Of a stretch of DNA of 64,000 nucleotides, positions 1 to 64,000 are shown piece by piece; within the stretch, counting starts at the first letter, position 1; each line of letters opens with the position of its first letter. Under the pieces are notes generated by a model, which saw nothing but the letters and a program-made list of their open reading frames with translations, searched no databases and was not told the DNA's origin. Source of the stretch: a bacterium. Its GTDB lineage: Bacteria; Hydrothermota; Tepidihabitantia; SM23-42; JAOAFX01. The stretch is taken from positions 8,724 through 72,723 of the forward strand of contig JBNAVN010000003.1 of the NCBI GenBank assembly GCA_049700315.1, read 5' to 3'. The translations under genes and the position numbers were made by a program.

Positions 1-7
1 ATAACTA

Positions 8-2308
8 ATGCGAAGAGTCCATTTGAGTGTCAGAGGCATTGTTCAGGGTGTTGGATTCAGGCCGTTTGTTTATCGTCTTGCCTACAAATTAAATCTTGCT
101 GGTTTTGTTTGCAATACATCATACGGAGTGGAAATAGAGATTGAAGGTGATCTAAAAAAAATAAAAGAATTTTTAAAAAGACTCTCCTTAGAGAAACCAG
201 GGGCATCAATAATTGAATTGATCACGGTTAAACAGGTACAACTCAGAAGAGAAAAAAGGTTTGTAATAAAACAAAGTAAACGTGCTGAGGGTTTCACTCA
301 GATTTCGCCGGACATTGCAACCTGCAAAGATTGTTTGAAGGAATTTTTTAACCCTAAAGACCGTAGATTTATGTTTCCTTTTATAAACTGCACAAATTGT
401 GGTCCAAGATATTCAATAATCTATAATACACCTTATGACCGCAAACAGACTTCAATGAAGGAATTCAAAATGTGCCCGGATTGCGAAAAAGAATTTGAAG
501 ATGTAAACAATCGCAGATTCCATGCCCAGCCCGATTGTTGTTTTGTCTGTGGCCCAGAGTTTTCATTGTACAGAATTGACGGAAAAAAGATTAAAACAAA
601 AGACCCGATTGGAGAAGCAATAAATTTGATTAAAAAGGGACACATCATTGCAATCAAAGGGATTGGTGGATTCCATATTGCCTGTGATGCAACCAATTGT
701 GCCACTGTAAATAAACTAAGGGTTTTGAAGAATCGTCCAACAAAACCATTTGCGATAATGGCGAATGAAAAAGATCTTGAGAAGATAGTGAAGATAACAT
801 TACAAGAAAAAAAGATGATAAAATCTCCAATCGCACCAATAGTGCTCCTTGAGAAAAAAAAGAGTGTGGTATGTGAGGAGGTCGCGCCCAATAACCCCTA
901 TCTTGGTGTGATGTTGCCATATGCGCCGGTCCATTATTTACTGCTTGAGAAAATTCCCTTTCTCGTTATGACAAGTGCAAATATCGCAGATGAACCACTT
1001 GTAAAAGATGATACAGAAATGAAAACAAAACTAAAAAAAATGGTTTCATTCTATCTTACACACAATCGCAAAATCATAAACAGGTGTGATGATTCTGTAG
1101 GATTTTATCTCAAAACCCGCGGATTTTCAATCATCCGTCGTTCAAGGGGCTATGTGCCGATGCCGATTGAACTACCATTTTCTGTAAAACCAACCCTTGC
1201 GACCGGACCTTATCTAAAAAACACTTTTACCCTTGCCAATAAAAAAGATGCCTATATTTCTCCTCATATTGGAGACCTTGATAACGCTGACACATTGAAT
1301 TTTTTTTATGAGATGGTTGAGAAATATAAAAGATGGTTCAAGATTGAACCAGAATTGATTGTGCACGATTTACATCCGGATTACCTTTCAACAAAAATTG
1401 CAAGTGAAATGGCAATGAAAAAGGGATTAAAAAAGATTGCTATCCAGCATCACATTGCCCATATCGTTTCCTGCCTTTGTGAGAACAAAATCTTTGAAAA
1501 GGCGATCGGCATTGCATTTGATGGAACTGGATATGGAATTGATGGAAATATCTGGGGAAGTGAATTCTTTATCGGTGATTTGAAGAATCAAAAAAGGGTT
1601 GCCCATTTAGAATATCTTCCATTGCCTGGTGGTGAAGAAAGTATTAAAAAACCTTATCGCATTGCCATCGCATATCTTTATAAGATCTTTGGCTTGGAGT
1701 TCATCCGTAAGGATTTTATAAAAACCTTATGCCTTAACTATCCCTTCAGGGAGATTGATACAATAATCAAAATGATAGACCAGCATTATAACCTTGCCTA
1801 TACATCAAGTATGGGAAGATTATTTGACTGTATTTCAGCAATGCTTGGCATAACTCAGGAAATCACCTATGAGGCAGAGGCAGCAATAAACCTTGAATAT
1901 GTAGCAAAAAAGGGCATAAAAGATTATTATTCATATGAAGTTTTAAGAAAATCAGGGGACAAAGTAGTCAGTTCTTACGATGATGATGAATATGTTGTCC
2001 ATATCCGCCCAATCCTTGAAGGCATCATAAATGATATTATAAAAGGAGTGAACAAAAATATAATTTCATCAAAATTCCATAATACCGTTGTTCAATTCTC
2101 ACTTGACATCGCAAGGAAACTGCGTAGAATTCATAGCGTGAACAAGGTTGTCTTATCCGGCGGAGTCTTTCAGAATAGATATTTGTTAAATCTGATGATT
2201 AAGCGATTTGAAAATAATGATTTTAAGGTCTTTACCCATCATAAACTTCCAACGAATGATGGTTGTATCTCTTATGGGCAGGTGATATGTGGGAACTTAA
2301 TAACTTAA
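8..2308 (+). CDS. hypF: [NiFe] hydrogenase maturation carbamoyltransferase HypF
   Basis: N-terminal acylphosphatase motif (VxGxVQGVGFRPFVYRLA). Two CxxC-x18-CxxC zinc fingers (CKDC...CTNCGP, CPDC...CFVCGP). YrdC-like and Kae1/YgjD-like C-terminal domains. 766 aa, typical HypF length. Confidence 0.9.
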   Translation: MRRVHLSVRGIVQGVGFRPFVYRLAYKLNLAGFVCNTSYGVEIEIEGDLKKIKEFLKRLSLEKPGASIIELITVKQVQLRREKRFVIKQSKRAEGFTQISPDIATCKDCLKEFFNPKDRRFMFPFINCTNCGPRYSIIYNTPYDRKQTSMKEFKMCPDCEKEFEDVNNRRFHAQPDCCFVCGPEFSLYRIDGKKIKTKDPIGEAINLIKKGHIIAIKGIGGFHIACDATNCATVNKLRVLKNRPTKPFAIMANEKDLEKIVKITLQEKKMIKSPIAPIVLLEKKKSVVCEEVAPNNPYLGVMLPYAPVHYLLLEKIPFLVMTSANIADEPLVKDDTEMKTKLKKMVSFYLTHNRKIINRCDDSVGFYLKTRGFSIIRRSRGYVPMPIELPFSVKPTLATGPYLKNTFTLANKKDAYISPHIGDLDNADTLNFFYEMVEKYKRWFKIEPELIVHDLHPDYLSTKIASEMAMKKGLKKIAIQHHIAHIVSCLCENKIFEKAIGIAFDGTGYGIDGNIWGSEFFIGDLKNQKRVAHLEYLPLPGGEESIKKPYRIAIAYLYKIFGLEFIRKDFIKTLCLNYPFREIDTIIKMIDQHYNLAYTSSMGRLFDCISAMLGITQEITYEAEAAINLEYVAKKGIKDYYSYEVLRKSGDKVVSSYDDDEYVVHIRPILEGIINDIIKGVNKNIISSKFHNTVVQFSLDIARKLRRIHSVNKVVLSGGVFQNRYLLNLMIKRFENNDFKVFTHHKLPTNDGCISYGQVICGNLIT

Positions 2309-2363
2309 TAAGTAGGAAGTGGGAAGTGAGAGGCGAGAAGTGGGAAGTGGAAAGTGAGGAGAT
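2309..2363. repeat. Purine-rich spacer with about 5 tandem GAAGTG-containing heptamers between hypF and hypC
   Basis: Sequence gtaGGAAGTGgGAAGTGagaggcgaGAAGTGgGAAGTGgaaAGTGaggag read directly. Ends in GAGGAG, a Shine-Dalgarno for hypC. Confidence 0.5.
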
Positions 2364-2585
2364 ATGTGTTTAGCAGTGGTTGGTAGGATAGAAAAGATTG
2401 ATGGAGATATGGCAATTGCCGAGATTATGGGTGTGCAAAAAGAGATTTCAATCGTGCTCACACCTGAAGTAAAAATTGGTGATTATGTAATGATCCATGC
2501 AGGTTTTGCAATAAACCCCATAGACGAAAAAGAAGCAAAAGAGACCGAAAAACTTTTAAGAGAAGTTGCAAAGTATTCATTCTAA
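2364..2585 (+). CDS. hypC: Hydrogenase assembly chaperone HypC/HupF
   Basis: Starts MCLAV (conserved N-terminal Cys2 of the HypC family). About 73 aa. Immediately downstream of hypF. Confidence 0.8.
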   Translation: MCLAVVGRIEKIDGDMAIAEIMGVQKEISIVLTPEVKIGDYVMIHAGFAINPIDEKEAKETEKLLREVAKYSF

Positions 2586-2604
2586 AAAGATAAAATCTCA
2601 CTTT

Positions 2605-2796
2605 CTAATCAATTTTCCAGACAGGCCTATCGTCCTTCTTTATTTTCTTTGCTATCTCCTGTAATTTTACAAGTATCTTTATTTTTTCCTCAAAGGAAAT
2701 TCGGGCTTGTTCTTTGTGAAAATGCGATTTCTTTTCAAAAAGTTCTCTTCTTGTTATTATTTTACTCTCGTCTATGACTATTTTTACCTCTTCCAT
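2605..2796 (-). CDS. Hypothetical 63-aa protein, in frame with the upstream nucleotidyltransferase ORF; possible C-terminal piece of a disrupted or recoded gene
   Basis: Its ATG lies one codon after the TAG stop of ORF 2800..3303 in the same frame (minus strand reads TAG ATT ATG). Lys/Glu-rich helical sequence. Confidence 0.35.
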   Translation of the reverse strand: MEEVKIVIDESKIITRRELFEKKSHFHKEQARISFEEKIKILVKLQEIAKKIKKDDRPVWKID

Positions 2797-2799
2797 AAT

Positions 2800-3303
2800 C
2801 TAATCCATTTTTAAAAGTTCCAAAAATTTTTCTCTCAAGCCAAATTTATTCAAAATTTCATCAAGCCTTGTTTTGTCAATATCTGTCTGTGTAAGCAATT
2901 TTTCAATCTTTTCCAAATCTTTTTTCCTTCCTGCCCTTAAAAATATTGCTATAAGATATTCAGGATTAACTATTCTAATTTTTATTCCTTCATATTCTAC
3001 TTCTTTAGCATTTTCAACTGCCTCTTTTTCCAGTTCATCTGCAGGAATAAATTGGACTGGAACACCATCAATAATAATATGCTCGCCTTTCCAGGAATAT
3101 CCCTGAGATTTAAGATAATCAAAGATAGGGGTAAGTATTATTAAATTTTTTTCTTTTTCACTCATTGAAATTACAAATATATCTAAGTCATATGTTAAAA
3201 AGGGTTCAACATAAAATAATGCGGCGATACCACCACCTATAGCATAATCAATAATTATTCCCTTATCCTTTAATTCATTGATAACCTTCAGTGTCTCTTT
3301 CAT
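2800..3303 (-). CDS. Minimal nucleotidyltransferase (Pol beta superfamily fold)
   Basis: hG[GS]-x(9-15)-DhDh signature in IIIDYAIGGGIAALFYVEPFLTYDLDIFV. 167 aa. Confidence 0.5.
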   Translation of the reverse strand: MKETLKVINELKDKGIIIDYAIGGGIAALFYVEPFLTYDLDIFVISMSEKEKNLIILTPIFDYLKSQGYSWKGEHIIIDGVPVQFIPADELEKEAVENAKEVEYEGIKIRIVNPEYLIAIFLRAGRKKDLEKIEKLLTQTDIDKTRLDEILNKFGLREKFLELLKMD

Positions 3304-3339
3304 TCAATCTTTTTCTATCCGGTATTGTTTTTCACAAAA

Positions 3340-5271
3340 CTATCTTTCCCTCTTTGCCCACCAATTTTTTTCACCAAGTCCTTCAGTATAACATTTTCCT
3401 TCAATCCGTTCCCAGTCATCAAAAAGTTTACCTTTCAGGATAACTCTTTTCTTCTTCGTCGTCCAATAAAACACATTACGCTCCTTACAATTGACAGCAC
3501 CGTCTGCAAGAAAATCATCTTTTATCAAGAGCGCTGGAATTTCACCATTATAGGTAAGTTCTGCTGTTGGTTGATGCTGAAATTTCACTGTGAGTTGACC
3601 ATTCTTTTCTTTAATTGTCATTTTGAACGAGGCATTGTATGTAATACCATCTTCACCAATCTTGCCGATCCACGTACCAAGAGGGTTTTTCAAAACAATC
3701 ATTCCCAGATCAAGGGTCTCATGCTCACTCAAAGCAATATTGCGGGTGTAAACCTGGTATCCAGGAAAGACAATTTCAACTTTGTGTGGTGTTAAAAGAA
3801 TATTTCCTGAGACGTAGGGGGTCTTACCAACAAGCTCTCCATCAAGATAGACATTTGCACTTTCAGGTTCAGAATTAACCTGAAATACACCGTAAAGTGG
3901 AACAAGGCTTGCCCTGACCACAGCATTTCTACCAAACCCAATATTCACTCTTGTCTGCCATCTTTCGTACCCTGCTTTTTCAATCACAATCGTGTGCGAA
4001 CCCATAAACATTTTTGAAGATTCAAAAACACCTGCTTTCTTAGATTGAGTATCCAATTTTTTTCCATCAATGGAGACCAAGACATCGGTAGCAGGTTCAA
4101 CATAAATAACTATTTTGTTACGCACCAATGTCCATATCAGCAAAATGAAAATGACTATTGCAACCGCACCGATTGAAATGGATATTGTTTTCCTTATGAA
4201 ATTTTTGGTTGAGACCTCCACTTCTATTCTGGTTTTTTCTAACATTTCCTTATACTCAATTGCATCATGATCATACTCAACAGCCTTTTCAAAAAACAGA
4301 ACAGCATTTTTAGATTTTTTCTCTTTAAGATGTTTATCACCAATTTTATAGAAAATTGAAGCCAGTTTTCGCCGTGTCTCTTCATCAAAGCTTGTCACCT
4401 GCGATACTGGTATTCTGTTGATATAATATTCAGCACCTGATAGATCACCATTATCAAATTTCGCCAATGTCAAATAGCAGTTTATCGCACTCATCATTTC
4501 CTCCGAAATATTCTCTTTCACAAGCAAACTATTCAGAAATTCATCTGCCTTATCATATTCGCCATTATCATAATAGTACTTTCCAATCATAAAGCCCAAC
4601 TGAATATCATCAATTTTCATTTCCTCCATCTTCCTGTAATACTTTATCAATCTTTCCATATCATTCTGATCTGTGAAATATTGAACAATTTCTTTGATAA
4701 CCTCCACATTATCAGGAATTAGCGACTCCAGTTTCTGAAGTTCATGAAATGTCTTTTCTTTATCACCTTTTTGCTTGTACAGATTTTTCATTAACATATG
4801 GAACTCAACACTATCAGGTTTGATCTTAAGTATTTTTTCGCCGAGTGCTAGTGCTTCAATGATTTTATTTTGAAGATAATATACCCGGAAAAGTCCAATA
4901 AGTGGCTCCTCCGAATTAGGAGCAATATGTAAAGCAGAACGAAATGACTTTTCTGCATCATTGAGTTCATGGTTTTTGAGGTAAATCAAAGCAGATTTGT
5001 TGTGGGCATCAAAATTATTCGGGTCAATCCCTATTGCTATCTTATATTCATCAAGTGCTTCAAGTAGAAGACCATTTTTTTGATAAAGACCACCAAGTTC
5101 AATGCGGAGTTTTACATCCTTTGGGTCAGATTCAATTTTTTTTCGCAGAAGATTAATATGAGCAGAGGTTTCAGTCCTAAGGGTTATCAGAAATGTTCCA
5201 CATGCGCTACACATCTTGTATTTTTCCTTAATTGGTTTACCACAATGCGGACAATTATCCATAGTTACCAT
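3340..5271 (-). CDS. Zinc-ribbon, TPR-repeat and PEGA-domain membrane protein
   Basis: N-terminal CPHCG...CSACG zinc ribbon. Multiple TPR-like repeats. One TM helix (AVAIVIFILLIWTLV). Two C-terminal PEGA-like motifs (VNSEPESANVYLDGELVGKTP). Confidence 0.6.
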   Translation of the reverse strand: MVTMDNCPHCGKPIKEKYKMCSACGTFLITLRTETSAHINLLRKKIESDPKDVKLRIELGGLYQKNGLLLEALDEYKIAIGIDPNNFDAHNKSALIYLKNHELNDAEKSFRSALHIAPNSEEPLIGLFRVYYLQNKIIEALALGEKILKIKPDSVEFHMLMKNLYKQKGDKEKTFHELQKLESLIPDNVEVIKEIVQYFTDQNDMERLIKYYRKMEEMKIDDIQLGFMIGKYYYDNGEYDKADEFLNSLLVKENISEEMMSAINCYLTLAKFDNGDLSGAEYYINRIPVSQVTSFDEETRRKLASIFYKIGDKHLKEKKSKNAVLFFEKAVEYDHDAIEYKEMLEKTRIEVEVSTKNFIRKTISISIGAVAIVIFILLIWTLVRNKIVIYVEPATDVLVSIDGKKLDTQSKKAGVFESSKMFMGSHTIVIEKAGYERWQTRVNIGFGRNAVVRASLVPLYGVFQVNSEPESANVYLDGELVGKTPYVSGNILLTPHKVEIVFPGYQVYTRNIALSEHETLDLGMIVLKNPLGTWIGKIGEDGITYNASFKMTIKEKNGQLTVKFQHQPTAELTYNGEIPALLIKDDFLADGAVNCKERNVFYWTTKKKRVILKGKLFDDWERIEGKCYTEGLGEKNWWAKRER

Positions 5272-5376
5272 CCTTTTTTGAACTGACCATAATACATTGT
5301 AATTATATTGGTCATTAAGTGAATGTCAATAGCAATGATGGATTGACATTGCTATAAAAAGTACTATAATAAATTG

Positions 5377-5742
5377 ATGCTTCAGCAATTAAATGAATTT
5401 AAATATAATGCAGAGACCGGAAAGAGTTATATTGTATATTTTTTGAAATTCTGGCAGGACAGGAATGATTATATTGTAAAATATCAAATAAGGAGTGAAG
5501 AAAAAGATTTGTTCTGGTTTGGAAGAATTTCAAAAGAACGGGCTTTGATAGATCTGAAAATCACACCTGAAGAAATCAAATCAATTCCTGAGGAAGAAAT
5601 GGCTAAGAAAATAAAAGAACATTTGATGAAGTTGTTTACAGCGGTTATTAAAAAGGGGCTTGATAAGGGATTTGAAGAACCAGACACAGAATTTGTATTT
5701 TATAAAGAACCATTTGTGACAAAAAGAGTCTGGAATGGATGA
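5377..5742 (+). CDS. Hypothetical protein
   Basis: ORF with ATG at 5377, 6 nt after a TATAAT that is preceded by TTGACA at 16 nt spacing. No recognisable domain. Confidence 0.4.
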   Translation: MLQQLNEFKYNAETGKSYIVYFLKFWQDRNDYIVKYQIRSEEKDLFWFGRISKERALIDLKITPEEIKSIPEEEMAKKIKEHLMKLFTAVIKKGLDKGFEEPDTEFVFYKEPFVTKRVWNG

Positions 5743-5759
5743 TGTCTAAGCAAAAAAGC

Positions 5760-6190
5760 AGGGGTTAATTTTCTGACACAACTTTTTATGGCAGATTTGC
5801 GCTTCGTGTTTCGGATTTGAACCGTCAGACAAAACCGTAAAAACGAAAAACGATCTTCAAAGAAGGGTGAAGAAGGGGAAATAAGGGTGAAAAGGGGTGA
5901 AAAGGGGGAATTTTCAATTGGATTTCGGACTGCGAATCGGGTGGTACGCTCTGCTGGGCAAAATGCACTGCGTGCTGTGACAAAACGCTAACGCTGTACT
6001 AAACGCTTCGCTGTAACTGAACGCACTTCGTGCTGGGACTGAAGAGGAACCAATCGTCCATCTAATCCGCCACACTGCATGGCGGATGGACGCTGCAAAA
6101 TCTTTTGAATTTCTCTGTCAGACGAAACCGTAGGCATTTATTTGCAAGGCCAAAGCCTTGCCCTACGATTTCTCCATGAAATTTGTAGGT
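5760..6190. other. ORF-free, GC-richer segment with internal repeats; candidate ncRNA or regulatory region of unknown nature
   Basis: No ORF of 60 aa or more on either strand. By eye, base composition departs from the flanking AT-rich DNA. Direct repeat GTCAGACRAAACCGTA at 5824 and 6118. Purine decamer repeats at 5865-5910. AACGCT/CTTCGTGCTG-type repeats at 5964-6036. Strong hairpin ATCCGCCAcactgcaTGGCGGAT at 6065-6087. Confidence 0.3.
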
Positions 6191-6239
6191 GCGGTGATAA
6201 TAATCCTTGCATTATCAAAAATGTCAGATATAATATCCC

Positions 6240-8678
6240 GTGAAGAAGTTTTTACTACTTGATGCACATTCTTTGATATTCCGTGCCTATTTTGCATTTA
6301 TCAAAAATCCACTCAGGAATTCCAAAGGGCAGAACACCTCAGGAATTTATGGCTTTTTGAATTCAATAAGAAAAATAAAAACAAAATTTGCAAGTGATTA
6401 TATAGTTCTTGCATTTGATGCCCCTGACGAAACCTTCAGAGACAGATTATTCAAAGAATACAAGGCAACCCGTCCAGCCCCACCAAGGGATATCCCATTT
6501 CAGATTGAAAAGGCAAAAGAGATCAGCAAGTTTTTAGGCATGGTAGACTTTGAAATTCCCGGTTTTGAAGCAGATGACATACTTGCAACCCTGACGAAAA
6601 AATTAAAAGATAATGGTGAGGTCTATATCGTGAGTTCTGACAAAGACCTTATGCAACTTATCTCTCAAAATGTCTTTGTTTATGATGCAGTCAATGACAT
6701 AATCTATGATGCAGAAAAGGTGAGAGAAAAATTTGGTGTCCTGCCTGATAGAATTGGAGATTATCTCGCACTCTGCGGTGATTCAATTGACAATGTTCCC
6801 GGTGTTCCTGGCATCGGTCCCCATAGAGCAATAGAAATCCTGAAAAAATATCCGGACCTTAATCAGGCACTGGAAAAAGAACCAAAACTTGCTGAGCACC
6901 GTGAGACCCTGATGTTATCAAGAAAACTCGTGGCACTGGAAACAGATATTCCAATTGAAATAAATCCTGAAGCATTGAAGGCAAAAACCCCGGATGTCAA
7001 AGGTATTTTTGAAATTCTGTCCGAACTTGAATTCCATTCTTTGATAAAAGAATTTGCTGAAAGATATAATACCGAAAGTATAATCAGAAAAACAGATATC
7101 TCAAAGGCAGAAATAAAAAAGTATGCAGGAATCCATGTTGACGAAGACAATTTCTTTGTGAGTTTCAATGAAAATGAAGTCTATGTCGCATCTATAGAAG
7201 ATTCATTCAATATTATTTCCAGACCAGATATAACAAAGATTGGCTACGACCTGAAACAGGTGATAAAAACTGGACATTTGATATCACCTTTATTTGATGT
7301 GAAGATTGCGGTCTGGCTTATTGACCCGAACATAAAGAATAATGAATTTGAAGATATCTGTTTGAAGTATTTGAATTGTTATTGTGCGCCAACACCCGAA
7401 GCAATTTCCACACTTTCTCTAAAGCTCTATCCTATTTTGCAAAAAAAACTTGAGGAACTTAATGAAGTTGATCTCTACCGAGAAATTGAAGAACCCCTCA
7501 TATTTGTCCTTGCGCAAATGGAGAAAAGAGGCATAGGCATTGATGTTAACTACTTGAAAGAATTGAAGAAGCATATTGAAAGGGATATTACGACACTGGC
7601 TGACGAGTGCTACAGGATTGCCGGCAGTGTATTCAATATCAATTCACCAAAGCAACTCGCTCATATTCTGTTTGAAAAACTCAGACTGACACCATTGAAA
7701 AAAGGGAAATCCCACTATTCAACAGATTTTGAAGTGCTCCAGCAATTGAGTTTGAAACATGAATTACCAAAAAAAATCCTTGAATATCGGGAACTGGCAA
7801 AAGTTTCAAGCACCTACATTGACCCTTTGATTGGATTTGCAAGAAACAACAGGATACATACAACCTTCAACCAGACCGGCACGGCTACAGGCAGATTATC
7901 TTCAAACAATCCCAATATCCAGAACATCCCCATCCGCAGTCGCCTGGGTAATGAACTGCGAAAGGCATTTGTAGCACAGAAAGGATTCATGCTTGTTTCA
8001 GCTGATTATTCCCAGATTGAATTGAGAATACTTGCCCATGTCTCAAAAGACAGAAATCTTATTGAAGCATTCAAATCCAGTCGTGATATCCACAATCACA
8101 CTGCCTCATTGATATTTGCTCTTAGCGAAGATGAAGTTGATGACGAAAAAAGGCGCATCGCCAAAGTTGTTAACTATGGGTTAATATATGGAATGAGTGA
8201 CTATGGACTTGCTCAGGAACTCGGAATTTCCGTTGAACAAGCAGGGCAATTCATACAGTCCTATTACGGTTTGTATCCTGAAGTTGATAAATGGCGGCTA
8301 TCAGCAATATCAAGTGTTGAGCAAAAAGGTTATACAGAGACACTCTTCAGCAGAAAAAGACCTATCCCTGAAATAAATTCTGAAAATTATAATCTCAGAG
8401 AATTTGCAAAAAGACTGGCAATCAATACACCAATCCAGGGGACCGCTGCGGATTTGATTAAGATGGCAATGATTGAGGTTGAAAAGAGATTAAACCAGGC
8501 ACATTTCAAAAGTGGACTTCTATTATCAATCCACGATGAGTTGTTGTTTGAAATAGAAGAAGAAAGAACTGATGAAGCAAGAGAAATCATAAAGAAGACA
8601 ATGGAAAATGTCTGTGAGTTCAATGTGCCGATTGTAGTAAATATTAATATCGGAAAAAACTGGGCAGAAGCCCATTGA
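6240..8678 (+). CDS. polA: DNA polymerase I
   Basis: N-terminal 5-prime nuclease domain (LLLDAHSLIFRAYFAF). C-terminal family A polymerase motifs (RRIAKVVNYGLIYG, DYSQIELR). 812 aa. GTG start 5 nt after a TATAAT. Confidence 0.9.
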   Translation: MKKFLLLDAHSLIFRAYFAFIKNPLRNSKGQNTSGIYGFLNSIRKIKTKFASDYIVLAFDAPDETFRDRLFKEYKATRPAPPRDIPFQIEKAKEISKFLGMVDFEIPGFEADDILATLTKKLKDNGEVYIVSSDKDLMQLISQNVFVYDAVNDIIYDAEKVREKFGVLPDRIGDYLALCGDSIDNVPGVPGIGPHRAIEILKKYPDLNQALEKEPKLAEHRETLMLSRKLVALETDIPIEINPEALKAKTPDVKGIFEILSELEFHSLIKEFAERYNTESIIRKTDISKAEIKKYAGIHVDEDNFFVSFNENEVYVASIEDSFNIISRPDITKIGYDLKQVIKTGHLISPLFDVKIAVWLIDPNIKNNEFEDICLKYLNCYCAPTPEAISTLSLKLYPILQKKLEELNEVDLYREIEEPLIFVLAQMEKRGIGIDVNYLKELKKHIERDITTLADECYRIAGSVFNINSPKQLAHILFEKLRLTPLKKGKSHYSTDFEVLQQLSLKHELPKKILEYRELAKVSSTYIDPLIGFARNNRIHTTFNQTGTATGRLSSNNPNIQNIPIRSRLGNELRKAFVAQKGFMLVSADYSQIELRILAHVSKDRNLIEAFKSSRDIHNHTASLIFALSEDEVDDEKRRIAKVVNYGLIYGMSDYGLAQELGISVEQAGQFIQSYYGLYPEVDKWRLSAISSVEQKGYTETLFSRKRPIPEINSENYNLREFAKRLAINTPIQGTAADLIKMAMIEVEKRLNQAHFKSGLLLSIHDELLFEIEEERTDEAREIIKKTMENVCEFNVPIVVNINIGKNWAEAH

Positions 8679-8721
8679 TTATCGCCCATTGATTCTTTGT
8701 CTATTTTGGATATAATAATTT

Positions 8722-8919
8722 GTGATCACCAGAGAAACGAAGGTTGAGAATATTCTCAGAGAATTTCCCGAGAAGATACCTATCTTTGTACAAATGGGTC
8801 TACCCTGCTTTGTCTGCGGTGAACGGTTCTGGGGCACAATTGAAGAATTGTGTCAGAGATATGATATTGAACCAGAAACATTATCAAAAGAATTGAACAG
8901 AATCAATAAAGGGGTGTGA
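8722..8919 (+). CDS. DUF1858-type small redox/disulfide domain protein (hybrid-cluster-protein-associated domain family)
   Basis: 65 aa with GLPCFVCG...ETLEELC core typical of DUF1858. GTG start 5 nt after a TATAAT. Confidence 0.5.
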   Translation: MITRETKVENILREFPEKIPIFVQMGLPCFVCGERFWGTIEELCQRYDIEPETLSKELNRINKGV

Positions 8920-9773
8920 ATATGCAAAAATGGTTATATTGTCCGGTCTGCAGAGGAAGTTTGGTGAAGAAACAATCAGTAATTCTTTGCAAAAAGTGTG
9001 GCTGGCAACATTATAAAAATCCTCTGCCTTCAGTTGCCGGATTTATAATGAATGCTGATGATGAGATATTATTGATCAAACGCGGTGCTGAACCAGAAAA
9101 AGGCAGATGGGCACTACCTTCGGGCTTTATTGAACCCAATGAAACACCAGAGCAGGCAGTATTGAGAGAATTGAAGGAAGAAACTGGGTTGAATGGCACG
9201 ATAAAAAAGATGCTCGGAATTTATGTTGAACCAACAAGGTTCTATGGAGATGTGCTTCTCATTGGTTATGAGATTGAAGGCACCGGTGGCAAGATCAGAC
9301 CCGGCTCAGATACCACAGAAGTCAATTTCTTTTCCAAAAACAAACTGCCAAGAATTCCATTTTTGAGCCATCGCGAAATCATCAATCAGGGAATCAATAG
9401 TCAAACAGATAATGTCTATGTTGAAGTCCTGAAATCAAAGATTTCTGAAGCAGTCATTACTGATACAATTCTCTTTTATAAGGGAAGTATGGGTATAGAT
9501 GCAAAAATTATGCGGTCAGCGCACATTAAGCCCGGAGAAAAGGTGCAGGTTTTAAATTATGATAATGGCGAAAGGCTTGAAACCTATGTTATCCCTGAAA
9601 AACCAGATTCAAGGAAGTTCATCCTTTATGGTCCGGCTTCATTAAAAGGTAAGAAGGGACAGAGATTATGCATACTCTCTTATGCATTTGTTGCCCAGAA
9701 TAAAGCAGAATTTTTTAAGCCGAGGATTGTCATCCTTGATACAAAAAATTTCATCAAAAAAATCAAATCCTAA
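8916..9773 (+). CDS. Fusion protein: zinc-ribbon NUDIX hydrolase (NudC-like) N-terminal domain plus aspartate 1-decarboxylase (PanD) C-terminal domain
   Basis: CPVCRG...CKKCGW zinc ribbon. Nudix box GRWALPSGFIEPNETPEQAVLRELKEETG. C-terminal 110 aa align with PanD, including the Gly-Ser self-processing site (YKGSMGID), NG.R..TY and GPASL regions. One continuous ORF, no internal start for the PanD part. Confidence 0.7.
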   Translation: MNMQKWLYCPVCRGSLVKKQSVILCKKCGWQHYKNPLPSVAGFIMNADDEILLIKRGAEPEKGRWALPSGFIEPNETPEQAVLRELKEETGLNGTIKKMLGIYVEPTRFYGDVLLIGYEIEGTGGKIRPGSDTTEVNFFSKNKLPRIPFLSHREIINQGINSQTDNVYVEVLKSKISEAVITDTILFYKGSMGIDAKIMRSAHIKPGEKVQVLNYDNGERLETYVIPEKPDSRKFILYGPASLKGKKGQRLCILSYAFVAQNKAEFFKPRIVILDTKNFIKKIKS

Positions 9774-10701
9774 AAAATTTATATATGGACCGGTCCCTTC
9801 GCGACGGCTGGGCTATTCATTAGGAATTGATTTACTCATTCCCAAGACCTGCACTTATAATTGTATTTACTGCCAGTTAGGAAAGACAACAAATCAGACA
9901 CTGAAGCGAAAAAAATATGTTCCATCAAGAATGATTTTGAAAGAACTGAGCCATTTGTTAAGAACAAAAACCCGCATTGATTATATCACATTTTCCGGTT
10001 CTGGTGAACCAACCCTGAGTTCAGATATTGGACTATTAATAAAGAAAATTAGACGACTCACAAAAATCCCTGTTGCAGTTATAACTAATTCTTCCTTAAT
10101 GCACAAAAAAGATGTCCAGAAAGGTCTATTAAGTGCGGATGTCATCCTGCCCACACTCACCACGGTTCAGGAAAAAACATTCAGAAAAATTCATCGGTCA
10201 ATCCCGGCGATAACTGCCAAAAAAATCGTTAATGGGTTGATTCGGTTTCGCAAATGTTACAAAGGGAAAATCTGGCTTGAGGTAATGCTTATCAAAGGGT
10301 TGAACGATTCAAAACAGGAAATTCAGGCATTAAAAAAGATAATAAGAAGAATCAAGCCTGATAGAATCCATCTAAATACTGTAGTAAGACCACCAAGTGA
10401 GAAATTTGCCCGACCCTTATCCATATCTGAACTGAAACGGATAAAGAAAATCATCGGAAGGAATTGCGAAATTGTAGCAGAATTCAAGAAACCAGGCAAT
10501 GTTTCAAAATTTAAAGACAATAATGAAATGGTCTTACAATATTTAAGACGAAGACCTGCAACCCTTATTGATATGAACAAAAGTCTGGGCATCAATCAAA
10601 GTGAATTGATAAAAAATCTTGAAAGACTCCTAAAATCCAGAAAAATCAAAAAGAAGAGATATGGAGGTAGAATTTTTTATGAAACAGTCAAAGATAGTTG
10701 A
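9682..10701 (+). CDS. Radical SAM protein (function unknown)
   Basis: CTYNCIYC (CxxxCxxC) cluster motif preceded by GPVPSRRLGYSLGIDL. True start likely near 9760-9775 (non-ATG), as the tracked ORF overlaps the upstream gene by 92 nt. Confidence 0.65.
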   Translation: MHLLPRIKQNFLSRGLSSLIQKISSKKSNPKKFIYGPVPSRRLGYSLGIDLLIPKTCTYNCIYCQLGKTTNQTLKRKKYVPSRMILKELSHLLRTKTRIDYITFSGSGEPTLSSDIGLLIKKIRRLTKIPVAVITNSSLMHKKDVQKGLLSADVILPTLTTVQEKTFRKIHRSIPAITAKKIVNGLIRFRKCYKGKIWLEVMLIKGLNDSKQEIQALKKIIRRIKPDRIHLNTVVRPPSEKFARPLSISELKRIKKIIGRNCEIVAEFKKPGNVSKFKDNNEMVLQYLRRRPATLIDMNKSLGINQSELIKNLERLLKSRKIKKKRYGGRIFYETVKDS

Positions 10702-11206
10702 ACCATATGATTTGTCAAAAGAGGAACTTCTGGAGTTTATTCCTGACCTTGCCAAAAACTGGCTTGCCCATGATGGACTCTGGTTTTTGTGTATTGAACA
10801 GAAATACGGTATTGAATCAGCAATTGAACTTGATAAAAAGGCGTGGGAAAAATTTACAGTAATTGAAGCAGAAAGAATAATGAAACGGCTGAATATAGAG
10901 CCCAATAGCGGTATTACAGGTTTGATTCAGGCGCTAAAATTCCGGCTGTATGCATTTATCAATAAGCAGGAAATTATTGAAATCTCTGACAAAAGATGTG
11001 TGTTGAGAATGAATAACTGCCGTGTGCAGGAAGCGAGAAAGCGCAAAGGTCTGCCTGATTTTCCCTGCAAGCCTGTTGGTATAGTGGAATATGCCTATTT
11101 TGCCCAAACCATTGATAGCCGTATTAAGACCAATTGTATTACCTGTCCCCCAGATTCCCATCCCGACGATTATTTCTGCGCCTGGGAGTTTGTACTTCAG
11201 GATTAA
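10661..11206 (+). CDS. Hypothetical protein with C-terminal Cys/His-rich motif
   Basis: 181 aa with WLAHDGLWF and CITCPPDSHPDDYFCAWE. Overlaps and is co-oriented with the radical SAM gene. Alternative start at 10679. Confidence 0.4.
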   Translation: MEVEFFMKQSKIVEPYDLSKEELLEFIPDLAKNWLAHDGLWFLCIEQKYGIESAIELDKKAWEKFTVIEAERIMKRLNIEPNSGITGLIQALKFRLYAFINKQEIIEISDKRCVLRMNNCRVQEARKRKGLPDFPCKPVGIVEYAYFAQTIDSRIKTNCITCPPDSHPDDYFCAWEFVLQD

Positions 11207-11209
11207 ATT

Positions 11210-11944
11210 TTATTTTTCCTTGATCTGTTCCAGAAGTTTTAATGCCTCTGGTTGGTCATCAAGTATATAATCTGCCACATAAGTAGGATTGTTTATTTCC
11301 AGGACTTTATTCAGATACCACCTTGCCTTTTCATATTCTCTTTTCTTGATGTATACCTTCGCCATATCCACATAAAGAATTGTATAATTTGAATCAATGG
11401 CAATTGCCTGATTCAAATATTCTATTGATTTATTCAGATTACCGCCCATCAGTTTTGGTAATTCGTAATAAAGCATAGCACAAGCATCCATGGCACCGGT
11501 ATGTTTGGGATCAAGTTTTAAGACAATATCAATTTCCTTTTTGATCTCGGGAACCAGACTGAGAGAATTGAGAACACCTTTTGTCTGTCCACTCCTTCCT
11601 AAGTTTACCATATACCAGAAGTGCGCCTGGGCACAGTCCTTGTCCAATGCCATTGCCCTTTTCCCATATTCCATGCCCCGGGTGTAGAAATTCAACTTCT
11701 CGTCCTTTTTTTCAGCATTGTCGCCCATAAGATAATTGATTCTGGAAAGTTCATAATTAGCCCGAAGGTTATCAGGCTCATCCTTAACAATATCAAGCAG
11801 TATCTCATAACTCTTCATTAAATTATCTTTGTTCAAATGTCTTGATTCGTATAAATCAATCGCCTCCTGTATCCTTATGTCTGAGTTCTGTGCAAACAGA
11901 AATACAAAACTTGACAATAATCCAATGTAGATTCTGTAGTTCAT
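11210..11944 (-). CDS. Secreted/lipoprotein TPR-repeat protein
   Basis: N-terminal signal-like hydrophobic segment. Several TPR-like repeats (AxxYxxLG patterns). Confidence 0.55.
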   Translation of the reverse strand: MNYRIYIGLLSSFVFLFAQNSDIRIQEAIDLYESRHLNKDNLMKSYEILLDIVKDEPDNLRANYELSRINYLMGDNAEKKDEKLNFYTRGMEYGKRAMALDKDCAQAHFWYMVNLGRSGQTKGVLNSLSLVPEIKKEIDIVLKLDPKHTGAMDACAMLYYELPKLMGGNLNKSIEYLNQAIAIDSNYTILYVDMAKVYIKKREYEKARWYLNKVLEINNPTYVADYILDDQPEALKLLEQIKEK

Positions 11945-11981
11945 ATAACCTCCTTATATACAAATATTTTGTCTGTTTTTC

Positions 11982-12734
11982 TCAGCATTTTTGATGGCTG
12001 TCCATTTTTAACATTGTCGCAATCGTAAAACAATTGATTGCCTTCTGTTGAAGACGTTCATAATAATACAGAATTGATGGCTTTTCTGAAATCTTCACTC
12101 GCAATGTAAATACATTATCAGTAATGTATATCGCTTCCTTCTTAATACTCAAATCATTCTTTCCATCACCACCAAAACCATATTTGTATCCTGCCTCCTT
12201 AACCTTACTCAGTACTACCGGATTGATTCTATTAAACGGATACGAAATGGCATCAATTGGTCCGAGATATTTCTCTAAAACTCTCTTGGATTCAAATATC
12301 TCATATTCTAACCTTTCAGAATTCATCCGGGCAAGGTTGCAGTGCGACATGGTGTGAGAGCCAAAACTGACACCCGATTCTTTCATTTCCAAAATTTGAT
12401 GCCAATCAAGATGGCGGTTTCTTTTCTTCCAAATTGAGATATCCCAGTAATTTTCCATACCAATATAATCCACTACCAAAAACACAATCGCTGGACATCG
12501 GTATTTTTTCAAAATCGGAAATGCGTAATGATACAAATTTTCTTCACCATCATCAAAGGTGATGATTATCCCATCTTTTTTCTGCTCGGGTAGAATAATA
12601 TCATAGCCACTATCAATAATTGTCTTGATAAAAAAATCAAATTGCCAGGGAAAATTCCAGGTACCGCCGAACTGAAACTGATCAGTTATTCTGTGGAACT
12701 GCAATGCCTTCATTATTGCTTTTTGCCCGAACAA
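11982..12734 (-). CDS. Polysaccharide deacetylase (NodB homology domain)
   Basis: IITFDDGEEN motif (TFDDG) and downstream His-containing motifs typical of the CE4 family. Confidence 0.7.
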   Translation of the reverse strand: MFGQKAIMKALQFHRITDQFQFGGTWNFPWQFDFFIKTIIDSGYDIILPEQKKDGIIITFDDGEENLYHYAFPILKKYRCPAIVFLVVDYIGMENYWDISIWKKRNRHLDWHQILEMKESGVSFGSHTMSHCNLARMNSERLEYEIFESKRVLEKYLGPIDAISYPFNRINPVVLSKVKEAGYKYGFGGDGKNDLSIKKEAIYITDNVFTLRVKISEKPSILYYYERLQQKAINCFTIATMLKMDSHQKC

Positions 12735-14088
12735 TTAAAATCCAGCTTGCGATGGCAAGGACAAACACAATTCCTCCAAAGATAAAAAAGAGAATTTTTC
12801 TGCTTATAAAAGCTGCAAGCGAACCAACAACCAATGCACCAACAACAAATGTTAAATTCAAAAGCCAATCACGGAAAGAAAATATTCTTCCCCGAATTTC
12901 TTCATCTGCATAATGATGGATCAGTGTATCCTGACCAATAAATATTGGCGATGCTGCAGCACCTACAATCAGGGCAATGATAATGAATTGATAGAACTGG
13001 CTAATAAAAGGAAATGCAATCAGTCCAATACCAATAATAACGAAGCAATAAACGATAAAGACCTTCAAATCAAGGTAGTGCCCAAGTGTCCCTGCAATAT
13101 AAGCGCCAAGCAGAAGTCCAATTGCGCCAACTGCAGCAAGCACACCGACACCCCTTGTTCCCCATTCCATATCCTGCTGGATTGTAGGAATTGCCAGAAC
13201 ATATATCACACTCCCCGCAACAATCATCAAAAAAATTGTACCCATTGCAAAACTTAGATTTTTCTTCTTTACAATATGCCTGATTGCCTGAAACATTTCT
13301 TTCAGAATTTTCAGTATCCCATCTTTTACCATTATGACCAGATTCTCAGGTTTCAAATGGCTTGCTTCTTTGGCCCGTTCTCTTAATTTTACCTTCATTA
13401 TATAAAGCATTATCGCTGATATGCCGAATGTAATGCCGTCAATAAGAAATGCAACAATCCAGCCAGCAATGCCCAATACATTCTTCCAGATGGGCCAATC
13501 AATGATCAGTCCGCCTGTTGCCATACCCAAAAATGTCGCTCCTCTACCCACGAGATTGATGATGGAATTTGCCGTTAGCAGTCTCTTTTTTGATACAAGA
13601 TTGGGAATTATGGCACTCCTTGCAGTATTGAAAAATAGAGCAAGCAGGAACATAAAGAAAACAATTCCAAATACTGGATAAATATTTTTTGTGTATATAT
13701 AAACCAGCGGCAGAAAGAATGCACAAATCATCCGAAGTGTATCACATATCACCATAACCTTTTTCTTATGCCAGCGGTCAACCAGAACTCCGGCAATTGG
13801 TCCAAAAATCAATACGGGAAGGGTAATGAATAACGCAAGTTGCGACAACAAGAAAGGCGTCCTCTCTTTGGGAAACAAACCAATAAGAGCGATGAGAGCA
13901 ATGTAGTCAAGTTTATCACCAAATTGACTGACTGTCTGTGAAAACACAAAGATTGAGAAATCCCGTATTTTTAGTATATTCCAGAATTTAACCCTGCTTA
14001 TGACACACCTCAGTGTAAAAATCCAGAACCTGCTTCGTGACAGCTTTCCAGTCGTATTTTTTTGCCTTTTCTCTGCCTGCAGAGCCAA
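12682..14088 (-). CDS. MFS-type transporter
   Basis: About 12 predicted TM helices. VSQFGD motif near the N-terminus, typical of MFS. True start probably downstream of the tracked one (non-ATG). Confidence 0.65.
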   Translation of the reverse strand: MALQAEKRQKNTTGKLSRSRFWIFTLRCVISRVKFWNILKIRDFSIFVFSQTVSQFGDKLDYIALIALIGLFPKERTPFLLSQLALFITLPVLIFGPIAGVLVDRWHKKKVMVICDTLRMICAFFLPLVYIYTKNIYPVFGIVFFMFLLALFFNTARSAIIPNLVSKKRLLTANSIINLVGRGATFLGMATGGLIIDWPIWKNVLGIAGWIVAFLIDGITFGISAIMLYIMKVKLRERAKEASHLKPENLVIMVKDGILKILKEMFQAIRHIVKKKNLSFAMGTIFLMIVAGSVIYVLAIPTIQQDMEWGTRGVGVLAAVGAIGLLLGAYIAGTLGHYLDLKVFIVYCFVIIGIGLIAFPFISQFYQFIIIALIVGAAASPIFIGQDTLIHHYADEEIRGRIFSFRDWLLNLTFVVGALVVGSLAAFISRKILFFIFGGIVFVLAIASWILIVRAKSNNEGIAVPQNN

Positions 14089-15109
14089 GTTTTCTCATCA
14101 ATTCAGGTTGTCTCAGAAGATAAATTACCTTCTCGGCAAGAGAATCAGGATTCATTGGTTCAAAGAACAAACCCTCAATCCCCTCGCCAAGGATTGTTCT
14201 ATATCCTGGTATATCAGATGCGACAATGGGTTTGCCACTTGCCATTGCCTCAAGCAGCACAATGCCAAAACTTTCTGCACCGGTCGCAGGTGAACAATAG
14301 ATATCACAGGAGGCATAATAACGTGGCAGGTCTTCGGGTGTTACAAAACCAACAAATACTACATTTTCCTTTATATGCTCTTCAATATAGCGCCGATAAT
14401 AATGCTCTAAAAATCCCTCACCAACTATCACAAGTTTTGCTTCAGGAAATTCTTTCACTATTTTGGGAAATGCCATCAAAAGATACTTCAGTCCTTTGCG
14501 CGGTTCAAACCTTCCTACAAAAAGAATCTTTGGCGAATATCTCTTAAGTTCTTCTATCTGAGGTAGCGCCGGATGGAATCTCTCTGTATCAATGCCATTG
14601 GGAATAATTCGATATTCACCGATTGGGAAATAACGCAGAACACAATCCCGTGCCACTGTAGAAACTGCAATCATACCATCAATTCTTCTGAAGTATTGTT
14701 CTAAAACAGGTTCCCACAATACATAACCAAAACTCTCTTCATAAGCCGAATGGAAAGTGACAAAATTCCTGGCACTGGAATATTTGATGGCAAGATAAGG
14801 CAGGGTTGGTGCAAGTGCACCATGAAGATGAATAACATCAAACTTCTCTGCCTCCAGAAAACGACGAACCTGCCAGGGCAGGGTGATGCCAAAACTTAAA
14901 ACTGAGAATGAGCGATTCTTTGGAAATTTTATTGCCCTACCCATTCTTATGATTTTTTCATCCACATAGGGATAATTCTTGCCAAATGAAGGTGCAACAA
15001 TCTTTGTTAAATGCCCCATCTGATTCAGATTTTTCCAGAGATGAAGGATGTGTTCTGATATGCCACCGGTATGAGGATAGAAAATATCTGAAACAAGCAA
15101 AATCTTCAA
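13988..15109 (-). CDS. Glycosyltransferase family 4
   Basis: GT-B fold with C-terminal EAMASGKPIVASDIPG motif (EX7E region) characteristic of GT4. Confidence 0.8.
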   Translation of the reverse strand: MKILLVSDIFYPHTGGISEHILHLWKNLNQMGHLTKIVAPSFGKNYPYVDEKIIRMGRAIKFPKNRSFSVLSFGITLPWQVRRFLEAEKFDVIHLHGALAPTLPYLAIKYSSARNFVTFHSAYEESFGYVLWEPVLEQYFRRIDGMIAVSTVARDCVLRYFPIGEYRIIPNGIDTERFHPALPQIEELKRYSPKILFVGRFEPRKGLKYLLMAFPKIVKEFPEAKLVIVGEGFLEHYYRRYIEEHIKENVVFVGFVTPEDLPRYYASCDIYCSPATGAESFGIVLLEAMASGKPIVASDIPGYRTILGEGIEGLFFEPMNPDSLAEKVIYLLRQPELMRKLGSAGREKAKKYDWKAVTKQVLDFYTEVCHKQG

Positions 15110-15588
15110 TCAATACCCCCGGTATGACCAAAACCACCACTTCCCCGTTCGGTTCTATTCAATTTTCTTACCTTTCTAAATTCTGCCTTTATGACCTTTG
15201 CTATTACCATCTGTGCGATTCTATCACCCGGCTTTATTCTAACGCCTTTTCTACCAAAGTTAAAAAGAATCACCTTTATCTCGCCGCGGTAATCTGCATC
15301 TATTGTGCCCGGTGCATTTAGAATGCCGATGCCATATTTCAATGCCAGACCACTGCGGGGTCTAACCTGTGCCTCATAGCCTGCTGGTATTTCAATCTTG
15401 ATACCTGTGGGAATGGCGCAAAAATCATGCGGCCGCAGGACCACTGTTCTCTGAATGTCTGCGTACAAATCGCAACCGGCCGATTGCGGAGTTTGATATT
15501 TTGGTATGAAATTGCCCTTTATTTTGATTCTTATTTTTTCAATGTTCCTATTATTATTAGGTGTTTTGGACTTTAAGTATTTAGGCAT
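15106..15588 (-). CDS. dut: dUTP diphosphatase
   Basis: SAGCDLYA, GTIDADYRGEI and GDRIAQMVI motifs. Start trimmed to MPKYLK so it does not overlap the upstream gene. Confidence 0.8.
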   Translation of the reverse strand: MPKYLKSKTPNNNRNIEKIRIKIKGNFIPKYQTPQSAGCDLYADIQRTVVLRPHDFCAIPTGIKIEIPAGYEAQVRPRSGLALKYGIGILNAPGTIDADYRGEIKVILFNFGRKGVRIKPGDRIAQMVIAKVIKAEFRKVRKLNRTERGSGGFGHTGGID

Positions 15589-15596
15589 TTTGTGAG

Positions 15597-16442
15597 TCAT
15601 TCTATCCACTCTGGATGAAATACAAACCACTGGTCTGGAAACCTAGATATAATCTCTTCAAATCTCTTTATCATAAACTTGTAAAATTCCTTTTCATCAT
15701 CAAACATTTTCATCGGCTCAACGACACCTAAATAGCGCTTTCTTTCACCTGCTCTGTTCAATAAGACCATATATCCAAACAAAACCGGAATTTTCCTTCT
15801 CACAATTATCTCACCCAAATTTTTAGGAAAACTCCTTTTTCCTGAAAAAAATCTGAATATCGTGCCCTGTTTCATTAAATCCCGGTCTGCAAGAACAGCC
15901 AGTATCCGGTTTTTTTTTATTGCTTCAAGAAGCGCATAACTTGCCCGTGATAAAGTAAATGTCTTCAATCCTGTTGCCTCACGGTGTTTTGTATACAATT
16001 TGAACATCTCAGGTTCAGTCTCTTCAACCAGTGCATTCATTGGAAAGCCACAAGCAGCAAGATAACTACCTGCATAATCCCAGTTTCCAATGTGCATGGT
16101 AATCAGGATACATCCCTTATTATGCGCAAGTGCATCATTCAGATTTTCAATTCCCTGAGGAATGACATTTTCTATCAGTTCTTCCTTCTTCAAAAATCCC
16201 AGTCGAAAAAAGTCAATCATACATCGGGCGAAATTCTCAAAGGTCCGGCGACAGAAATAATTATGGTATTCTGGCTTTGAAGGGAATATGTAGTATAAAT
16301 TCCGCAGGATGTATACTCTCTTCTTTTTAAGAAAAAAATAACAGATTCCACCAATAAAGCGCGCAAGTCCATCTGCAATTCTCAAAGGAATTATCTTTGT
16401 CAATCCCACTCCACATTTTTGTAGTCTAACCGCGATATTCAC
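15597..16442 (-). CDS. Lysophospholipid/lipid A-type acyltransferase (LpxL/HtrB-like family)
   Basis: HIGNWDYAG (HX4D-like acyltransferase motif). Size about 280 aa. Confidence 0.6.
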   Translation of the reverse strand: MNIAVRLQKCGVGLTKIIPLRIADGLARFIGGICYFFLKKKRVYILRNLYYIFPSKPEYHNYFCRRTFENFARCMIDFFRLGFLKKEELIENVIPQGIENLNDALAHNKGCILITMHIGNWDYAGSYLAACGFPMNALVEETEPEMFKLYTKHREATGLKTFTLSRASYALLEAIKKNRILAVLADRDLMKQGTIFRFFSGKRSFPKNLGEIIVRRKIPVLFGYMVLLNRAGERKRYLGVVEPMKMFDDEKEFYKFMIKRFEEIISRFPDQWFVFHPEWIE

Positions 16443-16457
16443 CAGTCAATAAATATG

Positions 16458-17696
16458 CTATTGCTTATACTCTCTTAGCGCAATACCCAGTATCTTCATA
16501 GCACTTCTGATATCTTCTTCTTTAAGCACATAGGCAATTCTCACCTGATTTTTGCCCTTTTTTAGTGTTGAATAGAATCCATTTGCGGGTGCAAGCATCA
16601 CTGTCCTATTCTGGTAATTGAAATCGGTCAAGAGCCACTGACAGAAATGGTCTGCATCTTTCACAGGCAAACTCAGTACCGTATAAAATGCACCTTCTGG
16701 TTTATGTCCATAAACATCAGGAATTTCTTTTAAACATTCAAATAGCAAATTGCGTCGATGCTCATATTCCCTGATCATCGGTGTAATATACTTGTTGATA
16801 TTCTTATATGCGGCAATAGCACCAATCTGCTCTAAGGTTGGAGGGCATAATCGCGCCTGACAGAACCTTATTATTGCATCCATTACCTTTTTATTACGAC
16901 TGATAATACATCCGACCCTGGCACCACAGGCAGAAAACCTTTTTGATATAGAATCCATTAAAATCACACGGTCTTCAATTTCCGGCAGGGACAGAGCACT
17001 GATGTGTGCTTTGCCATCGTAGATAAACTCCCGATATACTTCATCAGAAAGAATGAATAGATTGTGTTTTTTACTCAAACGCTGGAGGATAAACATCTCC
17101 TCTTCAGTAAGCACAGTTCCTGTTGGATTATTTGGTGTATTGATAAGAATTGCCCTCGTCCGATTGGTTATTCTCTTTTCAATCTCTGACTCAGGTGGGA
17201 TATGAAAACCATTTTCAATCTTTGTCTCTATTGCAACCAATTTGATATTAGCCATTACCGAGAAACCATTGTAATTTGTATAATAGGGTTCAAAAATAAT
17301 TATTTCATCTCTTGGGTCGCAAACTGTCATCATGGCAAATATTATTGCCTCACTCCCACCAACCGTAATCCAGATATTGTCCAGATCCAGATCAAAACCA
17401 AGATTTCGGTAATAGTCAAGAATTGCAAGACGTAAATCAAGTATTCCACCTGAAGGACCATAACCAAGAACCTTTTCCTTATGCTGGGTAATCGCCTCAA
17501 ATATCTCCGCAGGCGTCTCAATATCAGGTTGACCAATATTCAGGTGATAAATTTTTATCCCCTTTTTCTTTGCCTCATCAGCAAATGAAGACAGTTTTCT
17601 GATTGGTGAATAGGGCATTTTTCCTGCCCTTCGTGAAAGTATATTTTCTCCTGTTTTATTATTAGCCATAGTGAAATTATATCCAGAAGATTTCAA
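16458..17696 (-). CDS. PLP-dependent aminotransferase, class I/II
   Basis: SPIRKL N-terminal motif. SISKRFSACGARVG with the PLP-binding lysine. About 400 aa. Confidence 0.75.
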   Translation of the reverse strand: MKSSGYNFTMANNKTGENILSRRAGKMPYSPIRKLSSFADEAKKKGIKIYHLNIGQPDIETPAEIFEAITQHKEKVLGYGPSGGILDLRLAILDYYRNLGFDLDLDNIWITVGGSEAIIFAMMTVCDPRDEIIIFEPYYTNYNGFSVMANIKLVAIETKIENGFHIPPESEIEKRITNRTRAILINTPNNPTGTVLTEEEMFILQRLSKKHNLFILSDEVYREFIYDGKAHISALSLPEIEDRVILMDSISKRFSACGARVGCIISRNKKVMDAIIRFCQARLCPPTLEQIGAIAAYKNINKYITPMIREYEHRRNLLFECLKEIPDVYGHKPEGAFYTVLSLPVKDADHFCQWLLTDFNYQNRTVMLAPANGFYSTLKKGKNQVRIAYVLKEEDIRSAMKILGIALREYKQ

Positions 17697-17774
17697 AAGT
17701 CAACCACTATGGGACCTGGTTCCTCCCTCATCAAAGGGTGAGGAAAAGCGGAAAGAAATCTGTTTTTAAGATCA

Positions 17775-17802
17775 TTGACATATGCAGGAATTTTCGTATA
17801 AT
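17775..17802 (+). promoter_or_regulatory. Sigma70-type promoter, TTGACA-N16-TATAAT
   Basis: TTGACA at 17775 and TATAAT at 17797, read directly. Upstream of the PAS-GGDEF gene. Confidence 0.45.
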
Positions 17803-17824
17803 ATGAGTCATTAATGGATTGTCA

Positions 17825-19189
17825 ATGATAGGAAGAAAAAAAACTTCTCAGGCTGAACCAGTTGAAGAAATTGTCAGACTTAGAACCCAAATTAAGAAAC
17901 TACAGGAAAATTTAAGACGTTCTCAGGCAATTATCAAGGCAGTATTTGAAAACTCGCCCGTTGGTATAACCGTACGTTTGGGTTCAGGAAAATTGGTTTC
18001 GTTTAACAAAGCCTGGAAAAAAATCTGGAATTTAACATATCACAAAATCGCTGAGAATGAAAGAAAATCTAAAAACTGGAATGTCCGACAGAGATATCCA
18101 TTTCTCAAGGATGCCATACCAAAAGTTCAACGTATCTTTGACAAGGGCGGGGAGATATTTTTGCCAGAAATTCATGTTGCCAATTCAAAGACCAAATTTG
18201 ATAAATGGATTTCCCAGCATTATTACGCAATAAAAAATAATAAAGGCCGGGTGGAACACATTGTTACCATTACTCAGGATATAACCGAACAGAAGCGCAC
18301 TCTTCTGGCGCTTCAGGAAAGTGAGGCAAAATTCAGAACCATTGTCAACAATGTCAATCTTGGGGTTTATCGTTCTACAGTCAAGCCCCCAGGATATTTT
18401 ATCCAGGTCAATCCTGCATTTGTAAAAATGTTTGGTTACAATTCGATGAAACAGATATTGAAAACTCCCGTAGAAAGATTCTACAAAAATCCAAAAGACC
18501 GTATGGAGTTCGTTAATGAATTAATGTCAAAAGGAGAAGTCAGAGATCGAGAGTTGCTATTAAAAAAATTTGATGGTTCACTGTTCTGGGCTTCAATATA
18601 TGCCAAGGCACATTTTGATGAAAACGGAGATCTTCAGTGGATTGACGGCGTGATTGAAGATATTACTGAACGGAAGAGAATGACTGAGACTTTGCACGCC
18701 CTCTCATTTACTGATGAACTCACCGGATTATACAACCGTCGGGGATTTCTTACTTTGACTGAACATCAAATGAAAATCGCTGATAGGACCAAAAAACCAA
18801 TGTTTCTGCTCTTTGTGGATATGGATAATCTTAAAGATATTAATGATGAATATGGGCATCCTATGGGTGACCAGGCGCTTATTCAGACAACCAGGATTCT
18901 GAAGAAGACATTTCGTGGCTCTGACATCATTGCCCGCATTGGCGGCGATGAATTTGTTGTGTTGACCCTTGAAATGCAAAAGACAAAAGGCGAGGTTTTC
19001 TACAGACGTCTACAAAAAAGTCTGGATATTTTTAACGAATCAGCAAGATTACCTTTTAAGATTGCCCTGAGTGGTGGATGGGCTTATTATGATCCCAAAA
19101 GACCACGCACCATTATCCAGTTGTTAAAACAGGCAGATAGAATGATGTATTTGCATAAGCAAAAGAAGAAACGACTTATTAAGAGTTGA
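17825..19189 (+). CDS. PAS-PAS-GGDEF diguanylate cyclase
   Basis: RIGGDEFVV active site with an RxxD I-site 5 residues upstream. Two PAS-like segments. ATG at 17825 chosen over the upstream TTG. Confidence 0.8.
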   Translation: MIGRKKTSQAEPVEEIVRLRTQIKKLQENLRRSQAIIKAVFENSPVGITVRLGSGKLVSFNKAWKKIWNLTYHKIAENERKSKNWNVRQRYPFLKDAIPKVQRIFDKGGEIFLPEIHVANSKTKFDKWISQHYYAIKNNKGRVEHIVTITQDITEQKRTLLALQESEAKFRTIVNNVNLGVYRSTVKPPGYFIQVNPAFVKMFGYNSMKQILKTPVERFYKNPKDRMEFVNELMSKGEVRDRELLLKKFDGSLFWASIYAKAHFDENGDLQWIDGVIEDITERKRMTETLHALSFTDELTGLYNRRGFLTLTEHQMKIADRTKKPMFLLFVDMDNLKDINDEYGHPMGDQALIQTTRILKKTFRGSDIIARIGGDEFVVLTLEMQKTKGEVFYRRLQKSLDIFNESARLPFKIALSGGWAYYDPKRPRTIIQLLKQADRMMYLHKQKKKRLIKS

Positions 19190-19450
19190 TAGTTCATTAA
19201 GAATTTTGATTAAAGGGAAGTAAGAATGAGATATCTTACGATAATAATAAAAGAAAAATCATATAGAGGTTTGAGTGCCGGGAATTATCTCTTGTTATTC
19301 AGCAGAGGCACATAATACACAGTTAGAAAACTAATTATCTACTGAAGTAACCGTCTCTGGATTACCGGCCTTCACTATCTGGACGCAATGCTGTGTAGTA
19401 AATTCATTGGAATCTTATTGACTTAATATCCTAAATATATATAATCTGCT

Positions 19451-20383
19451 ATGAAAATACTCGTTACTGGTGGTGCTGGTTTTATAGGATCGCACATTGT
19501 TGATGCTTATGTTAAAGATGGTCATACTGTAGTAATCATTGATGACCTTTCAACTGGTGATATTAGAAATCTAAATCCCCGGGCAGAATTCTATAGAGAA
19601 GATATTTGCTCATCAGATATTGAAAAAATATTTGAAAGACATAAATTTGATGTTATTAACCATCATGCAGCACAAATAAATGTGCGTCGTTCACTTGAAG
19701 ACCCATTGTTTGATGCCCGTGTCAATATCACAGGTTCTTTAAATCTTCTCAATTTATCATCAAAATACAATATAAAGAAATTTATCTTCTCCTCAAGTGG
19801 TGGCGCAATCTATGGTGAACCCGAAAGATTCCCGATTACCGAAGATTACCAACCCGCACCACTGTGTCCCTATGGTGTTGCCAAACTTGCAGTAGAACAC
19901 TACATCAAGGTATTCGCGAAATTATACAATTTCAAATATGTTATTCTCCGCTATAGTAATGTTTATGGACCGCGCCAGATTTCCAAAAGTGAAGCAGGTG
20001 TAATATCAATTTTTATTAATCAGATCTTGGAAAAGAAAGAATGCTTTGTGAATGGTGATGGCGAACAAATAAGAGATTATGTGTATGTTGGTGATGTAGT
20101 AAAGGCGAACCTATTGGCTTTAGATGCTGAATCAAACTATTTTAATATTGGTACAGGCATTGAGACAAGCGTGAACAAACTCCTCAATGTGCTGGGACAA
20201 ATATTAAATAAGGCAATACCTCATCAACATCGTGCACCAATACCTGGCGAAGTACTTAAAAATGTTTTGGATTTTTCAAAGGCAAAAAAAACCTTGGGCT
20301 GGGCTCCAGAAATTTCCTTAATAAAAGGCATTGAACTGACATATAATTATTTCCATAATGAAAAACAAGGCAAGATATCTTAA
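19451..20383 (+). CDS. NAD-dependent epimerase/dehydratase (UDP-sugar 4-epimerase-like SDR)
   Basis: VTGGAGFIGSH Rossmann motif, YxxxK catalytic motif (YGVAK). 310 aa. Confidence 0.8.
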   Translation: MKILVTGGAGFIGSHIVDAYVKDGHTVVIIDDLSTGDIRNLNPRAEFYREDICSSDIEKIFERHKFDVINHHAAQINVRRSLEDPLFDARVNITGSLNLLNLSSKYNIKKFIFSSSGGAIYGEPERFPITEDYQPAPLCPYGVAKLAVEHYIKVFAKLYNFKYVILRYSNVYGPRQISKSEAGVISIFINQILEKKECFVNGDGEQIRDYVYVGDVVKANLLALDAESNYFNIGTGIETSVNKLLNVLGQILNKAIPHQHRAPIPGEVLKNVLDFSKAKKTLGWAPEISLIKGIELTYNYFHNEKQGKIS

Positions 20384-21248
20384 TTTAGAAGTTCTTGCCC
20401 GTTTATCAAAACTTGATTTAAAGGCAAGATTAGTAGTAGAAGGATTTTTGACCGGATTACACCATAGCCCCTACAAGGGCTTTTCCCAGGAATTTACTGA
20501 TTACCGGCCCTATATGCCGGGTGATGAATTGAAAAGTATTGACTGGAAAGTCTATGGCCGGCGTGATCGTTTCTATATCCGGGAATATCAAGAAGAAACA
20601 AACCTCCGTGCCTACATACTCCTTGATAAAAGCGGCTCTATGGGTTATGGAAGAAATATAACAAAACTTGAGTATGCAAAATTTCTGAGTGCCTGTCTTG
20701 CCTATTTACTATACAAACAACGCGATGGTGTAGGTATTATTACCTTTGATACAAAAATCAACGATTTTGTACCTGCTTCAGCAAAAAAAATGAACTTTAC
20801 ACGCATTCTCCAGGCAATTGATGGAATAAGTCCAGGTAATGAAACATCTCTCGCCCGAGTTCTATTTGAACTCGGGCAGAAGATCAAGCGAAGGGCGCTG
20901 GTCATAATTATCTCGGACCTTTTTGATCAGCCAAATATGGTTTTGAAATCTTTGAAATCCTTTCGTGCGCGCAAACATGAAATAATTGTTTTTCAAATTC
21001 TTGACCCTCAGGAGTTTACATTCCCCTTCAGTGAAACGGCAATTTTCCAGGATATGGAGACAGATGAAAATCTTGTTGTTGAACCCGGTGCAATCCGCGA
21101 TTCATACCGAAAGAAATTCAAAGAATTCTTGAATTCCTATAATCAGGGAATGCTCGAATCCCGGATAGACTATGAGTTGGTCAACACGACAGAAACATTT
21201 GATCGCGCATTGTTTTCATATCTTCAAAAACGCTCAAGACTTGTATGA
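20358..21248 (+). CDS. DUF58 family protein (vWA-like, MoxR-associated type)
   Basis: YRPYMPGDELKSIDWKVYGRRDRFYIREY motif typical of DUF58. Confidence 0.7.
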   Translation: MKNKARYLNLEVLARLSKLDLKARLVVEGFLTGLHHSPYKGFSQEFTDYRPYMPGDELKSIDWKVYGRRDRFYIREYQEETNLRAYILLDKSGSMGYGRNITKLEYAKFLSACLAYLLYKQRDGVGIITFDTKINDFVPASAKKMNFTRILQAIDGISPGNETSLARVLFELGQKIKRRALVIIISDLFDQPNMVLKSLKSFRARKHEIIVFQILDPQEFTFPFSETAIFQDMETDENLVVEPGAIRDSYRKKFKEFLNSYNQGMLESRIDYELVNTTETFDRALFSYLQKRSRLV

Positions 21249-23056
21249 AATTCCTCAATCCTGCATATCTGCCTGGTCTAATTCTTATTTCCGTTCCCAT
21301 TATCATCCATCTATACTTTAGAAAAAGACTGAAGAAAATCCCTTTCTCTTCACTGGTGTTTTTGAAGGGTGCTGAAGCATCAAGATTGAAATGGCTAAAA
21401 CTGAAGGAAATCCTGATTTTGCTTGCCAGGTGTCTGCTTGTCGCCGCCTTATTTCTGGCCCTTGCCCGACCCCAGTACGAAGGTAGAGTCTTCACAGGAA
21501 ACAAACTCGCATCTGTATATCTAATTATTGACAACTCCTTCAGTATGGGGTATGGTAAGAATTTTGAAACTGCCTTAGAACAGGCAGAAAAAATCATTAA
21601 CATATATTCACCGAAAAGTATGTTTTATGTTATTCCAATGTGCGAACAGAAGGATTTCAAATCATTTTGGTGCGACAAGAGTTCTGCGTCCAGAAATCTG
21701 AAGGAACTCAAATTATCAAATTCCACCGGGCGATTGAAAGATTTATATGATAAATTTTTGCACGAAAAAAGTGATTTGCCAAAGGAATTTATATACATTG
21801 GTGATGGTCAGGCAATCAATTTCAAGGGCATTGACACATTAGGCAATTTCTACTGGTTAAGAATACCCCTCGGTAGTAATACTGCAGTTGAATATGTAAT
21901 ATTAAAAAATCCGTTTATGATACCCGAGCAGAATTATCAAATGACGGTAAGTGTAAGAAACTATTCAACTCATTCATACCAGGGTAAGATCCAGATTTCT
22001 GCAGGTAACTATTTTAGTCAGCAGGATTGTAATATTCCGCCGGGACAGGATTATGTAACCAACTTTTCATTACCTGTTACCCTCCAAAAAGGTGTAGTAA
22101 AGATAGACAATGACAGTCTGCCAATTGATAATCAATACTACTTTTGTAAATCTCTTTTGACAAAAACAAAGGTTTTGATTGTGGGTAATGACAACTATAT
22201 TAGATTGGTATTATCACCCTCACAAACGATTAAATCACCATTTGAAATTGAAAATACCCGGGATTTAAAAAGAATAGACCTGCGTCCGTTTCAGGTTATC
22301 ATCCTCAATGGCATTGAAGAAATTACCGAATTTGAAAAATTGAAATTGGCGAACTTTCTTGCACAATCAAGAAATGGAATGATCGTCTTTCTGGCACCAA
22401 AGATCGGCAGACAATTGGCAAGTTTGATTGCTGAGTGTGGTGAAGTTGGTAATTGGATGAATATGGATGGCTACTTGAATATCAAATCTTATGATACAGA
22501 TTATCAAGCATTTCAAATCTTCAAAGAGAACCCCGGATTGAAAACTATTAAATTTTTCAGGTTCTGTGAGGTTAAGCCACGGGGCAATGTACTGGCAGAA
22601 CTGGATAATGGTATGCCCCTTATTATCAATCAAAGGAATATTGTGGTCTTTGCCACAGAAATCAATGAAAATAATACAGATATTATGTATAATCCTAATT
22701 TCCTACCATTACTCCATTCACTTATTTATGGACTGGTAAACAGAAATATAGATAGCGAATTTAAAATTGGAGAGAAATTCCTCAGAACAGGCTTGATAAA
22801 AGGGCCTGAGGGTGAAATTCTGAGTGAAGGTATTTTTTCAAAGCCTGGCTTTTATACAATTGATGGTGAAACACTGGGTGTCAACATAGATCCGATTGAG
22901 AGTAATTTCGCAACAATCAGTCCAGAAATGGCAAAAAATTTAGGAATAAAAACAATTACTATTGAATCATCAGGTGGGCCCGCAGATTTAACTAACTTTT
23001 TTTTGATCCTGGCGCTATGCGCCTTTGTCTGCGAGCTCGTACTTCTTTTGTTGTGA
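21245..23056 (+). CDS. BatA-like aerotolerance-family membrane protein (N-terminal double TM domain)
   Basis: N-terminal NPAYLPGLILISVPIIIHL motif of the BatA/TIGR02226 family. C-terminal TM anchor. Confidence 0.55.
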   Translation: MKFLNPAYLPGLILISVPIIIHLYFRKRLKKIPFSSLVFLKGAEASRLKWLKLKEILILLARCLLVAALFLALARPQYEGRVFTGNKLASVYLIIDNSFSMGYGKNFETALEQAEKIINIYSPKSMFYVIPMCEQKDFKSFWCDKSSASRNLKELKLSNSTGRLKDLYDKFLHEKSDLPKEFIYIGDGQAINFKGIDTLGNFYWLRIPLGSNTAVEYVILKNPFMIPEQNYQMTVSVRNYSTHSYQGKIQISAGNYFSQQDCNIPPGQDYVTNFSLPVTLQKGVVKIDNDSLPIDNQYYFCKSLLTKTKVLIVGNDNYIRLVLSPSQTIKSPFEIENTRDLKRIDLRPFQVIILNGIEEITEFEKLKLANFLAQSRNGMIVFLAPKIGRQLASLIAECGEVGNWMNMDGYLNIKSYDTDYQAFQIFKENPGLKTIKFFRFCEVKPRGNVLAELDNGMPLIINQRNIVVFATEINENNTDIMYNPNFLPLLHSLIYGLVNRNIDSEFKIGEKFLRTGLIKGPEGEILSEGIFSKPGFYTIDGETLGVNIDPIESNFATISPEMAKNLGIKTITIESSGGPADLTNFFLILALCAFVCELVLLLL

Positions 23057-23057
23057 A

Positions 23058-23972
23058 TTAATAAACAACGACTTTAATACGCTGGGGCTTGATATAAACC
23101 GAGCTTAAGAATTCAGGCAGGATGATTTCTGGTGAAAGATCGTATTCACCACCTACAAGGTCCGTCGTCTTAATGCGCAATCCAATGTTTTCTTTTATCA
23201 AACCACTGACCTGGCTGCGCGCTCCCTGAACAATAAGCGTGTCTATGGATTGATTGGAAATCCAGATCTTCTGCCCGGCATTTTTCAAGATATTCACTGG
23301 AACATTTGTAAATATCCTCTGGTCTGATGTATCTATTACTACTCTTACTCTTAAATTTTCAGTTGAAAACTTGATCAAACTGGATACCGGATCAAGTTTA
23401 AGGGTTTTTTCAAAAGTTGCAGACTGATTTTTCACATCCAGGGATTCAACACTTACTTCATTCAATTTCTGCAAAATCTTCTTTGGTCCTGTTATCTGGA
23501 TAGTATCAAGCGATTCAATCGTTGATATTGAAAATCCATTTTTCAGAACTCCTTTGATCGGAATCAATGGCTTGACAGTTTTGCTAACTTTCTCATCAAC
23601 CTCAACATTGATAAATTTCGCACCATAATTTACCAACACATCCTCTAATGGCATTGCAAGATCCTTTGTAGAAATGACATTCTTCCCTGGCACTACCTCA
23701 GAAAGATTACACTCTGCTTCTGGTGGATTTGCCCAGATCCCGAAAAGCGCCTTTCCCTTACCACTAAACGAAATCTTCAATTTTGTTAATGAATCGGTGA
23801 TAATATAAGCCTCCGGCAGACTCGTATATTTGACTAAGATCTCCCGTTCATAACTATATCTGCCATCAATTGCGACAAATAGCCATAGTCCAAAGGCAAA
23901 TAATAATGCCAGAATCTTGCGTGCAGGTTCTAAGGTGAAAAATCCTAAAATTGATTTCAGGATTTTGAGCAT
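23058..23972 (-). CDS. YbbR-like domain protein (CdaR family)
   Basis: N-terminal TM anchor followed by repeated YbbR-like beta-rich segments. 304 aa. Confidence 0.55.
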   Translation of the reverse strand: MLKILKSILGFFTLEPARKILALLFAFGLWLFVAIDGRYSYEREILVKYTSLPEAYIITDSLTKLKISFSGKGKALFGIWANPPEAECNLSEVVPGKNVISTKDLAMPLEDVLVNYGAKFINVEVDEKVSKTVKPLIPIKGVLKNGFSISTIESLDTIQITGPKKILQKLNEVSVESLDVKNQSATFEKTLKLDPVSSLIKFSTENLRVRVVIDTSDQRIFTNVPVNILKNAGQKIWISNQSIDTLIVQGARSQVSGLIKENIGLRIKTTDLVGGEYDLSPEIILPEFLSSVYIKPQRIKVVVY

Positions 23973-24862
23973 AAGAATACCATTATGCCCTTTTGTATGT
24001 GCAAACGGTTTTCTGCCTGATCAAAAACAATTGAATGCGACCCATCAATCACCTCATCAGTAATCTCTTCTCCCCTATGTGCAGGAAGACAATGCATTAT
24101 TATGTAATCATCTTTCTTTGCATTTTTTAGCAGCATACTATTCAACTGAAAGGGCTTGAATATTTTCTTACGCTGCTCTGCCTCTGACTCCTGCCCCATT
24201 GATGCCCAGACATCAGTATAGATAACATCTGCATCCTTTACGGCCTCTGCTGGATTATCGGTTATTTTCACATTCTTTGCCTTCTTCAAATATTCCTTGT
24301 CTGGTTCATATCCATTGGGCGTGGCAATCTTCATAGGAAAACCGAGCAACGCTGATGCGGCTACAAAGGAATTACATACATTATTGCCATCGCCAACATA
24401 TGCCAGGGTAATCTTGTTCAAATCACCTTTTTTCTCAATCACAGTAAAAAGGTCGCAGAGTATCTGACATGGGTGTTCAAGATCACACAACCCATTTATC
24501 ACCGGTACACTTGCATTTTCAGCAAGCTCTTTGATATGATTATGGCTATACACCCTTGCCATAATCAAATCAACCCACCGTGAAAGGTTCTTTGCCACAT
24601 CCTTTACAGTTTCTCTTTTCCCTAATTGTATATCAGCAGGTGCAAGATATATGGCATGACCACCAAGCTGGGTCATACCAGTCTCAAATGTTACCCTGGT
24701 CCTCAATGATGGCTTTTCAAATATCATTGCCAGGGTTCTATCTTTCAAAATCTTGTGTTCAATTCCTTTTTTCTGTTTATCTTTCAGTTCCCGGGTAACA
24801 TCAAATATCTTATAGATTTCATCCCGGCTCAAATCAAAGATTGAAGTGAGGTCTCTTTTCAC
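23957..24862 (-). CDS. argF: Ornithine carbamoyltransferase
   Basis: SLRTRVTFE (STRTR motif), DVWASMG, HCLPAHRGEE motifs. 301 aa. Confidence 0.8.
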   Translation of the reverse strand: MKRDLTSIFDLSRDEIYKIFDVTRELKDKQKKGIEHKILKDRTLAMIFEKPSLRTRVTFETGMTQLGGHAIYLAPADIQLGKRETVKDVAKNLSRWVDLIMARVYSHNHIKELAENASVPVINGLCDLEHPCQILCDLFTVIEKKGDLNKITLAYVGDGNNVCNSFVAASALLGFPMKIATPNGYEPDKEYLKKAKNVKITDNPAEAVKDADVIYTDVWASMGQESEAEQRKKIFKPFQLNSMLLKNAKKDDYIIMHCLPAHRGEEITDEVIDGSHSIVFDQAENRLHIQKGIMVFLCSKS

Positions 24863-24931
24863 TTTTCTCCTCTTTTTGATTATTATATAGAATTTCGGAC
24901 AAAAATCAATAGAACAAGTTAAACCAACCCA

Positions 24932-24959
24932 TTGACAAAAGTAAAAAATGCTTTATAAT
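24932..24959 (+). promoter_or_regulatory. Sigma70-type promoter, TTGACA-N16-TATAAT, 5 nt upstream of the thrS ATG (leaderless arrangement)
   Basis: TTGACA at 24932 and TATAAT at 24954, read directly. ATG at 24965. Confidence 0.45.
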
Positions 24960-24964
24960 TGACT

Positions 24965-26863
24965 ATGTTGAAGATTAAGCTTAATGGCAGCATAATGGAA
25001 GTCCAGGCAGGTAAGAAGATTGCGGATTTAATAACGGATAAGGATTATATTGCGGCTCGGATAAATGGAGAATTGAAAGACCTGAATATACCCATCACCG
25101 AGAACTGCGAAGTAGAATTGATCAAATCCAGTGACCCTGAAGGACAGCAAATCTTCTGGCATTCAACTTCTCATATAATGGCGATGGCAGTAAAGATCCT
25201 GTTCCCTGATGCGAAACTTGCCATAGGTCCTGCAATTGACCAGGGCTTTTACTATGATTTCGACCGTCCGAGTCCATTTTCCACTGAAGACCTTGCAAAA
25301 ATAGAAGAGAAAATGTCTGAGATAATCAAAGAAGATATACCATTTGAACGGATTGTAATGACCAAAGAGGCAGTGATTGAATTTTTTTCGCGCCGCAGTG
25401 AATATTACAAAGTGGAACTGGTCAAAGAAATAAATGATAAAGAAATAAGCCTTTATCGCAATGGAGAATTTGTTGACCTCTGCCGTGGCCCGCATATTCC
25501 AAGGACCGGACTTGTCAAGGCATTCAAACTTCTCAGCGTTGCTGGTGCTTACTGGCGCGGTGATTCAAGATTGCCTATGCTCTCAAGAATATATGGCATA
25601 TCGTTTACCTCAAGTGAACAATTGAAGAATTATCTACACAAACTTGAAGAAGCACAGAAAAGGGACCACCGCAAATTAGGAACTGAACTTGAATTATTTT
25701 CAATTTTTGATGAAGCGGGCGCAGGGTTGGTTTTCTGGCATCCAAAAGGTACGATTGTAAGAAGATTGATTGAAGAATACTGGATCAAACAACATCTGAA
25801 AAATGATTATGAATTGATTGCCACTCCCCACATTGCCCGAAGCAATCTATGGCAAACTTCTGGACACTATGATTTTTACCGGGATAAGATGTTCACTTTA
25901 CCGGTTGAAAATGAAGAATATGTCCTAAAACCTATGAATTGTCCGGGTCATATTCTCATATATAAATCAAAGGTAAGAAGTTATAAAGAACTGCCTATAA
26001 AATATGCAGAACTGGCAACCGTGTATAGAAACGAACTTTCGGGAACCCTGCATGGTTTGCTAAGGGTGAGAGGTTTTACCCAGGATGATGCCCATATCTT
26101 TTGCAGACCTGACCAGATTGAAGAAGAGATTGTAAAAATCCTCCAATTGACCCTGACGATCTTCAAAAAATTCGGCTTTGAAGATTTTCAGGTGAATTTA
26201 TCAGTGCGTGATCCAAAAAATAAAGAGAAGTTTATGGGTTCTGATGAAGAATGGCAAAGGGCAGAGAATGGTTTGATATCTGCATTAAAGAAAGTGAAAT
26301 TGCAATACAAAGTTCAAATAGGAGAGGCAGTATTTTATGGTCCCAAGATTGATATCAATATCCTTGATGCACTGGGTCGTGCATGGCAGGCAACTACGGT
26401 CCAGTTTGATTTCAATCTGCCCAAGCGATTCAGCATTGAATATATGGATGCAAAAGGACAGCACAAAGAGGTTGTGGTTATCCATCGTGCTTTGTACGGT
26501 TCTTTGGAGCGGTTCATAGGAACCCTGATTGAACACTATGCAGGTGCATTTCCTTTCTGGCTTGCGCCGGTCCAGGTGGTGGTAATGCCCATAACGGACA
26601 AGGAAAACACCTATGCCCGGGATGTGTATAATCGGGCTCTGAAACGTGGTTTAAGGGTAGAGTTAAATAGTAAATCTATGAAAATAAACTATCGTATCAG
26701 AGAAGCAGAGGTCAAAAAAATTCCGTACATCCTTGTTGTTGGTCCCAGAGAAGTTGAGAAAAAGACCATTTCTGTAAGAAAAAGGGGACGCGGTGACCTC
26801 GGCGAAATGAAATTGAAAGATTTCTTCAATCTTTGTGATTCAGAACAAGGGGGTGAAGATTAA
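24965..26863 (+). CDS. thrS: Threonine--tRNA ligase
   Basis: TGS N-terminal domain, class II aaRS motifs. Zinc ligands in the catalytic core (CPGH...HRALYGS). About 630 aa. Confidence 0.9.
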   Translation: MLKIKLNGSIMEVQAGKKIADLITDKDYIAARINGELKDLNIPITENCEVELIKSSDPEGQQIFWHSTSHIMAMAVKILFPDAKLAIGPAIDQGFYYDFDRPSPFSTEDLAKIEEKMSEIIKEDIPFERIVMTKEAVIEFFSRRSEYYKVELVKEINDKEISLYRNGEFVDLCRGPHIPRTGLVKAFKLLSVAGAYWRGDSRLPMLSRIYGISFTSSEQLKNYLHKLEEAQKRDHRKLGTELELFSIFDEAGAGLVFWHPKGTIVRRLIEEYWIKQHLKNDYELIATPHIARSNLWQTSGHYDFYRDKMFTLPVENEEYVLKPMNCPGHILIYKSKVRSYKELPIKYAELATVYRNELSGTLHGLLRVRGFTQDDAHIFCRPDQIEEEIVKILQLTLTIFKKFGFEDFQVNLSVRDPKNKEKFMGSDEEWQRAENGLISALKKVKLQYKVQIGEAVFYGPKIDINILDALGRAWQATTVQFDFNLPKRFSIEYMDAKGQHKEVVVIHRALYGSLERFIGTLIEHYAGAFPFWLAPVQVVVMPITDKENTYARDVYNRALKRGLRVELNSKSMKINYRIREAEVKKIPYILVVGPREVEKKTISVRKRGRGDLGEMKLKDFFNLCDSEQGGED

Positions 26864-27389
26864 AAATCTACCAAGGGTCAATACCGAAATAAGAACCGAA
26901 AAAGTCAAACTGGTGGATGAAAATCGTCAGTATATGGGTATCTTTGATACTTCAATTGCCCTGCGCATTGCCCGCGAACGCGGACTTGATCTTGTGGAGG
27001 TTGCACCTGATGCCCAACCACCAGTTTGTCGTTTAATGAATTTCGGACGATATGTTTATGAAAAGAAAAGACAGGAACGGGAATCAAGGAAACATCAACA
27101 TCAGACTCAGGTCCGAGAAATGCGTATGTCAATGAAGATATCAGACCATGATTATCAGGTGAAAATGAACAAGATAAAGGAATTTTTGGAGAGAGGCGAC
27201 CGTGTAAAAGTGAAACTCAGACTGCGCGGCAGAGAGTTAATCCATGCACATTTAGGTATGAATCTGGTTGAAAGGGTGATCAATGATCTCCAGGCTATGG
27301 CCAAGGAAGAAGCACCGCCAAAACAGGAAGAACAGACTATTTCAGTGACTTTGATTCCACAAAGAACAAGAAAGGAGAACAAGGAATGA
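26835..27389 (+). CDS. infC: Translation initiation factor IF-3
   Basis: IRxxEVRL-like N-terminus (EIRTEKVKLVD), conserved C-domain. Start ambiguous: GTG 26835, GTG 26853, or ATT 26859 preceded by GGGGG. Confidence 0.8.
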   Translation: MIQNKGVKIKNLPRVNTEIRTEKVKLVDENRQYMGIFDTSIALRIARERGLDLVEVAPDAQPPVCRLMNFGRYVYEKKRQERESRKHQHQTQVREMRMSMKISDHDYQVKMNKIKEFLERGDRVKVKLRLRGRELIHAHLGMNLVERVINDLQAMAKEEAPPKQEEQTISVTLIPQRTRKENKE

Positions 27390-27574
27390 GTAAACTGAAA
27401 ACCAAGAGAGGCTGGCTAAAACGGGTCAAGATAAAAAAGAATGGTAAGATTCTGCGCTGGAAATCAGGGAAAAGGCATCTTTTAACAGGAAAATCAAGAA
27501 AACGCAAGAGGAGGCTTTCAAAACTAACCCCGGTGTCCAAGGCAGATCTCAAAAGATATAAGGACTTTAGATAG
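27386..27574 (+). CDS. rpmI: 50S ribosomal protein L35
   Basis: MSKLKTKRG...RHLLTGKS signature. 62 aa. Overlaps infC stop (ATGA). Confidence 0.85.
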   Translation: MSKLKTKRGWLKRVKIKKNGKILRWKSGKRHLLTGKSRKRKRRLSKLTPVSKADLKRYKDFR

Positions 27575-27579
27575 ATTGT

Positions 27580-27672
27580 TCTGTCGCAACCAACCTTGAA
27601 TTTTGCACAAGGAACAATCCTGTTGCACCTGGTGTACAGTTTTGCGCCAAGATTGCAAGGTTCGGTTGCTAC
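27580..27672 (+). promoter_or_regulatory. Structured spacer element between rpmI and rplT (long-range stem GCAACCAACCTTG / CAAGGTTCGGTTGC with internal repeats)
   Basis: Complementary segments at 27586-27600 and 27657-27671. Repeated TTGCA(C)AAGG. CACCTGGTG palindrome. Confidence 0.3.
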
Positions 27673-27674
27673 AG

Positions 27675-27703
27675 CCTTGACAGAATTTGTGTTATGGTTA
27701 TAA
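27675..27703 (+). promoter_or_regulatory. Sigma70-type promoter, TTGACA-N16-TATAAT, for rplT-pheST
   Basis: ccTTGACAgaatttgtgttatggtTATAATctc, read directly. Confidence 0.45.
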
Positions 27704-27774
27704 TCTCTCGGAATGCCCGAAAACTGAAATTTCAGGCAATCCAGAAAAAGAATTTAAAGAAAGGAGCATGACAG

Positions 27775-28143
27775 ATGCCAAGAACAAAGAATGCACCATA
27801 TACGAGAAAACGTCGAAAAAAATGGCTTAAGGCAGCAAAAGGATATTGGGGAGCAAAGCACCGCCTTTATAAGACTGCGAGAATACAGGTAATGAAGGCA
27901 TGGCTCTCTGCTTATCGAGAACGAAAACGGAAAAAAAGGGTTTTCAGGGCGTTATGGATCACAAGGATAAATGCAGCCTTAAGGGAAAAAGGATTAAAGT
28001 ATTCTGAATTTATTAATTCTCTGAAGAAGAACAACATAGAGATTGATCGCAAAACCCTGGCAATGCTCGCTTATGAGCATCCTGAGGAATTCAATTCCCT
28101 GGTTGAAGCCTGTAAGGCAATTAAGGAACAGCCAAAGGCATAG
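27775..28143 (+). CDS. rplT: 50S ribosomal protein L20
   Basis: KGYWGAKHRLYKTA...RRERKRKKR...WITRINAA signature. SD AAAGGAG upstream. Confidence 0.9.
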   Translation: MPRTKNAPYTRKRRKKWLKAAKGYWGAKHRLYKTARIQVMKAWLSAYRERKRKKRVFRALWITRINAALREKGLKYSEFINSLKKNNIEIDRKTLAMLAYEHPEEFNSLVEACKAIKEQPKA

Positions 28144-28150
28144 ACAGAAA

Positions 28151-29152
28151 ATGGAAAAAAAATTAGAAGAAATTAAGGCAACGATTGAAAACGAACTGCA
28201 TAATATTAAGGATACAAAGACCCTTGAAGCATTCAGGATCAGGTATCTGGGTAGAAAAGGTATGTTAAATGAATTGATCAAAGAACTTGTGAATCTGCCC
28301 GTTGAGGAAAGAAGAAAAATAGGCAGCGAGATAAATGTCCTGAAGTCAAGATTGAATGAAATCCTGAGTACACGACAAACAGAATTTGCCCAAACCACAG
28401 TCCCGAGAATTGATCCCTTATTACCCGGTAGAATGGGTTATGTTGGACATCGTCACCCCATTTCATTAATCCTTGATGAAATAGAATCATTTTTCGAAAA
28501 CCTTGGCTTTGTTGTTGCCTCAGGTCCAGAGATTGAATATGACTGGTACAACTTTGAAGCATTGAACATACCCAAAGACCATCCAGCACGAGACAATTTT
28601 TCAAGTCTTTATATCTCAGATGAACTTTTGTTGAGAAGCCATACCTCACCGGTCCAGATAAGGGTAATGGAAAAGACAAAACCACCGATCAAAATCATCT
28701 GTCCGGGAAGATGCTACAGATTTGATCCATTTGATCCAAGTCATTCACCGGTATTCCATCAAGTTGAGGTTTTGTATGTTGATAAAGGTGTATCCTTTGG
28801 CGAATTGAAATGGCTACTCGGTGAGTTCGTGAGACATATTTTTGGTCCCAAAACGAAATACGAACTCAGACCGAGTTTCTTTCCATTCACCGAACCTTCT
28901 GGTGAACTCGCGATAAGTTGTTCAGTTTGTCAGGGTGAAGGCTGTCCGGTTTGTGGTAATACCGGTTGGCTGGAAATGTTAGGATGTGGAATGGTCCATC
29001 CCCAGGTCTTAAAGAATGTGAAGATTTCACCAAAGGAATATTCTGGTTATGCCCTGGGTATGGGCATTGAACGAGTCGCCATTATTAAATATCTGATAGA
29101 TGATATACGGGTTTTTTATAATAATGATATGAGATTCTTGGAACAGTTTTAA
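28151..29152 (+). CDS. pheS: Phenylalanine--tRNA ligase alpha subunit
   Basis: Class II motifs (FRxE-like CYRFD, GLGIERVAII). ATG at 28151 (MEKKLEEIKA) chosen over the tracked 5-prime extension that overlaps rplT. Confidence 0.9.
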   Translation: MEKKLEEIKATIENELHNIKDTKTLEAFRIRYLGRKGMLNELIKELVNLPVEERRKIGSEINVLKSRLNEILSTRQTEFAQTTVPRIDPLLPGRMGYVGHRHPISLILDEIESFFENLGFVVASGPEIEYDWYNFEALNIPKDHPARDNFSSLYISDELLLRSHTSPVQIRVMEKTKPPIKIICPGRCYRFDPFDPSHSPVFHQVEVLYVDKGVSFGELKWLLGEFVRHIFGPKTKYELRPSFFPFTEPSGELAISCSVCQGEGCPVCGNTGWLEMLGCGMVHPQVLKNVKISPKEYSGYALGMGIERVAIIKYLIDDIRVFYNNDMRFLEQF

Positions 29153-29199
29153 GAATATGATGGCAAAGGTAGAAAACGAAAGTGTAAATAGGAGAAGGA

Positions 29200-31521
29200 A
29201 TGTTAGTTTCTGTTAAGTGGCTTGAGGAATTGCTCAATTCAAAACTTGATGTGAAAGCACTGGAGAATGCCGCGAACAATCTTGGAATGGAGATTGTCCA
29301 GCAGTACAATTATTGTCCCGGAGATATTATCATTGGTAAAATTCTTAAAATCACACCCCACCCTACTTTAAAGAATTTACAAATACTGGATATCAAAACT
29401 CATGCACACCATCAGATTGTTACATCTGCAACCAACATCAAGTTGAATGATCTTGTGTTTGTAGTACCCGCAGGAAAGAAATTTAAAGACCAGACTGTTG
29501 GAGAAAGAAACTTTGATGGTATTAAATCAAATGGCATGCTTGTGAGCGACGAAGAAATGGGCATTGCAGAAAAATCAACGGGTGTCATTGTCCTGGATAA
29601 GGGAATGGAAGGAAAAGATTTTGTGGATGTGTATGACAATATCGTTCTGGATGTAAAAGTCAGTGCGAATCGTCCAGACCTTTTGTCGGTAACCGGACTG
29701 GCACGGGAATTCAGTTTAGGACTGGGGATAAAATTTGTCTGTAAAGAAAAAATCCCTGACCAGATAAATCACATTGACAAATCCTGGGTAAATATCAAAG
29801 ACCTGGACGGTTGTCCAAGATATACGGCAAGAATATTTGAAGATGTAAGAATTGCGGAGTCTCCATTTTCTATAAAATGGCGCCTTTCCTGTATGGGAAT
29901 GAAAGGTATAAACAATGTGGTTGACATCACAAACATCAATATGTTACTCTTTGGTCAACCTTTGCATCCATTTGACCTTGATTTATTGAAAGAGCCCATA
30001 GTAATCAGACGGGCGCAGAAAAATGAACAGTTTGTAACCCTTGAAGGAACCGTCTTCAAGTTAGATGAAAACGATCTTGTAATTGCTGATAAAAACGGAC
30101 CGGTTGCCCTTGCAGGCATAATCGGTGCCCGGTGTTCCCAGATCACGCACTCAACCCGACGCATATTGTTAGAAAGTGCTTTTTTCAATCCCCAGCGCGT
30201 TGCCCACACAAGAAGACGTCTGGGTATTCAGACCGAGGCATCTATGAGGTTTGAACGCGGTGCAGATTTATCAATGGTTGATGAAGTATCAAGAATAACC
30301 AGTGAAGATTTTAAAACCTGTGCAGGTGCAAAGGAATCAAGATTCATTGGTACCGGGAAAAAAGCAAAACCAAGGATAATACCATTCTCCCGAAATCATT
30401 TGAATACCATACTTTCTCTAAAATTAAGCAGTGATGAAATAAAGAACATATTGAATAAGTCAGAAATCAAAATCACCGGTAAAAATCAACTCAAGGCGAA
30501 AATCCCTCATTATCGTTATGACCTCCAGATTGCCGAAGACCTATATGAAGAGGTAGCACGGATATATGGTTATATGAATATTCCTGATGTCCTGCCTGGA
30601 CGCTGGGCTGTTACTAAAATCTATGATAAGAGCAGAACCTTCGTTAAATTCCTGAAATCATATATGATTGGACTTGGTTTCAGTGAAACCTATAATCTCT
30701 CACTTGTGTCCAGTCAAAGGTTGAGCGAACTTGGATACAGTGAGTTTGTCAAATTAAAGAATCCGTTGAATGAACGTTTTGATGCATTAAGACCCACTCT
30801 GTTTTTAGGATTACTTGATGCAGTCCAATACAATCTCTCAAAGGGAAATTACTCACTAAAACTCTTTGAGGTTGGAAACATACTCCTGGGTGGTGAACCA
30901 TTCCAGGAAAAAAGGCTTGGTGTCATTATGGGTGGTGAACGTTACCCGAATTTCTGGGAAAAGAACGATCAAATTCTAAACTATTATGATGCCAAAGGTG
31001 CAGTAGAGATGATCTTTGAAGCATTGAGAATAAGGGAAATTCGCTTTGTTCACCATAGACAATCAGGATTCAGTCAGGTAACAAGAATCCTGTTTTCTGA
31101 CAAAGACCTCGGATACCTGGGCATCATTGCCCCGGAATTCTGTGAGCGTGAATTCTTCTTTTTTGAATTATCAATTGACCGGATACTTTCGCTTGTTAAT
31201 GAACCATTTTATAATCCGCCACCAAAATTTCCTGCGAATATTCGTGACCTTGCCTTCTTGTTTGATGAGACCACTGAAGTGCCTCAGGTAAAAGATCTTA
31301 TCGCACGCGTTGCTGGTCCAATCCTTGACAAAATTATACTCTTTGATTATTATAAAGGTAAGAATCTGCCCTCAAACAAAAAGAATTTGGGGTTCAGACT
31401 ATTTTTCAAGGCGCCGGACCGGACCTTAACCGATGAAGAAGTTGATCGGTTTGTTAAAAAAATAGTTGATGAGGTCTCAGGTAATTTTGGGGCTATTTTG
31501 AGAACAAAGGAGACAAATTGA
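29200..31521 (+). CDS. pheT: Phenylalanine--tRNA ligase beta subunit
   Basis: N-terminal tRNA-binding (MLVSVKWLEE), B3/B4, B5 and C-terminal FDX-ACB-like domains. 773 aa. Confidence 0.9.
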   Translation: MLVSVKWLEELLNSKLDVKALENAANNLGMEIVQQYNYCPGDIIIGKILKITPHPTLKNLQILDIKTHAHHQIVTSATNIKLNDLVFVVPAGKKFKDQTVGERNFDGIKSNGMLVSDEEMGIAEKSTGVIVLDKGMEGKDFVDVYDNIVLDVKVSANRPDLLSVTGLAREFSLGLGIKFVCKEKIPDQINHIDKSWVNIKDLDGCPRYTARIFEDVRIAESPFSIKWRLSCMGMKGINNVVDITNINMLLFGQPLHPFDLDLLKEPIVIRRAQKNEQFVTLEGTVFKLDENDLVIADKNGPVALAGIIGARCSQITHSTRRILLESAFFNPQRVAHTRRRLGIQTEASMRFERGADLSMVDEVSRITSEDFKTCAGAKESRFIGTGKKAKPRIIPFSRNHLNTILSLKLSSDEIKNILNKSEIKITGKNQLKAKIPHYRYDLQIAEDLYEEVARIYGYMNIPDVLPGRWAVTKIYDKSRTFVKFLKSYMIGLGFSETYNLSLVSSQRLSELGYSEFVKLKNPLNERFDALRPTLFLGLLDAVQYNLSKGNYSLKLFEVGNILLGGEPFQEKRLGVIMGGERYPNFWEKNDQILNYYDAKGAVEMIFEALRIREIRFVHHRQSGFSQVTRILFSDKDLGYLGIIAPEFCEREFFFFELSIDRILSLVNEPFYNPPPKFPANIRDLAFLFDETTEVPQVKDLIARVAGPILDKIILFDYYKGKNLPSNKKNLGFRLFFKAPDRTLTDEEVDRFVKKIVDEVSGNFGAILRTKETN

Positions 31522-31693
31522 ACGGAATAGCAAAACTTGAAGAAAAAGTTGATAGGTTAATAAATTTGATAAATGAATTGAAACAAAAGATCAGTGAACT
31601 TGAAGAAGAAAATAGACAATTGAAAGAGAAAGAAGAAGAAGTAAGAAAACGGGTTGACGGCCTGATTGAAAAGATTGATACAATGACATTATG
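31517..31693 (+). CDS. ZapB-like coiled-coil cell-division protein (58 aa, below the ORF-track cutoff)
   Basis: TTG start overlapping pheT stop. Heptad-repeat sequence LEEKVDRLINLINELKQKISELEEENRQLKEKEEE. Sits immediately upstream of zapA. Confidence 0.45.
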
Positions 31694-31740
31694 AGTGTAT
31701 CTTTTGAGAGTCTGATTTTGCAGAGGCATTAGGAGCAATC

Positions 31741-32037
31741 TTGAAAAAAAGTCAAGCCAACGAAGTTGTGGTCAATATCTTCGGAAATGACTATCGGATA
31801 ACCTCCGAAGATATGGACGAGGAACGAATTAAGAAAATAGCCGAAATTGTGGATAAGAAGATGCGGGATATTCACCGTGAATTTCCCCTGCCATCAACCA
31901 CCAAGATTGCCGTGCTCGCCTGTTTGAATTTGGTTGATGAGTATCTGCAGAAAGAAGAGCATCTTAGCAAGAAAAATTTGGAATTGGAACAAAGAATTAA
32001 TACGTTGATCCTCAAGATTGATGAGGTAATTACTTAA
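31741..32037 (+). CDS. zapA: Cell division protein ZapA
   Basis: VNIFGNDYRI N-terminal motif and C-terminal coiled coil. 98 aa. pheT-zapA linkage is common. Confidence 0.65.
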   Translation: MKKSQANEVVVNIFGNDYRITSEDMDEERIKKIAEIVDKKMRDIHREFPLPSTTKIAVLACLNLVDEYLQKEEHLSKKNLELEQRINTLILKIDEVIT

Positions 32038-32204
32038 TTCGTTCCCTGCGATGCTCGTGATGGGCATTAAGTCTTGAGCCAACACCCATCGTTTGGGAGC
32101 CAAGTTCGGCTACAGGTTTTCCTGTAGTTGACAGGCGCCCACTTTAACCCTGGGTTCAAAGACTTTTTCCCACACGGCATACGCGGGGAACTTTCTAAGA
32201 TTTT

Positions 32205-32232
32205 CCTGGGGCTGATAATTATCAGCCCCAGG
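32205..32232 (+). promoter_or_regulatory. Perfect 28-nt palindrome/hairpin (14-bp stem) immediately 5-prime of the rny Shine-Dalgarno
   Basis: CCTGGGGCTGATAATTATCAGCCCCAGG read directly. Followed by tccAAGGAGGtttatATG. Confidence 0.5.
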
Positions 32233-32247
32233 TCCAAGGAGGTTTAT

Positions 32248-33801
32248 ATGACAGTGCTAATAATCGCCATAATTATTCTGGCTTTAGAAGCAATTCTTGT
32301 TGCTTATTTCTATCTCAGGTATAACCGGGCAAAAATAATCAGTGCCCAGGATGAAGCAAGAAAAATAATTGAGGATGCAAAAAAAGAGGCAGAGAATTAT
32401 CGTAAGTCGGCTGAAATTGCTGCAAAAGAACACTGGTATCAGGAAAAGTTAAATTTTGAAAAAGAAACCCTGAACCGCCGAAGGGAGATTGAAAAAGCGG
32501 AAAGACGTTTACTGGAAAAAGAAAACAGTTTTGAAAGGCGTGAAAGGCTTATCATTGATAAAGAAAAAGAACTGATAAACAAAGAACATAACCTGCAGAA
32601 TAGAGAAAAAATCATCCAGGTAAAATCAGAAAGACTTGACCAGTTGATCAAAGAGGAAACCGAAGCACTACAAAAAATTGCCAATCTTTCAAGGGAAGAA
32701 GCCAAAACCGCCTTGATGAAAAACCTGGAGGATGAGGCAAGACACGAGGCATCTGCCCTGTTGAATCGCATAAAAGAAGAGGCACGACAAAAGGCGGATG
32801 AGACTGCGCGTGAGATCATTATCCAGGCAATCCAGCGGTGCGCGACAGGTCATACTACAGAATCAACAATCTCGGTTGTATCAATCCCTTCAGAAGAAAT
32901 GAAAGGAAGGATCATCGGCAGAGAAGGTAGAAACATTCGGGCATTTGAAAATTTAACCGGCGTTGAGGTAATCATAGATGATACACCAGAAACCATTTCC
33001 TTATCCTGCTTTGACCCGGTACGAAGAGAGATTGCCCGCCTGGCAATGTCAAAATTGATTTCCGACGGCAGAATTCATCCGGCACGCATCGAAGAAGTTG
33101 TGAAGAATGCGCAAAAAGAAATTGAAACGACAATAAAAAATACTGGTGAAGAAATCTGTCTGGAATTGGGAATAATTGGTCTGGCACCGGAGATTGTAAG
33201 ACATTTAGGCAAAATGCGGTTTCGCACAAGTTATGGTCAGAATTTATTGCAACACTCAAAAGAAGTTGCCTTCCTTTCTGCCCTCATTGCCCAGGAGTTG
33301 GGCTTGGACCCGGTCATTGCAAAGCGAGCAGGATTATTGCATGACCTGGGAAAGGTTGCTGATGTCACAATGGAAGGTTCTCATGCCGAGATCGGGGCAG
33401 AACTTGCGGCCAAGTTTAATGAAAGTGACACCATAGTCAATGCCCTTGCTGCCCACCATGAGGAAAGTATGCCAAACACTCCTTATGCGTTCATTGTGGA
33501 GATTGCGGATTCAATTTCAGGCGCAAGGCCCGGTGCAAGACGAGAAACCATTGAGGCATATATTAAGAGATTAAAGGCACTTGAAGAAGTCGTTTCATCT
33601 TTCAATGGTGTGGATAGGGTCTATGCGATTCAGGCAGGTCGTGAAGTGCGCGTAATGGTCAACCCCGGAGCGGTTTCAGATACTGAAGTGACAAATATGG
33701 CAAATGACATCGCCCGCAGGATTGAAAAAGAAATTCAATATCCTGGCCAGATAAAGGTGACCGTGGTGCGCGAGACCAGGGCAATAGAAATAGCGAAGTA
33801 A
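32248..33801 (+). CDS. rny: Ribonuclease Y
   Basis: N-terminal TM helix, long coiled coil, KH domain (GRIIGREGRNIRAFE), HD domain (HSKEVAFLSALIA...LHDLGK). 517 aa. Confidence 0.85.
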   Translation: MTVLIIAIIILALEAILVAYFYLRYNRAKIISAQDEARKIIEDAKKEAENYRKSAEIAAKEHWYQEKLNFEKETLNRRREIEKAERRLLEKENSFERRERLIIDKEKELINKEHNLQNREKIIQVKSERLDQLIKEETEALQKIANLSREEAKTALMKNLEDEARHEASALLNRIKEEARQKADETAREIIIQAIQRCATGHTTESTISVVSIPSEEMKGRIIGREGRNIRAFENLTGVEVIIDDTPETISLSCFDPVRREIARLAMSKLISDGRIHPARIEEVVKNAQKEIETTIKNTGEEICLELGIIGLAPEIVRHLGKMRFRTSYGQNLLQHSKEVAFLSALIAQELGLDPVIAKRAGLLHDLGKVADVTMEGSHAEIGAELAAKFNESDTIVNALAAHHEESMPNTPYAFIVEIADSISGARPGARRETIEAYIKRLKALEEVVSSFNGVDRVYAIQAGREVRVMVNPGAVSDTEVTNMANDIARRIEKEIQYPGQIKVTVVRETRAIEIAK

Positions 33802-33816
33802 GAAGAACATTGGCTT

Positions 33817-33842
33817 GACTTTTGATTTTTTTTTATTATAAT
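33817..33842 (+). promoter_or_regulatory. Sigma70-type promoter TTGACT-N16/17-TATAAT, 5 nt upstream of the tdh ATG
   Basis: ggcTTGACTtttgatttttttttatTATAATtgcccATG, read directly. Confidence 0.4.
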
Positions 33843-33847
33843 TGCCC

Positions 33848-34885
33848 ATGGCAATGATGAAAGCAGTAGTTAAAACAAAATCTGAACCCGGCGCAGAATT
33901 AATTGATGTACCAATCCCGACACCAGGGCCTGACCAGGTTCTGGTAAAAGTTTTAGCAACTTCAATCTGTGGAACTGATCTCCATATCTTCCAATGGAAT
34001 GAATGGGCACAAAAAAGAATAAAAAGAGTTCCTCAGATTATGGGGCATGAATTATGCGGACAGGTTGTTGAAGTTGGCGCCAATGTCCCGCATATTAAAA
34101 AAGACAGCATTATCTCTGCGGAAACCCATATTGCCTGTGGATATTGTTTTCTCTGTCGGAATGGACTTGGACATATCTGCGAGAATGTAAAGATATTTGG
34201 TGTTGATGTTGATGGGGTATTTGCTGAATATGCAGTTATTCCAGCAACCAATGCCTGGGTCATTGAGGATAAAATACCCAATGATTATGTTTCGGTGATG
34301 GAACCACTGGGCAATGCAATCCACACTGTTCTCGCCGGTGATATTGCTGGCAACACGGTGTTGGTCACTGGTTGCGGCCCGATAGGACTTATGTCTATTG
34401 CGGTCTGCAAAATCTGCGGTGCAACCAAAATAATCGCCACAGAAATAAATGAATTCAGATTGCAAATGGCAAAAAAGATAGGAGCAGACATTGTTTTGAA
34501 CCCAAAGAAAAACAAAATCATTGATTCAATAATGCAAAATACCAATGGTAAAGGCGTAGATGTAGTACTTGAAATGTCGGGCAATCAAACCGCAATTACT
34601 GAAGGATTGAAAAGTCTAAGACCTGGTGGCAGGTATTCTATCTTGGGAATTCCAGACCGACCCCTCAAAATAGACCTTGCAGAAATTGTTTTCAAGTACT
34701 TTACAATTCAGGGAATAAATGGCCGGCTAATGTTTTCAACCTGGTATAAGAGCACAAGATTCCTCGCATCTGGCAGACTTGACCTTGATCCTGTCATCAC
34801 CCATCGGTTGCGCCTGGAAGAATTTCAGAAGGGAATGGAATTGATGGAAAGCGGTAATTGTGGTAAAATTCTTTTATATCCATAA
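33848..34885 (+). CDS. tdh: L-threonine 3-dehydrogenase (zinc-dependent MDR family)
   Basis: Near-collinear similarity to classical TDH: ICGTDLHI, GHELCGQVVEVG, CxxCxxC structural zinc (CGYCFLCRNGLGHIC), TGCGPIGL NAD motif. Confidence 0.85.
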   Translation: MAMMKAVVKTKSEPGAELIDVPIPTPGPDQVLVKVLATSICGTDLHIFQWNEWAQKRIKRVPQIMGHELCGQVVEVGANVPHIKKDSIISAETHIACGYCFLCRNGLGHICENVKIFGVDVDGVFAEYAVIPATNAWVIEDKIPNDYVSVMEPLGNAIHTVLAGDIAGNTVLVTGCGPIGLMSIAVCKICGATKIIATEINEFRLQMAKKIGADIVLNPKKNKIIDSIMQNTNGKGVDVVLEMSGNQTAITEGLKSLRPGGRYSILGIPDRPLKIDLAEIVFKYFTIQGINGRLMFSTWYKSTRFLASGRLDLDPVITHRLRLEEFQKGMELMESGNCGKILLYP

Positions 34886-34891
34886 TCACTG

Positions 34892-35242
34892 ATGATAAAG
34901 GGCATCGGCATTGACCTGATTGAAATCAGCCGATTTTCAAAAGTTTCTGATGATTTTCTAAAACAGGTATTCAATTCCCAGGAAATAGAAAATACAAGAA
35001 ACAACCCCCTGTTATCAAGTATCAAATTCTGTTTGAAAGAATCAGTTTTGAAGGCGCTTGGTAAGGGATTGTATTTTGGTTTTTTATGGCATAAGATAAA
35101 ATTAGAAAATGATGAAGTAAATATTTCAGAATCGCTCAGGCAAAGATTGAGTGAAAAAAATATTATACATACCTGTGCAGGCAATTCAAAGAAGTATGCC
35201 TGTGCAATTGCAATAATTGAAGATAAGCAGGAGGTTTTTTGA
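34892..35242 (+). CDS. acpS: Holo-[acyl-carrier-protein] synthase (4-phosphopantetheinyl transferase, AcpS type)
   Basis: GIGIDLIEISRF and KESVLKALGKGL motifs of AcpS-type PPTases. 116 aa. Confidence 0.7.
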   Translation: MIKGIGIDLIEISRFSKVSDDFLKQVFNSQEIENTRNNPLLSSIKFCLKESVLKALGKGLYFGFLWHKIKLENDEVNISESLRQRLSEKNIIHTCAGNSKKYACAIAIIEDKQEVF

Positions 35243-36942
35243 TGTTTAACATTGGCTCATATGAAGAAAGGTACAAAAATTTTGATTGGAAACAGAGTGA
35301 AAAAGAATTGGATTATGGTAAAAACGGTAAATACAATATCGGATATTATTGCAGTGACCGTATCTGTGAATTGGGAATGAGCACTAAGATAGCCCTGGTA
35401 TGGCAGGGGTTCAGCGGTGAAGTGAAAAAGTATACCTATGATGACATTCGTATAAATAGCAACAAATTTGCCCATTTTTTGACTTCACTGGGAATAAAAC
35501 CTGGTGAACGCGTGTGCATCTTTATGGACCGCATCCCTGAACTATACATTTCTTTCATTGGCATTCTCAAGGCAGGATTTATAGTACAGCCGCTCTTCTC
35601 CGCATTTGGTGAAGAGGCATTATTCACGAGACTTGATGATGCAAAAACCACTGCCATAATAACGACCCGCAAACATTTATCAAAAGTGCGGAAAATCAAA
35701 TCACAACTACCTGAATTGAAATTCATCATCGTTTTACACAATGAAGGCAAGCCCCTTGAAGGGCGCGAGATTGAATTCAGTATGGATGCATACCAGCGAA
35801 TTGAAAAATTCAGTATCTACCCTGTGGATAGAGAAACACCTTCGGTACTACATTATACATCTGGTACTACAGGCAAACCAAAAGGTGCACTTCATGTTCA
35901 TTCCTCAATCATTGCCCAATATATCACTGCCAAATGGGTTCTTGATTTGAAACAGAACGACATTTACTGGTGTACAGCAGATCCCGGCTGGGTTACCGGA
36001 ACATCTTACGGCATAATTGGCCCCTGGTCAAACGGCATTACCCAGGTTGTATACGATATTGGGTTTAATACTGAAAAATGGTATGCCTTTATTGAAAAAC
36101 ACAAGGTAACCGTCTGGTATAGTGCCCCGACAGCAATCAGACTTCTGATGAAGGAAGGTGAAGAAGTTGTCAAAAAATTCAATTTAAAATCCTTACGCCA
36201 TCTGGTGAGCGTGGGTGAACCTTTAAATGCTGAGGCCGTTATCTGGTCCGAAAAGGCGTTTGGTTTACCGTTCCACGACTCATACTGGCAGACTGAAACT
36301 GGTTCCATTGTCATATCCAATTATCCGGGGATGAAGATAAAACCTGGTTCAATGGGGAAGGCATTTCCTGGTATTGTCGCAGTTGTTGTTGACCCGAAAA
36401 GATATGAACCAATAGATACCCCAGGCTCAATTGGATTGATCGCCTTAAAACCAGGCTGGCCATCAATGATGAGAACCTATTGGAACAACAAAGAAACCTA
36501 TAATAATAAATTCAAAAATGGCTGGTATATATGCGGTGACCGGGCTTACCTTGATAATGAAGGATATTTCTGGTTTATTGGTCGGGATGATGATGTAATA
36601 AATACTGCTGGTCATCTTGTTGGACCATTTGAGATTGAATCTGCCTTGCTTGAACACCCAGCAGTTGCTGAATCAGCCGCGGTAGGAAAACCTGACCAGG
36701 TCAATATGGAAGTAGTAAAGGCATTTGTAGCCCTGAAACCTGGTTACGAACCCAGTAATGACCTGGAACTTGATATAATGAATTTCATTAGAAAAAAACT
36801 ATCACCCCTGGCAATGCCCCAGGAGATTGAATTTGTTGATTCGCTCCCGAAAACCCGCAGTGGTAAGATAATGCGGCGGTTATTAAGGGCAAAAGAATGG
36901 GGTGAAGAAATTGGTGACCTCTCCACACTGGAGAATGATTAA
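35239..36942 (+). CDS. AMP-dependent synthetase/ligase (acyl-CoA/acyl-carrier-protein synthetase, ACS-like family)
   Basis: YTSGTTGKPKG AMP-binding motif, YWQTETG, GDRAY...GR.DD motifs. N-terminal region resembles acetyl/propionyl-CoA synthetases. Confidence 0.75.
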   Translation: MMFNIGSYEERYKNFDWKQSEKELDYGKNGKYNIGYYCSDRICELGMSTKIALVWQGFSGEVKKYTYDDIRINSNKFAHFLTSLGIKPGERVCIFMDRIPELYISFIGILKAGFIVQPLFSAFGEEALFTRLDDAKTTAIITTRKHLSKVRKIKSQLPELKFIIVLHNEGKPLEGREIEFSMDAYQRIEKFSIYPVDRETPSVLHYTSGTTGKPKGALHVHSSIIAQYITAKWVLDLKQNDIYWCTADPGWVTGTSYGIIGPWSNGITQVVYDIGFNTEKWYAFIEKHKVTVWYSAPTAIRLLMKEGEEVVKKFNLKSLRHLVSVGEPLNAEAVIWSEKAFGLPFHDSYWQTETGSIVISNYPGMKIKPGSMGKAFPGIVAVVVDPKRYEPIDTPGSIGLIALKPGWPSMMRTYWNNKETYNNKFKNGWYICGDRAYLDNEGYFWFIGRDDDVINTAGHLVGPFEIESALLEHPAVAESAAVGKPDQVNMEVVKAFVALKPGYEPSNDLELDIMNFIRKKLSPLAMPQEIEFVDSLPKTRSGKIMRRLLRAKEWGEEIGDLSTLEND

Positions 36943-36997
36943 CTATTCATCCTCACCTTTGTTCTCTCTTTTCGGATAGAGGATGGAAAGGAGAAAA

Positions 36998-37258
36998 ATG
37001 GCTGAAGATTTGAAAAAAATGATAATTGATTATGTGAAAAAAGAATATCTGGATGAAGATTCAGATCAGGAGATCACAGAGAATACCCCTTTGATCTCCA
37101 GTGGCATTGTTGATTCTTTTTCAATGGTTTCACTGAAGACTTTCTTAGAAAAAAAATTCAACATAAAAATTCCTGATGAAAAAGCAACAACCGATGCATT
37201 TGATAGCGTTAACAATATTATTAAATTGCTTGGCGAATTCGTAAAGCTTGATATCTGA
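36998..37258 (+). CDS. Phosphopantetheine-binding carrier protein (DltC/ACP-like)
   Basis: GIVDSFSMVSL motif with the conserved attachment Ser. 86 aa from the ATG at 36998, which follows AAGGAG. Confidence 0.6.
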   Translation: MAEDLKKMIIDYVKKEYLDEDSDQEITENTPLISSGIVDSFSMVSLKTFLEKKFNIKIPDEKATTDAFDSVNNIIKLLGEFVKLDI

Positions 37259-37276
37259 AAATGAAAAGGAGGCAGT

Positions 37277-38524
37277 ATGGCATTTGATACAAAAACCAGA
37301 GAATTGTTTGCCAGCGAATTGAAAGGAATAAGAGAAAAAGGCTTATTTAAGGAGGAAAGGTATATTACTTCCCCCCAGTCAGCATATATAAAAGTAGAAT
37401 ACCCTGCTGGTTCACCACCAAAGGAAGTTATAAATTTCTGTGCAAATAATTATCTTGGATTGTCAAGCCATCCTGAAGTTGTTAAGGCAGCACACGAAGG
37501 ACTTGAGAATAGAGGTTATGGAATGTCTTCAGTTCGGTTCATCTGTGGAACCCAGGATATCCATCGGGAGCTTGAACGAAAACTTACGGAATTTTTAGGC
37601 ACTGAAGATACGGTTCTATTCCCATCCTGTATGGATGCAAACGCGGGTGTATTTGATGTAGTACTGGATAAAGAAGATGCAATGATTGCAGATCGACTTG
37701 TTCATGCGTCGATTGTTGATGGTATGAAACTGTGCAAAGCCCAGACCTTCAATTACAAACACCTGAATATGGCACACCTGGAAGAGAAACTACAGGAAAC
37801 TCAGAATTGCAGATTCCGAATGATCATTACGGACGGTGTTTTTTCAATGGATGGTGATATTGCACCCCTTGATAAAATCTGTGAGTTGGCAGAAAAATAT
37901 AATGCAATGGTGATGGTTGATGACTCACATGCTACAGGATTTCTTGGTAAGAATGGCAAGGGAACTCATGAGCATTGTGGTGTAGTTGGCAAGATTGATA
38001 TCATTACCACAACCCTTGGCAAAGCAATGGGTGGCGCATCAGGCGGGTGTGTAAGTGGTCGTAAAGAAATTGTTGAGATGTGCCGTCAGCGTGCCCGGCC
38101 TTATCTATTTTCAAATACAATTCCCCCGGTTGTAGTTGCGGCAGCAAACAAGGTGGTTGACCTTATTGCCAGTACAACTGTACTAAGGGACAAATTAGAA
38201 GAGAATACAAAATATTTCAGGGCAAAGATCAAAGAGGCGGGGCTTGATATCAGAGAAGGTGTACATCCAATAGTCCCAATAATGCTTTATAATGCAAAAC
38301 TTGCCCAAGATATGGCACGAGATTTGTATAACGAAGGTATCTATGTCATTGGTTTCTTCTATCCAGTTGTTCCGCAAGGGCAGGCGAGAATAAGAGTTCA
38401 GATTTCGGCAGTCCATGAAAAAGAACACCTTGATAAAGCGATTGAGGCATTTAAGAAGATTGGCGAGAAATATAAAATTCTGGGAAAGAAAAAAGATGAG
38501 ATAATTGCGATGTACGGATTATAG
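37277..38524 (+). CDS. kbl: 2-amino-3-ketobutyrate CoA ligase (glycine C-acetyltransferase)
   Basis: Strong collinear similarity to classical KBL: GLFKEERYITS, VINFCANNYLGL, SSVRFICGTQD, PLP-lysine region TLGKAMGGASGG, GIYVIGFFYPVVPQGQARIRVQ. Confidence 0.85.
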   Translation: MAFDTKTRELFASELKGIREKGLFKEERYITSPQSAYIKVEYPAGSPPKEVINFCANNYLGLSSHPEVVKAAHEGLENRGYGMSSVRFICGTQDIHRELERKLTEFLGTEDTVLFPSCMDANAGVFDVVLDKEDAMIADRLVHASIVDGMKLCKAQTFNYKHLNMAHLEEKLQETQNCRFRMIITDGVFSMDGDIAPLDKICELAEKYNAMVMVDDSHATGFLGKNGKGTHEHCGVVGKIDIITTTLGKAMGGASGGCVSGRKEIVEMCRQRARPYLFSNTIPPVVVAAANKVVDLIASTTVLRDKLEENTKYFRAKIKEAGLDIREGVHPIVPIMLYNAKLAQDMARDLYNEGIYVIGFFYPVVPQGQARIRVQISAVHEKEHLDKAIEAFKKIGEKYKILGKKKDEIIAMYGL

Positions 38525-38710
38525 AAAATGCCTAAAATAATGAGTTCCAAAAATCCAAATCCCAATTACCAGGTAAATTTCAAATTTCCATTACCAGACA
38601 GTCTGAGGTCTGCGGAAAATAGTAACTTGGATGTTAATTATTGCTTAGAATTTAGACATTGAAGATTAAATATTGTTTGTGATTTGGGGCTTGGGATTTG
38701 AGATTTAATC

Positions 38711-39838
38711 ATGAATACTGCTGATGTCATAGTAATTGGTGGTGGTATTATAGGCTGTGCCACAGGTTATTATCTCACAAAAAAAGGTTTAAAGGTATTT
38801 CTTTTTGAAAAAGACTATCTTACTGCAGGGTCTACAGGCAGATGTATTGGCGGAATAAGACAACAATTCTCAACAGAATTGAGTATCAAGGTAGCCATGG
38901 AATCAGTAAAAAAATTCAAAGCAATGAACGATGAATTAGAAACAGATGTGGAATTTGAACAAGATGGCTATTTGTTTCTGGCACACGCTCAGGAAAAAGA
39001 AAAGATCTATAAGAATCTGATTGCATTACAGAAAAAGATGGGCCTGGATGTGGAATATGTTGATGTTCCAACCATAGAAAAAATTGTGCCCGGTATCAAT
39101 ACTGAAGGATTACTTGGTGGTGCCTACTGCCCAAGCGATGCCCAGGCAAATCCATTCTTAGTGGTTGATGCCTATGCAAAAAAGATAAAGCAGAAAGGGA
39201 AAATTTTTACCCATTGTGAAGTGAAAAGTATCAATTTCCAGAAAAACAAGGTTATTTCTATAACTGCAGTCAATAACGAGACCTATTATTCACCAATTGT
39301 AGTAAATGCTACTGGACCATTTATAAGAGAATTTACAAAATCTCTTGGCATTGATATTCCGGTATTTGCTGAGCGTCATGAATCACTCATTACCGAACCA
39401 ATTGAAATATTTTTCAAACCAATGGTAGTTGACTATCGTCCTGATGGTTGCTATTTTCACCAGAAATCAAAACAGGGTAGTATCATTGGATGTTTTACAC
39501 CAGTTCCCAATGTGCCGGGTAATGATATCCGTTCTTCATTTGAATTCATAAAAGAAATGGGAAGAAGGATGGCAAGGTTGATTCCAAAACTTGAGAACAT
39601 TAAAATAATCAGACAGTGGGCGGGCAGTTATGAAATGACTCCGGATGGCAACCCAATATTAGACAGGACTGATATTGAAGGACTATGGATAATCAGCGGT
39701 TTTTGTGGTCATGGTTTTATGCTTGGTCCAGAAATTGGTTTTGTAGCATCTGAATATATCACAAATGGAAAACCACCCTATGATATCAGTGAATTTACCC
39801 TGAAACGAGATTTTTCTCGCCAGGAAGTGATGAAATAA
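38711..39838 (+). CDS. FAD-dependent oxidoreductase (DAO family; glycine/D-amino-acid/sarcosine oxidase-like)
   Basis: VIVIGGGIIGCATGYYL dinucleotide-binding motif. C-terminal GFCGHGFMLGP motif typical of the DAO family. 375 aa. Confidence 0.7.
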   Translation: MNTADVIVIGGGIIGCATGYYLTKKGLKVFLFEKDYLTAGSTGRCIGGIRQQFSTELSIKVAMESVKKFKAMNDELETDVEFEQDGYLFLAHAQEKEKIYKNLIALQKKMGLDVEYVDVPTIEKIVPGINTEGLLGGAYCPSDAQANPFLVVDAYAKKIKQKGKIFTHCEVKSINFQKNKVISITAVNNETYYSPIVVNATGPFIREFTKSLGIDIPVFAERHESLITEPIEIFFKPMVVDYRPDGCYFHQKSKQGSIIGCFTPVPNVPGNDIRSSFEFIKEMGRRMARLIPKLENIKIIRQWAGSYEMTPDGNPILDRTDIEGLWIISGFCGHGFMLGPEIGFVASEYITNGKPPYDISEFTLKRDFSRQEVMK

Positions 39839-40011
39839 ACAAAAAATGCCCATTTAAAAAAGCAAAAGATAGCCCTAGATAAACAAAATACAATAAAATT
39901 TCTAAATCAAAAGTTTGGATTAATGATTGTCAAGATTGCAACCGCTTCATAATTCGCCCCATAAATTCATATTGTTCTTGACAGAGTGAAAATAATATAT
40001 ATTATAACAAT

Positions 40012-41138
<1,127 letters not shown>

Positions 41139-41237
41139 CATTCTTGCAATTATATATATAATATTAAAATTTGTTTAAGGGGATTAGCCCCGGGTGCAGT
41201 TAGTTTAAGAATATGGCTACAAAGCAAAGGAGTGAAT

Positions 41238-42278
41238 ATGTTTGGGAAAAAGAAAAGAGTGATCGGTCTTGATATTGGTTCAAGTCAAACAAAGATCGTT
41301 GAGCTTTCGCCAGGCAAGACCAAAAAATTGATCAACTATGGCATATCAAAGATATTGCCGGATGCAATTGTAGAAGGCGAGATAATTGATCGAGAGGCAG
41401 TTCTTGATTCAATTAGAACCCTTCTTGAATCCCGCAATATCACAACCAAAGATGTTGTGATTGGTCTTGCCGGACGGGATGTCATCATCAAAAGAATTGT
41501 AATGGACCGTCTGAGTGAAGCAGAAACCAGGGAACAGATAAAGTGGGAGGCGGAACAATATGTGCCATTTGACATAAATGAAGTCACCCTGGATTTTGAT
41601 GTTGTAAATCCCAACTTTGGCGAAAACCAACAAGAAGTAGTTCTGGTCGCAGCCAAGAATGAATTGATTAGCAATCTGAGTACTCTGTTAAAAGACCTGA
41701 ATCTTAATCCAGTCGTTATTGATACTGCAGCGTTTGCCCTTCAAAATGCATACGAATATAATTATCAGCCAAGTCCGGATGAATCAATTGGATTGTTGAA
41801 CATTGGTGCAGGAATGACAGTAATCAATGTTGTAAGAGGCGGCTCTTCATTACTGGCACGAGATGTCTATTATGGAGTAAACTCATATATCAACAAACTG
41901 CAAAAGGAAATCGGATTCAACTACGAAGATGCAGCCAATGCAGTGAAGGGTACGATTCCGGTTGGTGCTTCTCAGGAATCTATTCAGGGTGTTTTTGAGT
42001 CATTTGTTAATGATTTGAGTACGCAAATTGAGAGAAGTCTACAATTCCTTTCAACTGTGACCGGTGAAGAAAAGGTTAATAGAATGTTCATAACCGGTGG
42101 TGGCGCATTGATACCAAATCTTGTTGAATATCTGAAACGGCGCTTGAATGTAAGTGTTGAAGTCTTTAATCCCTTCAAAAACATTCTTTATGACCCCACT
42201 ATATTCGCACCTGAAGGGGTTGATATAATTGGTCCGGTTTTAACCCAGGCAGTTGGTCTTGCACTAAGGGGGGACTAA
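41238..42278 (+). CDS. pilM: Type IV pilus assembly protein PilM
   Basis: Actin-like ATPase fold with N-terminal GLDIGSSQTKIVEL. ATG at 41238 follows AAGGAG. Confidence 0.8.
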   Translation: MFGKKKRVIGLDIGSSQTKIVELSPGKTKKLINYGISKILPDAIVEGEIIDREAVLDSIRTLLESRNITTKDVVIGLAGRDVIIKRIVMDRLSEAETREQIKWEAEQYVPFDINEVTLDFDVVNPNFGENQQEVVLVAAKNELISNLSTLLKDLNLNPVVIDTAAFALQNAYEYNYQPSPDESIGLLNIGAGMTVINVVRGGSSLLARDVYYGVNSYINKLQKEIGFNYEDAANAVKGTIPVGASQESIQGVFESFVNDLSTQIERSLQFLSTVTGEEKVNRMFITGGGALIPNLVEYLKRRLNVSVEVFNPFKNILYDPTIFAPEGVDIIGPVLTQAVGLALRGD

Positions 42279-42883
42279 TGATAAAAATAGACCTATCGCC
42301 AAGCCCTAAGAAGGCAAAGGCGGCAAAAGCCAAACCCGCAAAACCTGGTGCACCAGCAGTCAAATTGCCATCCATTAAGTTAGGTGCACTGTATATTTTT
42401 GGAATTGCGGTAGTTGTTATTATTATCGCACTTTTTCTGATTATTCAATCAACTAAGATGGGTGGGCTAAATCGCAATATTACTGAGCTGAGAACAAGAC
42501 TTGATGAATTGAAAGTCTATGTTGCAACAGTTGATAGTCTTAAAAAGCGTGAAAAAGAGTTAATGGCACTCATTTCACCTATTCGCGAACTGAATCAAAA
42601 TCGCTTTTTGATTGCCCACATTCTTGATGAAGTATCTGCACGTATTCCTGAATTTACCTGGCTAACCATGCTCAATGTTAGTGCACAGAACATAAATATA
42701 AAGGGAACCACAGCCTCAAATCTCCTGGTTGCTGATTTTATGAACCGTTTAGAAGAATCCCCTTATATTGCAAATGTTGATCTTACGGTCCTTGAGAAAA
42801 AGACGGTTGAAAAACAGGAAATGATGGAATTTACACTTACTGCAAGTGTTAAAATTGATACAATCCCGGGAGGTACCAAATGA
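42278..42883 (+). CDS. pilN: Type IV pilus assembly protein PilN
   Basis: Short cytoplasmic N-terminus, single TM, coiled coil, periplasmic domain. Overlaps pilM stop. Confidence 0.65.
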   Translation: MIKIDLSPSPKKAKAAKAKPAKPGAPAVKLPSIKLGALYIFGIAVVVIIIALFLIIQSTKMGGLNRNITELRTRLDELKVYVATVDSLKKREKELMALISPIRELNQNRFLIAHILDEVSARIPEFTWLTMLNVSAQNINIKGTTASNLLVADFMNRLEESPYIANVDLTVLEKKTVEKQEMMEFTLTASVKIDTIPGGTK

Positions 42884-43452
42884 ATTTGAAAGAACCTAAG
42901 ACCCAGCAAACAATTGTGTTTTTTATTATCCTGATCCTGGTGTTAATTCTCTTTTTCCGATTCCCATATACCTCAAACCAGAAAAAGATAAAAAGCCTTG
43001 AGGCAAAAAGGGATTCATTGCAAATTAAGGTTCAAGAAGCTGAGGCAGCAAAGGCACGTCTGCCTGAATTGCAGGCAAGAATTGCCAGGCTTGAGGCTGA
43101 ATGGGAAGTCGCCAAAGAGATGTTACCACAGGAGAAAGAAATTCCGAAGTTGATCCAGCAAATATCCAATTCTGGAACTAAGGCGGGTGTAAGTTTTCTG
43201 CTTTTCAAACCGAGTGGTCCAGTTTCAAAAGCCAACTATTCAGAAATACCCGTTCAAATCAAGGTGACATGTGGATATCATCAACTTGGCAAATTCCTTT
43301 CAAATATTGGTAATCTATCACGAATTGTTAATGTTCCAGGGATAAAAATTGCACACGGTAAAGATCGCAGTACCGAAGCAGAATTGCAGGCAATCACCTA
43401 TACAGTTGCGAAAAAACAGGAGGTGCCAAGTGGTGCTCCACGCCGTCGGTAG
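42880..43452 (+). CDS. pilO: Type IV pilus assembly protein PilO
   Basis: TM helix then coiled-coil (LEAKRDSLQIKVQEAEAAKARLPELQARIARLEAEW). Operon position. Confidence 0.6.
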   Translation: MNLKEPKTQQTIVFFIILILVLILFFRFPYTSNQKKIKSLEAKRDSLQIKVQEAEAAKARLPELQARIARLEAEWEVAKEMLPQEKEIPKLIQQISNSGTKAGVSFLLFKPSGPVSKANYSEIPVQIKVTCGYHQLGKFLSNIGNLSRIVNVPGIKIAHGKDRSTEAELQAITYTVAKKQEVPSGAPRRR

Positions 43453-43828
43453 TATTCTTTCTTTATTCATTATCTTTAACCAAACACCATCCGGCGACTC
43501 ATTGTTTCCTGTTGAGAAGTACAGTTATGAGCAGGCAGGACGAAGAGACCCATTTGTTCCACTATTGGGAATGGAACTGGGTGGTGGAAAAACTGGTCAT
43601 TTAAGTCCCGAGAATCTGCGTTTGATCGGTGTCCTCTGGGGAGATCGTGGTTATTATGCCTTAGTAAAAGATGGCCAGGATAACGGTTATATTCTTAAAC
43701 GCGGTGACCGCGTTGCAGGCGGTCATGTCAGTGAGATCAATCACCAGGCTATTATTTTTGAAATTATGCATGCGGGAGTAGTAACAAAATATGAATTAAG
43801 GCTTGAAGAGGAAAAAGAAAGGAGGTAA
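43430..43828 (+). CDS. pilP: Type IV pilus assembly protein PilP-like
   Basis: GTG at 43430 preceded by AGGAGG. Hydrophobic N-terminus, RDPF motif. Operon position before the secretin. Confidence 0.5.
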   Translation: MVLHAVGSILSLFIIFNQTPSGDSLFPVEKYSYEQAGRRDPFVPLLGMELGGGKTGHLSPENLRLIGVLWGDRGYYALVKDGQDNGYILKRGDRVAGGHVSEINHQAIIFEIMHAGVVTKYELRLEEEKERR

Positions 43829-43831
43829 ATT

Positions 43832-45427
43832 ATGAGATTTTTGTTGACAATTCTCTCAATACTCTCTCTAATGCAGGCAGTAGTTATTAAAGATGTAATC
43901 GTAAAATCTGAGGGAGTAAACACAAAATTAATTCTTGAAGCGGATGGACCATTCATTGCCAATGCGTTTAGTCTTAAAGATCCATCACGGATGGTAGTTG
44001 ATTGTTCTGGAGTATCAAGTGCCCTGATTGGAAAGACTTACGGCCCTAATTCTGGCGGCATCAAGGATATTTCAGTAACCGGATTTGCCGGACAACCAGA
44101 TCTTATTAGGGTAGTGGCAAAACTGAATCAGGACTATTCTTTTTTGACTGCAACTGAGGGGAATAATTTTGTTGTCACATTGCTAACCGGACTCACAGCA
44201 CCGATACCGCAGTGGCAGGCAGTTGCTTCACAACCCGTCGCTTCAGTTTCAACAGAAACTCCCCCTCCAGTTGTTCCTACCTCAAGACCACCCGTCAGCA
44301 TCACCGGCCGTCCAATTAGTATTGACCTTGAAAATGCTGATATTCTGACGGTCTTAAGGGCATTGTCCGAGTACGCAGGCGTAAATATTGTTGCGGGTAA
44401 AGACGTGAAAGGCACAGTAACAGTCAGACTGCATAATGTTCCCTGGCATCAGGCACTTGAAATCATACTTCGTGCTGCTGGTTATGCATATCGTGAAGAC
44501 CCCGGAGTTATCCGTGTGGATACTGCCGATAATCTTGATAAACAGGATTTTGACCTACCACTGATTTCCAATATATACAAACTTGAATTTGCCAACCCTG
44601 GTGAAATGTTAAACAAGATTACTGCTATGCTATCACCAAAAGGGAAAGCAAATGTTGATGAAAGAACAAATTCTGTTGTAGTAACTGAGGTGCAACCCAT
44701 TCATGATAAGATCAAACAACTGGTAAAGTTACTTGATACACCAACGCCGCAAGTAGAAATTATGGCTAAGGTTGTAGATATTGATGCATCTCAATCCCAG
44801 GGTTTGGGAATTGACTGGACTATCAAAGGGTTGGAGACCAGGTTAATACGCGCTGACCTTACAAGCAATGCCAATCCTGCAATTGCAGGATATGGTGTTT
44901 TCAACATCGGTAGCGTTCCTTCACTGGCACAGGTTTCTGCTACAATCAATTTGCTTGAAGAAAAAGGCAAGGCGAACACAATATCAGCACCACGCGTGTC
45001 AGCAGTGGACAATAAAAAAGCATCAATCCTCGGTGGCCAGCGTTTTGGCATTCCTACAAGAGATCTGGCAGGCAATACAGTAATTCAATTTTACACAGTT
45101 GGTACCAAGCTTGAAGTAACACCACACATAAATTCATTAGAAGAGATTACTATGGAAATCCATGCCGAAGTGAGTGAACTTGACAAAGCATCAGCCCTGG
45201 CTGGAAGACCCATTATTACAACCTCAGAAGCAGATTCAAAAGTCCTTGTAAAAGATGGAAACACTGTCGTCATCGGTGGCTTTATCAGGAAAAAAGAGAC
45301 AAAGAATGTTCGGGGTATACCAATCCTGAAAGATATTCCTATTATTGGTGCGCTTTTCAAAGAGACAACCACAACCTATGAAGACCGTGAACTATTGATA
45401 TTCATCACCCCGACTATAATCAAGTAG
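43832..45427 (+). CDS. pilQ: Type IV pilus secretin PilQ
   Basis: Signal peptide, AMIN-like N-terminal domain, secretin C-terminal domain (VKDGNTVVIGGF, IPILKDIPIIGALF). Confidence 0.8.
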   Translation: MRFLLTILSILSLMQAVVIKDVIVKSEGVNTKLILEADGPFIANAFSLKDPSRMVVDCSGVSSALIGKTYGPNSGGIKDISVTGFAGQPDLIRVVAKLNQDYSFLTATEGNNFVVTLLTGLTAPIPQWQAVASQPVASVSTETPPPVVPTSRPPVSITGRPISIDLENADILTVLRALSEYAGVNIVAGKDVKGTVTVRLHNVPWHQALEIILRAAGYAYREDPGVIRVDTADNLDKQDFDLPLISNIYKLEFANPGEMLNKITAMLSPKGKANVDERTNSVVVTEVQPIHDKIKQLVKLLDTPTPQVEIMAKVVDIDASQSQGLGIDWTIKGLETRLIRADLTSNANPAIAGYGVFNIGSVPSLAQVSATINLLEEKGKANTISAPRVSAVDNKKASILGGQRFGIPTRDLAGNTVIQFYTVGTKLEVTPHINSLEEITMEIHAEVSELDKASALAGRPIITTSEADSKVLVKDGNTVVIGGFIRKKETKNVRGIPILKDIPIIGALFKETTTTYEDRELLIFITPTIIK

Positions 45428-45470
45428 ATAGAATAATATTGTAGAAATAAAATAGCAGAGCACTTAATTT

Positions 45471-45507
45471 TAAGATAAACCCCGAATTACTTCAAATGTG
45501 ATTCGGG
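45471..45507 (+). terminator. Rho-independent terminator after pilQ
   Basis: AAACCCCGAATtacttcaaatgtgATTCGGGGTTTATTG: 11-bp stem then T-rich tail. Confidence 0.55.
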
Positions 45508-45521
45508 GTTTATTGAATACG

Positions 45522-46073
45522 ATGAAGATTATTGCAGGTTTAAATAAGGGTAGATATCTAAAAGTCGCAAAGTCCGGTATGCGACCAACAAGGGCAATTG
45601 TACGATCCGCAATATTTAATATACTGCGCGACCACATTTGCAATGCCAATCTAATAGACATATTTGCAGGTACTGGTGCCCTCGGATTAGAAGCATTGTC
45701 CCAGGGTGCCAAATCTTGTGTTTTTGTTGAAAAAAATCCCAGAATACTACTGAACAATATCAAGCACCTAAAATTACAGAAAAAAATACAAGTCATCAAA
45801 CAGGATTTCAGACCTGCGTTGAAATATCTCCGTGGGGAAAAATTTGATATTGCATTCATTGATCCACCATACAAAGGAGAATTTGTTTCTGAGACTCTAA
45901 AGTTAATCTGTTTTTATCAACTGATAGAAGAACAAGGTATTATAGTAGCTGAATATGCACGATTTAATCGCTTGGTAATACCACAAGAATATATTGTGTT
46001 GAAAGAAAAAAGATATGGTGATACCTCAGTATCATTTCTAAAATTGAAATATAATGACAGGGGGCAGGCATGA
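45522..46073 (+). CDS. rsmD: 16S rRNA (guanine966-N2)-methyltransferase RsmD
   Basis: MKIIAG...RPT...RSAIFNIL and DLFAGTGALGLEALS (SAM motif I), DPPY motif IV. Start moved to ATG 45522, downstream of the terminator hairpin. Confidence 0.75.
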   Translation: MKIIAGLNKGRYLKVAKSGMRPTRAIVRSAIFNILRDHICNANLIDIFAGTGALGLEALSQGAKSCVFVEKNPRILLNNIKHLKLQKKIQVIKQDFRPALKYLRGEKFDIAFIDPPYKGEFVSETLKLICFYQLIEEQGIIVAEYARFNRLVIPQEYIVLKEKRYGDTSVSFLKLKYNDRGQA

Positions 46074-46552
46074 AAAGAGCAGTTTATGCAGGAACATTTG
46101 ACCCAATTACTTATGGCCATATTGATGTTATTGAGCGGGCAACAAAAATTTTTGATAAGGTAATAATCGGCGTAAGCAATGGTCCCAAACAAACCCTCTT
46201 CGCCCTTGAGGAAAGAATTTCCATAATTAAAATCATTTACCGACACAACTCCAGGGTTGTTGTTCAGGGATTTTCATCATTGCTTGTTGATTTTGTAAAA
46301 TCAGTCTCAGCGAAGACAATTATCCGCGGAATCAGGGCAGTTTCTGATTTTGACTATGAGTTTCAACTTGCCCTGATGAATAGAAAATTGAATGCCGAGA
46401 TTGATACATTATTTCTTATGCCTTCCGAAAAATATTTTTTTATCAGCTCATCTCTGGTTAAAGAAATTGCCTTTCTCGGTGGTGATATTTCTAAACTTGT
46501 ACCCCCAGTGGTGCAACGTAGTTTAGCGAGAAAACTAAACCTCAAACCTTGA
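46070..46552 (+). CDS. coaD: Phosphopantetheine adenylyltransferase
   Basis: AVYAGTFDPITYGHIDVI (T/HxGH nucleotidyltransferase motif). 160 aa. Confidence 0.85.
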   Translation: MKRAVYAGTFDPITYGHIDVIERATKIFDKVIIGVSNGPKQTLFALEERISIIKIIYRHNSRVVVQGFSSLLVDFVKSVSAKTIIRGIRAVSDFDYEFQLALMNRKLNAEIDTLFLMPSEKYFFISSSLVKEIAFLGGDISKLVPPVVQRSLARKLNLKP

Positions 46553-48176
46553 TGCTTCTCTCAATAAACATATGGCGCTTTATCTTCTGGGTTGTTGTTT
46601 TTGGGAATTCCTCTTCTCTGATTTCAAATTTCGTTATACGTTTATGAGTAATCAAACCTTCGTTTATCCTCTTAATCTCGTCCCTGAATATCTTCTCAAT
46701 ATCAGAAACACCAAGGGTGATATTTTGATTGATACTATGTTGCTCAAGTAGTTCATAGTCTGGGAAAATTAATGCACAGACTTCTTCTTTCTTGGTTGCA
46801 GGATCAATTCTGGGTACAACGAGTACTTCCTTAATCCATTTACTGGCAATCAACTTTTCTTCCAATTCTTCAGGGATAATATTTTTGCCTGTCGCAGTCA
46901 CAATCAGACTTTTCTTTCTTCCAGTTATATAGATGTACCCTTCATTATCAATGTACCCGAGGTCACCGGTATAGAGCCAGCCATGTTTAAGGATTTCATC
47001 TGTGGCTTCTTTATTATTGTAATAGCCGAGCATGACATTTGGACCACGGGCGATGATTTCACCAATACCATTTTCATCAGGTTCATATATTTTTACCTCA
47101 ACACCGGGAATTGGTTTTCCTACTGAATTGTTTTTAGGTCTTTCAGGGGGATTCACAGAAATAACCGGTGCTGATTCAGTTAGTCCATAACCCTGTAAGA
47201 TTGGAATACCCAACATTTCTAATCCCCGGGCAACTTTGGTTGATAGTGCTGCACCACCCGAAACAGTAAGTCGCAGATTTCCCAAACCCATTTCTTTTCT
47301 AACCTTTCCAAATAATGGTCTGCGCAAAAACCTTAACACTGAAGATATTCCGCTAATTGTCGAAAAAATAACTTTTGTAGGAATTGGTGCACTGGCAATT
47401 TTTCTATGAAGACCAGCAAGAAATTTTTCAAATAGTAAGGGCACAGCGATTAAACAGGTTACTCGTGCTTCCTTCATTGTAGCAATCAACTCATTCGGTT
47501 TTAGACTTGGTGGATAATATATGGCTGAACCTCTGTACAGGGGATATAGAAAACCACAGGTTGCCTCAAAAGTATGATGCATTGGTATGACCGACACAAA
47601 GGTATCATCTTCATATACTGGAATGACTTTCTCAATTGCCAGCAAATTAGCAATAATGTTCTTATGACTGAGCATTACTGCCTTTGCCAAACCTGTAGTA
47701 CCGGATGTGAAAATAAGAACCGCCAGAGAATCAGGATTGATATCAATAGCCACCTCCTCTTTAGTCTCAGAAAACTGCGGTATTTGCTTCATATTTATCA
47801 ACCATTTCAAGTCTTTGAGTTCACCTTTTATGGCTTCAACTTTGTAGGTGTAATTATCTGAACATATCACCCCCTTTGCCCCACTTTCACGCAGAATATG
47901 CAACAACTCACCTTCTGACAGCATTACATCAAGGGGTACGCATACCAGCCCTGCTCTATTTATAGCAAGATAACTTATTGCCCAGTGCGGACTATTTTCA
48001 CCAAGGACTCCAAATCGGTCACCAGGAGAAATTTTCAATCCAAGTAGATGCTTTTTCAAGGCAAGCACGCGCCCTTTTAGCTGCTTATAGGTATAAACAA
48101 CATCGCCTTTTTTCAAGGCAATTCTATCCGGAAAAAACTCTACGGAATTTTCAAAGACTTCACCGATTGTGTTCAA
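46542..48176 (-). CDS. Long-chain-fatty-acid--CoA ligase (AMP-binding family)
   Basis: FTSGTTGLAKAVMLSHKN AMP-binding motif. TGD...GR.K motifs. 544 aa. Confidence 0.75.
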   Translation of the reverse strand: MNTIGEVFENSVEFFPDRIALKKGDVVYTYKQLKGRVLALKKHLLGLKISPGDRFGVLGENSPHWAISYLAINRAGLVCVPLDVMLSEGELLHILRESGAKGVICSDNYTYKVEAIKGELKDLKWLINMKQIPQFSETKEEVAIDINPDSLAVLIFTSGTTGLAKAVMLSHKNIIANLLAIEKVIPVYEDDTFVSVIPMHHTFEATCGFLYPLYRGSAIYYPPSLKPNELIATMKEARVTCLIAVPLLFEKFLAGLHRKIASAPIPTKVIFSTISGISSVLRFLRRPLFGKVRKEMGLGNLRLTVSGGAALSTKVARGLEMLGIPILQGYGLTESAPVISVNPPERPKNNSVGKPIPGVEVKIYEPDENGIGEIIARGPNVMLGYYNNKEATDEILKHGWLYTGDLGYIDNEGYIYITGRKKSLIVTATGKNIIPEELEEKLIASKWIKEVLVVPRIDPATKKEEVCALIFPDYELLEQHSINQNITLGVSDIEKIFRDEIKRINEGLITHKRITKFEIREEEFPKTTTQKIKRHMFIERSIKV

Positions 48177-48558
48177 AGTTACCTCCCAGGATGGTGATAT
48201 TATCCTTTGCCTTTTTCAGCAAAATTGGTATCAGTTCTTCAGCAGTGTATTTTTCACGCAAAAGGAAAAACTCTATGAGCATGGGTAAGTTGACCCCGCA
48301 TAAGATCTTCAATTTCTTATCAATTTTCAAAAGATTCAAACACGATATTGCACAACTGCCACCGGGTAAGTCAACAAACAATATTTTTTCCTGCTCATCC
48401 ACTTCAACTGAATTCTTTATATTTTCTGCAAGTAACTCACATGATAGTCTTTCATTGGAGAATACCTCAACCATCTCCTGTTTACCCAAAATCCTTTCTA
48501 CTGTGTTCAATAGTGCTCGGGCAAATTCTCCGTGCCCAATTATTATTCCCTTAATCAT
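48160..48558 (-). CDS. PTS EIIA component, mannose/fructose/sorbose family
   Basis: MIKGIIIGHGEFARAL with the phosphorylatable His in the GHG context. DLPGGSC motif. 132 aa. Confidence 0.65.
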   Translation of the reverse strand: MIKGIIIGHGEFARALLNTVERILGKQEMVEVFSNERLSCELLAENIKNSVEVDEQEKILFVDLPGGSCAISCLNLLKIDKKLKILCGVNLPMLIEFFLLREKYTAEELIPILLKKAKDNITILGGNFEHNR

Positions 48559-48666
48559 ACCAGAACTCCTTCCTTTGTATTATCATTGTCTTTTTTAGCC
48601 ATCTCATAACCTCATAGTTCTGACCGTCAATTCCCTATTTCTACCTTTCCCTTGCCATAAATCTTC

Positions 48667-49647
48667 TTACTCTATATCTTCATCAAAATGCACGCTTGGC
48701 AATTCCTTCTTCAAAAGAACTCTTTGCAGTTCTTCATTGTATTCACGTGCAGCATTTATTCCTCTCAACTCCAAAAGATAATTCATTGCTACAACCTCTG
48801 TAATTACTGAAATATTCTTTCCTGGTGTGAGTGGCAATAAGATATGGGGAATTTTGACTCCCAAGATTTCCTTAACCTTCTTGGCAAGACCAAGCCTTTC
48901 GTATTCGCCCTTCGTTTCTTCCCAGTATACAAGTTCAATAATGATCTCTATACGCTTACGCAAACGAATTGCTTTTACTCCAAAGATTCTAAAGATATCA
49001 ACTATTCCAACACCCCTAATCTCAAGATGATGTTTCAATCGGTCACTCTTCTCTGCACCGGTCCCAATCAACATTTCACCCCGGCGAACAATCTTTACCA
49101 AATCGTCTGCTACAAGTCTGTGTCCTCTTTCCACAAGATCAAGGGCACACTCACTTTTGCCAATTCCTGGTTTCCCCAGGAAGAGAACTCCTACTCCATA
49201 GATATCCATTAATGTTCCGTGCATAAAAATACTGGGTGCAAGTTTATAATCAAGATAGATGGAAAGTGCATGGATAAAAGGAGTAGTTGATAAAGGGGTC
49301 TTCAATATCGGAATTTTCTTTCTATTTGCCTCTTCAATAATCTTGTTATCAATCTTCAAGTTCTTTGTAACAATAATACAGGGAGTACCGAGCCTCATAA
49401 TTGTCGTAATTCGCTTTTCTTTTATTTTCTCCTGGAGGGTTTTCAAATAGGATGTTTCAGTCTTGCCGATAATCATTATCCGTTCGCTCAAAAAATATCC
49501 TGTGTATCCAGCAAGAGCAAGTCCGGGGCGGAAAATATCGCTACTTGTTATCTCTCTCTGCTTCAGGTATTTCTCACCGGCCATAATCTTAAAAGAAAAC
49601 TCTTTCTTTTTTTCTTCATATAAGGTAAAGGCAGTAATTTTATTCAT
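48667..49647 (-). CDS. hprK: HPr kinase/phosphorylase
   Basis: Walker A GKPGIGKSE followed by CALDLVERGHRLVADD signature. About 320 aa. Confidence 0.85.
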   Translation of the reverse strand: MNKITAFTLYEEKKKEFSFKIMAGEKYLKQREITSSDIFRPGLALAGYTGYFLSERIMIIGKTETSYLKTLQEKIKEKRITTIMRLGTPCIIVTKNLKIDNKIIEEANRKKIPILKTPLSTTPFIHALSIYLDYKLAPSIFMHGTLMDIYGVGVLFLGKPGIGKSECALDLVERGHRLVADDLVKIVRRGEMLIGTGAEKSDRLKHHLEIRGVGIVDIFRIFGVKAIRLRKRIEIIIELVYWEETKGEYERLGLAKKVKEILGVKIPHILLPLTPGKNISVITEVVAMNYLLELRGINAAREYNEELQRVLLKKELPSVHFDEDIE

Positions 49648-49649
49648 AG

Positions 49650-49970
49650 TTATGTCCGTTTAGTTTTAGCAGCAATCCTCTTTCTTTCCTTAAATTTATC
49701 TTCATATTTCTGAAGTTGTCGCTCAGCCTTCTTTGTAATATCTATTATGCCCTGATAAATATCCTGGGTATTAACCTTACACAGAATTGTGGAATGTTTT
49801 ACAAGCAGTGCCAATTCAACAACACTGATTGACTTATCCTTTTCCAAAACCAAATGACCATTGATGATATGATGCTCAAACCTTTTTAGTTTTGCCAGTT
49901 TCTTACCGGCAAACTCGGTCAGCGCATCAGTTAACTCAAAATTCCTTGCTGATATCGTTATGTTCATCAT
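49650..49970 (-). CDS. hpf: Ribosome hibernation promoting factor (short HPF/RaiA type)
   Basis: MNITISARNFELTDALTEFAGKKLAKLKRF typical of the sigma-54 modulation protein/HPF family. 106 aa. Confidence 0.8.
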   Translation of the reverse strand: MMNITISARNFELTDALTEFAGKKLAKLKRFEHHIINGHLVLEKDKSISVVELALLVKHSTILCKVNTQDIYQGIIDITKKAERQLQKYEDKFKERKRIAAKTKRT

Positions 49971-49976
49971 ACCTCC

Positions 49977-50999
49977 TTATATTTTACATGCTTTCGGCAA
50001 AAATATCTTATGAAGATTTTTTTTAAGATTACCTTCAAAAAGATAGGAAGCAATTGCAATGCCGTTAGCCCCAGCATTCAAAACCTTCCTGTAGTTTTTG
50101 CTACTGATTCCGCCAATACCAATAACTGGAATACTCACTCTCTTGCTGATAAGTTTAATTAAGTTCAAACCACAAACCTGTGCATCATATTTTGTTGTGG
50201 TCGGGAAGACCGCACCAACTCCCAGATAGTCTGCGCCTGATTTCTCTGCACTCAGAGCTTCTTTCAAACTATGGGCTGAGGCACCAATTATGAACTTATC
50301 ACCCAAAATTTTCCTCGCACAACTAATTGGTAAATCGTCTTTGCCAAGGTGGACTCCATCGGCACCAACGCCCAAAGCAATATCAATACGGTCATTGATG
50401 ATGAATTTGAATTTTGCATTATTAATTCGTTTTCTGATCCTGATTGCATAATTATGAAAATCTCTGTCTGACAGAGTTTTTATTCTCAGTTGTAACATCG
50501 TTGCTCCTTCTTTCTGAAGGATGTCAATTACGGTCTCCAGACATATTTTGCAAAGATATTTCTCATCAATGATTGCACAAAGCCTCGGATCAAATTTCTT
50601 ATGCTTCTTTTCTATCAACAATTTTTCAAGATCATAAATTTCAAACCTTATTTTCTTAATATCTTTGCTGAGTTTTCTATTTTTCTTTCGCATGATCTCT
50701 TCAACTATTCTCGCTGATTCTTTTGCCCGGGTAAGATTTGCCATCAGAAGATCATTATCAGTGTAACGAGGAACTGTGTCAAATGCCGGTGCTCTACCAG
50801 GATCAACTTCACTCTTCCGATACCCTACCAGGTTGTAAATAGGTATGGCTTTTTTGATATCCAAAAAATCAGCTCGCACTTTTCTTATTTTACCGAGAAT
50901 TAATAGGTCCCCTGTTTCAAACCTGATATAGTCTTCAAGGAATTTTAAGGATTCAGTGAGTCTATTAAAGTTGACATCAAGAATACCTTCCCACGACAC
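49977..50999 (-). CDS. thiE: Thiamine-phosphate synthase (ThiE domain) with about 150-aa N-terminal extension of unknown function
   Basis: C-terminal ThiE/TenI motifs (LQLRIK, INDRIDIALGVGADGVHLG, GASAHS, GADYLGVG, VIGIGGI). N-terminal region has no recognised motifs. Confidence 0.65.
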   Translation of the reverse strand: MSWEGILDVNFNRLTESLKFLEDYIRFETGDLLILGKIRKVRADFLDIKKAIPIYNLVGYRKSEVDPGRAPAFDTVPRYTDNDLLMANLTRAKESARIVEEIMRKKNRKLSKDIKKIRFEIYDLEKLLIEKKHKKFDPRLCAIIDEKYLCKICLETVIDILQKEGATMLQLRIKTLSDRDFHNYAIRIRKRINNAKFKFIINDRIDIALGVGADGVHLGKDDLPISCARKILGDKFIIGASAHSLKEALSAEKSGADYLGVGAVFPTTTKYDAQVCGLNLIKLISKRVSIPVIGIGGISSKNYRKVLNAGANGIAIASYLFEGNLKKNLHKIFLPKACKI

Positions 51000-51078
51000 A
51001 ATAAATTATATTGAAATATGTTTAGCTGTCAACACTTTCAGATAATAACTGCTGAAGAAATCTCTGGAAATGATTAGT

Positions 51079-52374
51079 TTATTTGATAATTGAAATAAGA
51101 ATCAGAACCGCCATTACCGCCAGAATGATAGTAATGATAAAAACGAATTTGTTCAATTTTTTCGCATGAGACTCCTGATTGAGAAAATATTTTAATAGGC
51201 TATCACTGATATTCTGAATACCTACCTTTGTTTCATTCCCCACCTTCAGCAACGATGTAGTTGCCTGACGATTTTCGTCAACTTTTGCACAAACATTCTG
51301 ACTCGTTGATTCATAACAAACACTTAGCTCTTTCAAATCACTCAACATTTTCTGATTAACGGACTGGAACTGGTTACCAATGTGTTCAAGATTCTTTGTA
51401 ATTTCTTGAACAATCAGTTTTTGATTGCTGTTAATGCTGGCAATTGATTGATTTAACTGTATAACCACTTTTTCTATACCCTCAACATTCTTTCTTGAAC
51501 CTGTCTGCAATTCACTGACCGTTTTCTGCAGATTTTCAAGACTGGTGTGCAATGATTTATGGATCAAACTGATTGCTTCTCTTTGCTGCTGGGAAAAAAC
51601 CGACAAAGATTTGTCTATGGCAATAACCACTTCATCAATCCTCATTGCACGACGCAAGTCTTCAAGCACTTTCTGTAAATCACCGGTCAGTCTTTCCATA
51701 CGGTCTATAGATTCAGCATCAATAGAGCTCATGAATTTCTGGGCAGAAGCGCTCCTTTCAGGCTCTTTATCAAGTATCACCGAATGAAGTTCAGATATTT
51801 CAGTTTTTAAATCAGGCACTTTTTCCACAGGTATTTCACTTATCTCTTGCTTAACCTCCTCTGCTTTTTTCTTTTCGCCAAATGTATCATAAATCGTAAC
51901 CATCTTGTCCGCCATTGTGCGATCGCTAACCTTCAGGTTTTTTAACATTTCCATTGCCTTCATTACTTCTTTCTTGTTACCAGCAGACATCTGCCTTTCA
52001 ATGTAAGAAAAAAGATACATTGCCGCATCACTCTTTTCGTCCAGTTCTATGAGTAGTTGGGCAATCGTAAGATTTACATCTATGTTGCCAGGATCATAAC
52101 GCATAATCTTTTTACAAAGAGCAAGGGCATTGCGCAGAAAATTGTCATTTTTAAATGCCTCAATACCCTTTTGATACACAGACAAGGCATCTTTTGGTCT
52201 ATTCATTTTTATATACAGATCGCCAAGCCGATTGAAAAGATTACCATCATTGGGATTCAATTTTATTGCCCGCTCCAGAATAATAATGGCTTCTTTAAAC
52301 TTTCCAGCCATTTCAAGATTGGTGGCATTCTTCAGAAATTCCTTTATATCATCCGATTTTTTTTCTGGAATCAT
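51079..52374 (-). CDS. TPR plus coiled-coil protein with C-terminal TM anchor
   Basis: N-terminal TPR repeats. Long heptad-repeat region. C-terminal hydrophobic helix FVFIITIILAVMAVLILISII. Confidence 0.45.
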   Translation of the reverse strand: MIPEKKSDDIKEFLKNATNLEMAGKFKEAIIILERAIKLNPNDGNLFNRLGDLYIKMNRPKDALSVYQKGIEAFKNDNFLRNALALCKKIMRYDPGNIDVNLTIAQLLIELDEKSDAAMYLFSYIERQMSAGNKKEVMKAMEMLKNLKVSDRTMADKMVTIYDTFGEKKKAEEVKQEISEIPVEKVPDLKTEISELHSVILDKEPERSASAQKFMSSIDAESIDRMERLTGDLQKVLEDLRRAMRIDEVVIAIDKSLSVFSQQQREAISLIHKSLHTSLENLQKTVSELQTGSRKNVEGIEKVVIQLNQSIASINSNQKLIVQEITKNLEHIGNQFQSVNQKMLSDLKELSVCYESTSQNVCAKVDENRQATTSLLKVGNETKVGIQNISDSLLKYFLNQESHAKKLNKFVFIITIILAVMAVLILISIIK

Positions 52375-52392
52375 AATTGCACATCCTTATAA

Positions 52393-52428
52393 AATGTGGA
52401 GCCTGGTTGTACCCAGGCTCCACATCTG
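52393..52428 (-). terminator. Rho-independent terminator downstream of csp
   Basis: TGTGGAGCCTGGgttgtaCCCAGGCTCCACA perfect stem. On the minus strand it is followed by TTTTAT. Confidence 0.5.
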
Positions 52429-52443
52429 GATTCATTGAATCCA

Positions 52444-52695
52444 TTATTCATTTGCAGTGCGTTCGACCTTAATGGCTTTGTCTCCTTTCGGAGTTTGCGT
52501 AATCTCAAACTTAACTCGTTCGCCTTCTCTAAGGACCCGATAACCTTCGCCCACAATATCCTGATAATGAACAAAGACATCACCGGTTCCATCTTCTTTT
52601 TCTATGAAACCATAGCCCTTCTTACCATCGAACCACTTTACTTTTCCGTAGACCAAATTTCCTCCTTTCGAGCCTTCATCGCCCTTGAAATTCAT
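52444..52695 (-). CDS. Cold-shock protein (CspA family) with short N-terminal extension
   Basis: GKVKWFDGKKGYGFI (RNP1-like) and VFVHY (RNP2-like) motifs. ATG at 52695 preceded by AGAGG. Own TTGACA-N16-TATAAT promoter at 52727-52754 (minus strand). Confidence 0.8.
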   Translation of the reverse strand: MNFKGDEGSKGGNLVYGKVKWFDGKKGYGFIEKEDGTGDVFVHYQDIVGEGYRVLREGERVKFEITQTPKGDKAIKVERTANE

Positions 52696-52726
52696 AAGGG
52701 CAACCTCTACGGTCAAAGCTTATTAT

Positions 52727-52754
52727 ATTATATTTATTTTATGAAGTATGTCAA
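52727..52754 (-). promoter_or_regulatory. Consensus sigma70-type promoter for csp
   Basis: Minus strand reads TTGACAtacttcataaaataaaTATAAT. Confidence 0.5.
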
Positions 52755-52776
52755 GAGCAGAATTTATTAAATAAAA

Positions 52777-52812
52777 AAGAGGGAGGCATTTACCTCCCTC
52801 TTTTTACTCTAT
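52777..52812. terminator. Bidirectional rho-independent terminator
   Basis: AAAAAGAGGGAGGcatttaCCTCCCTCTTTTT: perfect 13-bp stem flanked by A-run and T-run. Confidence 0.6.
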
Positions 52813-52813
52813 G

Positions 52814-52870
52814 TTACTTTTTTTTCTTCTTACCCTTCTTTTTAGTTTTCTTTGCCTTGCACTTTGGCAT
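52814..52870 (-). CDS. 18-codon polybasic mini-ORF (MPKCKAKKTKKKGKKKKK)
   Basis: Minus strand: consensus promoter, GGAGG 4 nt before ATG, 13 Lys of 18 residues, TAA stop abutting the bidirectional terminator. Not in the ORF track because it is under 60 aa. Confidence 0.45.
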   Translation of the reverse strand: MPKCKAKKTKKKGKKKKK

Positions 52871-52892
52871 TATGCCTCCTTTTTATTTCTTA

Positions 52893-52920
52893 ATTATATT
52901 CATTATTTCAATTTTGTCAA
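52893..52920 (-). promoter_or_regulatory. Consensus sigma70-type promoter for the polylysine mini-ORF
   Basis: Minus strand reads TTGACAaaattgaaataatgaaTATAAT, 15 nt before GGAGG. Confidence 0.5.
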
Positions 52921-53043
52921 TAGTCGCATGCGATATATGAATCATTATCTCTTGATTTCTGAAAATGTAGTAACAATCATAGATTTATTTCACGCAACAA
53001 TGATTACAATAGACAAATTGATGTACCAAATAGAAACTCTGTA

Positions 53044-53071
53044 TTGACATAGTCAATAATCAGAATATAAT
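53044..53071 (+). promoter_or_regulatory. Consensus sigma70-type promoter for the GYD-ferredoxin-agmatinase-peptidase operon
   Basis: TTGACAtagtcaataatcagaaTATAAT followed by AAGGAG and ATG at 53088. Confidence 0.5.
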
Positions 53072-53087
53072 CACCAAAAGGAGTTTT

Positions 53088-53384
53088 ATGGCAACCTATA
53101 TCTTAGCGACAAAACTCTCTCCAGAATTGACCAGGGATTTGAGAAAAAGGGCTGAAATCGGTCGACAATGGATGGGAAGAGTGAAAAAAGATTGTCCTGA
53201 GGTAAAATTTCTTGCTCACTATGCACTCTTAGGACCTTATGATTTTCTGGACATCTATGAGGCACCCGATGAAGAAACTGCAGCCAAGGTTTCTATGATC
53301 AGTCTTTCCGGGGGTGCAATTTCCGCTGAATCATGGACTGCAATTCCTTATAAGAAATTTCTCGAATTGATAAAAGATTTGTAG
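53088..53384 (+). CDS. GYD domain protein
   Basis: HYALLGPYDFLDIYEAPDEETAAKVSM matches the GYD family signature. 98 aa. Confidence 0.65.
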   Translation: MATYILATKLSPELTRDLRKRAEIGRQWMGRVKKDCPEVKFLAHYALLGPYDFLDIYEAPDEETAAKVSMISLSGGAISAESWTAIPYKKFLELIKDL

Positions 53385-53389
53385 AAGTA

Positions 53390-54106
53390 ATGGAAGATCT
53401 GATCTGTATCTTAAGATGCAAAGGCGGTCTGAACGCCCGTAACCTCTTTGTATACAAAGGTCCCAGAGATTGTTGGTTGAACTGGACACTTTTCGGTGGC
53501 AATAAAGAGTGTTATTACGGTTGTATTGGAGATGGAAATTGTGCTGAAATATGCCCACAAAAGGCAATAACCATGGACAATGACCACCTGCCAATTATCA
53601 ACTCAGATAGGTGCGATGGCTGCGGTGTCTGCGTGAAAGAATGTCCCAGGAATGTTTTAGAATTGATTCCCAGATCTCAATTGATATATCTTGCCTGCAA
53701 ATTATTAGATGGAAAAGAGAACTCAAAACACATCTGCAAAATGGCTTGCTCGGGCTGCAATATATGCGTTGATATTTGCCCTTATGAAGGAGCAATTGAA
53801 ATAGAAAATGCTCTGCCTAAGATAAATTATGATAAATGCAATTCTTGTGGTATGTGTTTTCGCAAGTGTCCTGCAAATTGTTTTATTGACCGTGCCGTAG
53901 CAAGACCTTACGGAATCATTTCAATGAAATGCGATGGCTGTGGTGAATGCGCCAAGGTCTGTAAGTTTGATGCAATTACCGGGGAACTAAATCAAAGACA
54001 TATTATTGACAAAGAAAAATGCATTGGATGTGGCAGATGTTTTGAGGCTTGTCCAATAAGGGCAATTACAATGGTTGGTGCACTTGGTTATACAAAGGTT
54101 GCTTGA
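53390..54106 (+). CDS. Polyferredoxin (six 4Fe-4S cluster motifs)
   Basis: Six CxxCxxCxxxCP-type motifs (CAEICP, CDGCGVCVKECP, CSGCNICVDICP, CNSCGMCFRKCP, CDGCGECAKVCK, CIGCGRCFEACP). Confidence 0.75.
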   Translation: MEDLICILRCKGGLNARNLFVYKGPRDCWLNWTLFGGNKECYYGCIGDGNCAEICPQKAITMDNDHLPIINSDRCDGCGVCVKECPRNVLELIPRSQLIYLACKLLDGKENSKHICKMACSGCNICVDICPYEGAIEIENALPKINYDKCNSCGMCFRKCPANCFIDRAVARPYGIISMKCDGCGECAKVCKFDAITGELNQRHIIDKEKCIGCGRCFEACPIRAITMVGALGYTKVA

Positions 54107-54127
54107 AGATTTAAACAGGAAGGAGTT

Positions 54128-54940
54128 ATGATTATTGAATATGCCAATTCAAAGCTTAGCCAGGCAGATATTGTAATCATCGGTTTTCCTTACGACCGAA
54201 CCTCTTCATTTATTCCTGGCTCAAGATTTGGACCGCGATATATAAGGATGTGCACAGAAAATATTGAATGGTTTTCACCATATCAGAATCACTCAGTAGA
54301 ATCTGTGAAGATTGCAGACCTTGATGATTATGAATTTAAGACTGATGATCAGTTAAAAGAGATGGAAGAAAAGGCATTTGAATTGTATAAAAAGGGTAAG
54401 AGAGTTATATTCCTGGGTGGTGAGCATACAATCTCTTTTCCAATAGTGAAGGGGATAAACAGGGTAATCAAGAAATTTTCAATTATACATTTTGATGCCC
54501 ATGCTGATCTAAGAGATGATTATCATGGCGAAAAGATAAGTCACGCAGCAGCCTTACGAAGGGCAAGTGATGTTGTGGGATTAGAGAACATTTATCAATT
54601 CGGAATTCGCTCTGGCACCGAAGTTGAATTTTCTCTAAATAAGAATCTATTTCGATTTTCAGCATACCAACCACTGAAACAAATAATAGATAGAATTACT
54701 ACGCCAGTCTATGTAACGATTGATGTAGATGTCCTTGACCCTTCGGTATTGCCAGCCGTGGCAACCCCAGAACCAAATGGCATAACTTTCAAAGAATTGC
54801 TTGATTGTCTGTTGCTCTTAAAAGATAAAGAGATCATTGGGGCAGATATTGTGGAATACAATCCTCTGGCAGCATCACCCTATGCCTCTGGTTCAACTGT
54901 TGCGGAGATACTGAGAGAATTGATATTAATAATGAAATGA
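54128..54940 (+). CDS. Agmatinase/ureohydrolase family protein (arginase fold)
   Basis: Mn-binding motifs HFDAHADL, DVDVLDP, SGGEH-like GGEHTIS. 270 aa. Confidence 0.75.
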   Translation: MIIEYANSKLSQADIVIIGFPYDRTSSFIPGSRFGPRYIRMCTENIEWFSPYQNHSVESVKIADLDDYEFKTDDQLKEMEEKAFELYKKGKRVIFLGGEHTISFPIVKGINRVIKKFSIIHFDAHADLRDDYHGEKISHAAALRRASDVVGLENIYQFGIRSGTEVEFSLNKNLFRFSAYQPLKQIIDRITTPVYVTIDVDVLDPSVLPAVATPEPNGITFKELLDCLLLLKDKEIIGADIVEYNPLAASPYASGSTVAEILRELILIMK

Positions 54941-54976
54941 ACTTGTAGGTTTTAGACATCACAGTCAGGAGGTCTT

Positions 54977-56827
54977 ATGACATTTTTGTTGATATTGTTA
55001 TCAAATCAGGAATTTTTTGGCTTGGACAATAAACAGGTATTTTGTCCTGAACCGGTTTATGCGGAATCAACTCATTCATACAATGTGCTACATTATTTCA
55101 TTGACCTTGATCTACCAATGACATCAAGATATCTATCTGGCGCAGTCACGATTGCCATGCGCAGTAATATAAACAATCTGAATATAATTGACCTTTATCT
55201 TGCAGGATTGAATGTTGATTCCATAAAAGTTGATGGAGTAACATCAACCTACACTCATACTGGAGATACACTACTTGTTAACTTACCAGTTCCCTATAAT
55301 CAGGGCGACTCATTCAATGTAAAAGTTGGCTACAGTGGAACCGCATCAGGCAATATGGGCTATCTGTATTATCAAAGTCTGCATCCAATATCATATACCC
55401 TGGGATGTCCTTTTTCAGAAAAACGGTGGTTCCCATGTTATGACCGTCTATGGGATAAGGCAGACTACGGTGTTGAATTTTACATTACTGTCCCAGATTC
55501 ATTCACAGTCTGTGCGACTGGTGAATATCTGGGTAAAGATGTGTCTCAGGGTTACGCAACTTATCATTGGAAACACAATTATCCTGTTTCCCCATATTTA
55601 ATTCATTTTGCATCAAGTATTTATACAACATATTCAGATTGGTATTATCCAGCACCAGGTGAAAGTGTGGAAGTGAAATACTATTTCTGGCCCAATGATA
55701 GTATTGCCGCAGCAAACGCATTCTCGTTAACAACTAACATGCTCTTTTTCTATGATTCATTGTTTGGTGATTATCCATTTGAACGGTATGGAATGAATGT
55801 AGTTAATCCGTTTGCCTATGGTGGTATGGAACATCAAACAATGAGCACAATCCACAGACAATGGCTTATCAATAATGACTATTATGGTATGGCACATGAA
55901 TTGTCCCATCAATGGTGGGGCGATATGATAACCTGTTTTGGCTGGCAAAATGTCTGGCTTAATGAAGGTTTTGCTACATACTGCGATGCACTCTACAAAG
56001 AATACAGAGAAGGACACAATGCATTCATAAATTTGATGCTCTCCCGGTTGAACGCATACTTTAGTGCAGAAAATTCAACGCCTCATCCAATCTACAATCC
56101 ACCATCTAACTTAATATTTGAATGGGGACACAGTTATTGCAAGGGTTCCTGGGTATTACACATGATCCGTTATCTTTGTGGTAACGACAGCATTTGGTTG
56201 AACCTTATGTCAACTTATCGTGATTCATTCGCCTATAAAAATGCCTCAACCGATGATTTGAATATGATAATGAATCAGGTTTTAAACAGCAATTATGATT
56301 GGTTTTTTGATGAATGGGTTTATAATATGGGTTATCCATACTACAGTATTGTATGGGGTAAAACATATGAACCGCCAAACTGGCGCCTTGTGCTTGATAT
56401 CACCCAGATTCAGACAATCGGACCCGCAGTATTTCATATGCCTCTACCCATCAGTATTTATTTTTCAAGCGCGGATACAATCGTTGTTCTCCAGATAAAT
56501 CAGTCTCCCCAGCACTTTGAGATTGTTCTAAATCAAGAACCAACCGCCATTGTTGTTGACCCTGAACATTGGTTAATTCAGAAGAATTTAGTCACGGGTA
56601 TAGAAGAATATGAATCTACGAACTGGTTTGGTGATTTGACCGTTTCCTCAATCAATAAAGAAATAAAAATGAAATTTCTTGATCCTCAGCGTATCAAAAT
56701 CTATGATGTTACAGGAAGGTGTGTTTTGGAAAGGCTTACAAGAAAATTAGATTTTACTCCTGCCAATGCGGGTGTTTACTATGTAAATATTGATAGAATT
56801 TTTAAGAAAATAATAATCGTGAAGTGA
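54977..56827 (+). CDS. M1-family zinc aminopeptidase with C-terminal T9SS-type sorting domain
   Basis: HELSHQWWG plus WLNEGFATY (HExxH-x18-E). GAMEN-like GGMEH. C-terminal beta-rich IYDVTGRCV...AGVYYVNI resembling Por secretion CTD. Confidence 0.7.
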   Translation: MTFLLILLSNQEFFGLDNKQVFCPEPVYAESTHSYNVLHYFIDLDLPMTSRYLSGAVTIAMRSNINNLNIIDLYLAGLNVDSIKVDGVTSTYTHTGDTLLVNLPVPYNQGDSFNVKVGYSGTASGNMGYLYYQSLHPISYTLGCPFSEKRWFPCYDRLWDKADYGVEFYITVPDSFTVCATGEYLGKDVSQGYATYHWKHNYPVSPYLIHFASSIYTTYSDWYYPAPGESVEVKYYFWPNDSIAAANAFSLTTNMLFFYDSLFGDYPFERYGMNVVNPFAYGGMEHQTMSTIHRQWLINNDYYGMAHELSHQWWGDMITCFGWQNVWLNEGFATYCDALYKEYREGHNAFINLMLSRLNAYFSAENSTPHPIYNPPSNLIFEWGHSYCKGSWVLHMIRYLCGNDSIWLNLMSTYRDSFAYKNASTDDLNMIMNQVLNSNYDWFFDEWVYNMGYPYYSIVWGKTYEPPNWRLVLDITQIQTIGPAVFHMPLPISIYFSSADTIVVLQINQSPQHFEIVLNQEPTAIVVDPEHWLIQKNLVTGIEEYESTNWFGDLTVSSINKEIKMKFLDPQRIKIYDVTGRCVLERLTRKLDFTPANAGVYYVNIDRIFKKIIIVK

Positions 56828-56839
56828 TGTCTGTATTAT

Positions 56840-57385
56840 TTATTGGATTTTTTGTGCTGCAGTAATACCGGCGCGAAATGCCTTGACATTGAGTTCTTCT
56901 GTTCCTTTTGGTACCCGAGATAAGATAGCGGATTCCACTGCTTCTTTTGATACTACCCCGGCCAATTCTGTAATTACTCCTAAGGCAACAATATTGGCAA
57001 CAAGTGTTTTCCCCACTTGGTTTTCAGCAATTTCTGTGATGGGTAAAGAATAAATCTTGAATTTTCCTTCTGGACATTTAGTCACATAACCTGAATCAAT
57101 CAAAATAATCCCATTTTCCTTAACATCACGGGCATATTTGTCACATGCCTCCTGAGTAAAGGCAAGCAGAAAATCAATATTAACCGCTTTTGGGTAATCA
57201 ATGTCTTCATCACTGATAATTACCTCAGAGCGACTTGAACCACCCCTTGCCTCAGGTCCATAAGATTGACTCTGAGTAGCATTCTTGCCATCATATATTG
57301 CTGCAGCCTCAGCAAGAATCTTACCGGCAAGAATCAATCCCTGACCACCAGAACCACTTAATCTGATTTCATAACGAAAAGACAC
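56840..57385 (-). CDS. 2-oxoacid:ferredoxin oxidoreductase gamma subunit
   Basis: RLSGSGGQGLILAGKILA N-terminus typical of POR/KOR gamma. 181 aa. Confidence 0.75.
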   Translation of the reverse strand: MSFRYEIRLSGSGGQGLILAGKILAEAAAIYDGKNATQSQSYGPEARGGSSRSEVIISDEDIDYPKAVNIDFLLAFTQEACDKYARDVKENGIILIDSGYVTKCPEGKFKIYSLPITEIAENQVGKTLVANIVALGVITELAGVVSKEAVESAILSRVPKGTEELNVKAFRAGITAAQKIQ

Positions 57386-57421
57386 GGCACCTCCCTTTCA
57401 ATTTTCTAATACCTTGTTGCA

Positions 57422-58234
57422 CTATTCCTTCCTGACCCTTTCCACCAATTTCTGATATTCTTCACAAAATTCAGGTCTCTCAATATCATGAAGCACACCC
57501 ACTGTGATCTTACCCCGCTTTTCTGCATCAGGTAATTTTCGTGCGGTTTCTACAGGAATACTGTTTTCCTTATAGTATTTAAGCATATCAACAGCGTTGC
57601 CAAGACGATTTGGCCTGCCATAATATGTTGGACAGGGTGACAATACTTCAATCAAAGAAAATCCCTTTTTCTGTAATGCCTTTTCTATCAGTTTGTCAAG
57701 TTGAGTTGCATGATAACAGGTAGAACGGGCAACAAATGAAGCACCTGCAGCAATTGCCAGAACAGAGATATCAAAATCTGGTTCTGTGCTACCGTATGGC
57801 GCAGTGCTTGCTCTTTTACCAAACGGGGTTGTCGGCGAAACCTGCCCTCCAGTCATTCCATAAATGTGATTATTGTATAATAAGACAGTCATATCAAGAT
57901 TTCTACGCGCTGCATGGATAAAATGATTGCCACCAATGGCAGTTGCATCACCATCACCGGTTACAACTATGACCTTAAGTTTTGGTTTGGCAAGTTTCAA
58001 CCCGGTTGCAAAAGCAATTGCCCTACCATGGTGTGTATGTAAAGTATTAAAATCCATATAACCCGGTGTTCGGGAAGAACAACCAATACCAGAAACAATC
58101 GCCACATCATCCTTCTGGATTTTTGCACGGTCTATAGCCCTGAGCATTGCCTTCATTATTATACCACAGCCACAACCCGTGCACCAGATATGAGGGAATT
58201 TATCAATCCTTAAATATTTCTTATAAGGAAACAT
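57422..58234 (-). CDS. 2-oxoacid:ferredoxin oxidoreductase beta subunit (TPP-binding)
   Basis: WCTGCGCGI N-terminal Cys motif. GDGDATAIGGNHFIHAARRN TPP-binding motif. Confidence 0.85.
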   Translation of the reverse strand: MFPYKKYLRIDKFPHIWCTGCGCGIIMKAMLRAIDRAKIQKDDVAIVSGIGCSSRTPGYMDFNTLHTHHGRAIAFATGLKLAKPKLKVIVVTGDGDATAIGGNHFIHAARRNLDMTVLLYNNHIYGMTGGQVSPTTPFGKRASTAPYGSTEPDFDISVLAIAAGASFVARSTCYHATQLDKLIEKALQKKGFSLIEVLSPCPTYYGRPNRLGNAVDMLKYYKENSIPVETARKLPDAEKRGKITVGVLHDIERPEFCEEYQKLVERVRKE

Positions 58235-59363
58235 CTCTTATTTTCTCTAAAATTTCCTGAGGTGTGATTAGATTTCCGTCAACCCTGTTCACCTTCACTA
58301 CCTTGGTCATTGTCGCACATTCAACCTCCTGAGCAACCTGTCCCAGATTCATTTCCGGAACCACAAATTTCTTGATCTTCTTTGAAAGATTATTCAGTGC
58401 CTCATAAGGAAAAGGCCAGAGTACCAATATCTGCAATAAGCCAACTTTCAAACCCTGCGCCCTTGCCTCATGCATTGCCCTTCTTGCAGAACGAACACTT
58501 GAGCCATAGGAAACAAGGCATATTTCAGCATCTTCAAGGAATTCAGTCCTGTATGAAATAATCTCATTTTTGTACCTCTCAATCTTACGGTTTATCCGAC
58601 GGTACAACGCATCAATTTTTTTTGGATCGTTCGTCGGAAACCCAGTTTCATCGTGACTTAGACCTGTTACATTAAATCGATAGCCGGTTCCGTAATGGGC
58701 AATCGGTGGAATATCAGAATCAGTGGACTTGTAAGGAAGGTATTTTTCTGGTGGATCCGTAGTAAGAATTCTATCAACTATTTCTATTTCCTTATCATCA
58801 GGAATTACGATTTTTTCATTGATATGGCCCACAATTTCGTCAAGTAAGATAATCACTGGAACACGGTATTTCTCTGAAAAATTGAATGCCTTAATTGTCC
58901 ACCCATAAGTTTCCTGGACTGTTGACGGAGCTACTGCAATGACTGGATGGTCACCATGCGTGCCCCACCGTGCTTGCATTACATCTGCCTGGGAAGGAAG
59001 TGTAGGTAATCCTGTACTGGGTCCCCCACGTTGTACATTGACCACAACAACAGGGACTTCTGCCATTGATGCGTACCCAATATTTTCCTGCATTAAAGAA
59101 AATCCCGGTCCACTTGTTGCAGTCATTGACTTTAATCCTGCCATGGAAGCACCAATCAGTGCTCCCATTGAGGCAATTTCATCCTCCATTTGAATAAAAA
59201 CGCCACCCACTTCAGGTAATCTCTTTGATAGCACCTCAGCAATCTCTGAAGATGGCGTGATTGGATAACCCGCAAAAAAACGCATACCAGCAACAATTGC
59301 TGCCTCAGCACAGGCTTCGTTGCCAGTCATTATCTTTATTGCTTTACCTTCTGCTTTTCTCAT
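58221..59363 (-). CDS. 2-oxoacid:ferredoxin oxidoreductase alpha subunit
   Basis: MTGNEACAEAAIVAGMRFFAGYPITPSSEI N-terminus typical of OFOR alpha. 380 aa. Confidence 0.85.
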   Translation of the reverse strand: MRKAEGKAIKIMTGNEACAEAAIVAGMRFFAGYPITPSSEIAEVLSKRLPEVGGVFIQMEDEIASMGALIGASMAGLKSMTATSGPGFSLMQENIGYASMAEVPVVVVNVQRGGPSTGLPTLPSQADVMQARWGTHGDHPVIAVAPSTVQETYGWTIKAFNFSEKYRVPVIILLDEIVGHINEKIVIPDDKEIEIVDRILTTDPPEKYLPYKSTDSDIPPIAHYGTGYRFNVTGLSHDETGFPTNDPKKIDALYRRINRKIERYKNEIISYRTEFLEDAEICLVSYGSSVRSARRAMHEARAQGLKVGLLQILVLWPFPYEALNNLSKKIKKFVVPEMNLGQVAQEVECATMTKVVKVNRVDGNLITPQEILEKIRDVSL

Positions 59364-59411
59364 AATATGAGCTAAATCCTGATACCCTGATACCCTGATA
59401 TTCCACCCATC

Positions 59412-59615
59412 TCATATCTTCTCCACCTCAATCGCAAAATCAGGACAATATATTTCACACAATTGACAACCAGTGCAGGCTTCAGGATTGGCGACTTTTG
59501 CCTTATCTCTTTCCATTATCAGAACTTTCTTTGGACAAAATGCAACACATATTTCACAACCTTTGCACCATTTTTCGTTGATTTTCACTTCAAATTTCTG
59601 GGTGGAAACTGACAT
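59412..59615 (-). CDS. 2-oxoacid:ferredoxin oxidoreductase delta subunit (2x[4Fe-4S] ferredoxin)
   Basis: CKGCEICVAFCP and CTGCQLCEIYCP motifs. 67 aa. First gene of the four-gene operon. Confidence 0.7.
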   Translation of the reverse strand: MSVSTQKFEVKINEKWCKGCEICVAFCPKKVLIMERDKAKVANPEACTGCQLCEIYCPDFAIEVEKI

Positions 59616-59704
59616 ATATTTTATATTATATTCAAAAAATTCAATATGTCAAGAAATTTTTTCTTGACTTACATAAATGTTCAAATATAATTACAACAGA
59701 GAAA

Positions 59705-60178
59705 ATGCTGATTGTTTTTCTTTTGTTAACTCAGGTGTCCGATTCCATAGAACTACAGAAACCATTAACTGCATTTTATGAACAAGGATTTAAAGATGGA
59801 AAACATCTCGCTGAGAAAAAGTTCTATACAGGCTATTGTGTTGGTGGTTGTCTTATTGGCGCAAGTGGTGGATGTCTTGGCGCATTAGCATGCATTAAAA
59901 TATCAAAGAGTGCTGATTTGGATGGAATAGTTTACTGTTCAGCTGCAGGTAGTTTTGTTGCAGAAGTATTATTGTATCGCAAGCCCAGAATAGATACTCT
60001 TCCCGGAAACATAACATCAAGAGATTCTTTGTACATTAAAGAAATTATTGATGGCTACAATAAAATTGCCGGACCAAGAAAGACTATATACTCGGCTGGT
60101 GGCTGGATTATCGGTAGTGCCCTTTCTTTAGGTATTATGTACTTTGTCTTTGGAGTTCTGAGCGGAATTGATATATAG
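59705..60178 (+). CDS. Hypothetical membrane/secreted Gly-Cys-rich protein
   Basis: N-terminal hydrophobic segment. GYCVGGCLIGASGGCLGALAC glycine-zipper-like stretch. C-terminal TM. Confidence 0.35.
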   Translation: MLIVFLLLTQVSDSIELQKPLTAFYEQGFKDGKHLAEKKFYTGYCVGGCLIGASGGCLGALACIKISKSADLDGIVYCSAAGSFVAEVLLYRKPRIDTLPGNITSRDSLYIKEIIDGYNKIAGPRKTIYSAGGWIIGSALSLGIMYFVFGVLSGIDI

Positions 60179-60209
60179 TAAATCAATTCAATGTTCCTGT
60201 TAGAAAGGT

Positions 60210-63119
60210 CTATTCGTAACACATAGATGCTATAAGTTTCTTGATCGTTTCGCTTACACCTGTACGGGTGTCACAAAATCTTTTGTACAATTCTTCTTCA
60301 TTACCAAAATTCATTGTTAGCACCACATTCTTTAAGCCTTCTTTTGTTATTACATCTGTTGCGCCGATTGTCAAACGATAGATATCCCTGATTGTTTTAA
60401 GAAAATTAAAACTATCAGATAAAAAATTAAATTCACTCTGATATCTGGGCATTTTCTGCGCAAGAATCTCAAACAATTTTGAATTTACGGGTTCAGTGAT
60501 TTCCAAATGTGCTTTCAAAATAAGCATTATCATTTCTATATCTCGTAGACCACCGGGGCATTCCTTTATGTCTATTCCTGAGTTGATATATTCTTTTTCC
60601 GAATGGCGTGAATTCATCTCATTTATCATTCTCTTTATATAAATCTCTTTTTTATCAAAGATTAGAGGCTGAATAATTGTTCTTAGAAACTCCCTTGCAA
60701 ATCGATGTGATCCTGCAATCAGACGCGCACCGAGTATTTGTGATTGTTCAATAAATATATCGGGTCTATCTTCATTAAGTAATTGTTCAATTTCTCTTAT
60801 AATGATTACAAATCTTCCGAAATATTCAGCAAATCTATGATGAGGGATTGTTCCGCGTTTTATTATCTCAGCATTCATTTTGCTTATTACTTTGTTAGAA
60901 TACGAAAGCAAATCAGGATCTTCTGAATTCAGTAACACAATTAAATCATAATCATCATCATAAGCCTGTTCCCTTGCGTGCCCGCCTACCGCAAATATTG
61001 CCAGTACATCCTCCGTAATAATTCTTCTGCTGAATTCTACATCAGTCTCTTCACGGCAAATATCATAGAGAGTTCTAATGTACTGGTCAGCAAATTCAAT
61101 ATATTCGGTATTTGTGAGGTGAATTGGAGCCCCTCTCAAAGTGGCAAGGGATACTCTGACCATCTCAAAATCATAATATTCGCCAAGTTTTCTTATTTTT
61201 TCGCTAAATGTGCGCATTGAATTTGTATCACTATAAATCCCCTCGGCAAATTCCCTTAAAAAATCAGGGTCTTTCAAAAATCTCAAGCATTCAGGATATT
61301 TGTTTGTTATTCTTACAAAAAATCTTTTGAGAAAATAGCTGGATGAAAGATATATTTGAATCAAATTTTTCAACTCATCAACAATTGTAGCAACTTCCTC
61401 TTCATATATCCTTGCCTCTAATGTCTGAATATATCGCTTGAGATTCTCTGGTGTCTCAAAAGAAAACAACTTATTTAAAAGGTCTGGATACCGTGAAAAA
61501 ACAAAGGCAATGTGCCTGACGGCATCCGGAATCAAATCTATATTGTTTAGAAATTCCTTATTCAACATTTGGTATATACCAGTAGAACATTTGTTCTTAC
61601 CCAGTGCGGAAAGAAAAGTAAGTAGTGTATAAAAGTCAAATTTCAACCATTCAATATATTTTTCCACAATCGCATTTTGCTCCAAAGGAACCAGTCTGTA
61701 AAAATCATCTGAGAACTTGCTCAATACTCGCTCACTTCCAAAATCATCAAGTATATCATCCCAGTAAGAAGTTCCTCTGAAAAATCTAAATTTCTCAATA
61801 AAATCGTAAACTAAATTCCCTTGATAGTTACTCTCAAATAATTGAATAAATAACGAATTTTTTTTCAAATGATATTTCAGATCATCTAACAAATGTGGTA
61901 TAACTCTACGAATATTCTGAATATGCTCATAATAATGTACGAGAAGATGCTCTTCCGCATGACACAGTCCGATATCTGTATATCCAACTAATTGGGCAAT
62001 TTTTCTCATATTCTTAAGGACAGCATCATCTATAACAATTTCTTCGTCCTGGGTAACAAACATCTGATAAAGATAGCGAAATATTTCAATGAAGGTTAAT
62101 GATTTCTCAAGTATGTCATATTCTGCTGATCTTTTAGGATCAACCTGTTTCAATTCATCTATGATGTCCCAGGCGTTTACCTTCCAGATATTAAAGACTG
62201 TTTTTTTAGCGGAAATAATGCTCTTTGTTGGTCTCAGACCGTCTTCTTTGAAATTTATGTACGATTTACTGATAGGTCGAGCTAAAAGAGCGCGCACTTC
62301 ACCAAGGATACCACGTAAATAACCTTCATGATATTTCATATCACCATCTGGATGATAAAAATAATGTAAAATTACCTCATTCTGAAATTGTTTAAATAAC
62401 TCATTATCTCCAACAATAACTGCTGCCCCGAGCATTTCATTTATAATCACGAAATCCCTTAATTCCTGTTTTAATGACTCCTTGAACTCATCAATTGAAG
62501 CAGAATAGTGCTCACTTCCGATATGTTCAGATAAGTGAAAGTGCAATGATACTGCATATTTTAACATCTCTTTACTCATTCTTGCAATCGCCTTATTAAA
62601 ACAAATACGATTGTTTGAACCATCGTCAATAATTCCTATGTCAATATCATCCTGGTCAGATTTTGTGCCTACACCCATAATAACAAACTTCGGAAATTCC
62701 ATTTTTTCTTCAAATATGTTTAGCAATTCTTCAATATACGCAGCGGTCAGATAGCGAAATTGATTCCCTGCACGGCGCATAAACTGTTTGTAAACCTGCG
62801 TTCTATCAATATCAGAAGAGAGCAATTCCATCTTCAACATATCAACCAACTGTCGGTTCATCCATAATAGATGAAGGGCAAAATAAGCACCAATGAAATT
62901 GAATTTTTCTTCTGTTGACTTAGCGACACCAGCCACAATTTTTAGTTCTTCTGGAAAATTATTTGAAGGATGTAAGAAATGAATCATTTCACGCTTCTTA
63001 CATATCTCAATGTTTTCCAACATCGGTTCGTAAAATCGCTTCACCGCCTGAAGTTGTTTGCGATAATGATTACCAAACTCTTGTGTCTTTTCAGAAACAA
63101 TCGTTAAAAAGTCTTTCAT
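60210..63119 (-). CDS. GlnE/GlnD-like tandem nucleotidyltransferase (putative protein adenylyl-/uridylyltransferase), 969 aa
   Basis: Two Pol-beta NTase signatures (VIMGVGTKSDQDDIDIGII and FAVGGHAREQAYDDDYDLIVLL). GGLRDIEMIM resembling the GlnE GGxRDIEF motif. No HD domain. Confidence 0.45.
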   Translation of the reverse strand: MKDFLTIVSEKTQEFGNHYRKQLQAVKRFYEPMLENIEICKKREMIHFLHPSNNFPEELKIVAGVAKSTEEKFNFIGAYFALHLLWMNRQLVDMLKMELLSSDIDRTQVYKQFMRRAGNQFRYLTAAYIEELLNIFEEKMEFPKFVIMGVGTKSDQDDIDIGIIDDGSNNRICFNKAIARMSKEMLKYAVSLHFHLSEHIGSEHYSASIDEFKESLKQELRDFVIINEMLGAAVIVGDNELFKQFQNEVILHYFYHPDGDMKYHEGYLRGILGEVRALLARPISKSYINFKEDGLRPTKSIISAKKTVFNIWKVNAWDIIDELKQVDPKRSAEYDILEKSLTFIEIFRYLYQMFVTQDEEIVIDDAVLKNMRKIAQLVGYTDIGLCHAEEHLLVHYYEHIQNIRRVIPHLLDDLKYHLKKNSLFIQLFESNYQGNLVYDFIEKFRFFRGTSYWDDILDDFGSERVLSKFSDDFYRLVPLEQNAIVEKYIEWLKFDFYTLLTFLSALGKNKCSTGIYQMLNKEFLNNIDLIPDAVRHIAFVFSRYPDLLNKLFSFETPENLKRYIQTLEARIYEEEVATIVDELKNLIQIYLSSSYFLKRFFVRITNKYPECLRFLKDPDFLREFAEGIYSDTNSMRTFSEKIRKLGEYYDFEMVRVSLATLRGAPIHLTNTEYIEFADQYIRTLYDICREETDVEFSRRIITEDVLAIFAVGGHAREQAYDDDYDLIVLLNSEDPDLLSYSNKVISKMNAEIIKRGTIPHHRFAEYFGRFVIIIREIEQLLNEDRPDIFIEQSQILGARLIAGSHRFAREFLRTIIQPLIFDKKEIYIKRMINEMNSRHSEKEYINSGIDIKECPGGLRDIEMIMLILKAHLEITEPVNSKLFEILAQKMPRYQSEFNFLSDSFNFLKTIRDIYRLTIGATDVITKEGLKNVVLTMNFGNEEELYKRFCDTRTGVSETIKKLIASMCYE

Positions 63120-63854
63120 TTAATGTTGTAGTATTTTCAAAACAAAATCGGGAATCTCAATATTGCCGTAACCAATCTCAGGTGCAAGTCTTAAAATTGT
63201 GAGAAGTCTATCCTTAAATTCCATTTCTCTGTTTATCCCTATGATTTTTTGCTGAACATACTCCCAGAATTTCTCGTTTGTCAATTCTCTTAAATAAACG
63301 ATGTATATATGCCTTATATCAACACTCATATCTACTTTTAAGTCAATGTCCTTTACAAGACGGGGAGAAAGAACTTTTTCCACAAATAAATCATAGGGGT
63401 GGGCAAGATATAGCTCAATTGGAAATTTACCATCTTTTAATTCAATTACGGCAGCATAAGGCTTTAGCTTTGAAATCTTTTCAGTATAGAACTCAAAAAC
63501 ACCTTCCCTCAAAATATAATCAACATTAAACCAGGTCCTGGTAAATGACCATGCAGTATGAAAACTCGTAATTTTTTCACTTATCATCAGTTCATCATCA
63601 TAATTTACAATCTGAAGATTGTGTGATTTGGGACGGTTAATAAATTCCTTCAAACGATTTGCATTTTTGAATAACAAATCAATATCCCAGAATGCTGTAT
63701 ATTTTAAATAACCCTGGATTAATAGAGATAAAGCACCTATTATAATAAAGTTTAAATCGTTTTTATCCTGTAATTTAGATACTTCAGCAAGAACTCTAAT
63801 AAAATTCAATCGCCTCTTTTCATCAACAAAATTCAACCAATCAGGAACTGACAT
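63120..63854 (-). CDS. Minimal nucleotidyltransferase-like protein, translationally coupled to the GlnE-like gene
   Basis: FIIIGALSLLIQGYLKYTAFWDIDLLF fits hG[AS]-x(n)-DhDh. Its stop TAA directly abuts the ATG of the 969-aa gene. Confidence 0.4.
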   Translation of the reverse strand: MSVPDWLNFVDEKRRLNFIRVLAEVSKLQDKNDLNFIIIGALSLLIQGYLKYTAFWDIDLLFKNANRLKEFINRPKSHNLQIVNYDDELMISEKITSFHTAWSFTRTWFNVDYILREGVFEFYTEKISKLKPYAAVIELKDGKFPIELYLAHPYDLFVEKVLSPRLVKDIDLKVDMSVDIRHIYIVYLRELTNEKFWEYVQQKIIGINREMEFKDRLLTILRLAPEIGYGNIEIPDFVLKILQH

Positions 63855-64000
63855 ACTTCATCCCTTAAATATGAGAATTGAAGATAATCTGTGCCAGATT
63901 TTCATAATCTCTGCTATCAATGAAATGCAATTCATATTTCATTATAATTAAAGAAAAGAATAAAGTCAAGGTGGGCATAAAAGAGCAATTGTTTTAAAAC

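What the first reader, a model, noticed from the sequence alone, without database searches (positions are those of the whole stretch)
5347..40014. Recurrent promoter architecture with TATAAT 5-6 nt before the start codon (leaderless mRNAs)
Seven genes have a -35/-10 pair with 16-17 nt spacing whose -10 hexamer ends 5-6 nt before the annotated start codon, with no Shine-Dalgarno. They are the hypothetical gene at 5377 (TTGACA-16-TATAAT-aaattg-ATG), polA (6207-6242, GTG start), the DUF1858 gene (8689-8724, GTG), the epimerase (19420-19453), thrS (24932-24967), tdh (33817-33850) and tgt (39979-40014). Other genes (pilM, rny, rplT, GYD, mini-ORF) use classical SD-led starts. This implies that leaderless initiation is a common mode in this organism, including GTG starts, which is unusual for leaderless mRNAs.
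Basis: seen in the sequence. Interest (0 to 1): 0.5.

Follow-up and report, generated by a model that had tools for sequence, protein, structure and literature searches.

The report
Leaderless-type promoters in a WOR-3 bacterium
In this uncultured WOR-3 (Caldifarciminota) bacterium about four in ten operons have a near-perfect promoter placed so close to the start codon that the mRNA should begin at that codon with no ribosome-binding leader, a gene-expression mode already well known in mycobacteria and Deinococcus but not yet described for this phylum.

Summary
All seven sites exist at the stated coordinates, and I found two more on the minus strand: an aminotransferase gene (ATG 17669) and thiE/ThiD2 (GTG 50999).

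- **Architecture.** Each site is TTGACA-like, a 16-nt spacer, then TATAAT. The -10 ends 5-6 nt before the first possible ATG or GTG of a real gene. None has a Shine-Dalgarno (SD) sequence.
- **Contrast.** About 25 other genes in the window carry AAGGAG or GGAGGT.
- **Not chance.** There are 18 near-perfect promoters against 1.2 expected. Seven of the 18 have a long-ORF start exactly 5-6 nt downstream, against about 0.3 expected.
- **Conserved.** The layout is kept in WOR-3 relatives for eight of the nine genes, while the sequence upstream of the -35 diverges. Loci from other phyla show no such peak.

The best reading is leaderless mRNAs, with transcription starting at the A or G of the start codon, in roughly 40% of transcription units. 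SD-led genes sit alongside them. This is the known bacterial "group C" pattern of Actinobacteria and Deinococcus-Thermus, so it is a new member of a known kind.

GTG leaderless starts are not unusual; they are established in mycobacteria. No transcription-start data were available, so the transcription start itself is inferred.

Side finding: tgt is interrupted at a conserved run of nine A, which is probably a programmed frameshift or transcriptional slippage site.

The parts
5343..5379 (+). TTGACA-16-TATAAT-aaattg-ATG. Leaderless-type promoter and start of a 121-aa hypothetical protein.
   Evidence: The orthologue in L031 (75% aa identity) keeps TTGACT-16-TATAAT with 7 nt before ATG. No Pfam hit.
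6207..6242 (+). TTGCAT-16-TATAAT-atccc-GTG. Leaderless-type promoter and GTG start of polA.
   Evidence: GTG is the first NTG after the in-frame stop. The Pfam 5'-3' exonuclease domain starts at residue 3. L030 and L031 keep -10 / 5 nt / GTG; L034 (57% identity) has TATAAT / 5 nt / ATG.
8689..8724 (+). TTGATT-16-TATAAT-aattt-GTG. Leaderless-type promoter and GTG start of a 65-aa DUF1858 protein.
   Evidence: DUF1858 profile position 1 aligns to residue 2. L004 keeps TTGATA-16-TATAAT / 5 nt / GTG.
17667..17703 (-). TTGACT-16-TATAAT-ttcact-ATG. Leaderless-type start of a class I/II aminotransferase, the first gene of a minus-strand operon of about seven genes.
   Evidence: Conserved in L001 and L008 with d = 6.
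19418..19453 (+). TTGACT-16-TATAAT-ctgct-ATG. Leaderless-type start of an NAD-dependent epimerase/dehydratase.
   Evidence: This ATG is the only start before codon 77, and the Rossmann motif begins at residue 7. Conserved in L001 and L008.
24932..24967 (+). TTGACA-16-TATAAT-tgact-ATG. Leaderless-type start of thrS.
   Evidence: All 10 WOR-3 orthologues keep TTGACA-16-TATAAT, with 5, 6 or 7 nt before ATG, while the sequence upstream of the -35 diverges.
33815..33850 (+). TTGACT-16-TATAAT-tgccc-ATG. Leaderless-type start of tdh (zinc-dependent threonine/alcohol dehydrogenase family).
   Evidence: Five of five close orthologues keep the promoter, d = 5 and the first ATG. In distant WOR-3 genomes the gene is leadered: d = 12, and d = 17 with GGAG.
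39978..40014 (+). TTGACA-16-TATTAT-aacaat-ATG. Leaderless-type start of tgt.
   Evidence: L036, L037, L038 and L039 keep TTGACA-16-TATTAT or TATGAT with 5-6 nt before ATG.
50997..51032 (-). TTGACA-16-TATAAT-ttatt-GTG. Leaderless-type start of a ThiD2-ThiE fusion gene.
   Evidence: A 12/12 promoter match. GTG is the first NTG after the stop, and the next NTG is 40 codons downstream with no SD. Not checked in relatives (one search found no record).
59613..59652 (-). TTGACA-16-TATAAT-ataaaatat-ATG. Near-leaderless candidate with an expected leader of 2-3 nt and no SD, before a ferredoxin-like ORF of about 67 aa.
   Evidence: Read from the sequence; not tested further.

Best explanation
These are sigma-70-type housekeeping promoters placed so that RNA polymerase starts transcription at, or within a base of, the A or G of the start codon. 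The -10 hexamer ends 5-7 nt upstream, which puts the start codon at positions 6-8 downstream of the -10. The resulting mRNAs have no 5' leader and no Shine-Dalgarno sequence. They are presumably bound through their 5'-terminal AUG or GUG by ribosomes carrying initiator tRNA, as shown for leaderless mRNAs in other bacteria.

In this WOR-3 lineage that mode serves roughly 9 of about 22 transcription units in the window. Operon-internal genes and the remaining first genes use canonical AAGGAG-type SD sites.

Shown here: promoter motifs, spacing, absence of SD, correctness of the start codons, conservation, and lineage-specific enrichment.
Inferred: the actual transcription start and the mode of ribosome recruitment.
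For: 1. Strong promoters are enriched about 15-fold over shuffles (18 against 1.18). Eleven are perfect 12/12 matches.
2. The distance from the -10 to the first long-ORF start is bimodal. In the window, 7 of 18 strong promoters have d = 5-6. In the ten thrS-based WOR-3 relatives, 36 of 56 have d = 5-7; the rest have d = 15-22 or 54-72.
3. In a looser all-starts tally, loci from other phyla (312 kb) show no peak: 2 hits at d = 5-7 against about 1 per offset. The twelve WOR-3 relatives in that tally give 40 against 1.9 per offset.
4. The nine candidates have no SD, and about 25 other genes have strong SD sites.
5. Start codons are right:
   - Pfam domains begin at residues 1-3 for polA, DUF1858 and the epimerase. 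ThiD2 begins at residue 6 and TGT at residue 12.
   - An in-frame stop lies 2-10 codons upstream of every start. In the d = 5 cases it is the TAA inside TATAAT.
   - In six of the nine the proposed codon is the first NTG after that stop; in hyp5377, thrS and tdh a TTG lies 1-2 codons further upstream, inside or next to the -10.
   - Alternative starts are far downstream (epimerase, thiE, DUF1858) or, like polA's (11 codons), still lack an SD.
6. Orthologues keep the -35, the 16-nt spacer, the -10 and a 5-7 nt gap while upstream DNA diverges. The counts are thrS 10/10, tdh 5/5, tgt 4/4, polA 3/3, epimerase 2/2, aminotransferase 2/2, DUF1858 1/1 and hyp 1/1. Small indels move the gap only within 5-7 nt.
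7. About 24 distinct gene families show the pattern in roughly 300 kb of WOR-3 DNA. All use ATG or GTG, never TTG. The base before the start is a pyrimidine in 22 of 25. This fits a pyrimidine(-1)/purine(+1) transcription start and the RTG-only rule for leaderless translation (PMC4633059).
8. The layout matches described leaderless genomes: a Pribnow box 6-8 nt from the start and 25-50% of operons (GeneMarkS-2 preprint 10.1101/193490), and 6-7 bp in Deinococcus (PMC12340547).
Against: - There is no experimental transcription-start or N-terminal data for this organism or its relatives.
- With d = 5, the commonest case in the window (6 of 9), the A or G of the start codon is only the 6th base after the -10. 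From memory of E. coli TSS-selection studies, position 7 is preferred there. A start one or two bases further on would destroy the start codon.
- Several of these genes sit 43-47 nt behind an upstream gene with no recognisable terminator (rny to tdh; polA to DUF1858; one search found terminator-like sites only at background rate). Read-through transcripts with an internal start lacking an SD may therefore also exist.
- The -35 of polA (3/6) and of DUF1858 (4/6) is weak.
- The first 30 nt of the predicted mRNAs are not significantly less structured than controls (p = 0.11).
Confidence: 0.8

Rival explanations
1. Near-leaderless rather than strictly leaderless. The promoters are real, but transcription starts 1-3 nt away from the start codon. 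That would give tiny leaders. In d = 5 cases it could instead give transcripts that lack the first base, so only part of the transcripts would be translatable from the annotated codon.
For: - d = 5 puts the start codon one base closer to the -10 than the canonical optimum.
- d varies from 5 to 7 among thrS orthologues.
- Other strong promoters in the window have d = 9 and d = 13 with no SD.
Against: - The distribution is sharply confined to d = 5-7.
- A pyrimidine at -1 and a purine at +1 in 22 of 25 families favours initiation exactly at the start codon.
- In mycobacteria RTG is strongly enriched at +1 itself (PMC4633059).
Confidence: 0.1
2. Mis-called starts. The promoters are real, but translation begins at a downstream in-frame codon, so the supposed first codons are really a 5' leader.
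For: tdh begins M-A-M-M-K, and the fourth codon (ATG) is also conserved and aligns with the usual MKA start of Tdh.
Against: - Pfam profiles start at residues 1-3 of the proposed proteins.
- The next candidate starts are 11-77 codons downstream and have no SD.
- The first codons vary mostly at third positions among orthologues.
- The first ATG of tdh is conserved in 5 of 5 relatives.
Confidence: 0.04
3. Not promoters. The TATAAT boxes would be AT-rich, non-SD translation enhancers on longer leadered or read-through transcripts (the Bacteroidota-like "group B" pattern), or simply AT-rich background.
For: - The genome is AT-rich (GC about 38%).
- Loose promoter matches (at least 9/12) occur at background frequency (77 against 65).
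- Some candidates lie close behind upstream genes without terminators.
Against: - Each -10 is accompanied by a TTGAC-type -35 at exactly 16 nt, and this is conserved in orthologues.
- The same TTGACA-16-TATAAT module also sits 15-72 nt upstream of SD-led genes, where it cannot be a ribosome site.
- Enrichment over shuffles is about 15-fold.
- The organism uses canonical SD sites elsewhere.
Confidence: 0.04

Closest known systems
Bacterial leaderless gene expression as in Mycobacterium and other Actinobacteria (GeneMarkS-2 "group C" genomes; Shell et al. 2015, PMC4633059)
   Same: - The -10 box lies a few nt upstream of the start codon of first-in-operon genes, with no SD.
- Only ATG and GTG starts are used.
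- About a quarter to a half of operons are affected.
- SD-led genes coexist in the same genome.
   Different: - Here the promoters carry a near-perfect TTGACA -35 at a fixed 16-nt spacing and a full TATAAT. By my recollection, not checked here, mycobacterial promoters show only TANNNT and little -35.
- The genome is AT-rich and from a different phylum (WOR-3 / Caldifarciminota).
- The gap peaks at 5-6 nt rather than 6-8.
- Transcription starts are unmeasured here.
-10 motif adjacent to ORFs in Deinococcus-Thermus (PMC12340547; de Groot et al. 2014, as cited in that paper)
   Same: - A -10 motif 6-7 bp before the ORF drives leaderless mRNAs for about 30% of genes.
- GTG starts occur.
- Adding a properly spaced -35 boosts expression.
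- The lineage contains thermophiles.
   Different: - The Deinococcus motif is a degenerate TANNNT (most often TACACT), usually without a -35. Here both hexamers are at or near consensus.
- The -35 spacing that was effective in Deinococcus was 17 bp; here it is 16.
Phage lambda cI mRNA from the P_RM promoter, the classic E. coli leaderless mRNA (from memory)
   Same: The transcript starts at the A of the AUG and is translated without an SD.
   Different: This is a rare exception in E. coli and, as I recall, depends on AUG. Here it is a genome-wide mode that includes GUG.

Membership tests
Bacterial leaderless mRNA genes | The transcription start coincides with the first base of the start codon, or lies at most a few nt upstream. 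| not testable with these tools
   No TSS data. The proxy is met: the -10 hexamer ends 5-7 nt upstream of the start codon in all nine cases.
Bacterial leaderless mRNA genes | No Shine-Dalgarno sequence upstream of the start codon. | tested here: met
   None of the nine has an SD-like match of at least 4 nt within 3-12 nt of the start. About 25 other genes have 5-6 nt matches.
Bacterial leaderless mRNA genes | The 5'-terminal start codon is AUG or GUG, not UUG or others. | tested here: met
   Six ATG and three GTG in the window. All of about 24 families in WOR-3 DNA use ATG or GTG, with no TTG. The rule is from PMC4633059.
Bacterial leaderless mRNA genes | The codon next to the promoter is the true translation start. 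| tested here: met
   Pfam domains begin at residues 1-3 for polA, DUF1858 and the epimerase, at residue 6 for ThiD2 and residue 12 for TGT. In-frame stops lie 2-10 codons upstream and downstream alternative starts have no SD. The start codon is conserved in orthologues. No proteomic proof.
GeneMarkS-2 group C genome (frequent bacterial leaderless transcription) | Dual pattern: a promoter box about 6-8 nt from first-in-operon starts in 25-50% of operons, and RBS motifs for the other genes. | tested here: met
   Nine of about 22 transcription units in the window. Bimodal distance distribution in relatives. Absent in control loci from other phyla. Tested on about 300 kb, not whole genomes, and GeneMarkS-2 itself was not run.
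Non-SD leadered initiation (group B, Bacteroidota-type) | An AT-rich non-SD motif close to the start on leadered mRNAs; the genome largely lacks SD sites. | tested here: not met
   Canonical AAGGAG or GGAGGT precedes about 25 genes. The motif near the starts is a full promoter with a -35 at 16 nt.

The most novel reading that the evidence does not exclude
WOR-3 / Caldifarciminota would be a further bacterial phylum in which leaderless initiation is a major, selectively maintained mode, covering about 40% of transcription units. It would be driven by unusually consensus-like sigma-70 promoters with compact geometry: a 16-nt spacer and a start codon only 5-6 nt after the -10. That is one base shorter than the E. 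coli optimum at both steps. It hints at lineage-specific RNA polymerase/sigma spacing and at transcription starting 6 nt after the -10.
Probability: 0.6. Interest if true: 0.4.

Novelty: new member of a known kind. Interest (0 to 1): 0.3.

Why it matters
- **Gene calling.** Gene finders that expect an SD mis-place starts in leaderless-rich genomes. Knowing that WOR-3 genomes follow the dual promoter/RBS pattern would improve start-codon and promoter annotation for a phylum known almost only from MAGs.
- **Phylogenetic spread.** It adds a deep-branching lineage to the list of bacteria with frequent leaderless genes. Close relatives are MAGs labelled WOR-3, and the phylum includes hot-spring and hydrothermal members (PMC12542636, PMC12285271). 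That list bears on whether leaderless initiation is ancestral or linked to lifestyle.
- **Prediction in uncultured organisms.** Promoters here are so close to consensus that promoter-based prediction of transcription units is unusually reliable.
- **Limit.** It does not reveal a new mechanism.

Tried and rejected
- **Loose promoter thresholds.** Matches of at least 9/12 occur at background frequency (77 against 65.3 in shuffles). Only near-consensus matches were used as evidence.
- **Terminators.** The scan between adjacent genes gave background counts (14 against 14.1), so independent transcription of tdh and DUF1858 from their upstream neighbours could not be shown.
- **RNA genes.** Rfam and tRNA scans found only 6S RNA and no RNA element at the sites.
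- **thiE orthologues.** An exact-sequence look-up of the ThiD2-ThiE protein found no record, so thiE was not checked in relatives.
- **5' structure.** The test for weaker 5' structure in leaderless candidates was not significant (mean -1.94 against -2.49 kcal/mol, p = 0.11).
- **Literature.** No paper holds both "leaderless" and "WOR-3".
- **A correction of my own.** I first read the thrS spacing as a constant 5 nt in all relatives. Exact counting showed 5, 6 or 7 nt.
- **Rejected: repeat or mobile element.** The spacers and flanks differ between sites.
Full report
**1. Observation**

Reading the seven sites confirms each one. A TTGACA-like hexamer is followed by a 16-nt spacer and a TATAAT box (TATTAT for tgt). 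Then come 5 or 6 nt and an ATG or GTG that opens a long ORF. Below, d means the number of bases between the end of the -10 hexamer and the start codon.

- an aminotransferase gene: TTGACT-16-TATAAT-ttcact-ATG 17669
- a ThiD2-ThiE fusion gene: TTGACA-16-TATAAT-ttatt-GTG 50999

- The spacer is 16 nt at all seven sites, not 16-17.
- The -35 of polA (TTGCAT) and of DUF1858 (TTGATT) is weak.

**2. Is it more than chance?**

- TTGACA-N16-TATAAT with at most one mismatch occurs 18 times in the 64-kb window, against 1.18 in dinucleotide-preserving shuffles. Eleven of these are perfect 12/12 matches.
- Seven of the 18 have an NTG opening a long ORF exactly 5-6 nt after the -10. The density of such NTGs is 0.0093 per nt, so about 0.34 are expected.
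- Starting from the genes instead, 8 of 57 have a perfect TATAAT ending 5-7 nt before a candidate start. Local shuffles give 0.45, with a maximum of 4 in 2000 shuffles.
- Loose promoter matches (at least 9/12) are at background level, 77 against 65. Only near-consensus sites therefore count as evidence.

**3. Are the start codons right?**

- Pfam domains begin at residues 1-3 of the proposed proteins for polA, DUF1858 and the epimerase. ThiD2 begins at residue 6 and TGT at residue 12.
- Every proposed start has an in-frame stop 2-10 codons upstream. With d = 5 the TAA inside TATAAT is itself that in-frame stop.
- In six of the nine genes the proposed codon is the first NTG after that stop. In the hypothetical gene, thrS and tdh a TTG lies 1-2 codons further upstream, inside or beside the -10; in the aminotransferase gene a TTG lies 9 codons upstream, ahead of the -10.
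- The next candidate starts lie 11-77 codons downstream and have no SD.
- None of the nine has an SD. About 25 other genes carry AAGGAG, AGGAGG or GGAGGT 3-12 nt from the start.

**4. Organism and comparative evidence**

The thrS protein is 81-94% identical to that of ten MAGs labelled candidate division WOR-3. NCBI now calls this phylum Caldifarciminota.

| Gene | Relatives keeping the layout | Gap (d) |
|---|---|---|
| thrS | 10 of 10 | 5, 6 or 7 |
| tdh | 5 of 5 | 5 |
| tgt | 4 of 4 | 5-6 |
| polA | 2 with GTG; 1 more distant (57% identity, GC 50%) with ATG | 5 |
| epimerase | 2 of 2 | 5 |
| aminotransferase | 2 of 2 | 6 |
| DUF1858 | 1 of 1, GTG kept | 5 |
| hypothetical gene | 1 of 1 | 7 |

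In thrS the sequence upstream of the -35 is unalignable across relatives, while the -35, the 16-nt spacer length and the -10 are kept.

Wider sampling gives the same picture:
- In the ten thrS-based relatives, 56 strong promoters were found. The first long-ORF start lies at d = 5 (12 promoters), d = 6 (18) or d = 7 (6). The rest lie at d = 15-22 or 54-72.
- A looser tally that counts every start within 60 nt gives a negative control. Over 312 kb from other phyla fetched in the same searches there are 2 hits at d = 5-7, against about 1 per offset. The twelve WOR-3 relatives in that tally give 40 against 1.9 per offset.
- About 24 distinct gene families show the pattern in roughly 300 kb of WOR-3 DNA. 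All use ATG or GTG, none uses TTG, and the base before the start is a pyrimidine in 22 of 25.
- More distant WOR-3 genomes (Tgt about 60% identical, GC 43-46%) keep the same promoter type and have some leaderless-type genes, such as obg with d = 7. There tdh has a short leader (d = 12, or d = 17 with GGAG) and tgt is operon-internal. Individual genes therefore switch between the two modes within the phylum.

**5. Mechanism**

The best explanation is leaderless mRNA. RNA polymerase holoenzyme binds a near-consensus promoter and starts at the purine of the start codon, 6-8 bases after the -10. The transcript has no leader. Ribosomes presumably engage the 5'-terminal AUG or GUG directly, as established in other bacteria (PMC4633059; review PMC9031893, listed).

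What is shown here:
- the motifs and their geometry
- the absence of SD
- the correctness of the start codons
- conservation in relatives
- lineage-specific enrichment

What is inferred is the transcription start and the mode of ribosome recruitment.

Caveats:
- d = 5 is the commonest gap in the window. It puts the start one base closer to the -10 than the optimum I recall for E. coli.
- tdh and DUF1858 lie 43-47 nt behind upstream genes with no detectable terminator. Read-through transcripts may coexist.
- The 5' ends are AT-richer (GC 32% against 41%) but not significantly less structured than controls (p = 0.11).

**6. Comparison with what is known**

- This is the dual pattern that GeneMarkS-2 calls group C. 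The Pribnow box lies 6-8 nt from first-in-operon starts, 25-50% of operons are leaderless, and the group is frequent in Actinobacteria and Deinococcus-Thermus (10.1101/193490).
- A 2025 study showed experimentally in Deinococcus that a -10 motif 6-7 bp before ORFs acts as the promoter of leaderless genes. It includes corrected GTG starts (PMC12340547).
- In mycobacteria any mRNA beginning with AUG or GUG, but no other codon, is translated leaderlessly (PMC4633059). GTG is therefore not unusual outside E. coli.

Two things differ here. The first is the phylum: no paper in the library holds both "leaderless" and "WOR-3". The second is promoter quality: full TTGACA and TATAAT hexamers with a nearly invariant 16-nt spacer. 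Near-perfect matches use a 16-nt spacer 56 times, against 2, 2 and 3 times for 15, 17 and 18 nt.

**7. Verdict**

This is a new member of a known kind and of modest interest.

**Side findings**

*tgt is interrupted at a conserved run of nine A.*
- It is split into two ORFs in different frames at window 40530-40538.
- The same A9 run sits at the same codon in three other genomes, down to 61% identity, and their flanking sequence has diverged. Intact relatives have no A-run there.
- Adding one A restores a 375-aa Tgt.
- The codons between the run and the first NTG of ORF2 encode conserved Tgt residues in the -1 frame.
- Most of the closest homologue clusters are half-length.
- This points to programmed -1 frameshifting (A_AAA_AAA) or transcriptional slippage rather than a pseudogene or an independently translated second subunit.
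- No paper was found that links slippage and Tgt.

*Other items.* 6S RNA lies at 32040-32193. An SD-led lysine-rich 18-codon ORF and a csp gene with a leader of about 70 nt are each driven by a perfect promoter. A leaderless-type 25-codon upstream ORF starts at 63935 on the minus strand.

Noticed in passing
window 40012-41138 (+); A-run at 40530-40538; also L036, L037, L041: tgt is split into two ORFs, the second in the -1 frame, at a run of exactly nine A. The same A9 run sits at the same codon in three other WOR-3 genomes (78%, 72% and 61% aa identity) with diverged flanks. Intact relatives (L038-L040, L042) have no A-run there. One extra A restores a 375-aa Tgt, and the conserved ...FAIIQGATF... 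residues are encoded in the -1 frame directly after the run. About 81 of the top 120 homologue clusters are half-length. This is probably programmed -1 ribosomal frameshifting or transcriptional slippage, and it looks undescribed for tgt.
   Followed up: partly
whole window, e.g. 5302-5370, 17775-17825, 27677-27704, 41135-41162, 52727-52754(-), 52893-52920(-), 53044-53071, 59625-59691: Promoters are extraordinarily close to consensus. There are 11 perfect TTGACA-N16-TATAAT matches in 64 kb. The spacer is almost always 16 nt, not 17: in relatives, near-perfect matches use 16 nt 56 times, against 2, 2 and 3 for 15, 17 and 18 nt. Several are back-to-back divergent pairs (5302-5370, 59625-59691). 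One pair has overlapping -10 boxes on opposite strands (17775-17825).
   Followed up: partly
window 52814-52870 (-), promoter 52893-52920 (-), terminator about 52771-52800: A perfect promoter, an AGGAGG SD and an 18-codon ORF (MPKCKAKKTKKKGKKKKK) followed by a strong hairpin and T-run terminator. This looks like a stand-alone tiny lysine-rich protein gene of unknown role.
   Followed up: no
window 52444-52656 (-), promoter 52727-52754 (-): A cold-shock-protein (Csp) gene with a TTG start, an AGGAGG SD and a 5' leader of about 70 nt, driven by a perfect promoter. The mechanical ORF list shows a spurious 124-aa ORF on the opposite strand instead.
   Followed up: no
window 63859-63969 (-): TTGACT-17-TATAAT-gaaat-ATG opens only a 25-codon ORF (MNCISLIAEIMKIWHRLSSILIFKG). 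It ends just before the SD-led ATG 63854 of the next gene. This may be a leaderless upstream ORF of the kind described in mycobacteria, or simply an 80-nt leader.
   Followed up: no
window 32040-32193 (+): 6S RNA (Rfam RF00013, 80.4 bits) lies directly after a small SD-led ORF (31741-32037) and before rny. Its 3' part overlaps the mechanically listed TTG start of the rny ORF; the SD-led ATG 32248 is the likelier rny start.
   Followed up: no
L041 about 6443-6495 and L042 about 3922-3970, compared with window 33815-33850: tdh is leaderless-type in the window's clade. In more distant WOR-3 genomes it has a short leader (d = 12, and d = 17 with GGAG), so genes switch between leaderless and SD-led starts within the phylum.
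   Followed up: partly
window 17803-17827 (+) and 59692-59707 (+): Two strong promoters are followed by short leaders with no recognisable SD. The leaders would be about 16 nt before ATG 17825 and about 6-7 nt before ATG 59705. This would be a third class, short-leader non-SD.
   Followed up: no

Follow-up and report, generated by a model that had tools for sequence, protein, structure and literature searches.

A GC-rich, repeat-laden spacer upstream of polA in an uncultured WOR-3 bacterium: a possible mosaic of double-stranded DNA sites

What does a GC-rich, repeat-laden and apparently gene-free segment do directly upstream of polA, and does it work as RNA or as DNA? The question is raised by a 64-kb stretch of DNA from an uncultured candidate division WOR-3 bacterium (hereafter the window), in which the spacer at 5743-6239 separates a gene for a 122-aa protein (5377-5742, + strand) from polA (6240-8678; Pfam DNA_pol_A, 7e-154). 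The original prediction placed an unusual segment at 5750-6240 and considered a structured ncRNA, a protein-binding array or a decayed small element. The DNA is indeed unusual, but the right border had to be corrected, because 6207-6234 is polA's own conserved promoter. Pairwise alignment with the syntenic relative L064, in which the flanks are alignable, defined a lineage-specific segment of ~420 bp at 5760-6180, to which no strand is assigned. The features named in the original prediction were all found within 1 nt of their predicted positions.

The gap had been described as free of ORFs of at least 60 aa, and the longest one, with both strands considered, has 53 aa. A coding gene or a pseudogene was rejected because these short ORFs are without Pfam signal (best E=0.08) and because the decamer array described below, with a period of 10 and 1-nt indels, is incompatible with a reading frame. 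The GC enrichment noticed by eye was borne out: GC content is 0.47-0.515 at 5800-6200 versus 0.38 in the window and ~0.24-0.35 in most intergenic gaps, and the 225-bp stretch with the highest GC content of the whole 64 kb begins at 5872. The 6S RNA gene of the same window has a GC content of 0.53, similar to that of the segment. Within the window the segment is unique in its repeats, in its sole canonical G4 motif and in its purine and GC extremes.

Read along the + strand, the segment begins with the short blocks CTTTTTATGG and GCGCTTCGTGT (5782-5809), which are word matches to the L064 spacer in inverted orientation and permuted order. The predicted 16-nt direct repeat follows, with copy 1, GTCAGACAAAACCGTA, at 5824-5839 and copy 2, GTCAGACGAAACCGTA, at 6117-6132 (both + strand), 293 bp apart; by our own estimate a 15/16 repeat arises by chance inside 500 bp at ~1e-3, and no third copy was detected in the 64 kb at up to 3 mismatches. 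The core CAGACAAAAC of copy 1 is also found beside the array of L065, a locus of a sister species, and the extension of this copy (5829-5853) matches L064 906-929, inverted. The predicted purine decamers form a G-tract/purine array at 5860-5910 (+ strand), in which five helically phased units of AARARGGGKR are repeated with period 10 (5.2 copies). This array is the most purine-rich 51-nt stretch of the window (92% purine, zero C) and, with both strands considered, its only canonical G4 motif, (G3+N1-7)x4, against 0.09 expected from shuffles. The canonical criterion (at least 4 runs of at least 3 G, 1-7 nt apart) picks out 5865-5908 in the window and 1505-1548 in L065, and it describes a sequence motif only. 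A second purine array, the heptamer AAGTGGG x6.7, was observed in the window at 2310-2356.

The remaining part of the segment is occupied by further repeats. The stretch ACTGCGAATC...GGTGGTACG (5929-5948, + strand) contains a 10-nt exact word collinear with sequence beside the L065 palindrome, a weak, borderline match given that ~0.3 such words are expected by chance (our estimate). Direct reading resolved the three to four degenerate repeats of the original prediction into four tandem units of 18-22 nt at 5960-6039 (AAAATGCACTGCGTGCTGTGAC, AAAACGCTAACGCTGTAC, TAAACGCTTCGCTGTAAC and TGAACGCACTTCGTGCTGGGAC) and one partial unit at 5945-5959, all on the + strand; the period is 18 at 5974-6024, and a 20-nt pair (5962, 6020) is 85% identical. 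One similar unit occurs in L064, and the amplification is specific to the window. The predicted 8-bp-stem hairpin, ATCCGCCA-CACTGCA-TGGCGGAT at 6065-6087, is present in folds of both strands and is the core of a palindrome module at 6055-6092 (no strand assigned) with outer arms CGTCC/GGACG. A long imperfect palindrome, likewise without a strand, extends over 6119-6180 and folds; in it, the GC hairpin GCAAGGC-CAAA-GCCTTGC (6147-6164) is enclosed by pairing between repeat copy 2 and CCTACGATTTCTCC (6165-6178). This palindrome lacks a U-tract and was negative in the terminator scan, and transcription of the 122-aa unit may end there. Of the 3 occurrences of the motif ACGRTTTYG in 64 kb, two are within the segment, and L064 and L065 have it only in the spacer that follows the 122-aa gene. 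The window also has four A-tracts spaced 9-11 bp apart; they are not kept in L065, and phased-A-tract curvature was rejected as a conserved property.

This genome uses near-perfect TTGACA-16-TATAAT promoters, with 12/12 sites at real gene starts. The 122-aa gene has such a promoter (12/12) at 5343-5370 on the + strand, and its real start is the ATG at 5377, 6 nt past the -10 box. The polA promoter TTGCAT-16-TATAAT (6207-6234, + strand) lies outside the unusual segment and is conserved in all relatives; the polA start, GTG 6240, is 5 nt past the -10 box, which implies a leaderless mRNA. In a consensus scan of 5743-6200, no candidate promoter on either strand scored above 9/12, and the terminator scan detected nothing between the 5343 promoter and polA. 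Terminator-like hairpins are at chance level in this genome. With no terminator in between, the 12/12 promoter at 5343 is the likeliest origin of any + strand transcripts that cross the segment, which in the window is probably transcribed by such read-through; this predicted read-through leaves room for an RNA role there. An independent sRNA gene is not supported, as the consensus scan detected neither a promoter-like site above 9/12 nor a terminator-like site in the segment, and the same is true of the homologous element of L065. A polA leader or riboswitch was also rejected, because polA has its own conserved promoter and a start 5 nt past the -10 box in all loci, and the segment is absent upstream of the relatives' polA.

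The original prediction could not match the segment by eye to RNase P, tmRNA, SRP or 6S RNA and proposed a covariance-model search. We used Rfam 15, at the gathering score for the whole window and permissively (E up to 10) for 5650-6300. No family reached the gathering score in the segment; the best permissive match had 16.7 bits (E=2.2) versus a gathering score of 70, and the sole gathering-score match in the window was 6S RNA at 32040-32193 (80 bits). ARAGORN detected no tRNA or tmRNA gene in the window, and Rfam found only tRNAs in the loci of relatives. The segment resembles these four RNAs in size (300-400 nt) and in GC enrichment within an AT-rich genome, and differs from them in having no covariance-model match to them at E up to 10 and no ARAGORN tmRNA. 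A tRNA T-arm-like string (GGTTCAAATCC-like, minus strand 5812-5822) was discarded because its stem, as read from the sequence, has only 3 bp and ARAGORN was negative. Folding of either strand is somewhat more favourable than that of shuffled sequences (z = -2.2 to -2.7; + strand, -2.2 to -2.4).

Eleven syntenic relatives (L001, L002, L004, L062, L063, L064, L067, L068, L069, L070 and L071) have only 74-223 bp between the 122-aa gene and polA, and the segment is absent from this spacer in all of them; it is also absent upstream of polA in L003, L060 and L061. Upstream of polA, only the polA promoter is conserved across relatives. A search near polA in related genomes had been suggested, and it showed that the segment is missing from the same position in the eleven and that its modules are kept in another spacer of one closer species. 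This species, designated species B, comprises L065 and L057, which were placed together because their polA sequences are identical at 593/596 positions. The array of the window is conserved in L065 on the minus strand (49/56 aligned positions identical; local score 65, shuffle maximum 26) and resembles an array at the L057 start. All five G-tracts are kept in L065 despite three indels, the unit number is five in both, and the 10-nt phasing is kept in the three arrays of the window, L065 and L057. The adjacent CAGACAAAAC core is identical at 14/15 positions, and the palindrome module at 18/18 (the 18-mer CCACACTGCATGGCGGAT, identical in L065) plus 8/8 in ATCGTCCA, whereas the DNA between the modules could not be aligned. 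As a neutral yardstick, 4-fold codon sites of the flanking genes were identical to species B at 67/127 positions (53%). With repeats that are statistically non-random and two modules conserved far above the neutral level in a related species, the segment is not random intergenic DNA, as had been proposed. The modules are carried by two or three genomes only, and the conservation argument rests on this small number of comparisons; the appearance of selection could also result if the modules were recently transferred or underwent gene conversion.

Position and orientation of the modules were not conserved. In L065 the modules occupy a different spacer than in the window, and the palindrome is flipped relative to the array; therefore, no single RNA strand has the same array and the same loop in both genomes. 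The 268-bp L065 element takes up the whole interval from one -35 box to the other of two divergent 11/12 promoters (1368, 1637), and no promoter-like site was found inside it. When the one homologous hairpin was compared between the window and L065, the loop was identical (7/7), and the two differences in the 5' arm had no compensatory counterpart in the 3' arm. Judged from this alignment, such a change pattern is that of a sequence-specific duplex site rather than of a conserved RNA helix. L057 has a 10/12 promoter that reads straight into the G-rich strand of its array, and this array departs from the canonical G4 spacing/loop rule. Two loci of species B carry arrays, one of its contigs ends within an array, and the synteny of the 122-aa gene and polA is broken in this species exactly at the spacer studied here. 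The neighbouring spacer of L069 and L070 contains unrelated hairpin-rich inserts (403 bp), and a lineage-specific purine heptamer expansion fills the hypF-hypC spacer (56 bp in the window vs 6 and 20 bp in relatives).

The segment was further examined for signs of mobility. The 18-mer (up to 3 mismatches) and the array each occur once in 64 kb, and no module copy was found outside this gene neighbourhood in ~100 kb of relatives. Searches with blastn against plasmid and phage collections gave no match. In viral contigs, the 16-mer repeat had 52 single matches without flanking similarity, the array pattern was found only in Gly/Glu/Lys-rich coding sequence, and the 18-mer had no match. A metagenome scan with AATCCGCCAN7TGGCGGATGGAC also gave no match; this pattern is too strict and would miss L065 too. 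No transposase or recombinase is present among the neighbouring genes. A MITE or other small transposable element was rejected because 5700-6300 has no inverted repeats of at least 10 bp, the loci searched hold no other copy, and the direct repeats are ancestral. Similarly, the 16-bp repeat is not the target-site duplication of a simple insertion, since it is an ancestral spacer motif (once in L064, inverted) and ancestral sequence also continues to the right of copy 1. The lack of flanking inverted repeats of at least 10 bp and of an internal promoter led us to reject an invertible promoter switch. Iteron-like units of 18-22 nt are present and the DnaA-box count of the window is at chance; an iteron-type replication origin was rejected because the segment has no DnaA box, no rep gene is adjacent, and GC skew follows gene strand only. 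Finally, a type III toxin-antitoxin system (ToxI-like) does not fit, as the downstream gene is polA with its own promoter and not a toxin endoribonuclease.

Several known systems share individual features with this locus. Elements of the REP/BIME family are intergenic and non-coding, combine an imperfect palindromic unit with other short motifs in variable unit orientation, exceed the surrounding DNA in GC content and are often located between genes in convergent or tandem arrangement; in enterobacteria they reach hundreds of copies per genome. The intergenic imperfect palindrome at 6055-6092, associated with other motifs and flipped relative to the array in L065, is similar in these respects. 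In contrast, each module here is single-copy in the 64 kb and was not found elsewhere in the relatives' loci, no sequence similarity to REP/BIME exists, no RAYT-type transposase is nearby, and the decamer array has no BIME counterpart. The array resembles ParR-parC iterons, omega-protein heptads and OmpR/PhoB-type 10-11-bp repeats, in which four to ten short direct repeats are spaced at about one helical turn near promoters; omega heptads work in either orientation. Unlike these systems, the candidate array has no adjacent partition, repressor or response-regulator gene and lies 85-300 bp from the nearest promoter, and to our knowledge its AARARGGGKR unit matches no described operator. Cyanobacterial STRRs are likewise 7-10-nt intergenic tandem repeats, lineage-specific, variable in copy number and without assigned function. 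However, they belong to another phylum and are highly dispersed, whereas the 64 kb here contain only two purine arrays, of which one is conserved across species. The G4 upstream of Neisseria pilE, with its sRNA promoter, offers another parallel: a G-tract motif upstream of a gene, with the L057 promoter firing in, the G-rich strand non-template and the locus linked to rearrangement. The pilE motif is compact (16 nt, loops of 1-2 nt) and has a dedicated gene-conversion system; the window array has loops of 6-7 nt and no silent cassettes, and G4 here means a sequence motif only.

We tentatively favour, with a probability of about 0.4, the interpretation that the segment is a mosaic of double-stranded DNA sites that is prone to rearrangement and combines a phased binding array with a dyad site, and not a stand-alone structured ncRNA. 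The modules keep their sequence while shifting position and orientation, in the sister species within an apparently untranscribed spacer, and therefore most likely act as DNA, as far as sequence comparison can tell. The segment would have grown inside the spacer between the 122-aa gene and polA via local tandem amplification, duplication and inversion, and the 18-22-nt tandem units and the second 16-nt repeat copy would be recent amplifications specific to the window. Two modules would be under selection: the decamer array, with five G-tract units phased at one helical turn and the adjacent CAGACAAAAC motif, and the 23-bp dyad ATCCGCCA-N7-TGGCGGAT. We infer that they bind protein and have a regulatory or insulating role, as a candidate cooperative array and dyad operator for one or more DNA-binding proteins. 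Such putative proteins would organise or insulate the neighbouring promoters, those of polA in the window and of a TPR/PEGA gene and the 122-aa gene in the sister species. The 122-aa protein was considered as the cognate binding protein: it is limited to WOR-3/TA06 lineages, its function is not assigned, and its confident AF2 model (pLDDT 92) has no PDB fold match, no HTH and no recognisable DNA-binding fold, which leaves this role unsupported. The array lies ~300 bp from the nearest downstream promoter in the window, which is far for a classical activator or repressor site and counts against a binding array. Two of the three options first proposed, a protein-binding array and a decayed small element, are compatible with the evidence, as an array or as a decayed or rearranged element. 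The structured ncRNA found no support, given the lack of an Rfam match and of a promoter, the absence in syntenic relatives, the inverted modules and the lack of compensatory change; the outcomes named in advance as refuting it, no Rfam match and absence or free divergence in close relatives, are largely what was found.

An element acting at the RNA level, either as a long 3' UTR belonging to the 122-aa gene or as a processed sRNA derived from that UTR, is unlikely in our view. Its single-stranded purine/G-tract array would serve as a protein or ribosome sponge or form an RNA G-quadruplex, and the hairpins would then terminate the transcript and stabilise it; another reading, a G-rich sponge RNA of ~350 nt confined to this clade, may also apply. 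The 12/12 promoter at 5343 shares its strand with the segment and is followed by no terminator before 6133-6169, the 6S RNA of the window also lies directly behind an ORF without its own promoter, and a second purine tandem repeat is inside the hypF-hypC transcript. The L057 promoter reading into the G-rich strand, the + strand fold scores and a GC-rich island in an AT-rich genome, in a group whose MAG names suggest hot springs, point the same way. Against this, the position is not conserved and no Rfam family matched, the L065 homologue is promoterless between divergent promoters, array and hairpin are inverted relative to each other, compensatory changes are lacking, and the minus strand folds equally well. 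Doubtful, too, is a selfish or neutral mosaic repeat of BIME/REP or miniature-element type, whose low-copy units shuffle between intergenic sites with no host function. The different spacers and orientations of the modules in two species, the two array loci and the synteny break of species B, the contig end inside an array (as repeats often cause) and the unrelated inserts nearby in L069 and L070 are all consistent with it. Nevertheless, single module copies in the window and none in the relatives outside the neighbourhood, the absence of terminal inverted repeats of at least 10 bp and of an adjoining transposase or recombinase, the empty plasmid and phage searches and viral-contig matches that are unrelated (chance or coding) argue against such a repeat, and unconserved inter-module DNA is a poor fit to a recently spread unit.

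It is quite improbable that the segment is a mutational by-product, in which slippage and illegitimate recombination expand purine- or GC-rich motifs in a tolerant spacer and shared pieces are leftovers of ancestry. The tandem units amplified only in the window, with one similar unit in L064, and the hypF-hypC heptamer expansion would be explained in this way, but 18/18 and 49/56 identities are unlikely under neutrality at 53% 4-fold identity (0.55^18 ~2e-5), and all five G-tracts survived three indels. Less probable still is a strand-specific structure, either a G-quadruplex or R-loop, formed when the G-rich strand is non-template and promoting recombination, or a G-free complement used as a Rho loading (rut) site to stop transcription from the opposite side. 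The canonical G4 motif in the window and L065, a strong promoter reading with the G-rich strand as non-template in the window and L057, the clustering of rearrangement breakpoints and inversions at the array, and a complement without G in 51 nt with YC-rich units every 10 nt would suit this possibility. Since terminator-like hairpins are at chance level, factor-dependent termination is plausible in this genome. However, the L057 array does not follow the G4 loop rule, no promoter reads through the L065 array, and the loops are long (6-7 nt) and A-rich, a type that gives weak G4s. In addition, orientation relative to neighbouring genes is inconsistent for rut function, and the conserved palindrome is left unexplained. 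In its boldest form, which we regard as highly improbable, the array would be a G-quadruplex/R-loop recombination hotspot exposed by transcription from the 122-aa promoter in the window or a dedicated promoter in L057, and breaks there would drive the inversions, duplications and synteny break around polA in the WOR-3 clade. If true, bacteria would have a counterpart of the Neisseria pilE G4 that is independent of any antigenic-variation system.

The locus also carries a caution for genome scans: a GC-rich, repeat-laden hairpin island resembles a structured RNA, and here comparison between genomes favours a mosaic at the level of DNA. Since only a few metagenome-assembled genomes carry the feature and its function is putative, its practical value is modest. 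The modules adjoin an essential gene, in a genome with unusually clean transcription signals (near-consensus promoters, many leaderless mRNAs and few intrinsic terminators). If they bind proteins, cis-regulatory or architectural DNA signals would thereby be described for the first time in this uncultured WOR-3 lineage.

The segment upstream of polA occupies about 420 bp (5760-6180) of the gap between the gene for a 122-aa protein without Pfam domain (5377-5742, plus strand) and polA itself (6240-8678), which forms the right border of the gap and whose best match in the protein collection was a WOR-3-named protein (76% identical); the window is from a bacterium of candidate division WOR-3. We found that all features listed in the original prediction were real. 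These were 16-nt direct repeats at 5824-5839 and 6117-6132, five decamers AARARGGGKR at 5860-5909 (array of type GGGTGAAGARGGGGA; period 10, 5.2 copies), four tandem units of 18-22 nt and one partial unit at 5945-6039, and the hairpin ATCCGCCA-CACTGCA-TGGCGGAT at 6065-6087. Absent from that list was a long imperfect palindrome (6119-6180), in which repeat copy 2 is paired with 6165-6178 and a GC hairpin lies between. The segment also contained the 225-bp stretch with the highest GC content of the 64 kb (0.52; 38% for the window), the 51-nt stretch richest in purines (92%, zero C) and the sole canonical G-quadruplex (G4) motif on either strand of the window (5865-5908, in the decamer array; 0.09 expected). 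Its longest ORF was 53 aa, and no Pfam signal was found among its ORFs.

At the gathering score, a scan of the whole window with Rfam identified 6S RNA alone (32040-32193), and the segment was without match; a permissive scan of 5650-6300 gave a best E-value of 2.2, and neither tRNA nor tmRNA was detected in the segment. Both strands folded moderately better than shuffled sequences (z = -2.2 to -2.7), as expected from a few palindromes on either strand. E-values and shuffle controls are given here as output by the tools. The 6S RNA gene (RF00013, 80 bits, GC 0.53) followed an ORF (31741-32037) at a distance of 3 nt and lacked a promoter-like site in its vicinity. Clean promoters do occur in this genome, with five TTGACA-16-TATAAT sites (12/12 consensus positions) within the first 40 kb, and those checked were at gene starts; within the segment, no promoter-like site on either strand exceeded 9/12 and no terminator-like site was found. 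A polA leader was rejected, as polA is preceded by a separate promoter (TTGCAT-16-TATAAT, 6207-6234) with the start codon 5 nt past the -10 box; this promoter was kept in every relative. A replication origin was also rejected, as the segment had no DnaA box, the box count of the window was at chance and GC skew tracked gene strand.

Several observations on transcription signals were made in addition. The starts of polA and the 122-aa gene were 5-6 nt past near-consensus -10 boxes in the window (5365-5379 and 6229-6242) and in all relatives (loci L001, L003, L004, L057 and L060-L065), and several further 12/12 promoters in the window ended at ORF starts (e.g., 17802, 24959 and 33842). Leaderless mRNAs are apparently common in the lineage. 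Terminator-like hairpins carrying a T-run were at chance in the scanned 40 kb (1-40000; 14 versus 14.1 expected, and 13 versus 16.3). A textbook terminator, GAGGGAGG-CATTTA-CCTCCCTC-TTTTT, was present at 52780-52806, and on the minus strand at 52806-52862 a tiny lysine-rich ORF (MPKCKAKKTKKKGKKKKK), with an AAGGAGG Shine-Dalgarno sequence ahead, explained the most pyrimidine-rich plus-strand stretch of the window.

Neighborhoods in related genomes were recovered via homologues of polA and the 122-aa gene. A TPR/PEGA gene, the 122-aa gene and polA were found in the window's arrangement in 11 loci (L001, L002, L004, L062, L063, L064, L067, L068, L069, L070 and L071), where the spacer between the 122-aa gene and polA was just 74-223 bp; three other loci (L003, L060 and L061) were without the 122-aa gene and had about 140 bp ahead of polA. 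In the spacers of these relatives, the polA promoter alone could be aligned with the window. In L064, the nearest of the syntenic loci by its 122-aa protein (90% identical), both flanks of the spacer aligned, which delimits a window-specific middle at about 5760-6180. Because the spacer was short in relatives and only the polA promoter aligned, the segment is, to judge from these alignments, lineage-specific. Its absence from the same spacer also largely speaks against the conserved RNA that had been proposed. The 122-aa family itself comprised 92 homologues, in WOR-3/TA06 only, and usually adjoined polA. Its confident AF2 model (pLDDT 92) combined a beta-sheet with a long helix and showed neither a PDB fold match (best E 0.2, TM <0.3) nor an obvious DNA-binding motif. 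In another relative (L069 9598-10000, L070 748-1150), the TPR and 122-aa genes were separated by 403 bp, versus 102 bp in the window, and this spacer contained several GC hairpins (CCGAGACTCGG, CAGACCTTGGTCTG, GCCGAGTAAACTCGGC) unrelated to the window segment and without Rfam match.

Parts of the segment were, however, found outside this spacer in a closer relative, species B, represented by two MAGs, L065 (GCA_039802245.1) and L057 (JBDRWH), whose polA sequences were identical at 593 of 596 positions and both 85% identical to the window polA. In L065, a decamer array was present on the opposite strand (1504-1556). Of 56 positions aligned with the array of the window, 49 matched (local score 65 versus a maximum of 26 in shuffles), and all five G-tracts were retained despite three 1-nt indels. 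It was adjoined by a CAGACAAAAC core, which in the window is part of repeat copy 1 (14/15); the palindrome 18-mer CCACACTGCATGGCGGAT was identical, and an additional ATCGTCCA matched at 8/8. DNA between these modules was unalignable, and in the two genes on either side only 67 of 127 4-fold degenerate sites were identical; thus, the modules are conserved well above the neutral level. Only three genomes, each a metagenome assembly, carry modules.

The arrangement of the modules was different. In L065, they were in the other spacer, outside the gap between the 122-aa gene and polA, as an element of 268 bp that took up the whole interval from one -35 box to the other in the divergent promoters of the TPR and 122-aa genes and contained no promoter-like site. 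The orientation of the palindrome relative to the array was inverted between window and L065; its 7-nt loop was conserved, and its 5' arm carried two uncompensated changes. L057 began within a decamer array, related yet distinct, which was again on the opposite strand and preceded the polA -35 box by about 210 bp; a 10/12 minus-strand promoter read directly into this array. The 122-aa gene and polA were no longer neighbors in species B, so that the synteny break coincides with this spacer. Smaller pieces were shared with L064, where 25 nt starting within repeat copy 1 (5829-5853) recurred inverted at 906-929, and two more short blocks and one tandem-unit-like sequence were inverted and permuted in order; such pieces point to local shuffling. 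Besides, of three copies of ACGRTTTYG in the 64 kb, two were within the segment; in L064 and L065, this motif was confined to the spacer that follows the 122-aa gene. Another motif, the tandemly repeated 8-mer ATGGTTRW (e.g., TGGTTAAATGGTTGAATGGTTAAAC), also recurred in spacers around the 122-aa gene, ahead of the polA promoter in L001 (2904-2960) and L063 and, in L065, within the element and adjoining the array (1470-1500). In a further relative, L066, a short G-tract run (1390-1450, GGGCAGGGATATAAGGGGGAATAAT) between the divergent promoters of the TPR and 122-aa genes resembled an array of two to three units.

Other repeats and gene features were noted in the window. A second purine-rich tandem repeat, AAGTGGG (6.7 copies, 2310-2356), filled the 56 bp that separate hypF (8-2308) from a hypC-like ORF (from ATG 2365); this spacer was only 6 and 20 bp in L003 and L069, and the expansion is therefore also restricted to the lineage of the window. 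Within a 341-bp gap (59364-59704), an 8-nt unit (CCTGATAC) was perfectly repeated in tandem (2.9 copies, 59378-59400). A single 285-aa ORF (8916-9773) combined NUDIX (residues 38-144) and aspartate decarboxylase PanD (169-280), and the fusion was called in L001 too.

The segment is intergenic mosaic/tandem repeat DNA. It is non-random, as originally predicted, but its reading as a structured ncRNA was unsupported, with no match to Rfam, tRNA or tmRNA, modules that flip and hairpin changes that are uncompensated. The conserved units kept their sequence while position, strand and mutual orientation varied, and the hairpin is apparently conserved in sequence rather than in structure. Because the layout flips while sequence is kept, and one copy has no recognizable promoter, this pattern is that expected of double-stranded DNA sites and not of structured RNA. 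The segment may still have an RNA role in the window, where the 12/12 promoter at 5343 probably drives read-through and the true 6S RNA gene of this genome likewise follows an ORF and has no promoter of its own; flipping and the L065 context, between divergent promoters, argue against a shared RNA. Pure slippage debris may account for the amplifications specific to the window, and the purine heptamer between hypF and hypC is a second such expansion, but the conservation at 18/18 and 49/56 positions would be left unexplained.

A selfish, BIME-like mosaic would also be consistent with the flips of the modules, with arrays at two loci in species B and with a contig that breaks inside an array. 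Against this reading, every module was single-copy in the 64 kb and searches of plasmid, phage and viral collections gave no match. The most interesting of the remaining readings are a G4/R-loop recombination hotspot and the loading of Rho at the C-rich strand opposite the array; either may apply, but each fits some loci only. The feature common to the arrays of window, L065 and L057 was 10-nt phasing, i.e., one helical turn, and not G4 spacing, which fails in L057, or A-tract curvature, as L065 has no A-tracts. For this reason we tentatively favor, with a probability of roughly 40%, a cooperative protein-binding array and a dyad site within a grown spacer. Two processes would have enlarged the spacer, window-specific tandem amplification (giving the 18-22-nt units) and the doubling of an ancestral motif (giving the 16-nt repeat), and putative binding protein(s) on the array and dyad would organize or insulate the neighboring promoters.

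Follow-up and report, generated by a model that had tools for sequence, protein, structure and literature searches.

Bacteria of the phylum WOR-3 (Ca. Stahlbacteria) encode a zinc-ribbon Nudix hydrolase and an aspartate 1-decarboxylase (PanD) domain in one gene, a genuine fusion that is vertically conserved in this group. The uninterrupted reading frame was found in 39 species-level genomes, six of them closed chromosomes (CP070705, CP070834, CP070664, CP070686, CP070795, CP070802), and on 18 metagenome contigs. It is 284-308 codons long from stop to stop across the genomes, occurs in at least 120 protein clusters and constitutes one family among the 1.84 billion representatives searched. A preliminary description of the locus, made from the sequence alone, had taken the ORF for a genuine fusion unless the assembly was at fault, and the survey of related genomes that it suggested revealed conservation throughout the phylum. 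That an assembly chimera or a sequencing frameshift joined two genes is untenable and has practically no probability, because the same uninterrupted ORF recurs in independently assembled genomes, closed ones included, and on the metagenome contigs; in addition, base composition is continuous across positions 9350-9450, with no break found.

PanD is a self-processing enzyme and a drug target. To our knowledge, all characterised PanDs are small, stand-alone proteins in which the chain cleaved off is a peptide of 24 residues. The preliminary description did not recognise the Nudix-PanD arrangement as a described one, and our literature search likewise found no paper on such a fusion, nor anything relevant on DUF89 together with aspartate decarboxylase or on DUF6125. 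PanD fusions in reversed order or of other kinds were sought among the representatives, but all ten two-stretch matches examined were tandem Nudix-Nudix proteins.

The reading frame and its product

The features of the locus are listed in Table 1. Nudix and PanD lie in one ORF without interruption, as had been stated, and HMM searches of the translated ORF recovered both NUDIX and Asp_decarbox. Translation probably starts at the ATG at position 8922, which gives a protein of 283 amino acids and 32.0 kDa that is identical to GenBank MGB9720049.1. The record is named 'MAG: aspartate 1-decarboxylase [bacterium]', a database label that is probably incomplete. The earlier claim that the PanD part has no start codon of its own holds for ATG and GTG, neither of which occurs in frame between the Nudix fold and the PanD domain, but has to be amended for a single in-frame TTG (Leu150, nt 9363), at which no obvious ribosome-binding site was seen. 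A scan for promoters and terminators yielded nothing exceeding chance.

Table 1 Features of the Nudix-PanD locus, with positions in the window, i.e. the whole 64,000-nucleotide stretch of DNA that was analysed
Feature	Position	Strand	Evidence
DUF1858 protein, small ('hybrid-cluster-protein-associated redox disulfide domain')	8722..8919	+	Pfam DUF1858 E 7e-9; TIGR03980 46 bits
Nudix-PanD fusion ORF	8916..9773	+	285 codons counted from GTG, uninterrupted
Cys4 zinc ribbon (C9, C12, C25, C28)	8940..8999	+	each Cys kept in 115-121 of 121 family members
Nudix fold	9027..9347	+	Pfam NUDIX
Nudix box (G70, E76, R84, E85, E88, E89)	9123-9191	+	residues invariant in 121/121 sequences
Linker, ~5 residues, last Nudix helix to PanD strand 1	9402..9416	+	AlphaFold2 secondary structure
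PanD (Asp_decarbox) double-psi beta-barrel domain, Tyr72/Cys86 subtype	9420..9755	+	Pfam, full length; structure match
Gly190-Ser191, predicted self-cleavage and pyruvoyl-forming site	9483..9488	+	aligned to E. coli Gly24-Ser25
Tyr238	9627-9629	+	subtype residue
Cys252	9669-9671	+	subtype residue
Radical SAM enzyme, CxxxCxxC, winged-helix-like C-terminal tail	9682..10701	+	Pfam Radical_SAM E 2e-16
DUF6125 protein	10661..11206	+	Pfam DUF6125 E 2e-84

The zinc ribbon and the Nudix fold

Pfam NUDIX (PF00293) matches residues 38-144 of the fusion (E 4e-20). The Nudix box reads G70-x5-E76-x7-R84-E85-x2-E88-E89-x-G91, which agrees with the consensus GX5EX7REUXEEXGU and is situated on a Nudix fold. 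PF14803 (Zn_ribbon_Nudix) is on record for many homologues. In structure comparisons the zinc ribbon aligned with the ribbons of E. coli NudC and of 3CNG, an uncharacterised zinc-ribbon Nudix protein, while the Nudix fold of the modelled fusion matched 3CNG, NudC and 3SMD. The conserved residues and the model thus bear out the preliminary assignment of a Cys4 ribbon and a canonical Nudix box in a NudC-like arrangement.

NudC (5IW4, 7E44) shares with the fusion the Cys4 ribbon directly before the Nudix fold, and NCBIfam and Foldseek matched the N-terminal half best to NudC and 3CNG; the resemblance extends to NudC in its complex with dephospho-CoA (7E44). The region of NudC that aligns comprises residues 97-236, and its N-terminal domain of approximately 100 amino acids is absent from the fusion. 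The NudC motif SQPWPFPxS is also absent, its place being occupied in the fusion family by Y-x-E-P-T-x-x-Y-G, and the fusion scored 46 bits with the NudC family model PRK00241, the cutoff of which is 158. NudC is an NAD(H)/dephospho-CoA pyrophosphatase and an NAD-RNA decapping enzyme. CoA pyrophosphatases of the NUDT7/PCD1/NudL type carry the NuCoA motif LLTxR[SA]x3Rx3Gx3FPGG upstream of the Nudix box, a place that in the fusion holds LLIKRGAEPEKGRWALPSG, with other spacing and residues. The missing NuCoA motif does not exclude CoA-type substrates because NudC, which also lacks it, hydrolyses dephospho-CoA.

The PanD half and its predicted processing

Pfam Asp_decarbox (PF02261) matches residues 169-280 over model positions 3-114 of 115 (E 1e-31), with 109.7 bits versus a cutoff of 25, whereas the cutoff of the stricter NCBIfam equivalog TIGR00223 was not reached (86.6 versus 106). 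The preliminary description had aligned the domain with PanD along its length and pointed to a Gly-Ser site in KGSMGID and a TY motif. All are present: KGSMGID carries Gly190-Ser191, and Thr223-Tyr224 align to Thr57-Tyr58 of E. coli PanD. In the AlphaFold2 model (pLDDT 90, pTM 0.52) the PanD part matched 3OUG, 1PPY and 2C45 in Foldseek with TM 0.96-0.98 and rmsd 0.7-1.2 Å. The fusion shares the full-length double-psi beta-barrel with the PanDs of F. tularensis (3OUG, 48% identity to the PanD half in the structural alignment) and E. coli (1PPY/1AW8), and retains the Gly-Ser site as well as Lys9, Tyr22, Arg54, Thr57, Tyr58, Gly73, Ala75 and Asn112 (E. coli numbering, as in the following). It differs in that PanD stands alone whereas the fusion carries a Nudix enzyme of 165 amino acids N-terminal to PanD, and in that its gene is not next to panB or panC but has DUF89, radical SAM and DUF6125 as neighbours.

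Across 121 family members, neither half shows any change in its catalytic residues. Of the two, the PanD half is the more conserved one in all 39 genomes, with a median identity of 65% versus 53% for the Nudix half. The equivalents of Ser25, Tyr22, Thr57 and Tyr58 occur in every one of the 121 sequences, as do those of Lys9 and Arg54, for which substrate-binding roles have been described (PMC3314653); the equivalent of Gly24 occurs in 116, the other five having Ala or Ser. Four positions deviate, each replacement being invariant or nearly so: His11 is Thr or Ser, Asn72 is Tyr, Ala74 is Pro and Ile86 is Cys. Published lists give His11, Ala74 and Ile86 as strictly conserved or lining the active site of PanD, and Asn72 forms a hydrogen bond to Ser25 in the zymogen. 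The subtype residues Tyr72 and Cys86 are also those of stand-alone PanD-like proteins of 115-125 amino acids (e.g. P0273-P0278, P0228), some of them labelled Elusimicrobia, which share 50-57% identity with the PanD half and occur in the same genomic company as the fusion (DUF89, zinc-ribbon Nudix, radical SAM, YggS). These proteins are uncharacterised and unfused, with N, Q, D or H at position 11. The closest stand-alone PanDs, P0228 and P0243, are located on short contigs with lgt and thioredoxin as neighbours.

In the model, a helix at residues 148-160 and a strand from residue 166 (numbered from the ATG) flank the linker, a stretch that is weakly conserved in the family. As judged from the sequence, cleavage at Gly190-Ser191 would yield a beta chain of 188 amino acids (21.2 kDa) and an alpha chain of 95 amino acids (10.8 kDa), counted from ATG 8922. 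The earlier statement that the non-pyruvoyl chain would be a Nudix enzyme stands, but its length of 180 residues is to be corrected to 188-190.

It is very unlikely that one half is non-catalytic, the Nudix fold serving as a ligand sensor that regulates cleavage or activity of PanD, or PanD as an uncleaved scaffold. The invariance of E76, R84, E85, E88 and E89 and of Y22, S25, T57, Y58, K9 and R54 in 121 sequences makes such a half hard to accept, even though the hydrogen-bond partner of Ser25 in the zymogen, Asn72, is replaced and Gly24 is exchanged for Ala or Ser in 5 of the 121 members. A precedent for regulation by a CoA-binding partner protein is given by E. coli PanD and PanZ with CoA (PMC4410942). 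In the enterobacterial PanD-PanZ(CoA) complex PanD is likewise in physical association with a nucleotide-cofactor-binding protein. PanZ, however, has a GNAT fold and is non-covalently bound and non-hydrolytic, whereas the partner in the fusion is a covalently attached Nudix domain with intact catalytic residues.

Gene neighbourhoods

The fusion gene belongs to a cluster with the conserved order DUF1858, Nudix-PanD, (DUF89 phosphatase), radical SAM, DUF6125. The stop codon of the first gene, DUF1858, overlaps the start of the fusion ORF, and in 31 of 38 genomes DUF1858 precedes the fusion by at most 300 nt. The radical SAM gene lies on the downstream side of the fusion in 32 of 33 genomes. It overlaps the fusion ORF at the latter's 3' end and is probably translated from a TTG near 9727-9757. 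The encoded protein resembles viperin and MoaA models weakly over its whole length, scoring far under their cutoffs. DUF6125, the last conserved gene, follows the fusion in 25 of 27 genomes. The identity of its product is 62-86% within WOR-3, with similar conservation in matches named Aminicenantes and WOR-1, and its model has a ligand-binding fold of the V4R/Bet3/H-NOX type. A sequence search of the PDB found no relatives of either the radical SAM or the DUF6125 protein. The DUF89 protein of the cluster is of the PH1575/AF1104 type, reportedly subfamily I, and not of the PANK4 type. De novo clustering of all neighbouring ORFs showed that Mrp/ApbC, YggS, peptide deformylase and a class-V aminotransferase also recur in the neighbourhoods, and found no gene that identifies a pathway.

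Outside WOR-3, Nudix, PanD, DUF89 and radical SAM are encoded by separate adjoining genes in several phyla and in at least five gene orders. The orthologous stand-alone Nudix gene is directly followed by DUF89 in 27 of 38 loci (Aminicenantes, Clostridia-labelled MAGs, Acidobacteria). Of 47 loci with a stand-alone Tyr72 PanD gene, DUF89 comes next in 11 and Nudix in 4, and radical SAM precedes the PanD gene in 7 of 48. This repeated adjacency in differing orders supports a functional coupling of the four proteins. It argues against the improbable case that the fusion is functionally meaningless, a generic Nudix 'sanitiser' and a PanD being unrelated housekeeping enzymes that lay side by side by chance in the ancestor of WOR-3, were joined through loss of a stop codon and act independently; so many orders would not be expected from inherited synteny alone, and the fusion is intact in all 39 genomes. 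In line with independent halves, the inter-domain geometry of the model is not confident, as indicated by the low pTM in spite of the high pLDDT, the linker is poorly conserved, and some WOR-3 genomes have Nudix without PanD (L052, L058, L061, L062, L069).

Genes of pantothenate and CoA synthesis are not part of these neighbourhoods. Up to 6-10 kb from the module, none of 171 loci (1.74 Mb) contained coaD, coaBC, coaE, panB or panC, and neither panB nor panC was found in the 64-kb window or its flanks. In the sample, panB or panC adjoined the Tyr72-type PanD in none of 56 cases and a module partner in 24 of 56, whereas the Asn72-type was encoded in a panB-panC-panD operon in three of five loci; panB-panC neighbours were seen solely beside the Asn72-type. 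The preliminary description had mentioned coaD and AcpS elsewhere in the window. Both are present (coaD at 46070-46552, an acpS-like gene at about 34949-35221), but they are 25-37 kb from the fusion and unlinked to it, and being tens of kb away they are irrelevant to it. The link to beta-alanine and CoA that had been implied is only one of two live options; the PanD half is of an atypical subtype, and its neighbours are DUF89, radical SAM and DUF6125 rather than pan or coa genes.

Proposed function

According to the best reading, the fusion is a bifunctional enzyme that works with the DUF89 phosphatase. We tentatively place its role, at somewhat less than an even chance, in turnover or damage control of CoA and 4'-phosphopantetheine, coupled to the resupply of beta-alanine. 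The proenzyme would cut itself at Gly190/Ser191, with conversion of Ser191 to the pyruvoyl cofactor. The 21-kDa beta chain, containing the whole Nudix enzyme, would stay non-covalently on the 11-kDa alpha chain because the first 24 residues of PanD form a barrel strand, and the usual PanD tetramer would carry Nudix domains as a decoration. The PanD half would turn L-aspartate into beta-alanine; the invariant Lys9, Arg54, Thr57 and Tyr58 are the residues that hold and protonate L-aspartate. The Nudix half would cleave a nucleoside-diphosphate-linked compound, and the DUF89 phosphatase, whose gene is either adjacent or at another site in the genome, would complete the processing of its phosphorylated product.

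The only known product of PanD is a pantothenate precursor (PMC3975893). Nudix 7 strips the ADP moiety off CoA and leaves 4'-phosphopantetheine (PMC5989533), which is dephosphorylated by the DUF89 domain of PANK4 (PMC9352595), and a complete pantothenate pathway has been reported in WOR-3 MAGs (PMC10766756). Eukaryotic PANK4, in which a pantothenate kinase and a DUF89 phosphatase of 4'-phosphopantetheine form one fused protein (PMC9352595, PMC4921024), offers a parallel in that a CoA-pathway enzyme is linked with a DUF89-family metabolite phosphatase to a 'build and clean up' module. The parallel is conceptual and is no homology of arrangement, as PANK4 contains PanK where the fusion contains PanD and Nudix, and the DUF89 protein in WOR-3 is PH1575-like and encoded by a separate gene. 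Counted against a role in CoA turnover were the lack of pan and coa genes near the module, the PH1575/AF1104 type of DUF89, the absence of both the CoA-pyrophosphatase and the SQPWPFPxS motif from the Nudix half, the differences at positions 11, 72, 74 and 86 and the sub-cutoff TIGR00223 score. Such a role also leaves the radical SAM and DUF6125 genes unexplained.

A serious alternative, somewhat less probable than the role in CoA turnover, is that the five-gene module makes or destroys an undescribed nucleotide-derived metabolite and that the main task of the Tyr72/Cys86 PanD-like domain lies outside pantothenate synthesis. The viperin/MoaA-like radical SAM enzyme would modify a nucleotide, the Nudix half would remove pyrophosphate or NMP, DUF89 as a phosphatase of the nucleotide type would take the last phosphate, DUF6125 would bind a small-molecule intermediate, and the PanD-like half would decarboxylate aspartate or an aspartate-like amino-acid moiety. 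DUF89 subfamily I was reportedly found by Huang et al. in 2016 to act on nucleotides, and the cluster's DUF89 is PH1575-like. The genomic company of the Tyr72-type PanD described above, the absence of CoA genes near the module, the proximity of the deviating positions 11, 72 and 86 to the active site, the weak full-length alignment of the radical SAM protein with viperin models and the conserved V4R-like ligand-binding fold of DUF6125 are consistent with this proposal. However, the radical SAM scores are far below the family cutoffs, no member of the PanD family is known to act on another substrate, and all the aspartate-binding residues are invariant. Moreover, at locus L060, where separate genes follow each other in the order PanD, Nudix, DUF89, a canonical His11/Asn72/Ile86 PanD takes the same place, which suggests that the module needs plain decarboxylation of aspartate. 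There is a comparably limited chance that the Tyr72/Cys86 PanD-like protein, the zinc-ribbon Nudix, the PH1575-type DUF89, the viperin/MoaA-like radical SAM and DUF6125 form an undescribed pathway, in which PanD would have a role other than, or additional to, supplying beta-alanine for pantothenate. Such a pathway would span WOR-3 and MAGs labelled Aminicenantes, Clostridia/Eubacteriales and Acidobacteria, and the WOR-3 fusion would then be the 'Rosetta stone' that links its components.

With a complete 21-kDa enzyme as its predicted beta chain, the fusion provides a natural test of the cargo that zymogen processing tolerates, and a way of tethering a second activity to the PanD tetramer. It also supplies concrete partners for families with no assigned cellular role, namely prokaryotic DUF89 subfamily I, DUF6125 and an orphan radical SAM protein. 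The Tyr72/Cys86 subtype is automatically annotated 'aspartate 1-decarboxylase', yet its genomic company differs from that of the pantothenate genes, so that metabolic reconstructions in which WOR-3 and comparable uncultured bacteria make pantothenate may rest on an unproven assignment.

Anti-phage defence was considered with PADLOC, which returned weak generic matches of the Nudix domain to PDC-S07 (48 bits) and of the radical SAM protein to pVip (47 bits). A defence role was rejected; throughout the phylum the cluster belongs to the core genes and keeps its synteny, and it is not island-like.

Nudix and PanD in a single reading frame

Both a Nudix hydrolase and an aspartate 1-decarboxylase (PanD) are encoded by one unbroken frame of 285 codons, as the preliminary description had claimed. 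From the ATG at nt 8922, which has a GGGG-rich stretch upstream, the protein is identical to GenBank MGB9720049.1 (283 aa, "MAG: aspartate 1-decarboxylase [bacterium]"). The Pfam search proposed as a check recovers NUDIX at residues 38-144 (E 4e-20) and Asp_decarbox at residues 169-280 (model positions 3-114 of 115, E 1e-31, 110 bits). With NCBIfam, the panD equivalog reaches 86.6 bits where 106 are required, and among named families the N-terminal half comes closest to the NAD+ diphosphatase NudC (46 bits vs a cutoff of 158). The zinc ribbon with four cysteines, the Nudix box, the autoprocessing site KGSMGID and the TY motif are present as described; Gly190-Ser191 and Thr223-Tyr224 align with Gly24-Ser25 and Thr57-Tyr58 of E. 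coli PanD, whose numbering is used below for PanD positions. The PanD part was said to lack an internal start codon; this holds for ATG and GTG between the domains but not for TTG, which occurs once in frame (nt 9363) as the sole start-type codon of that stretch.

Distribution of the fusion

In a scan of one genome per GTDB species, the search for relatives called for earlier yielded the same uninterrupted frame in 39 genomes (284-308 codons stop to stop), six of them closed chromosomes, and all bearing the title WOR-3, Ca. Stahlbacteria, TA06 DG_78 or just "bacterium". Together with the even base composition across the domain junction, this makes an assembly chimera or a frameshift a practically negligible explanation. 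Of 312 database relatives, the top 120 (264-299 aa, 54-100% identity) have both Pfam domains without exception; their organism, where the source names one, is candidate division WOR-3, and their automated name is "aspartate 1-decarboxylase" or "8-oxo-dGTP diphosphatase". A set of 1.84 billion representatives at 50% identity holds one full-length representative and one fragment of the fusion, and ten other two-stretch proteins checked as further PanD fusions were all tandem Nudix-Nudix proteins. The fusion is therefore monophyletic and restricted to one candidate phylum, within which it is universal enough for a core gene.

Conservation, structure and predicted processing

In an alignment of 121 fusion members, the four zinc-ribbon cysteines, G70, E76, R84, E85, E88 and E89 of the Nudix box, and PanD residues Lys9, Tyr22, Ser25, Arg54, Thr57, Tyr58, Gly73 and Asn112 are invariant or nearly so; Gly24 is kept in 116. 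The invariance of Lys9, Arg54, Thr57 and Tyr58 argues that the PanD half takes aspartate or something closely resembling it as substrate, and that of the Nudix box argues for a real pyrophosphohydrolase. That one half is non-catalytic is considered very improbable. In 39/39 genomes, conservation is higher in the PanD half (median identity 65%) than in the Nudix half (53%).

AlphaFold2 predicts each domain with confidence (pLDDT 90.4) but not their mutual orientation (pTM 0.52), and PanD strand 1 begins about five residues after the end of the last Nudix helix. The PanD half of the model superposes on PanD crystal structures at TM 0.96-0.98; the zinc ribbon and Nudix part finds its matches in 3CNG, an uncharacterised protein, and in E. 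coli NudC, the dephospho-CoA complex of the latter among them. In sequence and alignment, the Nudix half of the family contains neither the NudC motif SQPWPFPxS nor the CoA-pyrophosphatase motif.

As in every PanD studied so far, the proenzyme would be expected to cut itself between Gly190 and Ser191, with conversion of Ser191 to the pyruvoyl group. The predicted N-terminal product, given previously as 180 aa, has 188 aa (21.2 kDa) and comprises the zinc ribbon, Nudix and PanD strand 1; the predicted C-terminal pyruvoyl chain has 95 aa (10.8 kDa). Because strand 1 is integral to the PanD barrel, the Nudix enzyme would probably stay non-covalently attached after cleavage. Its phosphorylated product would then be finished by the adjacent DUF89 phosphatase. 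Neither domain is new, and public databases already list the protein under an automatically assigned name. Literature searches found no paper on the fusion, in agreement with the view that the arrangement is undescribed, nor on the PanD subtype described next, its gene cluster or DUF6125. A PanD zymogen whose "pro-peptide" is an enzyme is moderately interesting in itself; of greater interest is that it links the members of an orphan gene module found in several phyla.

An older PanD subtype

Four positions depart family-wide from canonical PanD: His11 is replaced by Thr/Ser, Asn72 by Tyr, Ala74 by Pro and Ile86 by Cys. In published work, His11, Ala74 and Ile86 are among the strictly conserved residues, and Asn72 hydrogen-bonds the Ser25 hydroxyl in the zymogen. 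The nearest stand-alone PanDs, 115-125 aa long and 50-57% identical, some of them with an Elusimicrobia label, also have Tyr72 and Cys86, and remoter ones are canonical (His11/Asn72/Ile86); the fused domain thus descends from a Tyr72/Cys86 subfamily that already existed. Scanning metagenomes with stand-alone Tyr72 PanDs as queries yielded 56 such genes, none with panC at its locus; three of five Asn72-type PanDs from the same scan lie inside panB-panC-panD operons. Directly downstream of Tyr72 PanD is DUF89 (11/47) or Nudix (4/47), directly upstream a radical SAM gene (7/48), and a YggS-like gene adjoins in three cases.

Across the stand-alone Tyr72/Cys86 loci (L093-L172, L008, L010, L011), residue 11 is variable and panB or panC is never adjacent; frequent neighbours are DUF89, zinc-ribbon Nudix, radical SAM, a PLP protein of YggS type, peptide deformylase (12 loci) and an Mrp/ApbC-like Fe-S carrier ATPase (19 loci).

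Gene cluster

Positions of the cluster and of other genes in the window
Feature	Position (nt)	Remark
polA	6240-8678	ends 44 nt ahead of cluster, same strand
DUF1858 gene (small)	8722-8919	upstream of fusion
Nudix-PanD fusion	8916-9773 (+)	
Radical SAM gene	9682-10701	downstream, overlaps 3' end of fusion ORF
DUF6125 gene	10661-11206	after radical SAM gene
acpS-like gene	~34949-35221	
coaD	46070-46552	product 51% identical to E. coli CoaD

In the 39 genomes compared, the fusion is followed by the radical SAM gene in 32/33 and has DUF6125 downstream in 25/27 and DUF1858 upstream in 31/38; a DUF89/ARMT1-like phosphatase gene lies between fusion and radical SAM gene in 14/37. The coaD and acpS genes mentioned in the preliminary description are indeed in the window, but 25-37 kb off and outside the cluster. 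Flanks in distant WOR-3 genomes (L001, L002, L003) share synteny with MGMT-like DNA_binding_1, RtcA, ATP-dependent DNA ligase, Fpg, FmdE-domain and NifU_N genes, which suggests a stable core-genome region and not a mobile island.

Beyond WOR-3, DUF89 comes directly after the orthologous stand-alone zinc-ribbon Nudix (45-55% identical) in 27/38 loci labelled Aminicenantes, Clostridia/Eubacteriales MAGs or Acidobacteria, sometimes with radical SAM and DUF6125 genes next. At L060 (1590-5333, uncultured bacterium) the order is radical SAM, YggS-like, a 128-aa protein, canonical PanD (His11/Asn72/Ile86), zinc-ribbon Nudix (with a 17-nt overlap) and DUF89, the last three as consecutive separate genes. 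In several phyla the same four or five families keep together despite at least five different gene orders, the hallmark of functional coupling and not of inherited synteny. An accidental but harmless fusion is regarded as unlikely.

The loci labelled Aminicenantes, Clostridia/Eubacteriales MAGs or Acidobacteria (L054-L092) keep the Nudix-DUF89 pair without PanD, and at 22 loci a gene resembling class-V aminotransferases lies a few kb further downstream.

Possible pathways

A role in coenzyme A/4'-phosphopantetheine turnover or damage control, the mechanistic frame included, is possible and is proposed tentatively. PanD feeds pantothenate, NudC-like enzymes bind dephospho-CoA, the DUF89 domain of PANK4 dephosphorylates 4'-phosphopantetheine (PMC9352595), Nudix 7 takes the ADP moiety off CoA (PMC5989533), and, of the abundant members of one community, WOR-3 and Aminicenantes MAGs alone were rated complete producers of pantothenate (PMC10766756). 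Arguing against this role, no pan or coa genes occur in 1.74 Mb of module flanks, and it does not account for the radical SAM and DUF6125 genes. Moreover, the module DUF89 is PH1575/AF1104-like, a subfamily that Huang et al. reportedly found in 2016 to prefer nucleotides. This DUF89 type, the altered PanD pocket, the weakly viperin/MoaA-like radical SAM enzyme and the ligand-binding fold predicted for DUF6125 would fit an undescribed nucleotide-linked pathway, which is held to be somewhat less likely. Such a pathway is without precedent in the PanD family, and the canonical PanD in the same position at L060 also speaks against it.

The radical SAM enzyme is an orphan with a winged-helix-like C-terminal tail and no sequence relative in the PDB; beyond weak full-length matches to viperin (47 bits) and MoaA (41 bits) models it shows no likeness to any family. 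DUF6125 (P0390-P0509) is highly conserved: it is 62-86% identical within WOR-3, with similarly close matches named Aminicenantes and WOR-1 and 5866 database matches overall. Its AlphaFold2 model (pLDDT 90, pTM 0.84) is similar to the small-molecule-binding V4R/Bet3/H-NOX fold seen in the phenol sensors MopR, PoxR and DmpR (TM ~0.5), and its five invariant cysteines (C120, C136, C159, C162, C173) might bind metal. Some sources label it "L-2-amino-thiazoline-4-carboxylic acid hydrolase".
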